In this document: one piece after another, positions 1 to 64,000 of the stretch | Numbering within the stretch: position 1 is the stretch's first letter | Layout: every line of letters begins with the position of its first letter | NCBI GenBank assembly: GCA_965235115.1 | Contig: OZ249436.1 | Location: forward strand, 1,490,001 to 1,554,000 | DNA length: 64,000 nt | Direction of reading: 5' to 3' | From: Laetmonice hystrix | Taxonomy: Eukaryota | Translations under genes and position numbers: made by a program | The notes under the pieces: model-generated | What the model was told of the DNA's origin: nothing | Databases searched by the model: none | What the model saw: only the letters and a program-made list of their open reading frames with translations

Positions 1-236
1 CGGAGATCTGGGAGAAGTCGAGATCTACAAATATTTCAAGAAGGCACCCAAGAATCGGCAAAACTTTGAGGACTATTTATGTCATGGTGACGGAATCCGG
101 GGAGATTGTTTAGGGGCGGATCGCTCCAGGAAGGACGAATTATGAGAGGCAGAAAACGAAGGGGAAAAATGAAGAGAAATATATCATGTAACATCACGGA
201 TGTCCTGTTTGTAAATACGCATCTTTGTACTGTTTC

Positions 237-487
237 ATCACATTCATATGGTAAAATACCTACAGTCTACTGGGTTTACGTGTCAAACGTATCACATTCA
301 TATGGTAAAATACCTACAGTCTACTGGATTTACGTGTCAAACGTATCACATTCATATGGTAAAATACCTACAGTCTACTGGGTTTACGTGTCAAACGTAT
401 CACATTCATATGGAAAAATACCTACATTCTACTGGGTTTACGTGTCAAACGTATCACATTCATATGGTAAAACACCTACGTGTCAAA
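237..487. repeat. 54-bp minisatellite, about 4.5 copies
   Basis: ATCACATTCATATGGTAAAATACCTACAGTCTACTGGGTTTACGTGTCAAACGT. Confidence 0.95.
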
Positions 488-571
488 ACGAAATGTCAGA
501 AAATTTGTAACAAATCCGGCCTTCACAGGTGGTCGTGAAATTTGACATCTAGTCATCCAAATGGGCAAGCC

Positions 572-3500
572 GGCTGAGACAGAGACTCTTACCAGCAGCA
601 GACAATAAACCATGGCAGGGTGTATACAAATTTATAATAGAAGGGTGAGGTAGGGCTGAGACAGAGTCACTCTAACCAGCATACAATAAACCATGGCAGG
701 GTGTATACAAATTTATAATAGAAGGGCGAGGTAGGGCTGAGACAGAGTCACTCTAACCAGCATACAATAAACCATAGCAGGGTGTATACAAATTTATAGC
801 AGGTCGAGGTAGGGCTGAGACAGACTCTAACCAGCATACAATAAACCATGGCAGGGTGTATACAATAGAAGGGCGAGGTAGGGCTGAGACAGAGTCACTC
901 TAACCAGCATACAATAAACCATGGCAGGGTGTATACAATAGAAGGTCGAGGTAGGGATGAGACAGAGTCACTCTAACCAGCATACAATAAACCATGGCAG
1001 GGTGTATACAATAGAAGGGTGAGGTAGGGCTGAGACAGAGTCACTCTAACCAGCATACAATAAACCATGGCAGGTTGTATACAATAGAAGGGTGAGGTAG
1101 GGCTGAGACAGAGTCACTCTAACCAGCATACAATAAACCATGGCAGGGTGTATACAATAGAAGGGCGAGGTAGGGCTGAGACAGAGTCACTCTAACCAGC
1201 ATACAATAAACCATGGCAGGGTGTATACAATAGAAGGGCGAGGTAGGGCTGAGACAGAGTCACTCTAACCAGCATACAATAAACCATGACAAGTTGTATA
1301 CAATAGAAGGGTGAGGTAGGGCTGAGACAGAGTCACTCTAACCACCAGCATACAATAAACCATGGCAAGGTGTATACAAATTTATAATAGAAGGGTGAGG
1401 TAGGGCTGAGACAGAGTCACTCTAACCAGCATACAATAAACCATGGCAAGGTGTATACAATAGAAGGGTGAGGTAGGGCTGAGACAGAGTCACTCTAACC
1501 AGCATACAATAAACCATGGCAAGTTGTATACAATAGAAGGTCGAGGTAGGGCTGAGACAGAGTCACTCTAACCAGCATACAATAAACCATGGCAGGGTGT
1601 ATACAAATTTATAATAGAAGGGTGAGGTAGGGCTGAGACAGAGTCACTCTAACCAGCATACAATAAACCATGGCAGGGTGTATACAAATTTATAATAGAA
1701 GGGTGAGGTAGGGCTGAGACAGAGTCACTCTAACCAGCATACAATAAACCATGGCAGGGTGTATACAAATTTATAATAGAAGGGCGAGGTAGGGCTGAGA
1801 CAGATTCACTCTAACCACCAGCATACAATAAACCATGGCAGGTTGTAGACAAATTTATAATAGAAGGGTGAGGTAGGGCTGAGACAGAGTCACTCTAACC
1901 ACCAGCATACAATAAACCATGGCAGGGTGTATACAAATTTATAATAGAAGGGTGAGGTAGGGCTGAGACAGAGTCACTTTAACCACCAGCATACAATAAA
2001 CCATGGCAGGTTGTGGACAAATTTATAATAGAAGGGTGAGGTAGGGCTGAGACAGAGTCACTCTAACCAGCATACAATAAACCATGGCAGGGTGTATACA
2101 AATTTATAATAGAAGGGCGAGGTAGGGCTGAGACAGAGTCACTCTAACCACCAGCATACAATAAACCATGGCAGGTTGTAGACAAATTTATAATAGAAGG
2201 GCGAGGTAGGGCTGAGACAGAGTCACTCTAACCACCAGCATACAATAAACCATGGCAGGTTGTAGACAAATTTATAATAGAAGGGCGAGGTAGGGCTGAG
2301 ACAGAGTCACTCTAACCAGCATACAATAAACCATGGCAGGGTGTATACAAATTTATAATAGAAGGGTGAGGTAGGGCTGAGACAGACTCACTCTAACCAG
2401 CATACAATAAACCATGGCAGGGTGTATACAAATTTATAATAGAAGGGTGAGGTAGGGCTGAGACAGAGTCACTCTAACCACCAGCATACAAGAAACCATG
2501 GCAGGGTGTATACAATAGAAGGGCGAGGTAGGGCTGAGACAGAGTCACTCTAACCAGCATACAATAAACCATGGCAAGTTGTATACAATAGAAGGGTGAG
2601 GTAGGGCTGAGACAGAGTCACTCTAACCACCAGCATACAATAAACCATGGCAGGGTGTATACAAATTTATAATAGAAGGGCGAGGTAGGGCTGAGACAGA
2701 GTCACTCTAACCAGCATACAATAAACCATGGCAGGGTGTATGCAAATTTATAATAGAAGGGTGAGGTAGGGCTGAGACAGAGTCACTCTAACCAGCATAC
2801 AATAAACCATGGCAGGGTGTATACAAATTTATAATAGAAGGGTGAGGTAGGGCTGAGACAGAGTCACTCTAACCAGCATACAATAAACCATGGCAGGGTG
2901 TATACAAATTTATAATAGAAGGGCGAGGTAGGGCTGAGACAGAGTCACTCTAACCACCAGCATACAATAAACCATGGCAGGGTGTATACAATAGAAGGGC
3001 GAGGTAGGGCTGAGACAGTCACTCTAACCACCAGCATACAATAAACCATGGCAGGGTGTATACAAATTTATAATAGAAGGGTGAGGTAGGGCTGAGACAG
3101 AGTCACTCTAACCAGCAGACAATAAACCATGGCAGGGTGTATACAAATTTATAATAGAAGGGTGAGGTAGGGCTGAGACAGAGTCACTCTAACCAGCATA
3201 CAATAAACCATGGCAGGGTGTATACAAATTTATAATAGAAGGGTGAGGTAGGGCTGAGACAGAGTCACTCTAACCAGCATACAATAAACCATGGCAGGGT
3301 GTATACAAATTTATAATAGAAGGGTGAGGTAGGGCTGAGACAGAGTCACTCTAACCAGCATACAATAAACCATGGCAGGGTGTATACAAATTTATAATAG
3401 AAGGGCGAGGTAGGGCTGAGACAGAGTCACTCTAACCAGCATACAATAAACCATAGCAGGGTGTATACAAATTTATAGCAGGTCGAGGTAGGGCTGAGAC

Positions 3501-5745
3501 AGACTCTAACCAGCATACAATAAACCATGGCAGGGTGTATACAATAGAAGGGCGAGGTAGGGCTGAGACAGAGTCACTCTAACCAGCATACAATAAACCA
3601 TGGCAGGGTGTATACAATAGAAGGTCGAGGTAGGGATGAGACAGAGTCACTCTAACCAGCATACAATAAACCATGGCAGGGTGTATACAATAGAAGGGTG
3701 AGGTAGGGCTGAGACAGAGTCACTCTAACCAGCATACAATAAACCATGGCAGGTTGTATACAATAGAAGGGCGAGGTAGGGCTGAGACAGAGTCACTCTA
3801 ACCAGCATACAATAAACCATGGCAGGGTGTATACAATAGAAGGGTGAGGTAGGGCTGAGACAGAGTCACTCTAACCAGCATACAATAAACCATGGCAGGG
3901 TGTATACAATAGAAGGGCGAGGTAGGGCTGAGACAGAGTCACTCTAACCAGCATACAATAAACCATGGCAGGGTGTATACAATAGAAGGGCGAGGTAGGG
4001 CTGAGACAGAGTCACTCTAACCAGCATACAATAAACCATGGCAGGGTGTATACAATAGAAGGGTGAGGTAGGGCTGAGACAGAGTCACTCTAACCAGCAT
4101 ACAATAAACCATGGCAGGGTGTATACAATAGAAGGGTGAGGTAGGGCTGAGACAGAGTCACTCTAACCAGCATACAATAAACCATGGCAGGTTGTATACA
4201 ATAGAAGGGCGAGGTAGGGCTGAGACAGAGTCACTCTAACCAGCATACAATAAACCATGGCAGGTTGTATACAATAGAAGGGCGAGGTAGGGCTGAGACA
4301 GAGTCACTCTAACCAGCATACAATAAACCATGGCAGGTTGTATACAATAGAAGGGCGAGGTAGGGCTGAGACAGAGTCACTCTAACCAGCATACAATAAA
4401 CCATGGCAGGTTGTATACAATAGAAGGGCGAGGTAGGGCTGAGACAGAGTCACTCTAACCAGCATACAATAAACCATGGCAGGGTGTATACAAATTTATA
4501 ATAGAAGGGCGAGGTAGGGCTGAGACAGAGTCACTCTAACCAGCATACAATAAACCATGGCAGGGTGTATACAATAGAAGGGTGAGGTAGGGCTGAGACA
4601 GAGTCACTCTAACCAGCATACAATAAACCATGGCAGGTTGTATACAATAGAAGGGCGAGGTAGGGCTGAGACAGAGTCACTCTAACCAGCATACAATAAA
4701 CCATGGCAGGTTGTATACAATAGAAGGGCGAGGTAGGGCTGAGACAGAGTCACTCTAACCAGCATACAATAAACCATGGCAGGGTGTATACAATAGAAGG
4801 GCGAGGTAGGGCTGAGACAGAGTCACTCTAACCAGCATACAATAAACCATGGCAGGGTGTATACAATAGAAGGGTGAGGTAGGGCTGAGACAGAGTCACT
4901 CTAACCAGCATACAATAAACCATGGCAGGTTGTATACAATAGAAGGGCGAGGTAGGGCTGAGACAGAGTCACTCTAACCAGCATACAATAAACCATGGCA
5001 GGTTGTATACAATAGAAGGGCGAGGTAGGGCTGAGACAGAGTCACTCTAACCAGCATACAATAAACCATGGCAGGTTGTATACAATAGAAGGGTGAGGTA
5101 GGGCTGAGACAGAGTCACTCTAACCAGCATACAATAAACCATGGCAGGGTGTATACAATAGAAGGGTGAGGTAGGGCTGAGACAGAGTCACTCTAACCAG
5201 CATACAATAAACCATGGCAGGGTGTATACAATAGAAGGGTGAGGTAGGGCTGAGACAGAGTCACTCTAACCAGCATACAATAAACCATGGCAGGGTGTAT
5301 ACAATAGAAGGGCGAGGTAGGGCTGAGACAGAGTCACTCTAACCAGCATACAATAAACCATGGCAGGGTGTATACAATAGAAGGGCGAGGTAGGGCTGAG
5401 ACAGAGTCACTCTAACCAGCAGACAATAAACCATGGCAGGGTGTATACAATAGAAGGGTGAGGTAGGGCTGAGACAGAGTCACTCTAACCAGCAGACAAT
5501 AAACCATGGCAGGGTGTATACAATAGAAGGGTGAGGTAGGGCTGAGACAGAGTCACTCTAACCAGCATACAATAAACCATGGCAGGGTGTATACAATAGA
5601 AGGGCGAGGTAGGGCTGAGACAGAGTCACTCTAACCAGCATACAATAAACCATGGCAGGGTGTATACAATAGAAGGGCGAGGTAGGCCTGAGACAGAGTC
5701 ACTCTAACCAGCATACAATAAACCATGGCAGGGTGTATACAAAAT
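572..5745. repeat. 73/82/85-bp minisatellite, roughly 65-70 copies
   Basis: GGCTGAGACAGAGTCACTCTAACCAGCATACAATAAACCATGGCAGGGTGTATAC(AAATTTAT)AATAGAAGGGYGAGGTAG. Confidence 0.98.
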
Positions 5746-6500
5746 GTATGATAGAAGTAATATTTGAATCAATCCAGACCTATTGTAGTAAGAATCTAAT
5801 ACAAGATCTCAGAGTTAGACCAACACTGGATGTCTGCAGACATTGCGGTAACGTCAAGTCAAGGAATTGATTGATCATAATTTATTTAACCTGTATCATG
5901 TGATTTTTAGGTGTGAATTAGTGCCGTTTTGCGTAGTTTGATCAGGGGGCCGTTGTACAAACAGCGACGGCCCAACAGTTACTGACCGGGGGCTTCAGTC
6001 CGGTAGCTGGAGAGTTCGCCCCCCGTGGGGTGGGGGTTGGGGGGGGGGGGGGGGTGACAAGCAGTCTGTGTAACATTTCTCAATATTTGAGTTAATATTT
6101 GAGATATTTTGTGACAACCAGTCCGTGTAACATTTCTCGTTATAGACACATGCTATGGGCCGCCTACCTCCGACGGAGCTTTTTCCTCCTTCACTCAGAC
6201 TTACAAATCCGCCCCTCAGCAGGACATATTGTGTATTATGTCAGGAACAGTCTTAATTTAGGTCGTATTGTAATCTTTAAATGCACCAGGATCATGCCAG
6301 TGTAGGCCCAAAATGCGTTCAAAATGTTGTAATTGCTAAAATACATTTTCCAAATAAGAGAAAAAATACGGCATTAATGGTTGAATGTGTATAGATGAGG
6401 TGATATCGAAGTAGAGGACTTGTACAAAGTCATGATATGCATTTAGTGATCATGTGGCAGTTATACCAGCGAATTATGAGTGCGATTATCAAGCGCCATG
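5709..6500 (-). other. Putative 5' exons of an unidentified minus-strand gene running off the window start (candidate exons about 6467-6500 and 5709-5779)
   Basis: ACCATGG Kozak context near 6498, donor GTATAA at 6466, acceptor CAATAG at 5780, and a 71-nt segment open in two frames (hydrophobic in both) ending at donor GTTAGA. No recognisable domain. Confidence 0.3.
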
Positions 6501-8436
6501 GTTGAGTGGACACGGGCGAGTCCCAACGACGACCACCACCACAGAAGTGGTGGCAACCTGTATTGGGATCGCTCGTGTCGGTATTGGCAGACAGCCTCGG
6601 CTCACGTCGGCTGTCTACGTCTACCAATACCGCCACTCGCTTGTACACCTATCAACCTCGGTGGACATCAACACTGGGGGTTACACACTCTTGTTTCGGC
6701 CCACCTCGGTATGATGTGACACATCGGTTGACACCTGGGTTGACACCATCTTCATTGATCATTGGCACCACCATGAAAAGGTGGTGGTCACACTGGTCAC
6801 GGTACTTGACTTTCTATGGCCGGTCGGGGCCACTCGGACGAGTCCCAAGATAAAAATATGTTCAACTGGACCAACGAACCCAGCGTCATTTAGGGGTGTT
6901 CGCCATTCATTTCTAAAATTGCCAACGTGATGACTAATTGAGATAGACCACGGCCACCCCTCCTGTCTCCATGCAGGTTTACACCTGGTGTCTTCACCGT
7001 CGGTGTATAACCTGCATGTAGCCATTCGTGGGCCGTGGACTGTCCCTCACGTAACCATTCGTGGGCCGTGGACTGTCCCTCACAGAAACTGAATGACGAC
7101 TGCGGTTACGTCATTACCGTGCGGTCTGACTCATCAATAAGTGTGTCCAGGCGTTTTCTAGGATTCCCCTTGAACCCTTACCCCGTTTTTTTCTTCAAAT
7201 ATCTGGACATGCCCTTTTATTTACGCTTGAAAAGAAACATTCCAAATTTGCGTGTCGCAAACCACAGTGGCATTCCGAACAAAAGACCGTCCGTTGTGGG
7301 GTTTATTTTGTCATCTTTCTTTCCTGCACACCATCAATGACGTATGTATCTGTCTCACTGTATACATTTCCATGTCGATAAATAAAATGTTCAATCTTAC
7401 TACACTAATTCGTCCTCTTCTTCCCAGTTATAAAAACAAGTCTCCAGCCATTAATTACTGTCTCCAAAGTTTATTTCACTTTTTTCTTCTTTCTTACAAT
7501 GACAGAGTGAGGTAACATTTGGCACCTTACCAGAGAATTTCCCTTCGATATACGAGTTAACAAGATGAGGGCTGTGTCCAGGGATTGGTGCGGGGGGGGG
7601 GGGGTTAGTGGATGGATCCAAGTGTTAGGACCTGTCTAACGCATTGTAACCACTGTACAGATGGCACCCGGGGGGCCGGGGGGGGGGGGGGTTAGTGGAT
7701 GGATCCAAGTGTTAGGACCTGTCTAACGCATTGTAACATTGTACAGATGGCGGCCGGGGGGGGGGGTGTTACAGACACCCAAAAAACCCCCTGGGCACTG
7801 CCGTGAAGATAAACGTAATGGTTCTAATGTACCCCCGGTAACTTGTACTTTTAACCACAGAACAGACAGCTGTCGATTCCCAGGTTTAAAATGGGAAGAC
7901 CTCTACATCGTAAAAAGATACTTATGTACACAGAAAGATAAACCAGAAACGAACCTTTCATTAGTTTCTGCCAATCCGTCCAGCCATCTTGTAGACGGAA
8001 GGTTGTGCGCTTTTATTAACATGATCATGTACAGAATGCCACACCTGTGTAAACAGGGAAACAGGTTTCCTAAACCTTGTTCACATTAACTGGCACATAA
8101 AAACGCACGGTTTCAAACAGGATCAGAAACCATGAAATAAGGTTTGTTTCTTCTTCATTCTCTGCTTACTTTTTTATGTACCTTGTATACACTACATGTA
8201 GACAAAGGCGCTATCACGACGGAATATCACAGCTTCATACCAAACTCCGCTTCTGACATAAAACTGATAGAAAATGACTCGGCCTATATTTGTTAATCTA
8301 TACCATGGAGTGTTACCCCGGTACGTCTGTATTTAATGTTCCTGAGCAAAGTCTGAATTTGTTATCAGCCTCAGCCAACCGTCGTGGTCGCCCAAAGACT
8401 GGATCACAATGTACGTGCCTTGCATGAAGGGACGAA

Positions 8437-8535
8437 CAATACACGTTATCTGCCTACAGTACCTATGCTACAATACACGTTATCTGCCTACAGTACCTAT
8501 GCTACAATACACGTTATCTGCCTACAGTACCTATG
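8437..8535. repeat. 34-bp repeat, 3 copies, immediately after the renalase stop codon
   Basis: AATACACGTTATCTGCCTACAGTACCTATGCTAC. Confidence 0.9.
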
Positions 8536-8542
8536 GATTATA

Positions 8543-13370
<4,828 letters not shown>

Positions 13371-13515
13371 GCCAGCACGAGAAAGCATACTTAAATAGGT
13401 CTGGACACTACTGTATAATACCTCCTGCAGAAGGTGAGTACGGATGTGTAGATCTCGCCCACCCAGGCTTTATAAGCGGCAGTGAAACGGTTTCCAACAT
13501 GTTATGCCGATAAGG

Positions 13516-13582
13516 CGATAGGTGGCGCGATTTTGCACGAGATTGGATGGGAGATTCACCATTCACGAAAGGTGGCGCCACT
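13516..13582 (+). promoter_or_regulatory. Two CTCF-like motifs upstream of renalase
   Basis: CGATAGGTGGCGCGA and CGAAAGGTGGCGCCACT. Confidence 0.35.
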
Positions 13583-13616
13583 GCATGAAAGCAATGTTTT
13601 GCCCTTTCAGGATCAA

Positions 13617-13934
13617 TGGGCGGACCATATGATATGAATTGGGAGGGGTAGGCCTAACAACACGTTAGCGTCAAGCAGATCTACGTTGCTATATACTAGC
13701 CTATTACATAAAAATAATTTGTTTTATAGATGTATGAAACAAACGTCTAACTGTTATGTAAAAAAATATAGTAGACTCTATAGAGTATAACGTGTTAGAC
13801 CTAATCAAAATGGGTGGGGGCAAAAAAAAAAGAGGTTTGCTCATAAAGAAACCCCACATTGCTGGCACGGCCCATAGACCGCTCAACATGCAGGGCCCTA
13901 GTGCCCCCCCTCTTCATATCAAATGGTCCGCCCA
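13617..13934. mobile_element. MITE with 22-bp TIR
   Basis: TGGGCGGACCATATGATATGAA ... TTCATATCAAATGGTCCGCCCA (1 mismatch); TSD not clear. Confidence 0.7.
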
Positions 13935-14561
13935 AAGCTAACTTCTGGTTTGTCATCTGACTTTGTCCCCGTGCATGAAGCCGCAGCAGGCACAACCATA
14001 CCAATACAGACTGACAGTTGCCGTCAACCACTGGAAGACGGGAGCAACGTGAAGTAGTATTGTAATCTTGTATTTCTCAGGTTAGTATAGCCTGTATAAA
14101 TGACATGACATTGCAAATCATGTCTGCAATACTACAATTACGTAAACGTTACCGTTGTGGGTGTGGCGTCCACCCGGCCATATATATATACGCGGCTTAT
14201 CGCGGAAAGTAATCTACACAGAAAAAAATAGAGTCAGAACGTCACAAGGAGGTGACATAGCACCTATTTATAACACTTAATCGAGCACTTGACTTTACCT
14301 GCTTACGTCGACATCGGTAGAAAAGGTGATACCATCTAGATTATAGATCTGTATGTATCTGACTTGGGATAAGAGAATAACTAGAACTAGTACTTGTAGT
14401 AGAAGTCTAACTGCCTGCATAGCCACAGCCTGCCCAAGGTGGTACTTTTCACCGGGACTACCATGTAATGACCAGTAGTTTTGACTTTCTATCGCCTGAC
14501 GCCCAGCTACTGAATTCTCCAGTTGGGCTACTGGGTAAATGTTCAGTTTAGCCTTACTTTA

Positions 14562-14982
14562 AGCCGGTTACACATATACCGACCTGACCGCCCGACCCCC
14601 GACTGACCGACCCGACAAGGTCGGGTCGGTCAAGATTGTTTTGCGACAGGAGTGTTCAGATATCACATCTGACGTCAACATTTGATAGTGATAGAAATCA
14701 TCAAAGTTGGCTTTTTTAGTCGGCTGAAAATACATTCCACAACCATTCCATCTGGTTGCAATCTAGTACCTGACACCGTGCACATATTCCGTTCGCCACC
14801 CGAACGTCCGACTTAGTCAGCCAAAAAGTCTGACATGTCAGACTTTGCCCGACCACCGATTCTCCGACCTGACTGCCCTTTCTGTGACCCAATCGGGTCA
14901 AAATGTATTGCACATATTATACTGACCAACCGACCCGATCCTCCCTGATCAGGCGGTGGGGTCAGGATACGTGCAACCGGCT
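14562..14982. mobile_element. PIF/Harbinger-type MITE, TTA TSD
   Basis: TTA|AGCCGGTTACACATAT ... ATACGTGCAACCGGCT|TTA, with internal CCGAC/GTCGG motifs. Confidence 0.75.
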
Positions 14983-15229
14983 TTAGCCCTATCAGAATAC
15001 AATGGGCTAGTGCGTGGATTCTCTGGCCTCAGGCCTACTGCAGACTAAAGAGCGGCGATGTTGCTAAAAACCTGTACCGACACAGGTGGTTCCTGGTCAT
15101 TAGTCCCTGGTCGTCCTTGGTAGTCCACAGTGAAAGGTGGTACCCCTCCTCACACTTTATCACATACACTGGGCTGAAGTGGGACGAGCCAGGTTACTGT
15201 AGAGACTAGAGAACTATAAATGAATCGTC

Positions 15230-16223
15230 ACCTAAGTAGATATGCCTGCCCATTATTGTGTGGTCTAGGCATGCAACAATGGCACAGCAGTAAACATAGA
15301 ACCTAAGTAGATATGCCAGCCCATTATCGTGTGGTCTAGGCACGCAACAATGGCACAGCAGTAAACATAGAACTTTAGTAGATATGTCTGGCCATTATCA
15401 TGTGGTCTAGGCACGCAACAATGGCACAGCAGTAAACATAGAACCTAAGTAGATATGCCAGCCCATTATTGTATGGTCTAGGCACGCAACAATGGCACAG
15501 CAGTAAACATAGAACCTAAGTAGATATGCCAGCCCATTATTGTATGGTCTAGGCACGCAACAATGGCACAGCAGTAAACATAGAACCTAAGTAGATATGC
15601 CAGCCCATTATTGTATGGTCTAGGCACGCAACAATGGCACAGCAGTAAACATAGAACCTAAGTAGATATGCCTGCCCATTATCGTGTGGTCTAGGCACGC
15701 AACAATGGCACAGCAGTAAACATAGAACCTAAGTAGATATGCCTGCCCATTATTGTATGGTCTAGGCATGCAACAATGGCACAGCAGTAAACATAGAACC
15801 TAAGTAGATATGCCAGCCCATTATTGTATGGTCTAGGCACGCAACAATGGCACAGCAGTAAACATAGAACCTAAGTAGATATGCCTGCCCATTATTGTAT
15901 GGTCTAGGCACGCAACAATGGCACAGCAGTAAACATAGAACCTAAGTAGATATGCCTGCCCATTATTGTATGGTCTAGGCATGCAACAATGGCACAGCAG
16001 TAAACATAGAACCTAAGTAGATATGCCAGCCCATTATTGTATGGTCTAGGCACGCAACAATGGCACAGCAGTAAACATAGAACCTAAGTAGATATGCCTG
16101 CCCATTATTGTATGGTCTAGGCACGCAACAATGGCACAGCAGTAAACATAGAACCTAAGTAGATATGCCAGCCCATTATTGTATGGTCTAGGCACGCAAC
16201 AATGGCACAGCAGTAAACATAGA
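15230..16223. repeat. 71-bp minisatellite, 14 copies
   Basis: ACCTAAGTAGATATGCCAGCCCATTATTGTATGGTCTAGGCACGCAACAATGGCACAGCAGTAAACATAGA. Confidence 0.97.
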
Positions 16224-18125
16224 AAAGAGGATGAAGGTAGACTGTTAGTGTTAGATTAATAAACCTTTGTAATTTCGGAATTGAAATTAATGTTAAACAG
16301 ATGTATGTATGCAGCTGTTCACAATAGAAATTGATGAAATGGTCCTATGGCAGTAATAAATGTGCCCTTCCCAACCTGGCATTGACACAACTTCTGACGA
16401 TTTCGAGTGAATTAGTAGAGCTCTTCGACCAGGGTATAAATTATCCATGAATTTCTTTACCACCCGAAGCCTCGGATATTAAAGATAGTCTGTATAATGT
16501 ACAGTGTATAATGGCAAATGAAGTACATGTATCTAATGTACTTGTCCATTGTTTGACAGCTGAATTTGCAAGCCTACATAGCTATATGACATAAGATGCA
16601 ATTGGTTCACGTTAAATGAATAGGCAGTATATACTGTAGGCCTACGTACAGCCAATGTTGACAGTTTTCCTATATTTCTCCCAAATGCTTTCAACATCAA
16701 GCAGAAACGCTATCATAGGTAATACCTGGCTTTTAGCGAAGAAAAGAATGATAATCTGGACATATTAACATGGATTCGTCCGTCGTGCACCGTAAATCTG
16801 TTCTTGCCCATTAAGACATGCTGATACTATAGAGAGCTGGTTGTTAGAGGGTTGGTACTTGTTCTCTTGAGCACAGATATGGTAAATTTGACACATTTTT
16901 TGAGACCCACCCATATTCACAGCAGAGTGACTGAGCCCTGAAACAAGTGATTTTTAACATCTAGTGCAGTTGTGAAGAAGAATGAATGAGCTTTCCACTG
17001 ATATATGATATGATATAACCAGGCCACAAATAACCGATATAACTGACTAACAATTCAAGTTTCCAAACCTTTTTTGAGGATTTGGAGTTGCATAGCTTTG
17101 ACCAACAGAGCAGGTTGTAAATAGATAAATTTGGAAGACTTATTATTAGGTATACCGTTTTGGAAACCTTTTGTAGCTGGCTGGCATACGAAGAGCCGTC
17201 AGTGTCAGAAATGCCAACCACCAGCTTTATATTCAACCTTTTGAACCATTCACTGGTAGTTATAAACCTCTTACTGTAATAACCTCATGGAGGTAACCAG
17301 ATGGAACCATACAAAACAATGCTCAGCTCACACTGATGGAGGATAAAGCTAGGCATCTATAGGTCCGTATACCTCATTAATACCTATTAATACAGGATTT
17401 CATGATGTTCTATTACTACAAATGCCTAGACCAAGAAGTGAGCCTTTTAAAAAAATGTAATAGTCGCATTATTTGACACAATGGACCTGTATTATGGAAT
17501 GATTTACCTGTATATATGAGAACGTTGAGAAGTAAGACATAAAACAGAACTTAAAAAATATTATAACATTAACAATGTGTTTTTGAATGAAAGCAGTCAG
17601 GATGGTTGATGTATTTATTATATATTGTCCCAGATATTGATTATGTAGGTGTATCCATAGTGTGTATTTCCATCATCTATAGATGCATAAAAATATCCAC
17701 GTTTTTCACATCATTTATTCTAGGTCAGTCGCTAGGACAGCAGTGATGTGGAAAAACACTATGTTTTTGACATCATAATATGGAATTCCCTAGATGTGTA
17801 CATGTAATGCATAAAACCTTACGCTTTATGCATACTTGCTATGCAAATACATGACAACTGAAATCCATTATGACCTTTTAATTATGCATACAGGGACTTA
17901 TGGAATATGGATGCCTCGCTTAAGTGTTGTAATGTAACTGAATGCAGTAGTAATGTTTTGAGAAAGGACAAATGTACAACTTCGTTTTTAAATTTAAAAA
18001 ACACCTCGCCAACACCTCGGCCTAAAACATGGACCAATATTTTTTCTTTTACTGTAGAATGAAAAATTGCAGCAGATAGCATTTAAATGTTCACGACAAT
18101 TTTTCTCTGTTGAAGGGAAGCCATC

Positions 18126-20114
18126 ATGTGGACAAGAAAGCTGAGGGTAGCAGCTGGTGTTGTGGCCAGGTATCGCAGTCAGTCAAGTGTTACAGTCAGG
18201 CAGCCACGTTTAGCAGCAAGTTATGTATCAGTACAACACATTTCAACCAGTTCACGTCAGTGCAGTGCTGAAACACCTTCCAGAAAACCTGAAATATTGC
18301 GAGCTTTGTGGCCTCAAGCCACATTTAACATAGACAAAATGACTGGGCTGTTAGACCACGACAACCATGCCATGCGTAAAGAATTTCGCGCTTTCATGAG
18401 TGATCCGGTGATGACTCCTAAATACAATATCTCTTTGTCTGAGGAACGAGACATTGCATTGACAAGACTTAAACGCATCTGTGATGGCGGTTTCATCTCT
18501 GTTCTTGATTTTCGAAACAACCCCCTGAGGATATTTGCAGCGCATGAGTTGGCAAGTATCATTGATCCAGCAATGACCACCAAGATGACGGTGCAGTTCA
18601 ACTTGTTTGGTGGGACTGTCCTGAAACTTGGCACTGAGCGCCACCACGAGAAACTTTTGAAGGGTATTGACACACTGGATGATGTTGGATGTTTTGGATT
18701 AACAGAATTAGGCTATGGAAACAATGCAGTCGAGATGGAGACTACAGCTGTCTATGACAAGGATTCGCAAGAGTTCATCGTCAACACTCCGTCTGTGATA
18801 GCCCAGAAGTACTGGATCACAAATGGAGCAGTTCACGCCAAGCACTGCGTGGTATTTGCTCAGCTGATGGTTGCCGAGCAGAACCATGGAATCCACGGAA
18901 TCCTTGTGAGGATTCGAGATGATGACATGAAGACCATGCCAGGGGTGACCGTGGAGGACATGGGCTACAAGATGGGTCTGAACGGAGTCGACAACGCCAA
19001 GCTGAGCTTTGACAACATCAGGGTCCCAAGGGAGAACCTTCTCAACCGGTACTCGGATGTAAATGATGCCGGTGAATTTACAACATCCATCAAAAGTAAC
19101 AGGGCTCGCTTCCTGACGGTGGCAGACCAGTTACTGTCCGGAAGGATCTGCATTGCCAGTATGTCACAAGGTGGGGCTAAGGCATCGTTGGCCATTGCTA
19201 TTCGATACGCAGCATCAAGGTTGACGGTAGGACCAACTGGGAAGTCTGACACACCGATCATGAGTTACCAGCTCCAGCAACGAGCCCTACTGCCTCTTCT
19301 TGCGCGGACATATGCAATAAACTTTGGGTTAGATTATGTGAAGGATCGCTGGGCTTTTCAGGCTGAGGACGGATCAGGCCACCCAGAGGTGGTTACCATG
19401 TGCTGTGTTATCAAACCGCTTGCCTCTTGGAACCTAGAGGAGGTGGCAACAGTGTCCCGTGAGCGATGTGGAGGGCAGGGATACCTTTCCTGCAACCGTT
19501 TTGGTCATTTCCTCGGCTTAGCTCATGCTGCAATGACAGCTGAGGGTGACAACAGTGTCCTCATGCAAAAAGTGGCCAAGGAACGACTGGCAGTTTTCAG
19601 GCCAGCCGCTCCAAAAGATCCTCCCCCCGCTGACCTGCTCAGCTTGGATTATCTGCAGTATCTCCTCCAGAAGCGTGAAGATGGCCTCTTCATGGAGCTT
19701 GGGATGAAGATGAAGGCGGCAGGGAAGGAAGCCATGTTCGATACGTGGATGTATGACTGCAGTGATCTTGTTCAAGCTGCGGCTCGTTCCTTTGGTGAGC
19801 GACTCATCAGCGACCGGTGTACGGCTAACACAACCAACGCAGACGAGTCCCTGCAGCACGTTCTTCAACAACTTCACCGTCTCTACGCCGTCAGTATTGT
19901 GGAGCGCCACCTGGCGTGGTTCATACTCAATGGAATCGTCCCTACAAGTGTTGCTGCTCAGGTTGAAGACACTGCAGCCCAGTTGTGTAAGGACATTGCG
20001 CCCCAAGCCCTGAGTCTCACGGAAGCCTTTGATATCACAGAAAACATGCTGTCGGCGCCAATTGCTCTTGATTGGGTCAAGTACAATGAATATGACAACC
20101 AAGGCGAAGTATAA
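18126..20114 (+). CDS. Acyl-CoA oxidase family flavoprotein (ACOX/ACOXL-like), single coding exon
   Basis: 662-aa ORF with [41 protein letters not shown] and TAEGDN (catalytic Glu position). A splice acceptor TTTTCTCTGTTGAAG ends at 18115, just before GCCATC-ATG. Confidence 0.93.
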
Positions 20115-20659
20115 TGAGATCTTTCAGAAGTTAGAAATATGTAACAGACTGACAAAGTATGATGAGAACAGTTATATCTGGCCAATAGAGTTAAATTTAT
20201 GAGGACATTTAGAAATCTTCCAGAACAATTTAAGTTCAGTTGCCACAGATTATCCCCTTATGCTGTTAGTGTTTCTCTTACTTCTAAAACAAATTTAGAT
20301 ACTTAATTAAAGATATTTCCTAGTTTTAGTGTTTAAGCGGGAGTAGCAGATAGAATGCCTCATATGCTGTACATAGCGCTGTCTGATAAAAAGCTAACTT
20401 GAGAACGTATTGAATGTACGAATCCATGTTATACTTTATGAGGACATACCTGCCGGTAATTTTGCATGGCAGTAGTAAAGAAGACCACGGAGGAACTGAT
20501 GTACGTAACCAATGATATTGTTCCAAGTAAATATTTGTCTTGATCCTTGTTTTGATATACGTGTCAGTCAATTGTCATAATGTGACCAGGTCTGAGGGCT
20601 GAAATTAATCTGGATACAGTTCTTTAGACACATTAGTGTCTGATTAGTGGAGATTTCAA

Positions 20660-20960
20660 GTCAAATCCGCAAGGCGGTAGCACTGTGCAAGCAGTCCTTA
20701 CTGCAGTACGTTAGCATAAGTTTAGATAGGACGACGAAATGCTAATGTGCTGTAGGATGACCTAACCTTATCATTACTAAATAATATTAACTCATTTGGA
20801 CTAAAGTGAATGAAAGAAGTTTAAAAATCGTCATAACTTTTTAGAACAAATGTCGGTATGGCAACCAGCCACAGATTAGGAGATATCAGCCTATCTAATT
20901 CTATGCTAAAATGTCGCCTCCTGAACCGCTTGCACAGTGCTGCCGCCATGCGGAAAAAGC
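20660..20960. mobile_element. Diverged fold-back element, same family as 55170-55535
   Basis: TCCGCAAGGCGGTAGCACTGTGCAAGC..TTAGATAGG at the left is inverted as CCTATCTAA..GCTTGCACAGTGCTGCCGCCATGCGGA at the right. Confidence 0.6.
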
Positions 20961-21774
20961 GGCGACCATGTTCCCCATTGTGGTACATGTATACAGATGT
21001 GCGCAGTTTAATGATCCCCCCCCCCCCTCCAATTCTGCCCCCTCCCTCGTCAAAATCTTCCAAGAGCCATGTTTGCATTTTGAGGATCCCATTCGTCTAC
21101 TATTTAGTGGATTTCGGCTATTTTTTCCTTCAGAAATCGTCATTTCTGAGATAAATGCAGATCCGTTGAGTGCCGGGTGCAAATATACTTTCAGCTATTT
21201 TTTTAATTGGCTGTAATACTTGGCATGTGCATTTTCTGAAGACTGAAGCTCCCCCCCATCCCTTGAAATAAGATGGTTAGAAGTGTAGACGTAAATTTAT
21301 GTAAAATGGTCACACTCATACTTGGATTAAGAGCCTCCCTCCTCTGCCTCCTACACTCGTGCTTTACCATTCATGTTGTGAAGTCTGTCTTGGCTGATGT
21401 ACGCCTTGTCTTCATCTATAGACTGAGTGATAGCATTGTCGAGCAATTTTTATGTTTTAGGTTCCTATATTTCAGAGAAATTCCTATAAACTACATGAAC
21501 TTTATTTTTGGAAAAATTCTTATGAAAACCAAACTTCAAATGACACATGAGGATTAAGTGAAAATTGCTCATATTTTGAAACACCAAACTCGGTTTAAAA
21601 AATTATGAAAATACATTTCTTCATTTAAACTTTTGTAATTCTATATATTTTTAATGAATTTTTCTATACATGTTTGCATTTTGATATTTTAAACACTCCA
21701 GTGTTCTCGACACACTGCTGATGTTTCTGGATTAAAATGTTTATGTTCCAGAAGACAATTAGGCCACTCGCATC

Positions 21775-22956
21775 ATGAGTGAAAAGCTAGTGGACGAGAG
21801 GCTAAACCAAGCAATGGCCTACCTCGATAGTCTAACCCCTGGCCAATACAGTCCTGACCGTGTGGAGATGATGCGAGAAATCATGCAGTTTCTGAAGACA
21901 CACGGGGAAGAACGCATGAGTCAAATGGAGAACACAACGAACGCCTTAACAGTAAGCCTAGACAAGGTAGACATGAACCATCTCCTTGCTGTTGCGGATG
22001 CCTCCCCGACTGCAAAAAGTTATCTTATGGCAGGATATTGTTTTATGCAGGCTAGGGATCTTTTGGAAGGACCTGACGTAGCTGAGCCTTACACTGATGT
22101 TCGTGGACTGCATCTGATCGCCAAGGGACTAACTCATGAGAATTCGATGTTGGGTTTTGTTGAATGGAATGTCCCACATATGCAACGTTTCCTAGAGACA
22201 CACATAAAATTATGTCCAAATGATTATGCAGCACGCCTTGTACGACACCGCTTTTATTTAGGTGTTATGAAAGATGAAGACAAAATACGAGATCTAGAAA
22301 TCCTGGCTCATGATATGGAGTTGGATCAGTATGAAGACCAAGTAGACTTTGAGCAGGGCATGATGATCACCGTGTACTGGCATGTAGCAGCCATTTATGC
22401 CTTGACTGACCAGCACCAGAGAGCCATCGATACCTTTCAGAAGTGCCTTAAGCTAAACCCCAACGACTACGAATCAATATATGCCATTGCTTCCAACCTA
22501 ATACGTCTTAATCACCAGAACTGTCTACACATGAAAGACCAAATGGCCTACTATGATCCCGTAATCTTAGAAGAATCTGGAGCATTGTGCAAGAAGTACC
22601 TTTCCCTGGCCCCAAAATGTGCCAAGAAAGTTCCAGCAGCTCTTTATCAGCTGGCAGCTATATCCCTTATAAGAAACCGAAGAAGGGAATTTCTCTCATA
22701 CTACGAGGATGCTGTTGAGCAGGAGGCCATAGAGATGCCCTATGAGAGATACGCGACAACATTTTGGAAAGACTGTGGGGTAATGGGTTACAAAAAGATT
22801 CGTAAAGAGATCTGTTTTAACCCAACCTGTCCGGAAGAGGAATCGGTATCCGTCAAAATGTGCGCAGGCTGCCATGAAGCGGTCTACTGTGGCAGGATGT
22901 GTCAAAGCCAGCACCGACGTGTACACAAGAAACAATGTAAGAAGGTCCAGCGGTAA
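21775..22956 (+). CDS. TPR-like helical repeat plus C-terminal zf-MYND protein, paralogue A
   Basis: 393-aa ORF. TPR-like segment AIDTFQKCLKLNPNDYESIY. MYND pattern CFNPTC..CAGC..YCGRMCQSQH..HKKQC. Acceptor TTATGTTCCAG about 24 nt upstream of the ATG. Confidence 0.85.
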   Translation: MSEKLVDERLNQAMAYLDSLTPGQYSPDRVEMMREIMQFLKTHGEERMSQMENTTNALTVSLDKVDMNHLLAVADASPTAKSYLMAGYCFMQARDLLEGPDVAEPYTDVRGLHLIAKGLTHENSMLGFVEWNVPHMQRFLETHIKLCPNDYAARLVRHRFYLGVMKDEDKIRDLEILAHDMELDQYEDQVDFEQGMMITVYWHVAAIYALTDQHQRAIDTFQKCLKLNPNDYESIYAIASNLIRLNHQNCLHMKDQMAYYDPVILEESGALCKKYLSLAPKCAKKVPAALYQLAAISLIRNRRREFLSYYEDAVEQEAIEMPYERYATTFWKDCGVMGYKKIRKEICFNPTCPEEESVSVKMCAGCHEAVYCGRMCQSQHRRVHKKQCKKVQR

Positions 22957-23379
22957 ACGTGCCATGAACCAGTTGAACTGTTGGACCCCACTCCTCACGG
23001 AGAACTATACTGCGTCAATATGACTGTACACCCACGTGTGTATACTAAGATAAGACTGGGTTCACATACTCCTCTAAATCCTCGAAAATCATAAATCCTT
23101 TTTCCAATACCTGAAAGTCCTGGAAAAGCAGTCCAATCAGAGAAACTCCTGGGGGTTTTAAATGCCTTGGTGAATGCAAATGTTTTATTTTGGATGTTTT
23201 ATTTTGCAGATTGTACTTTGTTGTTAAAACAGGAAAAGTACTTGAGAATCACAAACTGGTTCTGTTCCACCCAAACGATATCATTTGAACTTATTTAACA
23301 AGGAACTGGCCTCATACCCGCCGAATGACTCATAATAACGGAGACTTTTGAGTGGCAACTTGGGACTCTTTTTGCCTCG

Positions 23380-23760
23380 CGAATTAGGGCGGCTCGCTGA
23401 AAGTCAACCTGTTTACAACCTGACTGTGACGTCATCACTTCTATCTTGTGTATTCTCGCACTCACGCCCCACGCGGAGGGGGGGGAGGGGGGAGGATTCC
23501 CCAACAGGTGCTTGTAAACAGACATTTGTCCACATTAGGCTACTTGCAGCAACGGTTGAACAGGCAACATGCCACGCACAGGGCACAACTTCAACTAAAA
23601 AACGCAGGAAACGTGAACGAGATATTAGTAGATTTCAGTATAGAATTTTTATCATTTTATTGCTGAGCGCATTTAGGCCTACAGGAGTTGTTTTAGTTGC
23701 GACCCAATGGCAATGTCAATGCCAGGCTTGCTGAGATCCTTCTACTAGGCAGGTGAGACT
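23380..23760 (+). promoter_or_regulatory. Probable promoter and non-coding first exon of MYND paralogue B
   Basis: CpG-rich patch, GC box GGGCGG, CRE palindrome TGACGTCA at 23427-23434, and donor CAG|GTGAGA at 23753 that could pair with the acceptor at 25289. Confidence 0.4.
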
Positions 23761-24107
23761 TTGGACGTTTTGTTCTTCCGATTTGAACATGGCATCAAGG
23801 TAAACCATTTAGTCGGTACTCATACTATAGGCCTAGTATTAAGAAGGGTCATCATATTATCAGTTACAGCTGTGAAAAGTATCGGCTGAGAACGTCAACT
23901 GACAGGTGTGCGTTACGTGACACCAGGAACTCCCCCTGTCCGTTTGTAGTCCCAGTTCAAATGGCGTCTAAGTGCGCAAGAAAAGGTTGACTGTGCACAA
24001 CTGACGAATTCATGTGTGACTATGTCCAGATTATCATCCTTTCTCAGCTAAAAGACAGGTATTACCACATCCTATGATATCGTTTCTGCTTGATGTTGAA
24101 AGCATTA

Positions 24108-24278
24108 AGGCTGGTTTATAGTCCGTCGGCTGACCATTGGCCGACTATTGCTCGACGTCAGGTCAAATTTCACGTAGACATAACTCTCAGCGATCGGTCG
24201 GCCGATGGCCGGATCGCTGAACTATAAAAGTCGAGCGATGGTCGGCCGATGGTTGGTCTATGGACTATAAACCGGCCT
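24108..24278. mobile_element. PIF/Harbinger-type MITE, TTA TSD
   Basis: TTA|AGGCTGGTTTATAGTCC ... GGACTATAAACCGGCCT|TTA; an empty-site homologue exists at 16652-16817. Confidence 0.85.
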
Positions 24279-24599
24279 TTAGTTTAGGGGGAAATATAGG
24301 AAAATTTTCAACATTGGATGGTAATATATTGTTTTAACAATATTAATCATAAAGATCATTAACCCGGTATTCTTGCATATAGTTTTGCTCTTCATCACAT
24401 CTATACAAAAAAAGACTTCGATCATACAACAAATATTATAGTACATGTACCTTTAGTCCTTGATAACTGCAGTTTTATTTCGAAAAAATCTACAGACCAT
24501 GTAAGGAGATTTCTCTTGATAAATACCAATATTGGCCTAAAGTAGATGACATTTCTACTGTAAGGTCACTTTATAAATTTAGACTTCCAAAGGTTTTAC

Positions 24600-24782
24600 C
24601 AGGGTTCCCACATTGGGTCTGAATTGTAAAGTTTCGGGACGTACTATATAGGGAACAATTCTGGGATTTTAGTCCATTTTGTTAATTTCATCCGGAATTT
24701 GTCATGAAATTTGGGAGTTTTGGTCTGGAAAAGTCATGGAGAAGGCATGAAATTTCAATATAGCGAACCTGTGGGAACCCTG
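24600..24782. mobile_element. Non-autonomous DNA transposon, CAGGG termini, 5-bp TSD (hAT5-like)
   Basis: TTTAC|CAGGGTTCCCACA ... TGTGGGAACCCTG|TTTAC, perfect 13-bp TIR. Confidence 0.8.
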
Positions 24783-25310
24783 TTTACGTTAATTCATACG
24801 ATATTCTCGAATTTAATGGTGCTGATAATGTTTTAAACTATTCCAATACGAAAAAGAAAGTTGAAACAATATTTTAATCAGGTGCGTCACCTAGATGTTC
24901 CGTTTTTGCAGGCAGCAAAATGTAAATTTAATACGGTTATGTTTTGTCATTCAAAGAAGAGGCGTCTGAAACCCAACCGTGCCCAGCCAATTTGCCACGA
25001 ATGACATTTTCTATGTAAAATGACCCAAGACCCCTAGAGCCGATTTCAGCAGCATACCTCCCTGGTCCTTGATCTGTCCCCAAACACTGGCCTTCCTGGT
25101 CTGAGTCTTGACAAAAATAAATCGCCATAGGTCTCGAAGAGAATGATTGTGTTTTATCTGTGCCCTCTCGTTTCCTGTGCCACTGATTTAATGTGTTATA
25201 TGTTCTGTCTCGGCTGACGCTTGCCATCCCTTTGTCCAGAGACAGAGTAGTGCCGTTGATGTTCCTTGATTAAAATGGTCCTGTTTCAGAACAACCAGCA
25301 AGGCTGTACC

Positions 25311-26483
25311 ATGAGTGAGAGACCAGAGAACGAAGGGCTGAACCAAGCAATGGCTTACCTCAACACTCTAACTCCTGACAAATGTAGTCCCGACGTTGTC
25401 GATATGATGCGAGATACGGTGACGTTTCTGAAGACATCCAGTGAAAGACGCATGAATCAAATGGAGAACACAGTAAATACCCTCAGACTAAACACAGGGA
25501 CAGTAGACATGAACCATCTCCTTGCTGTTGCGGATGCCTCCCCGACTGCACAAAGCTATATCATGGCAGGATATTGTTTTATGCAGGCTAGGGATCTTTT
25601 GGATGGACCTGACGTAGCTGAGCCTTACACTGATGTTCGGGGACTGCATCTGATCGCCGAGGGACTAACTCATGAGAATTCGATGATGACTTTTGTTGAA
25701 TGGAATGTCCCACATATGCAACGTTTCCTAGAGACACACATAGAATTATGTCCAAATGATTATGCAGCACGCCTTGTACAACACCGCTTTCATTTAGGTG
25801 TTATGAAAGATGAAGAGAAAATACGAGATCTAGAAATGCTGGCTCATGATATGGAGTTGGATCAGTATGATAGCCAAGGAGACTTTGAGCAGGGCGTGAT
25901 GATCACCTTGTACACCTTCCTAGCGTTCATTTATACCATGACCGACCAGCACCAGAGAGCTATCAACACCTTTGAGAAGTGCCTCAAGCTAAACCCCAAT
26001 GACTATGACTCCATATACGGCATCACTTTCAACCTATGCATCTCAAAATATGAAGATGGTGATACACTTGCAGCCCGCTATGATCCCGCAAGCCTGGAAG
26101 AGTCTGAAGCATTGTGCAAGAAGTATCTTTCACTGGCTCCGAAGTGTGCTAAGAAATTCCCTGCGGTTCTTTATCAGCTGGCGTACATATGTATCTTAAA
26201 GAATAGAAGAAGGGAATACCTTTCATACTACGAGGATGCTGTCGAGCAGGAAGCCTTGGAGATGCCGTACAACCGAAAAGTAGAAACTGCGTTTAAAACA
26301 TATGGCACGTTGAGTTACAAAATGATTCGTAAAGAGATCTGTTTTAACCCAACCTGTCCGGAAGAGGAATCGGTGCCCGTCAAAATGTGCACGGGCTGCC
26401 ATGAAGCGGTCTACTGTGGCAGGACGTGTCAAAGCCAGCACCGACGTGTACACAAGAAACAGTGTAAGAAGGCCCAGCGGTAA
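25311..26483 (+). CDS. TPR-like helical repeat plus C-terminal zf-MYND protein, paralogue B
   Basis: Colinear with paralogue A. The true start is probably ACC-ATG at 25311 (MSERPEN), after acceptor CTGTTTCAG at 25289; the ORF-track start at 25266 lies in the upstream intron. Confidence 0.85.
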   Translation: MSERPENEGLNQAMAYLNTLTPDKCSPDVVDMMRDTVTFLKTSSERRMNQMENTVNTLRLNTGTVDMNHLLAVADASPTAQSYIMAGYCFMQARDLLDGPDVAEPYTDVRGLHLIAEGLTHENSMMTFVEWNVPHMQRFLETHIELCPNDYAARLVQHRFHLGVMKDEEKIRDLEMLAHDMELDQYDSQGDFEQGVMITLYTFLAFIYTMTDQHQRAINTFEKCLKLNPNDYDSIYGITFNLCISKYEDGDTLAARYDPASLEESEALCKKYLSLAPKCAKKFPAVLYQLAYICILKNRRREYLSYYEDAVEQEALEMPYNRKVETAFKTYGTLSYKMIRKEICFNPTCPEEESVPVKMCTGCHEAVYCGRTCQSQHRRVHKKQCKKAQR

Positions 26484-27020
26484 ACGTGCCATGGACTGTT
26501 GGACCCCACTACTCACAGAGAAATATACTGCGTCAGTATGACTGTACACATACGTGTGTATACTAAGATAAGACAGATCACATACTCCTCCAAATCCTTG
26601 GAAATCATCCTTTTTCCAGTTTTTGATAATCCTGGAAAACCAAGCAGTTGAAAAAGTTTCTGAGAGATGGTATTTCTCAAGAGCTTTGGTGACTGTAGGC
26701 TTCTGATATAGCTATCTACTTCAAATAATTAATCAGTAATCTTCCAATCAACAAATAGAAGTACATTGTAATTAGGTATTTAGACTACAACCATTCTTTA
26801 CTCACTGTAAGAAATGTGCCGTGCCCATTGAGATCAAGTAATAAGTACCCGCTAGTCGATGCACCAACCAAAAGATAGAGAAGATCTCTGTTTCCTGAGC
26901 TGCCTAAAGAACTGCCGAATGCTTTTGTATTTTATATTTTATAGTAAAGCTCCTTGATAAATCCTGTGATAATAAAGATTTTTCTACTGTAACTGAGCAT
27001 AGTCATAGTTTACACCAAAA

Positions 27021-27240
27021 GGAGGCCACCATTAGATATTTAGGGGGGGGGGGGGGGCTGGGTGTTTTTGGAAATAATGTGTTATTAGTACCTGGAAATA
27101 AATGAGGTTCATATGAAATCAATAAAATTTTGCCATGAGGGCTGGAGAAAAATAAGAGGCAGTCCACTCTTTGAAATAAAAAAAAAATTCCAAGAAAAAA
27201 ACCAGCCCCCCCCCCTTTAAATATCTAATGGTCGCACACT
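27021..27240. mobile_element. Fold-back MITE
   Basis: ACCATTAGATATTTA-G-tract-CTGG ... CCAG-C-tract-TAAATATCTAATGGT inverted termini; TIR resembles that of 13617-13934. Confidence 0.7.
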
Positions 27241-27539
27241 AAGCAACACCCAACACTCGAAGCGTGGGACGTGGCGCCCCCTTGTGTCGATAAACAACAT
27301 TGCACACAGCAGTGGAATGAACGGCCAGTGTTGACGATTTTCAAGTCCCCCCACCCTTCCACCCGAATATATAGGTCCGAGGGACACGTAACCCCAGGGA
27401 TGGTAGTAGTCCTTCGTACTATATTATTGGGTCGATGTTATATCACTGAATGAACCCGATACCTTTTCCTGCCATGAAGGTATCGAAACTTTCAGAAACT
27501 TTTCATTGCTAAAGGAGCATGTATACGATAGACGGTTAA

Positions 27540-28054
27540 AGGAAATCTGTCCGAAAATGGAAATAAACGCAGTCAATTCAACAAAACTTGAGTAAAAACA
27601 ATTATTTTAAGGGGTTTCTAGCAGTCTGGTACCATGGCGCATCCATATCGACAATATTTTTAATTAATTAATTAAGCGTTTACCTGTTTGGCTAGAGACG
27701 AGAGCACGCGAATCAAATCATGCCCTTATTTGAATTATGGGGGGAGGGCGGGCGGAGCAGTGCGAGGCAACGCATGCGCCCAATCCCGTTGCTTAGTAAC
27801 GACCGCCCTTGCAATGCTAACGCGGTCATGGCGGTCGTTCTCGATTCTCAGTCCATTGAGGTGAAAAATATGGGATGCATGTATCGCCTCATTATGGCTC
27901 ATAATCAACAACAGACCTAGCACAACAATGTTATGGATACGACAGAATATTTTATCAGTCCAGTGGGATAGATTCAAGATCAGGTAAGCTTGAAATACGC
28001 GGATTCGTAGGAGATGGGGACAAAACTCAGCGGCCGTAGGGTGATCGATTACCT
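27540..28054. mobile_element. Possible degenerate Kolobok-type non-autonomous element
   Basis: TTAA|AGGAAATC ... GATTACCT|TTAA; short imperfect TIR. Confidence 0.4.
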
Positions 28055-28485
28055 TTAAATGTATCTGTTGTTTGTAGGACATCGATCTGCCCTCTCCCGC
28101 ATCTCTTTCCTTTTAATTCTTGCTAGTCTAGTTGTTTTCAATTTGAAGTATCAAATTCTTCTACATAACTGTTCTCTCTTTTTTTTAAATAAAAGTATTA
28201 GATGGGTTGTGAAATCGCATGCAGGTAAAATTTGCAATTCTATAGTCATGAAAGGATTGATGAAAACATGAAAACATGCCTTTGAAACAGCTGGACTCTG
28301 TCCAGAAATGTTTCCGTAACTAATTGTGTCACGCTAACATGTCCATCCAAACCTTCCAGAATCATGGACATCGCGTGACTCGACCTCGCAGGTCTGGACG
28401 TCCACCAATTGATCTGCATGGCATAATGTATTAGGCCAAACATTGCAGTGAACGAATGAGGGGTCCTTTTATCGCCATTTTTTAA

Positions 28486-28825
28486 AGGTGCTATTCGTGA
28501 AAAAAATTTCAATTTTTTTATTTTTAATTTTGTTGACGTTTATGTGATCCCACCTATCATGGAAATAGATTCACAACAAAGGAAGTCAAAATTTTTCATG
28601 GATAACGGCACAAATGGGGCTCTCTCAGAAGGCCTGTGGAGACCCTGACACGCCCCACCATAGGAAATGGCTCTATCTCGGTGCGCACCGAGATAGGTTT
28701 CAAATGCTGCACACAGACTAATAGAAGGTTCATCAGGCCAATGGTATCGGTAGGAATTTTTTCTAGTACTATGTGCACAATGTATGATAGGAAAAATGCC
28801 ATTCTGTGCGAGACGAATAGCACCT
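28486..28825. mobile_element. Kolobok-type non-autonomous DNA transposon, TTAA TSD
   Basis: TTAA|AGGTGCTATTCGT ... ACGAATAGCACCT|TTAA, perfect 13-bp TIR. Confidence 0.8.
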
Positions 28826-29242
28826 TTAAAAAGTTTTTTCTGACTTGACTACTGTTGGACCTATGTTTTTACCAGGATGTCTCTATTCCTTGTCGCCCCC
28901 CCCCCCTCCCCCATCACTACCACAATTTTAAAATTCTATATGAAATTCGCCCTTGCAGCAGTCTCGTAACAATTTGACGAGCTATCACGTAGAGTCAATA
29001 AGTTTGCCAGGAGCGGAGACATGCAGGGAGGTCAGAGGGCCAGGGCCCCAGTTTATCAGGAGCGGAGACATGCAAGAATTAAGGTCAGAGGGCCAGGGCC
29101 CCAGTTTTTGCATTTTCGCAGAGATTTCTGTAATGAACTTGATGGGCCTCCCTCGCCAGATTTCCCTATTGGAAACTTTCCTTTTCCCCCAGAATACTTG
29201 ATCTGCTTCTGCTGATCCAGGGCCTAAACAATCGGGTCATAA

Positions 29243-29398
29243 TAGTCTGAGAGCCAGCGTCCTAAAATTTTGGTTTTGTTGCACTCCCCTGGCAACATTG
29301 TACACCCTATTTTTTCTGAAAGTATGATATTTCAGGGGCAAAATGAGCCCGGGTGTTTCCATTTTTAAGGCCCTTTCTCAGCATGGGCTCCCAGACTA
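29243..29398. mobile_element. Small non-autonomous element with TAG termini and 3-bp TSD (Academ-like)
   Basis: TAA|TAGTCTGAGAGCC ... GGCTCCCAGACTA|TAA. Confidence 0.7.
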
Positions 29399-31477
29399 TA
29401 AGACGTAGGCTTACTACAGAAAGCAACGTGCAGAAGTGGCGGTACTCTCGTTAGTAGCGAGAGGAGCATCCCCAGAAGTTTGTTTGGCCCTCCCCATGCT
29501 TATACTTCGGCCATGAAGATAAAATGGTACGACAAATCTAGAGTCTTTATCTAACACGGTACACTTCCATTCGGAAAACCTCGGCCCAACTTCCGGTCGC
29601 TTCTCTAGTTGTGGACTCGGACGTCGCAAGCCGTATAGAGATATGACAGTGATTCCACGGGTTTGGGCCCATCACAACTCGCGTAGTGCGCAACGGCGCA
29701 AAGTAGTTCATAGGCCGTCGGTATTCGGCCTAACGCGAGATTGTTCATCAGGAATGATGGAAATTTCCGAAGATTTGCAGTCTCGATCGTTCTTAGCAGC
29801 CGCGACACATTCAGTTTTGCAGGGGTACCAGGATAAGTAGGACCTGTATGCCTATCTCCCGATACCCGTACCAGGGTAGGTAGAGCCTGTATCTCCCGGT
29901 ACCCGTACCAGGGTAAGTAGGGCCTATGTATTTTTAGCGTAACGCAGGTGATTGGGATATGATTATGTGAAAAATAGTATATTGCTGGAGATATATTATC
30001 ATGTCCGTTTCAGGGTAAAGTACGGAATGGTAAACTATGCATGCAGCAAGAATATAAAGTTTCAAATAAATATAAAAGCACAATAAGTGGCTTAATAAAC
30101 ATTGATGTGAACAGTGTTTTATTATACCAACGCTATGAGGGGAACAACACTTTCCTGTGATGAGATAAGTCTCTCCTGATTCCTAGAGTAATTATTTATG
30201 AAAATAATATATCAGTATAATATCACAGGACATATATAATACCAGCACGTCAAGTGTGACGTACTCATTTCACAGTCTTTGCAAAAATACTGGAACCCCA
30301 GGAAAAATACCGCAACAATTTACCGCAACATTTTACATGCATATCACTGAGGAATTATTGATCTATTCACTGAGGTAGAATTATTTTAATCATGTAAAAC
30401 AAACCCCAAACGGATTCAGTAGTGATTGGGTGTTTAACCCTCCCAGCTGGTTTTCTAAGCATAAAAATTGGGGGGATGACCCCATGTACCCCTATTGCAG
30501 GACTCCAACAGCGCACCGCCACCTCAGGCAGTCAGGCGGTCTACCCCCTACCCCCCCCCCCCCCCCCCGGTTACGAAATCCAGGATCAGCCACTGACAAA
30601 GGCGAGGCAAGTACAATATTTTCAATTTGTTCGTGTCAGTTACCCACTCGGTTAATAAAACCCCACAGCGGAGATCAGTTTTTGTAACAGTCTTATTTAC
30701 AGTGTGTTCGGTTCACCTCGCCCGTCCAGGCGCCTTGGCTGACTGTAGAGATCGAGTTTCACCCCCACACAATGACCCCCGCCCCAGCACGGACCACGCC
30801 CGTGGCTCCTCCTGGCGGCCTACCATCATCCATACACATCATCCATAATGGTGGCAGCCACGTACGGTGGCCCATAAGGTATATCCTCCTGTCTACTTCT
30901 CCCAAGAAAAACACTTTTTTTCGGGATGTTACTTTAAAATATCGAGAAACTTGCATCCATACGGCAGAGAGAATAGAACGAACTTCTTGGAAAGACAATA
31001 ATTTTTGAAGAGACAGAAAAAGCTTTCGACGAAGATAATCTATTGCTTGACAAATGTTACCGGAAGAAATATACCCACAACGGTGGAGAATCTATTCTTG
31101 CGTTTTTATTTGAGTCTGATTCTAAATGTATATCCCTTATGGGTAACCGTAAAGTGTGCAGCTATAGCGTAGAGGATTTAAACCCGGGCAGTAGGAAATG
31201 TGCCGTTACATATTCCGTGCACCCAGGGGTCCCGCGCAGGGGGTGTCGAATATAGACCTTTATCACACCCATGACTAGCTCTGAGCCCTGCTGATAAAAT
31301 GGTACATTGGGTACGGTGGTCTAAAAGTACATCACGGCTCGGCTAAAAAACAAACTCGATCGCCAGGTTAAATAAAGAACTAAAAAAAACTAAAAAAACT
31401 CGTTTCTGCAACCCCAAATTTTCGGCTCGGCTAGCGAAAAACGCGAAAAGCTCGTCCTGGCTAGCGAAAACCACCGC

Positions 31478-31611
31478 CCCCCGGGACTCAAGGCTACCCA
31501 GCCCCGGGACTCAAGGCTACCCACCCCGGGGACTCAAGGCTACGCACCCCCGGGACTCCAGGCTACACACCCAGCCCCGGGATTATATATAGCTATCTAG
31601 CCCCGGGACTC
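31478..31611. repeat. About 23-bp degenerate repeat
   Basis: CCCCGGGACTCAAGGCTACCCA, about 5 copies. Confidence 0.8.
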
Positions 31612-31743
31612 GAACAATGCCACCCTGTCACAGGTCCTGAACGGGTTATGGAAGCCTCCATATTCTCAATTGGTCTTTGATAGCCCATGGCAATCTTATT
31701 TTTGCGTCTTTTTGGACTCTCTCTGCATTTCCTTGTGGGCGTA

Positions 31744-32986
31744 TGTCAACCATGACCATTTCTTGGTGCGTATCCATCAACCATGACCATTTCTTGGTGC
31801 GTATACATGTTGTCAACCGTGACCATACCTTGGTGGGGTTATGTCAAACATGACCATCTGTTGTTGGGTGTGATGTCACCCAGGACCATCTGTTGTTGGC
31901 TGTGATGTCAACCAGGACCATCTGTTGTTGGGTGTGATGTCACCCATGACCATCTGTTGTTGGCTGTGATGTCAACCGGGACCATCTGTTGTTGGGTGTG
32001 ATGTCACCCATGACCATCTGTTGTTGGCTGTGATGTCAACCATGACCATCTCTTGTTGGGTGTGATGTCACCCATGACCATCTGTTGTTGGGTGTGATGT
32101 CACCCAGGGCCATCTGTTGTTGGGTGTGATGTCAACCAGGACCATCTGTTGTTGGGTGTGATGTCACCCAGGACCATCTGTTGTTGGGTGTGATGTCAAA
32201 CATGACCATCTCTTGTTGGGTGTGATGTCACCCATGACCATCTGTTGTTGGCTGTGATGTCAACCAGGACCATCTGTTGTTGGGTGTGATGTCACCCATG
32301 ACCATCTGTTGTTGGGTGTGATGTCACCCATGACCATCTGTTGTTGGGTGTGATGTCAACCAGGACCATCTGTTGTTGGGTGTGATGTCACCCATGACCA
32401 TCTGTTGTTGGGTGTGATGTCAACCAGGACCATCTGTTGTTGGGTGTGATGTCACCCATGACCATCTGTTGTTGGGTGTGATGTCACCCATGACCATCTG
32501 TTGTTGGGTGTGATGTCAACCAGGACCGTCAGTTGTTGGGTGTGATGTCAACCAGGACCGTCAGTTGTTGGGTGTGATGTCAACCAGGACCATCTGTTGT
32601 TGGGTGTGATGTCACCCATGACCATCTGTTGTTGGGTGTGATGTCACCCATGACCGTCTGTTGTTGGGTGTGATGTCAACCAGGACCATCTGTTGTTGGG
32701 TGTGATGTCAACCAGGACCATCTGTTGTTGCGTGTGATGTCAACCAGGACCATCTGTTGTTGGGTGTGATGTCAACCATGACCATCTGTTGTTGGGTGTG
32801 ATGTCACCCATGACCATCTGTTGGGTGTGATGTCAACCAGGACCATCTGTTGTTGGGTGTGATGTCAACCAGGACCATCTGTTGTTGGGTGTGATGTCAA
32901 CCAGGATCATCTGTTGTTGGGTGTGATGTCAACCAGGACCATCTCTTGGTGCGTGTGATGTCAACCAGGACCATCTCTTGGTGCGT
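31744..32986. repeat. 32-bp minisatellite, about 38 copies
   Basis: TCAACCAGGACCATCTGTTGTTGGGTGTGATG. Confidence 0.97.
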
Positions 32987-33089
32987 CTACTGTATATTTT
33001 ATAGCCTTTCTTGAGAGGTGCACATGCTGAAATGAAGAAAGGACCAATGACATTATAATAGAATTACCAATCATTGATTATACGTTTTC

Positions 33090-33471
33090 TAAGCTACCCG
33101 TCCTTCTCTTCAGAAACCTAACAAAACACAGGGCTGTAGTAAGCTACCCGTCCTTCTCTACAGAAACCTAGCAAAACACAGGGCCGTAGTAAGCTACCCG
33201 TCCTTCCCTACAGAAACCTAACAAAACACAGGGCTGTAGTAAGCTACCCGCCCTTCTCTACGAAAAACCTAACAAAACACAGGGCCGTAGTAAGCTACCC
33301 GTCCTTCTCTACGGAAACCTAACAAAACACAGGGCTGTAGTAAGCTACCCGTCCTTCTCTACGGAAACCTAACAAAACACAGGGCCGTAGTAAGCTACCC
33401 GTCCTTCTCTACGGAAACCTAACAAAACACAGGGCTGTAGTAAGCTACCCGCCCTTCTCTACGGAAACCTA
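33090..33471. repeat. 50-bp minisatellite, about 7.5 copies
   Basis: TAAGCTACCCGTCCTTCTCTACGGAAACCTAACAAAACACAGGGCTGTAG. Confidence 0.96.
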
Positions 33472-33478
33472 GTAACAT

Positions 33479-35231
33479 ATGATATGATTTATATATTGTC
33501 TGACACCATAGCATGATATGATTTACATATTGTCTGACATCATAGCATGATATGATGTTGTCTGACACCATAGCATGATGTGATTTATATATTGTCTGAC
33601 ACCATAGCATGATATGATTTACATATTGTCTGACACCATAGCATGATATGATTTATATATTGTCTGACACCATAGCATGATATGATTTTGTCTGACACCA
33701 TAGCATGATATGATTTACATATTGTGTGACACCATAGCATGATATGATTTACATATTGTCTGACACCATAGCATGATATGATTTACATATTGTCTGACAC
33801 CATAGCATGATATGATTTACATATTGTCTGACACCATAGCATGATATGATTTTGTCTGACACCATAGCATGATATGATTTATTAATTGTCTGACACCATA
33901 GCATGATATGATTTACATATTGTCTGACACCATAGCATGATGTGATTTATATATTGTCTGACACCATAGCATGATATGATTTATATATTGTCTGACACCA
34001 TAGCATGATATGATTTACATATTGTCTGACACCATAGCATGATATAATTTACATATTGTCTGACACCATAGCATGATATGATTTACATATTGTCTGACAC
34101 CATAGCATGATATGATTTACATATTGTCTGACACCATAGCATGATATGATTTTGTCTGACACCATAGCATGATATGATTTATTAATTGTCTGACACCATA
34201 GCATGATATGATTTACATAATGTCTGACACCATAGCATGATATGATTTACATATTGTCTGACACCATAGCATGGTGTGATTTATATATTGTCTGACACCA
34301 TAGCATGATATGATTTATATATTGTCTGACACCATAGCATGATATGATTTACATAATGTCTGACACCATAGCATGATGTGATTTATATATTGTCTGACAC
34401 CATAGCATGATATGATTTACATTTTGTCTGACACCATAGCATGATATGATTTTGTCTGACACCATAGCATGATATGATTTACATATTGTCTGACACCATA
34501 GCATGATATGATTTATATATTGTCTGACACCATAGCATGATATGATTTACATATTGTCTGACACCATAGCATGATATGATTTACATATTGTCTGACACCA
34601 TAGCATGATATGATTTATATATTGTCTGACACCATAGCATGATGTGATTTATATATTGTCTGAAACCATAGCATGATATGATTTACATATTGTCTGACAC
34701 CATAGCATGATATGATTTTGTCTGACACCATAGCATGATATGATTTACATATTGTCTGACACCATAGCATGATGTGATTTACATATTGTCTGACACCATA
34801 GCATGATATGATTTACATATTGTCTGACACCATAGCATGATATGATTTATATATTGTCTGACACCATAGCATGATATGATTTACATATTGTCTGACACCA
34901 TAGCATGATATGATTTACATATTGTCTGACACCATAGCATGATGTGATTTACATATTGTCTGACACCATAGCATGATATGATTTATATATTGTCTGACAC
35001 CATAGCATGATATGATTTACATATTGTCTGACACCATAGCATGATATGATTTACATATTGTCTGACACCATAGCATGATATGATTTACATATTGTCTGAC
35101 ACCATAGCATGATATGATTTACATATTGTCTGACACCATAGCATGATGTGATTTACATATTGTCTGACACCATAGCATGATATGATTTTGTCTGACACCA
35201 TAGCATGATATGATTTACATATTGTCTGACA
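33479..35231. repeat. 34-bp (28-bp variant) minisatellite, about 52 copies
   Basis: ATGATATGATTTACATATTGTCTGACACCATAGC. Confidence 0.97.
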
Positions 35232-35232
35232 G

Positions 35233-35530
35233 CACCTGGGTTGTTTAGGTCATTCCCCGACCTGTACCTAGCCGTAACTCCACCTGGGTTGTTTGGGTCA
35301 TTCCCTGACCTGTACCTAGCCGGTTTAATTACACATGGGTTGTTTGGGTCATTCTCTGACCTGTACCTAGCCGGTTTAATTACACATGGGTTGTTTGGGT
35401 CATTCCCTGACCTGTACCTAGCCGTAACTCCACCTGGGTTGTTTGGGTCATTCCCTGACCTGTACCTAGCCGTAACTCCACCTGGGCTGTTTGGGTCATT
35501 CCCTGACCTGTACCTAGCCGGTTTAATTAT
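35233..35530. repeat. 48/51-bp minisatellite, 6 copies
   Basis: CACCTGGGTTGTTTGGGTCATTCCCTGACCTGTACCTAGCCGTAACTC. Confidence 0.95.
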
Positions 35531-35569
35531 ACCCCTCGTTGTGAACAATAGGTGTACGGATGTGTAATA

Positions 35570-36633
35570 TCCAAATTGCAAAGGACAGCGAGCCATTTAT
35601 ACTGGGGGACATCACGATAGGATATACCGAGAGCTATGTACCTTGGGGCCTACTGTAGCGATCAAACTGTATCCGCGCAGGTCAAGGCACAAGTGCGAAT
35701 AAAAACAGGCCATGTAATGAAGTTTAGCTCCTTCTTGGCCAAAAACAATGATGCCCCTTACGCGGTGAAAGAGCGGGTGTGGGATAGTGCCCTTCTCAGC
35801 GCTATCTTCTATAGCTGTGAAACATGGCTGACCAATGATGTACGAACGGCTGAGGCTACGTATATGAACACCCTCAAACAGATGTTAGGAGTCCGATCCA
35901 CTACTTGCAATGACCTGGCTGTAACTGAAGCAGGGGTAGGAACTGCTAAAGCGTACATAAAACAAAGACAATGCGATTTTATTCACAGACTATGCCGTAG
36001 AGAGGATTTCTGGGACTCTTACATTGGAAATCATTGGAACTCTATATCAACGAGAGTCGAGAAAATGTACGGGCAGCAATAAGTAGCTTATCTATAGGTG
36101 TGTGTCGCCCACTGTACCAGAGTACACACGAGTTGCCTTCACACGAATGCGTCTTGGTGCGCACAACCTCCGCATTGAGACGGGGAGGTGGGCCCGCATA
36201 GCCCGCGAGAACCGAACATGTGAATGTGGGCACTCGGTGCAGTCGGAGGAGCATGTCCTGACCCGGTGTCCATTGACTCTAGCTGCCCGTTTGCGCTGCT
36301 CCGAGGCCATAGGCCAACCAATGAACCACATCAACCTTGACCCTATCGAGGGGCAGAGCAAACAAATTGCTAGACTGTGCTGGGACATTTTTGAAAAGTT
36401 TAAGTAATTTATTCCTGTATTATGTATATATTTGTGATTTCCTGATTATAGTTTACCGATTTTCAGTCTACAGTATAACTCCGCTCCAAGCATAAGTAAC
36501 ATTTTTCTTTTTTTTCTTTTTTTCATTATCTTATCTTTTTGTTCTTTTCACCTTTGGACAGAAGACCGTGCTTAGCCCTTATTTTCCCCTTGTACAGTAC
36601 CACACTTTTGTCAATAAATACTACTACTACTAC
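35570..36633 (+). mobile_element. 5'-truncated, degenerate non-LTR retrotransposon (LINE; CR1/L2-group-like 3' end)
   Basis: RT C-terminal/thumb-like segment (YLG, frameshifted near 35637; IFYSCETW; LKQMLGV) followed after a stop/deletion by RMRLGAHNLRIETGRW..CECG..EEHVLTRCP. T-rich 3' UTR, AATAAA at 36613 and a (TAC)5 tail. Confidence 0.85.
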
Positions 36634-36967
36634 TGTACGGTTCGTGTGTCAGTAGTAGGTGCGGGTACCAGGATGTGTACGGTCCGTGTGTCAGTAGTAG
36701 GTGCGGGTACCAGGATGTGTACGGTCCGTGTGTCAGTAGTAGGTGCGGGTACCAGGATGTGTACGGTTCGTGTGTCAGTAGTAGGTGCGGGTACCAGGAT
36801 GTGTACCGTGTGTCAGTATAGTAGGTGCGGGTACCAGGATGTGTACGGTCTGTGTGTCAGTAGTAGGTGCGGGTACCAGGATGTGTACGGTCCGTGTGTC
36901 AGTAGTAGGTGCGGGTACCAGGATGTGTACGGTCTGTGTATCAGTAGTAGGTGCGGGTACCAGGATG
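36634..36967. repeat. 42-bp minisatellite, 8 copies
   Basis: TGTACGGTCCGTGTGTCAGTAGTAGGTGCGGGTACCAGGATG. Confidence 0.96.
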
Positions 36968-37608
36968 GTTCCGTACAGTAGAATGTGTTCAGGATTCCCA
37001 GGGCTATGCAGGGACATGATGGAAAGGGAGCCAACATTGATTGTTCTCGTCAGACAAATGGTTCCCATGCTGGGCCGTGCCACTATAGTGGTGTCACCTA
37101 CAGGTGTCGGTACACACTACCATGGGGGTGGGGGTGGCGGGGGGGGGGGGGCGCTGTGATATGTCGACTGAAAGACGCAGTGGCCTCGGGATATGTCAAC
37201 ATTGGCCCAGCGCCGCTAACATAACAATAGTACCGTCCAGAGGACCGGTGGCCCCACATTTTATGATTGGGCCGAGTTACTGTCGCAAGGTTTTCCATTC
37301 AGATGGCCAAGTAAGCAAACATTTGTGTAAACTGTACGACAAAATGTGTCATTAGTTGAAAACTTTTGAAGCCGCAGTGGGACGATGAGTAAATTATGCT
37401 CATTTATTAAAATAAACTATGCCTTCATGTAAGTTTTCCTGTGACTCATTCATTTTCTGGAATCGTACTTTAATTCTTTCAGTGCCCTGTGTCATTTATT
37501 TACATGTAATATTAATATGTTTCATCCACAGTGACTGCCAAATAAAGCCTCTGTTTCCGAGCGACAACCGCCCTATACCTGCTCTAGATACGCTATCTAC
37601 CTCTGAGT

Positions 37609-40600
37609 CACTGTCCCATACCTCCACTGTTATCTCACCGAGCCCCCACTGTCCTATACCTCCACTCACTGGGCCCCCACTGTCCCCTACCTCCACTCAC
37701 TGGGCCCCCACTGTCCCCTACCTCCACTCACTGGGCCCCCACTGTCCCATACCTCCACTCACCGAGCCCCCACTGTCCCATACCTCCACTCACTGGGCCC
37801 CCACTGTCCCCTACCTCCACTCACTGGGCCCCCACTGTCCCCTACCTCCACTCACTGGGCCCCCACTGTCCCATACCTCCACTCACCGAGCCCCCACTGT
37901 CCCATACCTCCACTCACTGGGCCCCCACTGTCCCATACCTCCACTCACTGAGCCCCCACTGTCCCATACCTCCACTCATCGAGCCCCCACTGTCCCATAC
38001 CTCCACTCATCGAGCCCCCACTGTCCCATACCTCCACTCATCGAGCCCCCACTGTCCCATACCTCCACTCATCGAGCCCCCACTGTCCCATACCTCCACT
38101 GTTATCTCACCGAGCCCTCACTGTCCCATACCTCCACTCACTGGGCCCCCACTGTCCCATACCTCCACTCACTGGGCCCCCACTGTCCCATACCTCCACT
38201 CACTGAGCCCCCACTGTCCCCTACCTCCACTCACTGAGCCCCCACTGTCCCATATCTCCATCACCGAGCCCCCACTGTCCCCTACCTCCACTCACCGAGC
38301 CCCCACTGTCCCCTACCTCCACTCACTGGGCCCCCACTGTCCCCTACCTCCACTCACCGAGCCCCCACTGTCCCCTACCTCCACTCACTGGGCCCCCACT
38401 GTCCCATACCTCCACTCACCGAGCCCCCACTGTCCCCTACCTCCACTCACTGGGTCCCCACTGTCCCCTACTCCACTCACTGGGCCCCCACTGTCCCATA
38501 CCTCCACTGTTATCTCACCGAGCCCCCACTGTCCCCTACCTCCACTCACTGGGCCCCCACTGTCCCCTACCTCCACTCACTGGGCCCCCACTGTCCCATA
38601 CCTCCACTGTTATCTCACCGAGCCCTCACTGTCCCATACCTCCACTCACTGGGCCCCCACTGTCCCCTACTCCACTCACTGGGCCCCCACTGTCCCATAC
38701 CTCCACTGTTATCTCACCGAGCCCCCACTGTCCCCTACCTCCACTCACTGGGTCCCCACTGTCCCCTACCTCCACTCACTGGGCCCCCACTGTCCCCTAC
38801 CTCCACTCACTGGGCCCCCACTGTCCCCTACCTCCACTCACTGAGCCCCCACTGTCCCCTACTCCACTCACTGGGCCCCCACTGTCCCCTACCTCCACTC
38901 ACTGGGCCCCCACTGTCCCCTACCTCCACTCACTGAGCCCCCACTGTCCCCTACCTCCACTCACTGGGCCCCCACTGTCCCCTACCTCCACTCACTGGGC
39001 CCCCACTGTCCCATACCTCCACTGTTATCTCACCGAGCCCTCACTGTCCCATACCTCCACTCACTGGGCCCCCACTGTCCCCTACCTCCACTCACTGGGC
39101 CCCCACTGTCCCCTACTCCACTCACTGGGCCCCCACTGTCCCATACCTCCACTGTTATCTCACCGAGCCCCCACTGTCCCCTACCTCCACTCACTGGGTC
39201 CCCACTGTCCCCTACCTCCACTCACTGGGCCCCCACTGTCCCCTACCTCCACTCACTGGGCCCCCACTGTCCCCTACCTCCACTCACTGAGCCCCCACTG
39301 TCCCCTACCTCCACTCACCGAGCCCCCACTGTCCCCTACCTCCACTCACTGGGCCCCCACTGTCCCCTACCTCCACTCACTGGGCCCCCACTGTCCCATA
39401 CCTCCACTGTTATCTCACCGAGCCCTCACTGTCCCATACCTCCACTCACTGGGCCCCCACTGTCCCCTACTCCACTCACTGGGCCCCCACTGTCCCATAC
39501 CTCCACTGTTATCTCACCGAGCCCTCACTGTCCCATACCTCCACTCACTGGGCCCCCACTGTCCCATACCTCCACTCACTGAGCCCCCACTGTCCCCTAC
39601 CTCCACTCACTGAGCCCCCCCCCCTGTCCCATACCTCCACTCACCGGGCCACCACTGTCCCATACCTCCACTGTTATCTCACCGAGCCCCCACTGTCCCA
39701 TACCTCCACTCACTGGGCCCCCACTGTCCCATACCTCCACTCACTGAGCCCCCACTGTCCCCTACCTCCACTCACTGAGCCCCCCCCCCCCCTGTCCCAT
39801 ACCTCCACTCACCGGGCCACCACTGTCCCATACCTCCACTGTTATCTCGCTAAGCCCCCACTGTCCCATACCTCCACTGTTATCTCGCTGAGCCCCCACT
39901 CTCCCATACCTCCACTGTTATCTCGCTGAGCCCCCACTGTACGTCCCATACCTCCACTGTTATCTCGCTGAGCCCCCACTGTCCCATACCTCCACTGTTA
40001 TCTCGCTGAGCCCCCACTGTCCCATACCTCCACTGTTATCTCGCTGAGCCCCCACTGTCCCATACCTCCACTATTATCTCACTGAGCCCCCACTGTCCCA
40101 TAACTCCACTGTTATCTCCCTGAATCTGTCCCGTACTTTCTCTGTTATCATCAGAGGCGCCACTCCTTATCCTTGGGACGCCTGAACTCCTGCCTGCCAC
40201 ACCGACATCCTCGTTGTTGAAGTCTGACCTTTTCAGCCGTTTACTTTTTCCCGAAGAAAAACCGCATAAAGCAAGTTGGTCTTTCAAATGTCCCCCACTG
40301 TCCCCTACCTCCACTCACTGGGTCCCCACTGTCCCCTACCTCCACTGTTATCTCACAGAGCCATCACTGTCCCATACCTCCACTCACTGGGCCCCCACTG
40401 TCCCCTACCTCCACTCACTGGGCCCCCACTGTCCCCTACCTCCACTCACTGAGCCCCCACTGTCCCCTACCTCCACTCACTGGGTCCCCACTGTCCCCTA
40501 CCTCCACTCACTGGGCCCCCACTGTCCCATACCTCCACTGTTATCTCACAGAGCCATCACTGTCCCATACCTCCACTCACTGGGCCCCCACTGTCCCATA

Positions 40601-43088
40601 CCTCCACTGTTATCTCACCGAGCCCTCACTGTCCCATACCTCCACTCACTGAGCCCCCACTGTCCCATACCTCCACTCACCGAGCCCCCACTGTCCCATA
40701 CCTCCACTCATCGAGCCCCCACTGTCCCATACCTCCACTCACTGGGCCCCCACTGTCCCATACCTTCACTCACTGAGCCCCCACTGTCCCCTACCTCCAC
40801 TCACTGAGCCCCCACTGTCCCATATCTCTATCACCGAGCCCCCACTGTCCCATACCTCCACTCATCGAGCCCCCACTGTCCCCTACCTCCACTCACTGGG
40901 CCCCCACTGTCCCATACCTCCACTCACTGAGCCCCCACTGTCCCCTACCTCCACTCACCGAGCCCCCACTGTCCCATACCTCCACTCACTGGGCCCCCAC
41001 TGTCCCCTACCTCCACTCACTGGGCCCCCACTGTCCCATATCTCCATCACTGAGCCCCCACTGTCCCATACCTCCACTGTTATCTCGCTGAGCCCCCACT
41101 GTCCCATACCTCCACTGTTATCTCGCTGAGCCCCCACTGTCCCATACCTCCACTGTTATCTCACTGGGCCCCCACTGTCCCATACCTCCACTGTTATCCC
41201 ACTGAGCCCCCACTGTCCCATAACTCCACTGTTATCTCCCTTAATCTGTCCCGTACTTTCTCTGTTATCATCAGAGGCTCCACTCCTTATCCTTGGGACG
41301 CCTGAACTCCTGCCTGCCACACCGACATCCTCGTTGTTGAAGTCTGACCTTTTCAGCCGTTTACTTTTTCCCGAAGAAAAACCGCATAAAGCAAGTTGGT
41401 CTTTCAAATGTCCCCCACTGTCCCCTACCTCCACTCACTGGGTCCCCACTGTCCCCTACCTCCACTCACTGGGCCCCCACTGTCCCATACCTCCACTGTT
41501 ATCTCACAGAGCCATCACTGTCCCATACCTCCACTCACTGGGCCCCCACTGTCCCCTACTCCACTCACTGGGCCCCCACTGTCCCCTACCTCCACTCACT
41601 GGGCCCCCACTGTCCCCTACCTCCACTCACTGGGCCCCCACTGTCCCCTACCTCCACTCACTGGGCCCCCACTGTCCCCTACCTCCACTCACTGGGCCCC
41701 CACTGTCCCCTACCTCCACTCACTGGGCCCCCACTGTCCCCTACCTCCACTCACTGGGCCCCCACTGTCCCCTACCTCCACTCACTGGGCCCCCACTGTC
41801 CCCTACCTCCACTCACTGGGCCCCCACTGTCCCCTACCTCCACTCACTGGGCCCCCACTGTCCCATACCTCCACTGTTATCTCACAGAGCCATCACTGTC
41901 CCCTACCTCCACTCACTGGGCCCCCACTGTCCCCTACCTCCACTCACTGGGCCCCCACTGTCCCCTACCTCCACTCACTGGGCCCCCACTGTCCCCTACC
42001 TCCACTCACTGGGCCCCCACTGTCCCATACCTCCACTGTTATCTCACAGAGCCATCACTGTCCCATACCTCCACTCACTGGGCCCCCACTGTCCCATACC
42101 TCCACTGTTATCTCACCGAGCCCTCACTGTCCCATACCTCCACTCACTGAGCCCCCACTGTCCCATACCTCCACTCACCGAGCCCCCACTGTCCCATACC
42201 TCCACTCACCGAGCCCCCACTGTCCCATACCTCCACTCATCGAGCCCCCACTGTCCCATACCTCCACTCACTGGGCCCCCACTGTCCCATACCTCCACTC
42301 ACTGAGCCCCCACTGTCCCCTACCTCCACTCACTGAGCCCCCACTGTCCCATACCTCCACTCATCGAGCCCCCACTGTCCCATACCTCCACTCATCGAGC
42401 CCCCACTGTCCCATACCTCCACTCACTGGGCCCCCACTGTCCCATACCTCCACTCACTGGGCCCCCACTGTCCCATACCTCCACTCATCGAGCCCCCACT
42501 GTCCCCTACCTCCACTCACTGAGCCCCCACTGTCCCATATCTCCATCACCGAGCCCCCACTGTCCCATACCTCCACTCATCGAGCCCCCACTGTCCCCTA
42601 CCTCCACTCACTGGGCCCCCACTGTCCCATACCTCCACTCACTGAGCCCCCACTGTCCCCTACCTCCACTCACCGAGCCCCCACTGTCCCATACCTCCAC
42701 TCACTGGGCCCCCACTGTCCCCTACCTCCACTCACTGGGCCCCCACTGTCCCATATCTCCATCACTGAGCCCCCACTGTCCCATACCTCCACTGTTATCT
42801 CGCTGAGCCCCCACTGTCCCATACCTCCACTGTTATCTCACTGGGCCCCCACTGTCCCATACCTCCACTGTTATCCCACTGAGCCCCCACTGTCCCATAA
42901 CTCCACTGTTATCTCCCTTAATCTGTCCCGTACTTTCTCTGTTATCATCAGAGGCTCCACTCCTTATCCTTGGGACGCCTGAACTCCTGCCTGCCACACC
43001 GACATTCTCGATGTTGAAGTCTGACCTTTTTAGCCGTTTACTTTTTCCTGAAGAAAAACCGCATAAAGCAAGTTGGTCTTTCAAATGT
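37609..43088. repeat. 31/37-bp C-rich minisatellite (5.4 kb) containing three copies of an about 170-bp unique block
   Basis: CCCCCACTGTCCCMTACCTCCACT(GTTATC)CACTGGG units; blocks at about 40121-40290, 41241-41410 and 42920-43088. Confidence 0.97.
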
Positions 43089-43626
43089 TATGGCTAAAGG
43101 TGAAAGTAAGTAGGAAAATGTAGAATAAAGCAGAGATCATGTTGAAGGGTAGGTTTGAGAATACGTGTATACAATCGATCCTGCATGGAATTATGGATTC
43201 ACATATCGACTTAACACGTTTTAATAAGCATTTTCGAAATGTTATACCATACAGTGACTAAAATACGTTATACGTTCGTGCAAGAGATCTATCGCTTAAA
43301 GTGGCACTCCAAATTCCTCACTTAATATTTATATATTTAGATCATAGTTTATGTCCAAATATGGCAGGAATTGGAGTGGAAGCCAGGGGAACAGCGGAGA
43401 CATATTTTTCTATTCAATTTTTAAAATACTTTCGCTTATTTATGAAAAAAGAATCACAGATAAGATATCTTCCTGCCCTCCCTGACCGAAATGTTCTCAT
43501 CTGTAGCCATGTCAGAAGGGGAGTGTGTGTGTGTGTGTGTGTGGGGGGGGGGGTAACCTAGTGATTTTTTGAGCCTGCATTAATTGTAACACTACTTACA
43601 CAATAACAACGTGTGACCGACTGGAA

Positions 43627-46404
43627 TAAGTTGGTATGACCACCGCTACCACTGGTTACCATGATAAGTTGCTATCGGCGATATCACTGTACTGAGCACC
43701 GTTACCACTGGTTACCATGATAAGTTGCTATCGGCGATATCACTGTACTGAGCACCGTTACCACTGGTTACCATGATAAGTTGGTATCGGCGATGTCACC
43801 GTACTGAGCACCGTTACCACTGGTTACCATGATAAGTTGGTATCGGCGATGTTACTGTACCGAGCACCGTTACCACTGGTTACCATGATAAGTTGCTATC
43901 GGCGATATCACTGTACCGAGCACCGTTACCACTGGTTACCATGATAAGTTGCTATCGGCGATGTCATCGTACTGAGCACCGCTACCACTGGTTACCATGA
44001 TAAGTTGCTATCGGCGATATCACCGTACTGAGCACCGTTACCACTGGTTACCATGATAAGTTGGTATCGGCGATATCACCGTACTGAGCACCGTTACCAC
44101 TGGTTACCATGATAAGTTGGTATCGGCGATGTCACCGTACTGAGCACCGTTACCACTGGTTACCATGATAAGTTGGTATCGGCGATGTTACTGTTACACG
44201 TTCTATGACCGTACTGAGCACCGTTACCATTGGTTACCATGATAAGTTGGTATCGGCGATGTTACTGTTACACGTTTTATGACTGTACTGAGCACCGTTA
44301 CCACTGGTTACCATGATAAGTTGGTATCGGCGATATCACTGTACTGAGCACCGTTACCATTGGTTACCATGATAAGTTGGTATCGGCGATGTTACTGTAC
44401 CGAGCACCGTTACCACTGGTTACCATGATAAGTTGCTATCGGCGATATCACCGTACTGAGCACCGCTACCACTGGTTACCATGATAAGTTGCTATCGGCG
44501 ATATCACTGTACTGAGCACCGCTACCACTGGTTACCATGATAAGTTGGTATCGGCGATGTCACCGTACTGAGCACCGTTACCACTGGTTACCATGATAAG
44601 TTGGTATCGGCGATGTCACCGTACTGAGCACCGTTACCACTGGTTACCATGATAAGTTGGTATCGGCGATGTTACTGTTACACGTTCTATGACTGTACTG
44701 AGCACCGTTACCACTGGTTACCATGATAAGTTGGTATCGGCGATGTTACTGTTACACGTTCTATGACTGTACTGAGCACCGTTACCACTGGTTACAATGA
44801 TAAGTTGGTATCGGCGATATCACTGTACTGAACACCGTTACCACTGGTTACCATGATAAGTTGGTATCGGCGATGTTACTGTTACACATTCTATGACTGT
44901 ACTGAACACCGTTATCACTGGTTACCATGATAAGTTGGTATCGGCGATGTCACCGTACTGAACACCGTTATCACTGGTTACCATGATAAGTTGGTATCGG
45001 CGATGTCACCGTACTGAACACCGTTATCACTGGTTACCATCATAAGTTGGTATCGGCGATGTTACTGTTACACGTTCTATGACTGTACTGAGCACCGTTA
45101 CCACTGGTTACCATGATAAGTTGGTATCGGCGATGTCACTGTACTGAGCACCGCTACCACTGGTTACCATGATAAGTTGGTATCGGCGATGTTACTGTAC
45201 CGAGCACCGTTACCACTGGTTACCATGATAAGTTGGTATCGGCGATGTCATCGTACTGAGCACCGCTACCACTGGTTACCATGATAAGTTGGTATCGGCG
45301 ATATCACCGTACAAGTACCGTTACCACTGGTTACCATGATAAGTTGGTATCGGCGATATCACTGTACTGAGCACCGTTACCATTGGTTACCATGATAAGT
45401 TGGTATCGGCGATGTCACCGTACTGAGCACCGTTACCACTGGTTACCATGATAAGTTGGTATCGGCGATGTTACTGTACTGAGCACCGTTACCACTGGTT
45501 ACCATGATAAGTTGGTATCGGCGATGTCACTGTACTGAGCACCGCTACCACTGGTTACCATGATAAGTTGGTATCGGCGATGTTACTGTACCGAGCACCG
45601 TTACCACTGGTTACCATGATAAGTTGGTATCGGCGATGTCATCGTACTGAGCACCGCTACCACTGGTTACCATGATAAGTTGGTATCGGCGATATCACCG
45701 TACAAGTACCGTTACCACTGGTTACCATGATAAGTTGGTATCGGCGATATCACTGTACTGAGCACCGTTACCATTGGTTACCATGATAAGTTGGTATCGG
45801 CGATGTCACCGTACTGAGCACCGTTACCACTGGTTACCATGATAAGTTGGTATCGGCGATGTTACTGTACTGAGCACCGTTACCACTGGTTACCATGATA
45901 AGTTGGTATCGGCGATGTCACCGTACTGAGCACCGTTACCACTGGTTACCATGATAAGTTGGTATCGGCGATGTCACCGTACTGAGCACCGTTACCACTG
46001 GTTACCATGATAAGTTGGTATCGGCGATGTCACCGTACTGAGCACCGTTACCACTGGTTACCATGATAAGTTGGTATCGGCGATATCACTGTACTGAGCA
46101 CCGTTACCATTGGTTACCATGATAAGTTGGTATCGGCGATATCACTGTACTGAGCACCGTTACCACTGGTTACCATGATAAGTTGGTATCGGTGATGTCA
46201 CCGTACTGAGCACCGTTACCATTGGTTACCATCATAAGTTGGTATCGGCGATGTTACTGTACTGAGCACCGTTACCACTGGTTACCATGATAAGTTGGTA
46301 TCGGCGATATCACCGTACAAGTACCGTTACCACTGGTTACCATGATAAGTTGGTATCGGCGATATCACTTTACTGAGCACCGTTACCACTGGTTACCATG
46401 ATAA
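43627..46404. repeat. 56-bp (74-bp variant) minisatellite, about 47 copies
   Basis: TAAGTTGGTATCGGCGATGTCACCGTACTGAGCACCGTTACCACTGGTTACCATGA. Confidence 0.97.
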
Positions 46405-49300
46405 CGACTCGGTATAGCCCCCCCCCCCTCCGCTCCAGTGGCACAACATCAGCCCTCACGCACACCCCAACCCCCACCCCACCCCAACCACAACCACGTA
46501 CAGCTGATTAATGACAGTATACAACATGTCAGACAGTATATAAACTGGTGATATTAACAACGGGCCTGGATCAGCCCGTCCCGCATACACTCAATCTCAC
46601 ACACTCACAGAGTGCCAAGTGGTGCACATACAGGAGGAATATAGGCTACATGATTTGATATTATATATGATATAGTGACGATTCCCTGGCGGAGTAGACA
46701 GGGAGACTGCATGTGCATCAATTGACATTACCCAGCGAGTCATACCAAGCCCTAGATTAACACCGTCATGTAGTGGTTGGCACCATTCTACACTATTTTA
46801 TTAACTTAAACAATATCCCCTTCCGTCCTCCACACAGATGGGGCTGTGTACTTTTTGTCTGTAGAGATCGAGGTACGTAGGAGAGGAAATTCCCGGCTAT
46901 CTTGGCAACCATCCTCTCAAAGGGATCATGCACCAGTCGTCAACAGTCGACTGGCGCGAAAATAAGGCCTTTCGTGAGAAATCGTCAAAAAAAGTTTATT
47001 TCTCTTGCCATTTTGTGATGAGATATTTTTTTCATGCCGTTTTGATGAGATATTTCCGTAAGACATTTTTCGTGATGGTTTGATAAGATATTTTATCATA
47101 ATGTTAGGCCAAAATGGCAACTGTCGTCCTTAAAATTACACTGTAAAACATAGGGGATGTAATGCACAAATTGTCATTCCTATAGTTCCTAAAAACCTTA
47201 TTCATAACAACTGACTGTAATTTTCTGGTCTCCATTTGTAAATCTGCATTACATGTTTGATTTAAAAAAAACGTACTTTACCAAGTGTACATTTGAGAAG
47301 GCCACAGAGGCGGATATTATTTAAGTATGGATTGTTTTTCTGATCAAGTATAATAACAACATCCTTCCCGCCTGGCCAGTAGACACGGAATCACTCACCC
47401 CTCCGTAGGATCCAAACATCACGTTAACCGGTTAAGGCGTCCAAGAAAATTCCGCCGTTTGCGCAACTTTGCCGGCTTTCCTTCTTTGATTTCATCTTCC
47501 ATTTTAACCAAACCGAAGTATTCGGCTGGGTTGTCTCGTGTGAGCGCGTCAATAATGTCAAATAACAAGTACAAGCACTGGAGATGGATGTACGGCCCGG
47601 ATGGGAACTCCAGCTTCATGCCGTCTGCCGTAATATACCACGGCCAAGAGGACACTGCCCCGACCCCGCCTCTACAGCCGCAACAGCCGTCGCCCAATGA
47701 AGTTAAGTAGAGCACCGTCCTCGTGTATAGCCCAGTCGTAATATACTTCACATGGAGCCGATGGCAACATTATTCCCGCACGTTGTGTGAGCTTGTGTGA
47801 GCTTGTGTATGCTCTGGGTAAACTACCAACACTTCTCGCTGTCGACCTTTCACATCTCGAGCCTTCGAGAGAGAAAACGACTCATTTGCATAGACACGTG
47901 GTCGGCCGATAGGAGCTCAAAAGTCCAGAGTTCATAATGTTGTACGTGTATTCCCGAGTATACGCCGACAGTTGGCCGTGATCAAACCACAGCTAAAAAA
48001 AAGTCAACAGTTCTAATAAACTTAGTGTACATGGTAGGTCTATACATTTACTAAGTTTCCAACTATATCGTTTGGGTGTTACATGTATGGGCTTATCCCC
48101 CGATCAAGGATCTCACTTTCATATTATTAAAACGTATTCTCACAATTAAGGGCGTATATACATATGTTTTGAGACCTCACCGCCTGAAATCTGCTGCCCC
48201 GGATGAGAATGACAATTATTTCCTGTAGTGTAATTAGGCAATCGACATGACACATCAGCGGAAGGGAATTCGACGTGACTGTCGTCTGTTTTTTTATGAC
48301 GTCATCCCCCCTGACACATTGACCTCTGTGGCACGGCGCCGCCTATCCCTATTTCCTGGCGATGACCACAAGCGAAGGTTCATTGTGTGTGGACATAACT
48401 CAGGTGTCTAGGTCGAATCGTTTCATGGTGACATCAGGTGTCATCAGGTGAGATAAAATTTGACAGCACTCATAATTTCTTATGATCTTGTCGCCACAGA
48501 CGTCCTCATAACTTTGGGGTCGTTCATGTCTCATCTTTTCCGCGCGCAGTAGAATATTTAATGGAGGTAACTCGACCTAACTGTTCATAATTAGTTTGAA
48601 ATCAGGATTAATATCTGGGTACAATTCTGAGTGGACCTAAATGTGTAATACACTTTTGTAGTTTGATGCAAGCGAATATATTAAGACATTGTTGGTGTTA
48701 ATGTGTGTGATCTGCGGAAGGGTGGTGGAAAACGGAGATTATGTCTAAATACTTGTTGTTTTCCACGGGCTCCATGCTCCCTTCAGCTAGGGTGGTGGCG
48801 GTGGTGAGGGGTGAGGGGGGAGGTAGCCTCGTGCGTGCTCACGACCAGGGAGGTCGGGGTGGGGGTGCGGTGACCTTCAGACGATCCTCTACATTATGGA
48901 CAGGACGTTTTGTAGACGACCTGTCGATCCTGGTGGCAGGTTGCCTCAAGTGGGCCACAATCAAAGCCGTGGGGGAGGGGCGGGGGGGGGGGGGGGTCGG
49001 TGCAGGGGGGGGGGGAGGGGCTGATTCACCTACCAGACCCTGACGTCAGGAATATCCTGTTTATGCCAGATAAACTCTGTACAGAGGCTTTGTCTAACAC
49101 AACCACAACCTGGTCGTCATGCCGGTGTAGAGAAGAAGAGAAAAACACGCCATGGTTCCCTTCTGTCACACACAGCAGTTGGTTACTTTCAATGTTAGGT
49201 AACCATGACAACCGCTATAGCTAGGTGACACCAAAGAACCGATCCTGCATGGGGCTCAAATAGAATCATACGATACCTTTTTATGTGACTTGTGTAAAGA

Positions 49301-51098
49301 ATTATTCATTCGCTAGTGAACGGTTGGGGTTCTAAGTAATGTGAGGGTCTTTATCTCAGGGGTTCTAGGCCTAAGTAATGTGAGGGTCTTTATCCCAGGG
49401 GTTCTAAGTAATGTGAGGGTCTTTATCTCAGGCTCATATAAAGATTATTCATTCGCTACTGAACGGTTGGGGTTCTAAGTAATGTGAGGGTCTTTATCTC
49501 AGGCTCATATAAAGATTATTCATTCGTTACTGAACGGTTGGGGTTCTAAGTAATGTGAGGGTCTTTATCTCAGGGGTTCTAAGTAATGTGAGGGTCTTTA
49601 TCTCAGGCTTATTCATTCGTTACTGAACGGTTGGGGTTCTAAGTAATGTGAGGGTTTTTATCTCAGGCTCATATAAAGATTATTCATTCGCTACTGAACG
49701 GTTGGGGTTCTAAGTAATGTGAGGGTCTTTATCTCAGGCTCATATAAAGATTATTCATTCGCTACTGAACGGTTGGGGTTCTAAGTAATGTGAGGGTCTT
49801 TATCTCAGGCTCATATAAAGATTATTCATTCGCTACTGAACGGTTGGGGTTCTAAGTAATGTGAGGGTCTTTATCTCAGGGGTTCTAAGTAATGTGAGGG
49901 TCTTTATCTCAGGCTTATTCATTCGTTATACTGAACGGTTGGGGTTCTAAGTAATGTGAGGGTCTTTATCCCAGGGGTTCTAAGTAATGTGAGGGTCTTT
50001 ATCTCAGGCTCATATAAAGATTATTCATTCGCTACTGAACGGTTGGGGTTCTAAGTAATGTGAGGGTCTTTATCTCAGGCTCATATAAAGATTATTCATT
50101 CGCTACTGAACGGTTGGGGTTCTAAGTAATGTGAGGGTCTTTATCTCAGGCTTATTCATTCGTTACTGAACGGTTGGGGTTCTAAGTAATGTGAGGGTCT
50201 TTATCTCAGGCTCATATAAAGATTATTCATTCGCTACTGAACGGTTGGGGTTCTAAGTAATGTGAGGGTCTTTATCTCAGGCTCATATAAAGATTATTCA
50301 TTCGCTACTGAACGGTTGGGGTTCTAAGTAATGTGAGGGTCTTTATCTCAGGCTCATATAAAGATTATTCATTCGCTACTGAACGGTTGGGGTTCTAAGT
50401 AATGTGAGGGTCTTTATCTCAGGCTCATATAAAGATTATTCATTCGCTACTGAACGGTTGGGGTTCTAAGTAATATGAGGGTCTTTATCTCAGGCTCATA
50501 TAAAGATTATTCATTCGCTACTGAACGGTTGGGGTTCTAAGTAATGTGAGGGTCTTTATCTCAGGGGTTCTAAGTAATGTGAGGGTCTTTATCTCAGGCT
50601 CATATAAAGATTATTCATTCGTTACTGAACGGTTGGGGTTCTAAGTAATGTGAGGGTCTTTATCTCAGGCTTATTCATTCGTTACTGAACGGTTGGGGTT
50701 CTAAGTAATGTGAGGGTCTTTATCTCAGGCTTATTCATTCGTTACTGAACGGTTGGGGTTCTAAGTAATGTGAGGGTCTTTATCTCAGGCTCATATAAAG
50801 ATTATTCATTCGCTACTGAACGGTTGGGGTTCTAAGTAATGTGAGGGTCTTTATCTCAGGCTCATATAAAGATTATTCATTCGCTACTGAACGGTTGGGG
50901 TTCTAAGTAATGTGAGGGTCTTTATCTCAGGGGTTCTAAGTAATGTGAGGGTCTTTATCTCAGGCTTATTCATTCGTTATACTGAACGGTTGGGGTTCTA
51001 AGTAATGTGAGGGTCTTTATCTCAGGCTTATTCATTCGTTACTGAACGGTTGGGGTTCTAAGTAATGTGAGGGTCTTTATCTCAGGCTCATATAAAGA
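49301..51098. repeat. Composite 71-bp minisatellite with 33-bp subunit and deletion variants
   Basis: GGGGTTCTAAGTAATGTGAGGGTCTTTATCTCA + GGCTCATATAAAGATTATTCATTCGCTACTGAACGGTT. Confidence 0.97.
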
Positions 51099-51278
51099 GA
51101 ACCTGTGTATGTGAAAAAAGCTGTGAAAAACATTCCAATGCTATAGCGTACTTTCACAACGGCCCATACGAAGGCACCGCACTGACTCGTACAAAACATG
51201 GACAACTACTGATCCATCAAACAGTCCAGGAATAAATCTAACCTCTCAGTCGCAGGCCACGCGTACCAATTAGGCCTA

Positions 51279-51558
51279 TGTAACAAGAACACATAAACAG
51301 TACTGTAGGCCTATACTCTAAGTGTAACAAGAATACATAAACAGTAGGCCTATACTTTAAGTGTAACAACAATACATAAACAGCAGGCCTATACTCTAAG
51401 TGTAACAAGAATACATAAACAGCAGGCCTATACTCTAAGTGTAACAAGAATACATAAACAGTAGGCCTATACTCTAAGTGTAACAAGAATACATAAACAG
51501 CAGGCCTATACTCTAAGTGTAACAAGAATACATAAACAATAGTCCTATACTCTAAGTG
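51279..51558. repeat. 39-bp minisatellite, about 7 copies
   Basis: TGTAACAAGAATACATAAACAGYAGGCCTATACTCTAAG. Confidence 0.93.
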
Positions 51559-52479
51559 GGAGTTTTAATGGAGGGTTATGCGTGATCTTGAAATACAATA
51601 ATTGTCAGCCATTATTGTAAGTATGTACGTAAAACAAAATAGCCTGATTTTGGCCTGATTGGTGGCCGCAACGATTAAGAATTTGTAAGGGGAGGTGCTA
51701 GATATAATAAGCATCCGGCTATACCGTGTAGGCCTATTCAGAATATTCGACTGCGCTGCTGTGTACTATAGTGTATGATACCAATAACGAAGATAATGAT
51801 CAGGAAGGTCAGGAAGAATCACACTTAGATGCATGAAAAAAAGGGTTCAGAAGAACGCTAAAGTGAGTTAATTGCGACCCTATAGCGGGAATTTTGGTAT
51901 AATTTGGGTTGTTGATATTTGCTGCACCTGCCTGCCCGTTGCGGCAATGTACTGGCCCCTGGCAATGTACTGTCCTAGCGGCAGTACTAAATGGCCAGGG
52001 ACTCTTTGATCCACGCCCCGTACCCACCAACTGAGGCCTGCGCCAACTTTACAGCGCTTGTTATGGGGCCCAGGCCGCCTTGTGCTACTGTCCAGCCACC
52101 ACCAATTACACCTAGCGCCACCTAGCTGATGGCACCCGCACTACAACATGTGGATCCCACCTGCCAATCAGCGGTGTTCCCTACGCCTCGTTCACGACGC
52201 ACGCGGCAATCATAGGGTACACATACCAATATCATTATCATTCACTGGTCTTTGAGCCCGTCAAGGCACTGGAATATTGCCAGCAGTAAACAAGTACTGT
52301 TATCTTCGTATGTGATGGTCTAAAGTGGTAAGTGCATGCAGTACTGGCCAAAAACCGCTTTCAACGCTGTAGGTTTGGTCATGGAATTAAATGTGGGCTG
52401 GTCTACCTACCCATCAAGCCGTGGCGGTGGCGGCCTACACATCTATAACCGTAGCCGTGTACCAATCTAATCCCGGCAG

Positions 52480-53442
52480 ACAGTGTACCCATCAAACCCC
52501 GGCAGTGTACCCGTCAAACCGCGGTAGGGTACCCATCAAACTGCGGCGGTGTACCGATCTAATCCACGGCAATGTAGGCCCCTACCCATCAAACCCCGGC
52601 AGAGTAGCCTACCCGTCAAACCGCGGTAGGGTACAGAAAGCCCTCACTCTAGTGTTTGCTAGAGTATAAGGCCAGACAGTACATGTTGGCAGCCCTCACT
52701 GTAGTGTTTGCTCGAGTATAAGGCCAGTCAATACATGTAGGGAGCCCTCACTGTAGTGTTTGTTCCAGTCTGAGGCCGGTCAATACATCTAGAGAGCCCT
52801 CGCTGTAGTGTTTGCTCGAGTATGACGCCACTCAATACCAAGGCCAGTCATTACATGGAGGGGGCCCTCCCTGTAGAGCTTGCTTGACAATAAGGCCAGT
52901 CAATACATGTACGGAGCCCTCACTGTAGTGTTTGCTCGAGTATAAGGCCAGTCAGTCCATGCGGGGCAGCCCTCACTGTAGTGTTAAATTTGCTGCAATC
53001 TGAGGCCAGTCAATACGTGTAGGGAGCCCTAACTGTAGTGTTTGCTCCAGTCTAAGCCAGTGAATACATGTAGGGAGCCCTCACTGTAGTATTTGTTCCA
53101 GCCCAATGGCATTCAATACAGGGAGCCCTCATTGTAGTGTTTGCTTCAGTCTAAGCTCAGTCAATACATGTAGAGAGCCTTCACTGTAGTGTTTGCTCCA
53201 GTCTAAGGACATTCAGTACATGTAGGGAGTCCTCACTGTAGTGTTTGTTTCGAGAATAAGTTGCACCCATCTAACCCCGGCAGTGTACCCATCAAACCCG
53301 GCAGTGTACCCATCAAACCCCGGCAGTGTACCCATCAAACCCCGGCAGTGTAGGCGCGCTACCCGTCAAACCCCGGCAGTGTACCCGTCAAACCGCGGCA
53401 GTGTATAGTTCTGTCAAACCGCGGTAGGGTAGGCCTACCCAT
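52480..53442. repeat. About 22-bp degenerate repeat interrupted by a diverged about 52-bp array (52638-53260)
   Basis: ACCCATCAAACCCCGGCAGTGT units flank AGCCCTCACTGTAGTGTTTGCTC..CAATACATGTAGGG units. Confidence 0.88.
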
Positions 53443-53491
53443 TCTTTTAATTTCAGAGTAGGCCGATATTGTTTTAGTTATACATCGTCAG

Positions 53492-53542
53492 ACAGCAGGT
53501 GGCGCCACAGTATGATTGTCGTGTATTTAGCGCCATCTGTCG
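53492..53542. promoter_or_regulatory. Convergent pair of CTCF-like motifs
   Basis: ACAGCAGGTGGCGCCAC on + and CGACAGATGGCGCTA on -; both fit the core AGRKGGCGC. Confidence 0.5.
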
Positions 53543-54007
53543 CCAAGACTGAGAGTCTTGATTTTTCAGAAAAAAAGGGAGACAATAGAACTCTAGCACT
53601 TAAAAATAAAGGTTTAGAAAAAAATCTGGAAATGTATAGGAAAACGGGCATTCTTCAGCATTCACAAGCTAACTTGCAAATTTGGGCAGTCAGAGCCTAA
53701 TGGTAAATCGGAATCGGGGTTCATCTTTTTATACCTCAGAGGCACATTGTACATTTAGGTACATTTATAGCCTAATGGATGATACATTGCTGTTTTCGAA
53801 TGGTGTAGACTCTATTCCGTATTCTATTTCTGCCCATTGCTCCACAATCCGACCAAAAATCCGACCACATTTTTTTAATTCTGCCTTGAAATGGTACGGA
53901 AATGTCTTTCGGGGCCCGTTACACCCAACGTACTCAGCATGTTCTCTTCGGTTCTTTCCCCTCACCTCATCATGCTTTGTTTCCGGCGCCGTTTACTGCA
54001 TCCAGGG

Positions 54008-54490
54008 ACACTGCCAATGTTGACACTGCCAATGTTGACACTGCCAATGTCCACGCTTCCATTGTCCACACTCCCAATGTTCACACTGCCAATGTTCACA
54101 CTCCTAATGTTCGCACTGCCAATGTTAACACTGCCAATGTTCACACTCCCAACGTTCACTCTGCCAATGTTCACACTCCCAACGTTCACTCTGCCAATGT
54201 TCACACTCCCAATGTTCACACTGCCAATGTTCACACTCCTAATGTTCACACTGCCAATGTTGACACTGCCAATGTTCACACTGCCAATATTCACACTGCC
54301 AATGTACACACTCCTGGTGTTTGCACTGCCAATGTCCACACTTCCAGTGTTCACACTGCCAATGTCCACACTGCCAATGTCCACACTCCCAATGTCCACA
54401 CTCCCAATGTCCACACTCCCAATGTCCACACTCCCATTGTTCACACTCCCAATGTTCACACTCCCAACGTTCACACTCCCAATGTTCACA
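54008..54490. repeat. 15-bp minisatellite, about 32 copies
   Basis: ACACTSCCAATGTTC. Confidence 0.96.
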
Positions 54491-55169
54491 TCTTCCACCG
54501 TGTGAGAATCGAGTTAAAATCATCACTCCCATGCCTTTCGTAACAGAGACTGCGTAAACTCCATGCCGTGACCATCAAGACAATTGATCACATTTTGTGT
54601 ATGCAAATTTATTAAAGCATAATGGAATCACATAGGGGAGTATATCAGCTCTACCCAGCTAGACAATTTATCGGGGCTTCTCCACAATAAAACAAAAACA
54701 TTGAAATCATGCTACCGTCATCACTTATGGTCCACAGGTCTTTTAGATTAGCCTATCAAACATAACAGTACCTGCAGGGCTGATATATTTCAAGCGATGA
54801 AGCGATGATAATAATCTGTTTGGCAGTGTTCCTCAAATATATAAGTATAATATTTGTATGTCTCAGCCATGATATAGGCCTACTATATTTTGGGATGATT
54901 TTTGGAATCTCGTTGTTCGCACTGTTATACTATGTGTATTATATACCATGTATATTATTTCAATATTACTACATTTGTATTATATATTTTGTAAGTTATA
55001 CACCGACCATTTTCCTATCCTAGAAAGATATTGTATGAGAATTCGGCACGGGAGAACGGCTACCCCTCTGCGCAAACAAGCGTGTCCTTTTAATATTAAT
55101 TGTTACAGTGCGTCCAAGTCTTTAGGAATGAGAGCCGAGGTGTCGCGATGCGTGCTCTGCCGCCCTCCT

Positions 55170-55535
55170 ATGAGGGACTTTGTTACCGTCTTTTCCGCGT
55201 GGCGGCAGCACTATCAACCCGGTCTCCTTGGGCCACATTATTATGACGTTAGATAGGTCGACGAAATGCTAATCTATCGCTAGGTGCCGTAGTGCTATTT
55301 GCTATGAAATATTATGGTACGTTTAGGAGTTCTACAATGTGGTGAAGCCTATCAAGTTATTATTTTTCATAACAAATAGTCTAAACACATCCTGCCACAG
55401 ATTAGCATTTCGTCGTCCTATCTAACGTCATACTAATGTGTAGCCAAGAGGACCGGGCGACAGTGCTGCCGCCAAGCGGATATGACTGGAAATGTGCCGT
55501 TACGCATGCGTCTCAAGGAGTGTGAAGTCCCTCAT
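55170..55535. mobile_element. Fold-back element with about 85-bp inverted arms
   Basis: TCCGCGTGGCGGCAGCACT..GACGTTAGATAGGTCGACGAAATGCTAATCT (55195-55275) is inverted at 55399-55480; outer ATGAGGGACTT / AAGTCCCTCAT. Confidence 0.7.
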
Positions 55536-56013
55536 TGTCACCCATTCCATTGTTTGTGTGTTGTTGGCGCATCTTTACTCGGGCATGTCTCTGCCATTTA
55601 TCTCTTTACACAATGATACTAAGATTTGGCAAGTACCGAGAATCAGTCTAAGCTACAAACACGGCAGAGTTGGCAGACAGGGTTCTACGATCTACGATCA
55701 TTAATGTATGCTTGGCTTGCCAACACCAGGTACCGGATGTAGAATTCTGAAACTCATCCCACACCTCACCAGGGCCATCTTACCCCCTTGTGGGGTCCTG
55801 GGAAGGCCCCAGTGAACGGGCCCCTGGCTCTGGGCCCTGGGCAAGTGCCCTAGCTGTTCACCCTGCGGATAAGACGGTCCTGCACCTCACGTCCAGAAGA
55901 GTACACAAAACTTTTATTAATTAAGATTGGACTGCCCAATCAAAGCCACCGACAATCCTTGGCGCCTGAAGTCAGTGCGTCTGTAATATTGAGTCCACCC
56001 ATGTGTAGACTCT

Positions 56014-56582
56014 TCAATAATCTCTGTGCATATAGGGTACTATAACCAATGTAAACAGGACCGTAAGAAACATGGCTGTCATGAAGATGATAAAGAGAGT
56101 TTTGTCGATAGTTGAAGCCACAAAGTACCACTCCAGTCTTAAGTCACGCTGCTCTTTACGCCGGAAGTGAGACTTCCGCTTGTATAACCGCCGCATTTCG
56201 GACTTCCGCTTACGACTATCCTCTCGCGGGAGTCTCCGGTTTCTCCGTTGCATCTGGATTCCCTCGTGACCAATGGACTCGAGGAACTCCTCCTCAGTCG
56301 AGTAGATATCATCATCCTCTGTCGTTGTTACCGCTGTCGATTCATCCTCTTGCTGCGCGCGTCGCATTCTTTTCTCTGCTTCTGCGCACATCTCGTACAC
56401 GTCATAATAGGTGACGAGAGTTGTACACGTGACTTTGGCCAGGAAGTTCTGGCAGAGTTTCATCAGGGGGACTGGGACTTCGGGGCATGGGTTGCGATCA
56501 CCCTTCTTCTTTATGTTAATTATAAGTGTTGAGAAGAGTAGCGAGATCGAATTCAACGTCATGACCAATGTCAAGAAAAGAC
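56014..56582 (-). CDS. nAChR-like exon 6 (M3, cytoplasmic loop, M4)
   Basis: TTTTTCAG|GT CTT TTC.. LFLTLVMTLNSISLLFSTLIINI..HRDY stop. Minus-strand AATAAA at 55913-55918. Confidence 0.92.
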
Positions 56583-59500
56583 CTGAAAAATAAATGAGTT
56601 AAAACCATAAGACCATACAACAAAGATTTTGTACAGAGGTGAAAACGAGTTTTATAATGCCCTTTACCAATCCCACCGAACTACCGGCAGCTCCTCCCTA
56701 GGAACCAATATTACTTTGAAATACTCTTAATTAACTAGTCAAGACTTCGTTTAAAACCCTGTTTAAAAGCACTGGGACTGACGTGAGAATACTTGCCGAT
56801 CAGTGGAAGGGAATCCGATTCTGGCATGGTTTCGGCGATCGCCAATTGCAGCACATAGAGCGACAGGAAGACAGTCAGCCCGATACCAACCTTGTTTCCA
56901 TCGTCACACGGGAGGAAATAACTGAACAAAGTCAGGAAGCAGAGCACCAGGACGGGAGCTAACACCGTGTACGAGTAGTAGAGTGGTTTACGTCGGAAGT
57001 GAAGACGTAACGTAATCTGTGGAAACGTCCCGGCAAACACCTCGTACGACATCGTCTCTCGCGAGAGCGAGATGTTGATAAGTTGGTATTCATTGTTCGG
57101 TATATACTCCGACATTTCCACGTTTTCGATCTTTTTAACGAGGTCCAGTTGTTCACCGTCGTAGATCCAGGACCCGAAGCGGATGAAACAGCGCTGGTTG
57201 TCGAACGGGAAGTAGGTGACATCGACGGCACAGGAACTTTTGATCATAAGTGGGATAACCCACTCGACACGGCCGTCGTAATGTACAGTGGCGCGGCTGT
57301 CGTTTACCAACACAAAGCCGTCATCACCGTCGTCCGCGCTGGAACATAGAATATACTTTTTCATTTGCAGAACCAGTAAGGAACATTTTCACCTTGTGTG
57401 TTATCATTTGTACATCAGTAGTAAGAACAATCGTCCTTTAGTTGCCTCCTTGTGCCCGGCGGTTCGCCCTTCACTTCCTGAAGCTATACTTTAACCCTTA
57501 TCTCCGCCGGTCAAATTGGTATTTTGATTTTTGTTTTATTCATTGATTGTACAATTTTACTCGAAATTAATATTCGTATTGATGAGATAGAAGAGGCGAG
57601 GAACTGACTTGTTGAAGATATACAGATCGGGCACCCAGAGAGCGAATGAAGGCATGATCATCTGTTGTAAGCCATCGTATTCGGCCGGGTTCCATTGTAG
57701 AATCTCATTGTGCCATTCCTGCAATGATCAACGCCTAATATTGGAAACTACACCTGACTGCCAAATGACCCATTGACGGTCTCTGACTGCTGAATGACCC
57801 ATTGACGGTCACTGTGACTGCTGACTGCCCCATTGACGGTCACTCTGACTGCTGACTGACCCATTGACGGTCTCTCTGACTGCTGACTGCCCCATTGACG
57901 GTCACTCTGACTGCTGACTGACCCATTGACGGTCACACTGACTGCTGACTGCCCCATTGACGGTCACTGTGACTGCCCCATTGACGGTCACACTGACTGC
58001 TGACTGCCCCATTGACGGTCACTCTGACTGCTGACTGCCCCATTGACGGTCACTCTGACTGCTGACTGCCCCATTGACGGTCACTCTGACTGCTGACCGC
58101 CCCATTGACGGTCACTGTGACTGCCCCATTGACGGTCACTCTGACTGCTGACCGCCCCATTGACGGTCACTGTGACTGCCCCATTGACGGTCACACTGAC
58201 TGCTGACTGCCCCATTGACGGTCACTCTGACTGCTGACCGCCCCATTGACGGTCACTGTGACTGCCCCATTGACGGCCACTCTGACTGCTGAAGAAGATA
58301 TATCTTCTATCAGATGGAGTAAAATGATCGTGTTAAAAGTCCCAAGTAATTAAACATAATATTTCCCTATGCCATAAGTATAATGCTACGATCCCTATAG
58401 ATTCCCTATGAATGACATCTACGGTACGGAGCCAGTCAGCAACTGTTCTAATGGTTGGATGGGTTGTTATATATTACGAGGGAAATGAGGGAATGTCGAA
58501 CAAATTAACATATTTTGGGTTCATGGATTTGCCACCAGGGGCCGCCACATCCATTCACTACGCAAGGTGCTGCCAGACGACAAAGAGCCGCCTGACCTTG
58601 GAAAGTTATTGCTCTAACAGCTCGGCACCCTGGCGAAGGGCAGTTATTGCTATATCTTTAATTTGGGCGGCCAAAAAACGCTATTTCCCGTCATTTGGAG
58701 ATCAAGATTCTGAAGGTATTCATGAGAAGCTTGCCAAGTGGGTTTTGATGATTTTCTAGATTTGATTCAAGTTTCTCTCTGTTTTTTTGATCCCTTGGAG
58801 TTGAACTTCGATCGTTGAGGTCTACAAGAACATTTCCTCAGTAACAACATTGATAACGGTCATATAATAATTGGTCTCGTTCTGAGAGGTGGTAAAGATG
58901 ATTACCTCAAATATCCAGGCGTGTGTTATCAGCGTTTGATTCTTCTCGTCCTGTGGAATCAAGCAAATATTCAGAGATAAAACATGTCTCCTCTCCTGTG
59001 GAATCAAGCAAATATTCAGAGATAAAACATGTCTCCTCTCCTGTGGAATCAAGCAAATATTCAGAGATAAAACATGTCTCCTCTCCTGTGGAATCAGGAA
59101 AATATTCAGAGATAAAACATGTCTCCTTTCCTGTGGAATCAAACAATAAATATTCAGAGATAAAACATGTCTCCTCTCCTGTGGAATCAAGCAAATATTC
59201 AGAGATAAAACATGTCTCCTCTCCTGTGGAATCAAGCAAATATTCAGAGATAAAAGATGTCTCCTCTCCTGTGGAATCAAGCAAATATTCAGAGATAAAA
59301 CATGTCTCCTCTCCTGTGGAATCAGGAAAATATTCAGAGATAAAACATGTCTCCTCTCCTGTGGAATCAAGCAAATATTCAGAGATAAAACATGTCTCCT
59401 CTCCTGTGGAATCAAGCAAATATTCAGAGATAAAAGATGTCTCCTCTCCTGTGGAATCAAGCAAATATTCAGAGATAAAACATGTCTCCTCTCCTGTGGA

Positions 59501-62500
59501 ATCAGGAAAATATTCAGAGATAAAACATGTCTCCTCTCCTGTGGAATCAAGCAAATATTCAGAGATAAAACATGTCTCCTCTCCTGTGGAATCAAGCAAA
59601 TATTCAGAGATAAAAGATGTCTCCTCTCCTGTGGAATCAAGCAAATATTCAGAGATAAAACATGTCTCCTCTCCTGTGGAATCAGGAAAATATTCAGAGA
59701 TAAATCAGGTCTCCTCTCGGTACCAGTAGAACACGTCATGTATTCAGTATGTGAAGGTCAGGGCGTTCATTCTTTTACTAGCCTAGTCATGTTCTAAGGA
59801 AATGAAACACATCGCTGAGGAGGTCCAGCCCCCCTCCCAACCCCCCAACACCCGGTGGGCCCTCCGGATTCTGGTAAATTTAAGGGGGGGCAGTCAGGCC
59901 CGTAGCCACGGGGAGTGGGGTGGGGAACAGTCCCCCCGCTCCCTATTCTGTCGCCAACCGGAGCCGTGAATCGTGCACACGGGCCAAAAAAAAATCCTTT
60001 TAATTACTTTGCGCCCAATTTCCCCTCAATCGGTTTTAAACATCATAGAGGAGGGACATGATTATTATTATTATTCCTGCAATCTCTGCTAAGATCAAGA
60101 AGGTCTTTACTCACCAGATCCATTATTTGATGGAGTGACAGAGAGAAATTGACCTTCAAGGTGGTACTAGCGTTAAGTACCGGTCTGGTTCCGGGGTCAT
60201 AGTTCATGGTCAGGTCATCGAACAGCATCCTCTCCACACTGAGTCGTTCCTGCATATTCCAGCCACCTGAATACCACAATAACGTATCATTATTAAACCT
60301 CAGGTCATCAAACAGCATCCTCTCCACACTGAGTCGTTCCTGCATATTCCAGCCACCTGAATACCACAATAACGTATCATTATTAAACCTCAGGTCATCA
60401 AACAGCATCCTCTCCACACTGAGTCGTTCCTGCATATTCCAGCCACCTGAATACCACAATAACGTATCATTATTAAACCTCAGGTCATCAAACAGCATCC
60501 TCTCCACACTGAGTCGTTCCTGCATATTCCAACCACCTGAATACCACAATAACGTATCATTATTAAACCTCAGGTCATCAAACAGCATCCTCTCCACACT
60601 GAGTCGTTCCTGCATATTCCAGCCACCTGAATACCACAATACCAGCCACCTGAATACCACAATACCAGCCACCTGAATACCACAATACCAGCCACCTGAA
60701 TACCACAATACCAGCCACCTGAATACCATAATACCAGCCACCTGAATACCACAATACCAGCCCCCTTAATACCACAATACCAGCCACCTGAATACCACAA
60801 TACCAGCCACCTGAATACCACAATACCAGCCCCCTTAATACCACAATACCAGCCCCCTTAATACCACAATACCAGCCACCTGAATACCACAATACCAGCC
60901 ACCTTAATACCACAATACCAGCCACCTTAATACCACAATACCAGCCACCTGAATACCACAATACCAGCCACCTTAATACCACAATACCAGCCTCCTTAAT
61001 ACCACAATACCAGCCACCTTAATACCACAATACCAGCCACCTTAATACCACAATACCAGCCACCTTAATACCACAATACCAGCCACCTGAATACCACAAT
61101 ACCAGCCACCTTAATACCACAATACCAGCCACCTGAATACCACAATAACGTATCATTATTAAATCTTTCCCAAGTACCGACCTAAAACTTCTCAGAATAA
61201 ATGGATGCACACTGATCAGAATATATGCAAACAGAAAACCAAATCGTCTGCTCAGATTTTCAGAATTATCCCATTCACAGGACAGAATATCTCCCTTTTA
61301 TTGTGCGTGTGGGAAAATTGAGCTATTTAAAAATTTTCCTCCAGAATTCATCAACTCAAAGTAAATTGTTATTTTAAATTAAATTATTTTAAATTAAATT
61401 TAAATTTTCATTGTTTACGTTATAAAATCATACCACTAAAAAAAGTCACAAAATCTGGACTACTCAATCTTTCGCACGATATCACAATGCATGGTCTCCA
61501 GTCAGCCGAAAGATTTTGGTTATGGGTCCGTACCATCTTTGTGGGCAGTGGCGGCAGGTTGGCACAAACACCAAATCAGGGGAGATAAGTACAGATCTAT
61601 ACCTGGTCCAAGTCTGCATGCATCCCCTGACATTGATGAAGGCCGGCCCTCGACATTTTAAATTCTATATAAGGTGCTGTGATCGATCTCAGGGGAGGCG
61701 TGAAGTTTGATTGGTTCCTATTGTAGCGTAGTACACTCTGGTTAGTTCCAGTAAATTATTTATTATACTGTAGACCGTTCTGGCGCGATATCACACTGAC
61801 TTACACTGGGAGTTTTTATAGTATTCAAGTCATCCTTGTGTATAATAGTCCACCCATATATGGCCCACTCCCAACACATTTAGGTATCCTTCATGACTTC
61901 AGGAACCCCACCACCGCAGTCCATCCACTGGGGTGTGTTCGTCACCCCGTTATACCATACCGCCACCCCGCCCCGCCCCCCCACCCCACCTTTACCCACC
62001 CCAATATTAGCCGCCTCTGTGGGGTGTGTTCGTCACCCCCGTTATACCGCCACCCCACTCCCCACCCCACCTTTACCCACCCCAATATTAGCAGCCTCTG
62101 TGGGGTGTGTTCGTCACCCCGTTATACCCCCATACCGCCACCCCACTCCCCACCCCACCTTTACCCACCCCAATATTAGCCGCCTCTGTGGGGTGTGTTC
62201 GTCACCCCGTTATACCCCCATACCGCCACCCCACTCCCCGCCCCACCTTTACCCACCCCACTCCCCACCCCACCTTTACCCACCCCAATATTAGCCGCCT
62301 CTGTGGGGTGTGTTCGTCACCCCGTTATACCCCCATACCGCCACCCCACTCCCCACCCCACCTTTACCCACCCCAATATTAGCCGCCTCTGTGGGGTGTG
62401 TTCGTCACCCCGTTATACCCCCATACCGCCACCCCACTCCCCACCCCACCTTTACCCACCCCAATATTAGCAGCCTCTGTGGATGAGGAGCATTGGTACA

Positions 62501-63162
62501 GTCATGAACACCATGCCACAGGAATCTGCAGGTTTTCTCTATAAACGCATCAACCCGTGGATGCTATTCTTAATCAATAATACTGCGCCATATTCACGCC
62601 AGGAGAGTATGATACACAACTAAAAGCCATGCTTTATTCAGAGATAATGTCAGCTGTTGTTTCACGGGACCGGACAACTCCACGGTCCATGTCATACCGA
62701 GTGGTCCACTTGTATTGTAACTCCACGGTCCATGTCATACCGAGTGGTCCACTTGTATTCTAACTCCGAGATGAATACCTCAAGACGGAACATTGCGGTA
62801 GTCTGCCGCAGTGACGCCTCACCTGACGCCACCATTGACGCCTCCACAGGCGCCTCCAGTGCGGTCTATGGCTGCGAGGGAAGACAGATATCTGACTATC
62901 TTATTATCATTTGTCAGCAGGACAAGCCAGCCAGGTCGGCCGATCATCCATATTCTCCACAGGGCCAACATTTCCACCATTGCATGAAGACAACCTCCTA
63001 CCTCAGGACAAATCCCATCGTCTGGTATTCATTGGATCAATAAAAACACATTGCATGCATTTACCCTCTTGTTGATGGTCGACATGAATATGAAAACATG
63101 GAGAATTACGTACCGCATGGGGGCAATGCAATCCATATCACAGCCGCCACCAGCCTCCACAT
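56014..63162 (-). CDS. Nicotinic acetylcholine receptor-like Cys-loop ligand-gated ion channel subunit, non-alpha type; 6 exons: 63114-63162, 60115-60266, 58906-58950, 57609-57718, 56797-57338, 56014-56582; 488 aa
   Basis: Exons sum to 1467 nt with matching phases. Features: signal peptide MWRLVAAVIWIALPPC, WVPDLYIFNNAD, Cys loop CAVDVTYFPFDNQRC, FGSWIYD, RRKPLYY before M1, M2-M3 ETMPESDSLPLIG, M4 EWYFVASTIDKTLFIIF. The 45-nt and 110-nt exons match the conserved nAChR exon pattern. Confidence 0.92.
56797..57338 (-). CDS. nAChR-like exon 5 (Cys loop, M1, M2)
   Basis: TGTTCCAG acceptor; ends PLI-G at the non-canonical donor GCAAGT. Confidence 0.9.
57609..57718 (-). CDS. nAChR-like exon 4 (110 nt)
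   Basis: TTGCAG|EWHNEILQWNPAEYDGLQQMIMPSFALWVPDLYIFN|GTCAGT. Confidence 0.92.
57755..58292. repeat. About 29/22-bp intronic minisatellite
   Basis: TGACTGCTGACTGCCCCATTGACGGTCACTC, ending about 35 nt before the nAChR exon-4 acceptor. Confidence 0.93.
58906..58950 (-). CDS. nAChR-like exon 3 (45 nt)
   Basis: TTCCACAG|DEKNQTLITHAWIFE|GTAATC. Confidence 0.9.
58949..59717. repeat. 45-bp minisatellite made of the nAChR exon-3 acceptor, 17 copies
   Basis: Minus-strand unit TGTTTTATCTCTGAATATTTGCTTGATTCCACAG|GAGAGGAGACA. Confidence 0.97.
60115..60266 (-). CDS. nAChR-like exon 2
   Basis: TATTCAG|GT GGC TGG.. ERMLFDDLTMNYDPGTRPVLNASTTLKVNFSLSLHQIMDL|GTGAGT. The 5' boundary is ambiguous because the acceptor is tandemly duplicated. 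Confidence 0.88.
60210..60640. repeat. 90-bp repeat spanning the nAChR intron-1/exon-2 junction, about 4.8 copies
   Basis: Minus-strand unit TTTAATAATGATACGTTATTGTGGTATTCAG|GTGGCTGGAATATGCAGGAACGACTCAGTGTGGAGAGGATGCTGTTTGATGACCTGAGG. Confidence 0.97.
60619..61147. repeat. 23-bp minisatellite spanning the same nAChR acceptor, about 23 copies
   Basis: Minus-strand unit TATTGTGGTATTMAG|GTGGCTGG. Confidence 0.96.
61929..62482. repeat. 88-bp C-rich repeat, about 6 copies
   Basis: TGGGGTGTGTTCGTCACCCCGTTATACCCCCATACCGCCACCCCACTCCCCACCCCACCTTTACCCACCCCAATATTAGCCGCCTCTG. Confidence 0.93.
63114..63162 (-). CDS. nAChR-like exon 1 (signal peptide)
   Basis: ATG TGG AGG CTG..TGC G|GTACGT. The phase-1 donor matches the phase-1 acceptor of exon 2, and there is an in-frame TAG upstream of the ATG. 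Confidence 0.7.
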
Positions 63163-63311
63163 GATCGTAAAGAAAACGTTCTCTTGGGACAGATCAACCT
63201 ACTCCTGTCGTCTAGCTTCTGGTGTTGACCTAGATGGCTTGACTCCGTGCGAGCATGCACCGACCGACTCAATGCATGTCAGCCTCTCCCTCAAGGACTG
63301 CCGAGGTTCTG

Positions 63312-63378
63312 GCAGCAGCAGCCGCAGCAGTACCAGCAGCAGCAGCAGCAGTAGCAGTAGCAGCAGCAGCAGCAGTAT

Positions 63379-63409
<31 letters not shown>

Positions 63410-63438
63410 TCCAGCAGCAGCAGCAGCAGCAGTAGCAG
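63312..63438. repeat. Interrupted (CAG/CTG)n microsatellite, about 42 triplets
   Basis: GCA runs interrupted by CCG, TAC, TAG, TAT and TTC triplets. Confidence 0.95.
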
Positions 63439-63758
63439 GCAGAGGACGAGCCGGTTTTACGCCGGCTCATGGCGCTGCGCCTGCTGTTGTTGCTGAGGCG
63501 GCTGAGGTGATGCTGCCCTCACCATCATTGTTACGACTATAGGCGCAACTTATTTCACTCTTCACCAGTAATTTCTGTAAGGCATCGCTGATACAGGCAT
63601 CTTTTTTGATTAAATACAGCCCATCCTGAATGTATTTTACTCAGATGCAAGTTGAACCTCAAAAATCTCGTCATTTTACCATTACCCCCTCCCCGACAGG
63701 ATAGGCTCGGAGGCCTACAGGGTTCATTGGCAGAAAGTCTTACAGTTATAGAAACAGA

Positions 63759-63997
63759 TCTAGGATAGGGCATGCACTGACCTCAGGCCCAGGTCTAGGA
63801 TAGGGCATGCACTGACCTCAGGCCCAGGTCTAGGATAGGGCATGGACTGACCTCAGGCCCAGGTCTAGGATAGGGCATACACTGACCTCAGGCCCAGGTC
63901 TAGGATAGGGCATACACTGACCTCAGGCCCAGGTCTAGGATAGGGCATGCACTGACCTCAGGCCCAGGTCTAGGATAGGGCATGCACTGACCTCAGG
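63759..63997. repeat. 35-bp minisatellite, about 7 copies
   Basis: TCTAGGATAGGGCATGCACTGACCTCAGGCCCAGG. Confidence 0.95.
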
Positions 63998-64000
63998 ACG

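Follow-up and report, generated by a model that had tools for sequence, protein, structure and literature searches.

Are splice junctions preferred sites for the birth of tandem arrays, or do arrays fall on them by chance in a genome dense in repeats? This question arose in the window, which is the whole stretch of 64,000 nucleotides analysed here. The original prediction placed four arrays with a splice site inside the repeat unit at three confident junctions, and left the choice between a general repeat process and a preference for junctions. The arrays are real, at the renalase exon-6 donor and at two nAChR acceptors (Table 1).

Table 1. Positions of the exons and arrays discussed in the text, counted from the first letter of the window.
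Feature	Position	Strand	Description
66/73-bp array	572..5745	+	one locus found; AATAAA in each unit (67 copies)
34-bp x2.9 array	8436..8535	-	begins 8 nt past renalase stop codon
Renalase last exon	8543..8701	-	human renalase match and intact frame
Renalase donor-spanning array	9074..10661	-	100-bp unit, 88-bp variants
Renalase exon 6	10606..10784	-	intact spliced frame; adjoining exons match human renalase
31-bp array	57754..58292	-	ends 35 nt upstream of nAChR exon-4 acceptor; near junction, not across
nAChR exon 3, 45 nt	58906..58950	-	acceptor at 58950; spliced frame
45-bp acceptor-spanning array (one 48-bp unit), nAChR exon 3	58941..59718	-	
nAChR exon 2, 152 nt	60115..60266	-	Pfam Neur_chan_LBD positions 2-40; acceptor at 60266
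90-bp acceptor-spanning array, nAChR exon 2	60210..60641	-	unit 33 nt intron + 57 nt exon
23-bp array, nAChR exon 2	60619..61165	-	unit 15 nt intron + 8 nt exon

At the renalase locus, seven exons on the minus strand splice to an intact frame of 348 aa, and human renalase 3QJ4 is matched by exon 5 (E 4.6e-17) and by exon 7 (E 7.7e-8). The exon-6 donor reads CAG/GTATGG after 10606 (the slash marks the junction); it is the copy nearest the exon and presumably the one in use. Each 100-bp unit joins about 56 nt of exon end to about 44 nt of intron start. The array holds 17 donor copies (about 18 had been predicted), 16 of them spare, and all present an intact GT. According to the computed frame, splicing from any spare donor would bring in a stop at residue 308, short of the full 348. 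The frame closes with six introns and the array lies within one of them; the genes that carry the window arrays are intact, with the arrays lying in their introns. Beside the renalase stop codon, the 34-bp array adjoins a coding edge other than a splice site (n = 1).

For the nAChR gene, the best matches were from Paralvinella (59%), Ridgeia (58%), and Capitella (57%), and paralogs share its 110-nt exon 4 and the start of exon 5. Four tandem nAChR matches on C18 were considered as a minisatellite and rejected, as they are diverged exon copies. In the 90-bp array, the four spare acceptors (60356, 60446, 60536, and 60626) are all in frame and free of stops, and the same holds for the 16 spare acceptors of the 45-bp array, whose unit includes only ~9 nt of exon, in diverged form. 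The 23-bp array contains 23 AG copies, many altered from CAG to AAG, and the two exon-2 arrays, with units that read CAG/GT, offer 26 spare AGs altogether. The site at 61132 shares the 33-nt intron context of the 90-bp copies. Thus, the 90-bp copy farthest upstream contains the 23-bp array, and the four arrays represent three events rather than four separate ones. The confident splice sites number 21, one fewer than the 22 initially counted.

To compare junction arrays with chance outside the window, we used 77 regions (268 kb) with 207 acceptors and 207 donors. This sample amounts to 0.04% of the genome, covers three gene families, and relies on predicted splice sites. It contained 62 arrays with a TRF score of at least 100. 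Before counting, we dropped L026 (the gene of the window itself), L052 (the same sequence as L051), ten exon calls that were spurious or duplicated, one repeat-copy pseudo-exon, two intra-exon arrays, and periods below 10. In L084 and L043, the site had been placed on a spare and was manually reassigned to the true copy, and in L068 we put back one exon. Two duplications that cross junctions, in L001 (642 bp) and L074 (56 bp, 84%), had no TRF call and stayed uncounted. Each array was collapsed before random placement.

Twelve arrays spanned a junction, against 4.5 expected when placement was pooled (P = 0.001), 5.6 within the region (P = 0.007), and 7.2 within the array's own intron (P = 0.03). 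One of the twelve, L037, was put in this class by hand; a strict count gives 11 (P = 0.017 for placement within the region). The enrichment over random placement is nominally significant and modest: 1.7-2.7x, in the same direction in all three gene families. Spanning arrays occupied 12 of the 414 sites (2.9%), split evenly between six donors and six acceptors. From these expectations, roughly 40–60% of the spanning arrays can be assigned to chance, and the answer lies between the two choices of the original prediction: a general process would account for a large part, and there seems to be a preference, apparently for exon edges. Nine further arrays ended 0-29 nt off a junction without containing it, against 3.6, 4.2, and 5.5 expected (P = 0.009, 0.02, and 0.08; the last value, from the strictest null, falls short of significance), in a 30-nt bin that was picked post hoc, after data inspection. 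No excess was seen at 30-99 nt (6 arrays vs. 7.3 expected). Since the excess extends to arrays halting short of GT or AG, it points to an exon-edge bias rather than to splice-site targeting.

Local tandem duplication and expansion are seen all over this repeat-rich genome. In the junction arrays, units measure 23-120 bp, and the spare GT or AG has been preserved in 66 of 70 copies outside the window and in 58 of 58 within it; for 47 of the 70 outside copies, the score lies no more than 1 log-odds unit away from that of the real site. Copies resemble each other more closely in spanning arrays than in distant ones (median match 96% vs. 92%, P = 0.017; range in spanning arrays 76-99%), a difference that fits a bias at birth better than it fits prolonged persistence. 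Prolonged persistence near exons is also disfavoured by the lack of excess at 30-99 nt. In several arrays (the 45-bp array, L030, L037, L042, and L043), the spares are distinct from the functional copy; in others they are not. Breakpoint microhomology was 0-3 nt in clean cases, with indels making both this analysis and the position of the junction in the unit noisy, and no shared breakpoint motif was seen by eye.

We read these arrays, with a probability of about 60%, as local duplications that are tolerated through the exon-nearest copy and that modestly favour exon edges, with no particular preference for splice signals. Local tandem duplications of 20-120 bp would expand by slippage or unequal exchange. 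A seed across an exon edge would leave the terminal copy joined to the unique exon and the spares in the intron, which is the geometry observed here. The spliceosome would then pick the exon-nearest copy: the 5'-most donor, by oriented scanning as in human F7, and the 3'-most acceptor, presumably by exon definition. If so, the spares would be nearly neutral, with their GT and AG kept. About half of the arrays would reflect random placement, and the rest the roughly two-fold exon-edge bias given by the placement statistics. As for its cause, our guess is that tracts of recombination or repair begin in the conserved exon; on reaching the intron edge, where homology falls, they would slip or change template. 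A wider claim is more tentative, and we hold it as possible rather than probable: that a mutational process preferentially starts tandem duplications at the conserved edges of exons, whether or not these are spliced. It would have left intact spare sites at ~3% of junctions, which probably means thousands across the genome, with acceptors making up half.

It is hardly credible that the arrays are assembly artefacts, although the duplicate of 642 bp and 99% identity in L001 may be such a case. In three DNA runs stored as contigs, depth summed across the renalase unit was 1229/1351/206, compared to 39-41/42-45/19-26 in the adjacent unique bins 10796-11111; this excess of roughly 8-30x concerns the renalase array only, is not a copy number, and comes from runs that may be the assembly's own source. 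A search skipping very common words found the renalase unit at no other locus, and the high depth together with the single locus argues against an artefact, as do the nested variants and indels among array copies. A functional role is very unlikely too. The spares would be retained because they adjust splicing or lengthen the nAChR extracellular domain by in-frame repeats of 15 or 30 residues, and both window nAChR acceptor arrays would allow it, being in frame and stop-free (4/4 and 16/16 spare sites). However, unit length outside the window was a multiple of 3 in only 3/12 spanning arrays vs. 18/41 distant ones, and just 1/6 acceptor arrays had an in-frame unit, with mixed spacing. Thus, in-frame selection at the acceptors, an idea prompted by units of 90 and 45 bp, was rejected. 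Moreover, all spare renalase donors truncate the protein, and the 76-99% homogeneity of spanning arrays also speaks against function.

A neutral by-product seems unlikely to us, if less so. Arrays would be born uniformly in a repeat-dense genome, and the excess would stem from a small sample, uneven local rates, or undetected repeat DNA deep in introns. In its favour, chance already accounts for 4.5-7.2 of the 12 spanning arrays, the window alone is not significant (3 vs. 1.1 expected, P = 0.06), fully seen introns give a small excess (5 of 14 arrays vs. 3.3 expected), and our interspersed-repeat mask sees very common families only (~3% of distal intron). Nevertheless, spanning arrays kept P ≤ 0.05 under all three nulls and every score or copy-number filter tried, and the excess is confined to <30 nt, whereas transposon dilution should lift the 30-99 nt bin as well. 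Mutagenesis coupled to splicing, where R-loops, spliceosome-linked breaks, or RNA-templated repair would seed duplications specifically at splice sites, is improbable. The sharp peak at the junction and the symmetry of donors and acceptors fit this idea, and the abutting arrays could be decayed spanning ones (an L083 copy has AA in place of AG). Yet most of the nine abutting arrays show no trace of a splice dinucleotide, an array also adjoins the renalase stop codon (n = 1), and the units contain intron sequence, which excludes mature mRNA as the template.

The phenomenon itself is already named: the window arrays are minisatellites of the 'mirage' type. In lancelets, mirages occur in Adh3, the globins BflGb6 and BflGb9, troponin C, and PGBD5 (PMC3087553, PMC3902484). 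They are tandem copies of exon-intron boundaries at 5' and 3' edges, with units of ~10-160 bp and AG and GT mostly kept; normal splicing and length polymorphism were reported, and a route to intron gain was suggested (PMC3087553). The worm arrays are in line with this: 23-120 bp units that span the boundary, AG and GT mostly intact, and both boundaries affected (six donors and six acceptors outside, one donor and two acceptors in the window). Unlike the lancelet cases, the host is a probable annelid, and our analysis adds a rate (12/414, 2.9%) and a test of chance placement. A literature search, limited in reach, found no paper testing mirage arrays against chance and none reporting annelid cases. 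What is new here is the enrichment test of junction arrays against chance, outside the window.

In humans, the 37-bp VNTR of F7 intron 7 and kindred cases (6-16, CBS IVS13, LAMIN B2, and PDGF) are described with a first unit across the exon-intron boundary followed by identical spare donors; the most upstream donor is chosen by oriented scanning, a mechanism tested in F7, and the next copies are also used in two genes (PMC1557585). The worm donor array shares this arrangement. However, F7-type cases are donor-only and mammalian, whereas half of the worm cases involve acceptors; there the winner must be the final copy, a choice that scanning from 5' to 3' does not explain. CBS 844ins68 duplicates an intron-exon boundary and has two acceptors (PMC11017215), but it has two copies only, compared to the amplified arrays of the worm. 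The Rogers model proposes intron gain through tandem duplication of AG/GT (cited via PMC3087553) and has its raw material in common with the worm arrays; no new intron between duplicated AG/GT inside a former exon was found in the window.

If the two-fold exon-edge bias holds genome-wide, it would show where small duplications are born and would bear on intron gain by tandem duplication. The acceptor arrays, with up to 26 spare AGs and some of them in frame, are a natural test of whether exon definition or scanning selects the 3' splice site, one that the donor-only human cases cannot supply. Should the seeding process be true, it would provide a natural library for the choice of the last among many identical acceptors, and a measurable origin of new introns and exons.

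Finally, a fifth array at 572-5745 had been proposed to repeat the donor of a candidate exon. We rejected it as a donor array: all three frames of the candidate exon contain a stop codon, and a donor-like site scoring at least 3 on one strand also occurs in 23 of the 41 arrays far from any exon. Thus, it is unsupported as a splice-site array. An open frame ending in RKDEL-stop near 145 precedes it on the 5' side. Searches of Pfam, PDB, the atlas, and homologues gave no match for this frame as a gene; it may resemble MZB1/canopy proteins.

As originally predicted, the renalase donor and the nAChR exon-2 and exon-3 acceptors are repeated in tandem, but the 90-bp and 23-bp arrays at nAChR exon 2, counted then as two of four arrays in two genes, are a single nested event, since site 61132 in the 23-bp array has the complete 33-nt intron context of the 90-bp unit and site 60626 continues into the remainder of that unit. 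The 90-bp unit was amplified first, and the 23-bp sub-unit later, inside its most upstream copy. The renalase array holds 16 spare donors (extra copies within the intron), all with GT intact; by frame translation, use of any of them would lead to a stop at residue 308. The spare acceptors of the 90- and 45-bp nAChR arrays are in frame and stop-free.

Coordinates of genes and junction-spanning arrays (window positions; L, regions of the outside sample)
Feature	Position	Strand	Description
Renalase donor array	9074-10661	minus	100-bp unit: ~56 nt exon end + 44 nt intron start
nAChR exon-2 90-bp array	acceptor at 60266	minus	unit of 33 nt intron + 57 nt exon
nAChR exon-3 array	acceptor at 58950	minus	45-bp unit, 16 spare acceptors
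Renalase exons 1-7	13370-13253, 12762-12657, 12496-12351, 11922-11758, 11069-10896, 10784-10606, 8701-8543	minus	joined reading frame
nAChR exons	60266-60115, 58950-58906, 57718-57609, 57338-56798, from 56582	minus	
Outside donor arrays (n = 6)	L042, L067, L069, L077, L084, L085		
Outside acceptor arrays (n = 6)	L010, L030, L037, L043, L049, L061		

Summed depth over the renalase unit was 1229, 1351, and 206 in three DNA runs kept as contigs, against 39-41, 42-45, and 19-26 in the adjacent unique bins, and a genome search gave no second locus for the unit. This depth attests, for the renalase array only, to presence in read-derived data rather than to copy number; the assembly may itself derive from these runs. 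At 10480-15200, the three runs, filed as one sample, carry differing alleles, and dispersed repeats of high copy number make up several of the intron segments.

The original prediction raised a possible enrichment over shuffled placement. Of the five arrays within the window's two gene bodies, three span a junction, where chance predicts 1.1 (P = 0.06). This alone is not enough for enrichment, so we assembled an outside sample of loci surrounding nAChR, myosin-head, and SNF-transporter exons: 77 regions totalling 268 kb, with 207 acceptors, as many donors, and 62 arrays at TRF score ≥ 100. Splice-site calls came from a self-trained coding model combined with site matrices, with a by-eye check near arrays. 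For the null, we reduced every array to a single unit, which was positioned randomly outside exon interiors.

In these 268 kb, the enrichment was present: 12 arrays contained a junction (11, the strict count, with L037 taken at its TRF end), compared with 4.5 expected under the pooled null (P = 0.001), 5.6 within regions (P = 0.007, or 0.017 for the strict count), and 7.2 within each array's own intron (P = 0.03). The excess was robust to scores of ≥ 50 or ≥ 200, to ≥ 2.5 or ≥ 3.5 copies, and to a 10-nt margin, and took the same direction in each of the three families, none significant singly for spanning alone. A further nine arrays stopped 0-29 nt short of a junction, against 3.6, 4.2, and 5.5 expected (P = 0.009, 0.02, and 0.08); the distribution was flat at 30-99 nt (6 vs. 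7.3), and counts at 100-299 nt were low (6 vs. 12.8). With spanning and abutting arrays pooled, the count was 21, compared with 12.7 expected from the strictest null (P = 0.002), with the 30-nt edge picked after the list was seen. Among the 14 arrays whose introns were seen in full, only a small excess appeared (5 vs. 3.3). The outside rate was 2.9% (12/414 sites; ~1.7-5%, hand-computed Wilson interval). At that rate, 3/22 window sites gives P = 0.025, as expected since the window was picked for the feature; our count of confident sites in the window is 21, rather than the 22 first reported.

Outside spanning units measured 29-120 bp. GT/AG was intact in 66/70 spares and 47/70 scored within 1 log-odds unit of the true site (the exon-nearest copy); thus, the spares show no visible purging. 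Units were multiples of three in 3/12 spanning vs. 18/41 distant arrays, and the in-frame state of the window nAChR arrays is therefore probably chance. Median homogeneity was 96% in spanning arrays and 92% in distant ones (P = 0.017), a difference that persisted for units of ≥ 29 bp; a bias in birth fits this better than longer survival, although purging of older arrays would look alike. Further junction-crossing duplicates occurred in L001 and L074, and displaced sister arrays in L069 and L083. The L001 duplication (419-1718; 642 bp, 99.2% identical) crosses the acceptor of a nAChR exon 5 and is either real or an assembly artefact.

Overall, the arrays are of local origin, the presumably functional site lies in the copy closest to the exon, the spares are intact, and the excess is 1.7-2.7-fold. 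The edge bias appears not to be about the splice signal itself, since abutting arrays share it and a 34-bp array (8436-8535) starts 8 nt past the renalase stop codon. Our preferred cause, a hypothetical one, would be template slippage at points where a recombination or repair tract exits conserved exon sequence. Window and outside arrays share four defining features with mirages, the tandem exon-intron boundary copies named in lancelets. In lancelets, splicing is reported to be undisturbed by mirages (PMC3087553, PMC3902484), and human F7 uses the most upstream of identical donors via oriented scanning (PMC1557585). For acceptors, the last one would win through exon definition. Within limited literature coverage, neither a published test of enrichment nor an annelid example of such arrays turned up. 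Our contribution is to add a modest, testable quantitative element to known structures.

A fifth array (572-5745, 66/73-bp unit) had been proposed to repeat the donor of a candidate exon. We dropped this reading: none of the exon's three frames is free of stops, and 23/41 arrays distant from exons hold donor-like words with scores ≥ 3. The array has a single locus in the genome search, and the frame ending RKDEL-stop that precedes it gave no identity in searches. Each unit contains AATAAA (67 copies), the first being the first AATAAA past that frame; judging from this placement, whose estimated chance probability is a few percent, the array could be an amplified polyadenylation signal. In region L092 (1-300), a ~88-bp array with donor-like CAG/GTAGGC per unit lies upstream of the RKDEL-ending exon and is possibly another donor array.

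The assembly comprises 627 Mb in 35 contigs, and tandem arrays are very dense in the window (81 TRF rows). The seven renalase exons give an intact frame of 348 residues, and exons 5 and 7 match human renalase 3QJ4. For nAChR exon 5, the best matches come from annelids (Paralvinella 59%, Ridgeia 58%, Capitella 57%), and the host is probably an annelid rather than a lancelet. The donor of this exon (56797, minus) appears to be GC (G/GCAAGT), and a GT farther along disrupts the frame. Exon 1 of the nAChR was not located. An intronless acyl-CoA oxidase (18114-20111), with brachiopod and mollusc proteins among its top named matches, is accompanied by two similar intronless frames of ~400 aa (21763-22953 and 25260-26480), the first with TPR/MYND-finger matches; none of the three has arrays at its edges. 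In the 31478-54490 stretch, private minisatellites are dense and reach 5.2 kb; no gene was recognised there, and the ORF at 47422-47769 gave no Pfam match.

Elsewhere in the genome, a nAChR paralog (L091; G000:C18:23686950-23688250, minus) has four diverged 110-nt exon 4 copies, each flanked by an acceptor and a donor of its own, with spacers of only ~50, 37, and 39 nt between them; three of the four were translated, and from sequence they look like a mutually exclusive exon set. At G000:C4:25253376-25298170, nine near-identical kinase exon matches at ~5.5 kb spacing form a large tandem segmental array.

Follow-up and report, generated by a model that had tools for sequence, protein, structure and literature searches.

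The second exon of a nicotinic acetylcholine receptor (nAChR) subunit gene of the annelid Laetmonice hystrix is preceded by 27 acceptor-like splice sites in total, held in tandem repeats at the boundary between intron 1 and exon 2. This array is most likely a recent and polymorphic mirage minisatellite, which would be removed together with intron 1 as exon 2 pairs with its nearest acceptor. Mirage is the name that tandem duplications of exon-intron boundaries received in amphioxus (PMC3087553, PMC3902484, in the excerpts available). In the window analysed here, which is the whole stretch of 64,000 nucleotides of contig OZ249436.1 (positions 1,490,001 to 1,554,000, assembly GCA_965235115.1), the anatomy of the repeats, their reading frames and an intact host gene can be read directly, and parallel arrays are present at two other splice sites. 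The choice of acceptor is suggested by precedents in other animals and by controls internal to the window.

The nAChR subunit gene lies on the minus strand, and its six exons, once joined, give an intact ORF of 488 aa. Exon 1 (63114..63162, 49 nt, phase 1) is a signal-peptide-like candidate, chosen on hydrophobicity alone as the highest of seven ATG..GT candidates in the region 61170-64000. It would be followed by exon 2 (60115..60266, 152 nt), which has its authentic acceptor at 60267 and aligns to alpha7 residues 3-42, exon 3 (58906..58950, 45 nt), exon 4 (57609..57718, 110 nt), exon 5 (56797..57338, 542 nt), with the Cys loop, loop C and M1-M2 and a GC donor directly after it, and exon 6 (56014..56582, 569 nt), with M3-M4 and the stop codon. 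The last intron (56796-56583, minus strand) is a GC-AG intron. An earlier candidate for exon 3 (58881-58837), with a GA donor, was dropped once the canonical 58950-58906 was found.

The product matches the Pfam families PF02931 (Neur_chan_LBD) and PF02932 (Neur_chan_memb), a pair shared with lophotrochozoan non-alpha nicotinic receptor subunits, and its best PDB match is alpha7 (E 1e-38). A ligand-binding domain with the Cys loop, a transmembrane region and an intact ORF identify a Cys-loop nicotinic receptor. The vicinal cysteines typical of alpha-type subunits are missing from its loop C in the alpha7 alignment, and for this reason the subunit is classed as non-alpha. The best three of 16 homologues of exon 5, all annelid proteins, come from Paralvinella (59% identity), Ridgeia (58%) and Capitella (57%). 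A further Pfam match, to DUF285, scored 24.3 bits, below the cut-off of 25, and was taken as repeat-driven chance.

A 90-bp array of 4.8 copies (60210..60641, minus strand; period 90 and 99% matches in TRF) spans the boundary between intron 1 and exon 2, as a previous sequence-only reading had claimed. Its unit combines 57 nt from the start of exon 2 with 31 nt from the end of intron 1, the two separated by 2 nt, and is repeated head-to-tail, so that each copy crosses the exon-intron boundary in the manner of a mirage. The 2 nt at the unit junction (60298-60299) derive from neither the exon nor the upstream intron of this haplotype. Extra acceptors precede 60626, 60536, 60446 and 60356 on the minus strand, and the acceptor AGs end at 60627, 60537, 60447, 60357 and, for the authentic site, 60267, precisely where that reading had located them. 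The acceptors had also been described as identical, but the copies are not: the 60536 copy shows a silent Gly change, and all four duplicates share a silent change in a Phe codon that the real exon lacks, so that neither of the two differences among the 90-bp copies alters the protein. Moreover, each unit was supposed to bring its own upstream intron. This is correct for four of the five acceptors, as the intron end (31 nt) and exon start (57 nt) at 60356, 60446 and 60536 do not differ in extent or layout from those of the real acceptor, and all four show a YTRAY branch-like motif at -27, whereas 60626 keeps just 15 nt of the intron end, with no YTRAY within 45 nt and an AG 21 nt upstream.

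Nested with this array there is a second one, made of 23 copies of a 23-bp unit (60619..61147, minus strand; TRF) that combines 8 nt of exon start with 15 nt of intron end. It adds 22 acceptor-like sites (11 CAG and 11 AAG), two of them open in frame and 20 leading to premature stops. The five 90-nt-spaced acceptors of the ladder proposed earlier are real as sequence features, but 22 more sites follow upstream. Altogether, a full ORF is obtained from 7 of the 27 sites and premature stops from 20, and the 26 extra AG sites, all upstream of 60267 in the adjoining intron, are the repeated splice signals of a mirage.

The frame of the 90-bp unit invites a different interpretation, in which substantial use of the distal acceptors would produce a ladder of subunit isoforms with one to four extra 30-residue units after the signal peptide, each contributing a glycosylation sequon and the greater part of helix alpha1. 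None of the four upstream units contains a stop, and each translates to the 30-residue peptide with an N-D-T sequon that had been claimed for it; joining exon 1 to these acceptors would extend the canonical ORF of 488 aa to a full 518, 548, 578 or 608 aa, with the remainder of the subunit intact, again as claimed. Use of the nearest distal acceptor (60356) would create a 242-nt exon, a size inside the usual range of exon definition. These four open units, the complete intron end and the YTRAY at -27 that three distal acceptors possess, and the silence of both copy differences all speak for the ladder. Even so, we regard it as quite unlikely. The copied peptide aligns to human alpha7 residues 3-10 and ends ahead of the conserved NY, so that the units are in frame but the extra helices they were said to encode are incomplete (presumably most of helix alpha1, not the whole of it) and lack the NY anchor, which argues against the ladder. 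The copied stretch amounts to 57 of the 152 nt of exon 2 and the unit contains no consensus donor, and it is therefore no complete alternative exon of the kind that substitutes for another after exon duplication.

Chance would also explain an open frame. Among all possible duplications at the exon-2 boundary, 1230 of 4646 (26%) are in frame and open, a frequency that weighs against reading the openness of the ladder as a sign of function, and at the exon-3 boundary the figure is 684 of 2070 (33%), with 0% for exon 4 and 3% for exon 6. No excess of in-frame arrays was found (two of four are open, P 0.11-0.26), and there is no indication of selection on the repeat as coding sequence from its two silent differences, one of which is common to the record of the other haplotype described below. 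The frame and the position of the array need no selection.

A search with the repeated ORF against 1.84 billion representatives returned 55 matches, of which 19 were examined. A short tandem repeat of the helix is absent from these 19 of 55, which is a point against the ladder, and an N-terminal tandem repeat is likewise absent from the 7 of 16 exon-5 homologues examined. The closest match, P0017 (85%), its cluster mate P0072, and P0078 (85%) are ORFs that read through exon 2 from a start 4-8 residues ahead of it, and none of the three has a repeated unit before exon 2 at the protein level, a comparison that depends on gene calling. This again disfavours the ladder, and the conservation expected of a functional alternative acceptor was not seen in these relatives, the protein-level comparison being a weak one. 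When the repeated ORF was searched at near length, one protein was obtained among two candidates, without the repeat. The repeat proteins P0030, P0041 and P0067, also among the matches, were treated as repeat-driven chance.

There are, in contrast, two whole exon-2-like stretches in seven of the 19 matches (P0034, P0035, P0037, P0039, P0040, P0048 and P0051), which are possibly mutually exclusive exons. In P0040 the two copies are almost identical, maybe as an effect of annotation or assembly. In the other six, including P0034 from Biomphalaria and P0037 from Cichlidogyrus, the exon for the N-terminal helix is likewise duplicated, and this diversification of exon 2 by whole-exon duplication in other lophotrochozoan receptors, seen among the 19 of 55 matches, lends the ladder some support. 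However, the duplicates of the relatives are complete and diverged, whereas the array of Laetmonice is partial (57 of 152 nt), lacks a donor and keeps 99% identity.

Two more arrays in the window serve as a reference for the choice of splice site. In the same gene, the last 45 nt of intron 2 are repeated 17 times (58941..59718, minus strand), which supplies 17 exon-3 acceptors spaced 45 nt apart, every one of them open and in frame. Compared with the commonest unit, 7 of the 16 extra units carry amino-acid changes. One of the 45-bp units has a 3-nt insertion, and the frame is kept. If this second ladder were used, it would place 15-residue units, up to 241 residues, between alpha7 positions 42 and 43, inside the ligand-binding domain and at a point that we take to be the beta1-beta2 loop of the gating interface. 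The same rule that makes longer subunits at exon 2 would therefore burden exon 3 with this insertion, which is an argument against it. In an unrelated renalase gene, our internal control, the donor of exon 6 is present in 17 copies (9074..10661, minus strand; units of 88-100 nt), and stops follow from all 16 extra donors, yet the 7-exon ORF (354 aa) is intact. The stops from 20 of 27 exon-2 sites and from 16 of 16 extra renalase donors are also at odds with a ladder, and the use of the site nearest to the exon is the simplest rule under which the nAChR and renalase genes both work. Mirages thus recur at unrelated genes (nAChR exons 2 and 3, renalase exon 6), although not above chance: the two spliced genes that were modelled have 22 splice sites, of which 3 carry arrays, against 1.5 expected from random placement of 8 events (P=0.17), so that arrays are not enriched at splice sites in the window. 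The masked tandem arrays make up about 41% of the window.

The closest known system is that of amphioxus, in which mirages have been described in the genes Adh3, TnC, the globins BflGb6 and BflGb9, and PGBD5, according to the available excerpts of the two reports (PMC3087553, PMC3902484). In BflGb6, the end of the intron and the start of exon 2 are copied, with 6 units on one haplotype and 3 on the other (PMC3087553), which is the layout of the nAChR exon-2 array. For mirages of this layout, RT-PCR suggested regular splicing in the accessible part of the first report (PMC3087553), a result that counts against the isoform ladder, and aberrant mRNA was absent in the excerpts of both (PMC3087553, PMC3902484). 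The nAChR array differs in its unit size (90 nt, against 150-160 in BflGb6 and 10-72 in Adh3, in the same excerpts), in the second 23-nt array nested with it, in having a unit open in frame, and in its annelid host. Among the papers listed by our literature search there was none on annelid mirages, and the group may be unreported in print.

Human genes offer a second set of precedents, again taken from portions of the respective papers. The polymorphic duplication 844ins68 of CBS (c.844_845ins68) repeats an intron/exon junction and creates two acceptors, of which the downstream one is strongly favoured, with normal mRNA (PMC2630376); it represents one extra copy, in a vertebrate and experimentally tested, as compared with the 26 extra sites at nAChR exon 2. 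Minisatellites (VNTRs) at human boundaries repeat identical splice sites, as the nAChR arrays do, but they are donor arrays like that of renalase, and those of nAChR are acceptor arrays. In the donor VNTRs of F7 (IVS7), lamin B2 and PDGF only the authentic site is used, whereas in those of 6-16 and CBS intron 13 splicing also employs two pseudo-sites next to the authentic donor, and the early experiments on globin duplications did not agree with one another (PMC1557585). Taken as analogies, these precedents would favour the canonical product while leaving room for a leak, and the pseudo-sites of 6-16 and CBS (PMC1557585) are a further point on the side of the ladder. Because such neighbouring sites are used, a low-level use of 60356 or 60446 seems plausible in the annelid gene. 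The human and amphioxus arrays may nevertheless fail to predict how an annelid splices.

In the reading that we favour, the mirage would be a by-product of a very high turnover of tandem repeats in this genome. A 90-nt stretch over the intron 1/exon 2 boundary would have been duplicated and later expanded by slippage or unequal crossing-over, with the 23-nt sub-unit expanding within the 90-nt array. Exon 2 is most likely recognised from its donor and paired by the spliceosome with the closest acceptor, 60267; the array would then leave the transcript as part of intron 1, and the product would be the 488-aa subunit. Some leakage to the first or second acceptor beyond 60267 may occur at a low level, unselected. 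It is improbable that the array serves to make longer receptors. An RNA structure masking the distal acceptors was considered and dropped, since the predicted fold of 60100-60660 is no better than those of shuffled sequences (z -1.04, with 15 of 100 shuffles equally good).

An alternative with more serious consequences is that the array damages its allele. Splicing would then choose the first complete acceptor on its way, site 61132, or skip exon 2, resulting in an mRNA prone to decay and a recessive hypomorph carried by a heterozygote, which a large receptor family would buffer; annelids have 52-129 nAChR genes, according to the excerpt consulted (PMC6896357). Farthest upstream, a copy of the 31-nt intron end (61133..61163, minus strand) adjoins unique sequence of intron 1, and 61132, the sole site attached to the native upstream intron, leads from this full intron end to a stop after 38 codons. 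That the intron-proximal copy was used in some of the early duplication experiments (PMC1557585, in part) and that the array looks heterozygous would agree with damage. We consider it unlikely, however, as it would require the definition of a 1018-nt internal exon, the downstream site is favoured in CBS 844ins68 (PMC2630376), the amphioxus reports, in the excerpts mentioned, record no aberrant mRNA from mirages (PMC3087553, PMC3902484), and the remainder of the ORF of the array allele is intact.

A model of intron gain and exon duplication has also been proposed for the amphioxus mirages (PMC3087553, in the part consulted). Applied here, the array would be an early stage of this process, in which the junction GT or the AG|GT acts as a donor and releases a separate mini-exon of 57-58 nt. 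Each unit does contain an AG|GT and a junction GT, and whole duplicates of exon 2 exist in related receptors, but judged by their sequence these donors fit the consensus poorly, a 58-nt mini-exon would shift the frame, and the intron left inside the unit would have only 32 nt, which makes this a very improbable reading. Recursive splicing at AG|GT was set aside too, the regenerated donor being a poor one on sequence grounds.

Read evidence comes from the contigs of three DNA runs (X1-X3) of one sample, possibly the assembly's own source; these contigs were placed on 59725-60356 only, and the arrays themselves are not spanned. All three runs contain a 73-nt record that crosses the unit junction, at 2.8-3.7 times the single-haplotype depth, in agreement with the array as first claimed. 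An assembly artefact, with the array or its copy number not being real, is in view of this record exceedingly improbable, even considering that the three runs represent one sample, that no contig spans the array and that the junction to the 23-bp array is missing among the records shown. The depth of a 41-nt piece common to all exon-start copies, divided by that of the junction record, gives 1.48, 1.56 and 1.67, where 1.50 is expected with four junctions on one haplotype only and 1.25 with four on both. These ratios imply 3.0-4.1 junction copies in total, in one sample and from contig depth, which by the caveat of the tool is not equal to copy number, and in X1 the one-haplotype model gives the better fit (rmse 4.5 vs 9.0). 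The four-unit array is therefore probably present on one haplotype only, which weakens the case for an isoform ladder. If this is so, the intact ORF tells less about selection on the array allele.

The picture of copy number between haplotypes, drawn from contig depth in this one sample, includes a second upstream context in addition to the junctions. The silent Gly variant seen in the 60536 copy recurs, with one more difference, on a second record, which has single-haplotype depth and whose 21 letters past the intron end match neither the junction nor the window's upstream flank. At this loose end (window position 60297), a 15-nt exon-like piece is apparent in the record before the intron end; decoded from the consensus of two records, it agrees at 7 of 7 fixed letters in the piece and at 7 of 11 overall. 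Since the record seems to hold this piece, the other haplotype would not be simply unduplicated, and the second record could represent a remnant, or else a duplication that arose independently and has a similar breakpoint. We infer that the real exon varies between alleles and that this is the origin of the Gly variant in the 60536 copy, which would account for its silence. The 39-nt core common to all copies is phased by no contig.

An ordinary mirage, the likeliest reading, is a caution for gene prediction in repeat-rich invertebrate genomes. At the same time, the locus constitutes a natural test of acceptor choice, with 27 competing acceptors at exon 2 and 17 at exon 3, and its apparently heterozygous state provides a built-in allelic control. 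A ladder confirmed at the RNA level would offer a clear example of a mirage yielding protein isoforms. It is a quite doubtful proposition that the array allele makes a ladder of subunits with 30-120 additional N-terminal residues and their glycans, that individuals differ accordingly in receptor assembly or pharmacology, and that mirages of this kind supplied the material from which exon 2 was duplicated in other lophotrochozoan nAChR genes.

Other features of the window are recorded here as observations. On the plus strand, an intronless acyl-CoA oxidase ORF of 666 codons (18114-20111; Pfam ACOX) is followed by a tandem duplicate pair of related intronless ORFs of about 400 codons (21763-22953 and 25260-26480), whose cysteine-rich end resembles, in our opinion, a MYND zinc finger. 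Two ORF fragments at 35621-36404 (plus strand), with no Pfam match, presumably correspond to the end of a LINE-type element, and a coding-looking ORF segment at 47422-47769 (minus strand), also with no Pfam match, is possibly the last exon of a gene. Finally, three stretches of non-repeat sequence that are nearly identical to one another (about 40039-40314, 41159-41434 and 42836-43087) interrupt a 31-bp array of 161 copies (37634-43087); one of the three was scanned and gave no Pfam match.
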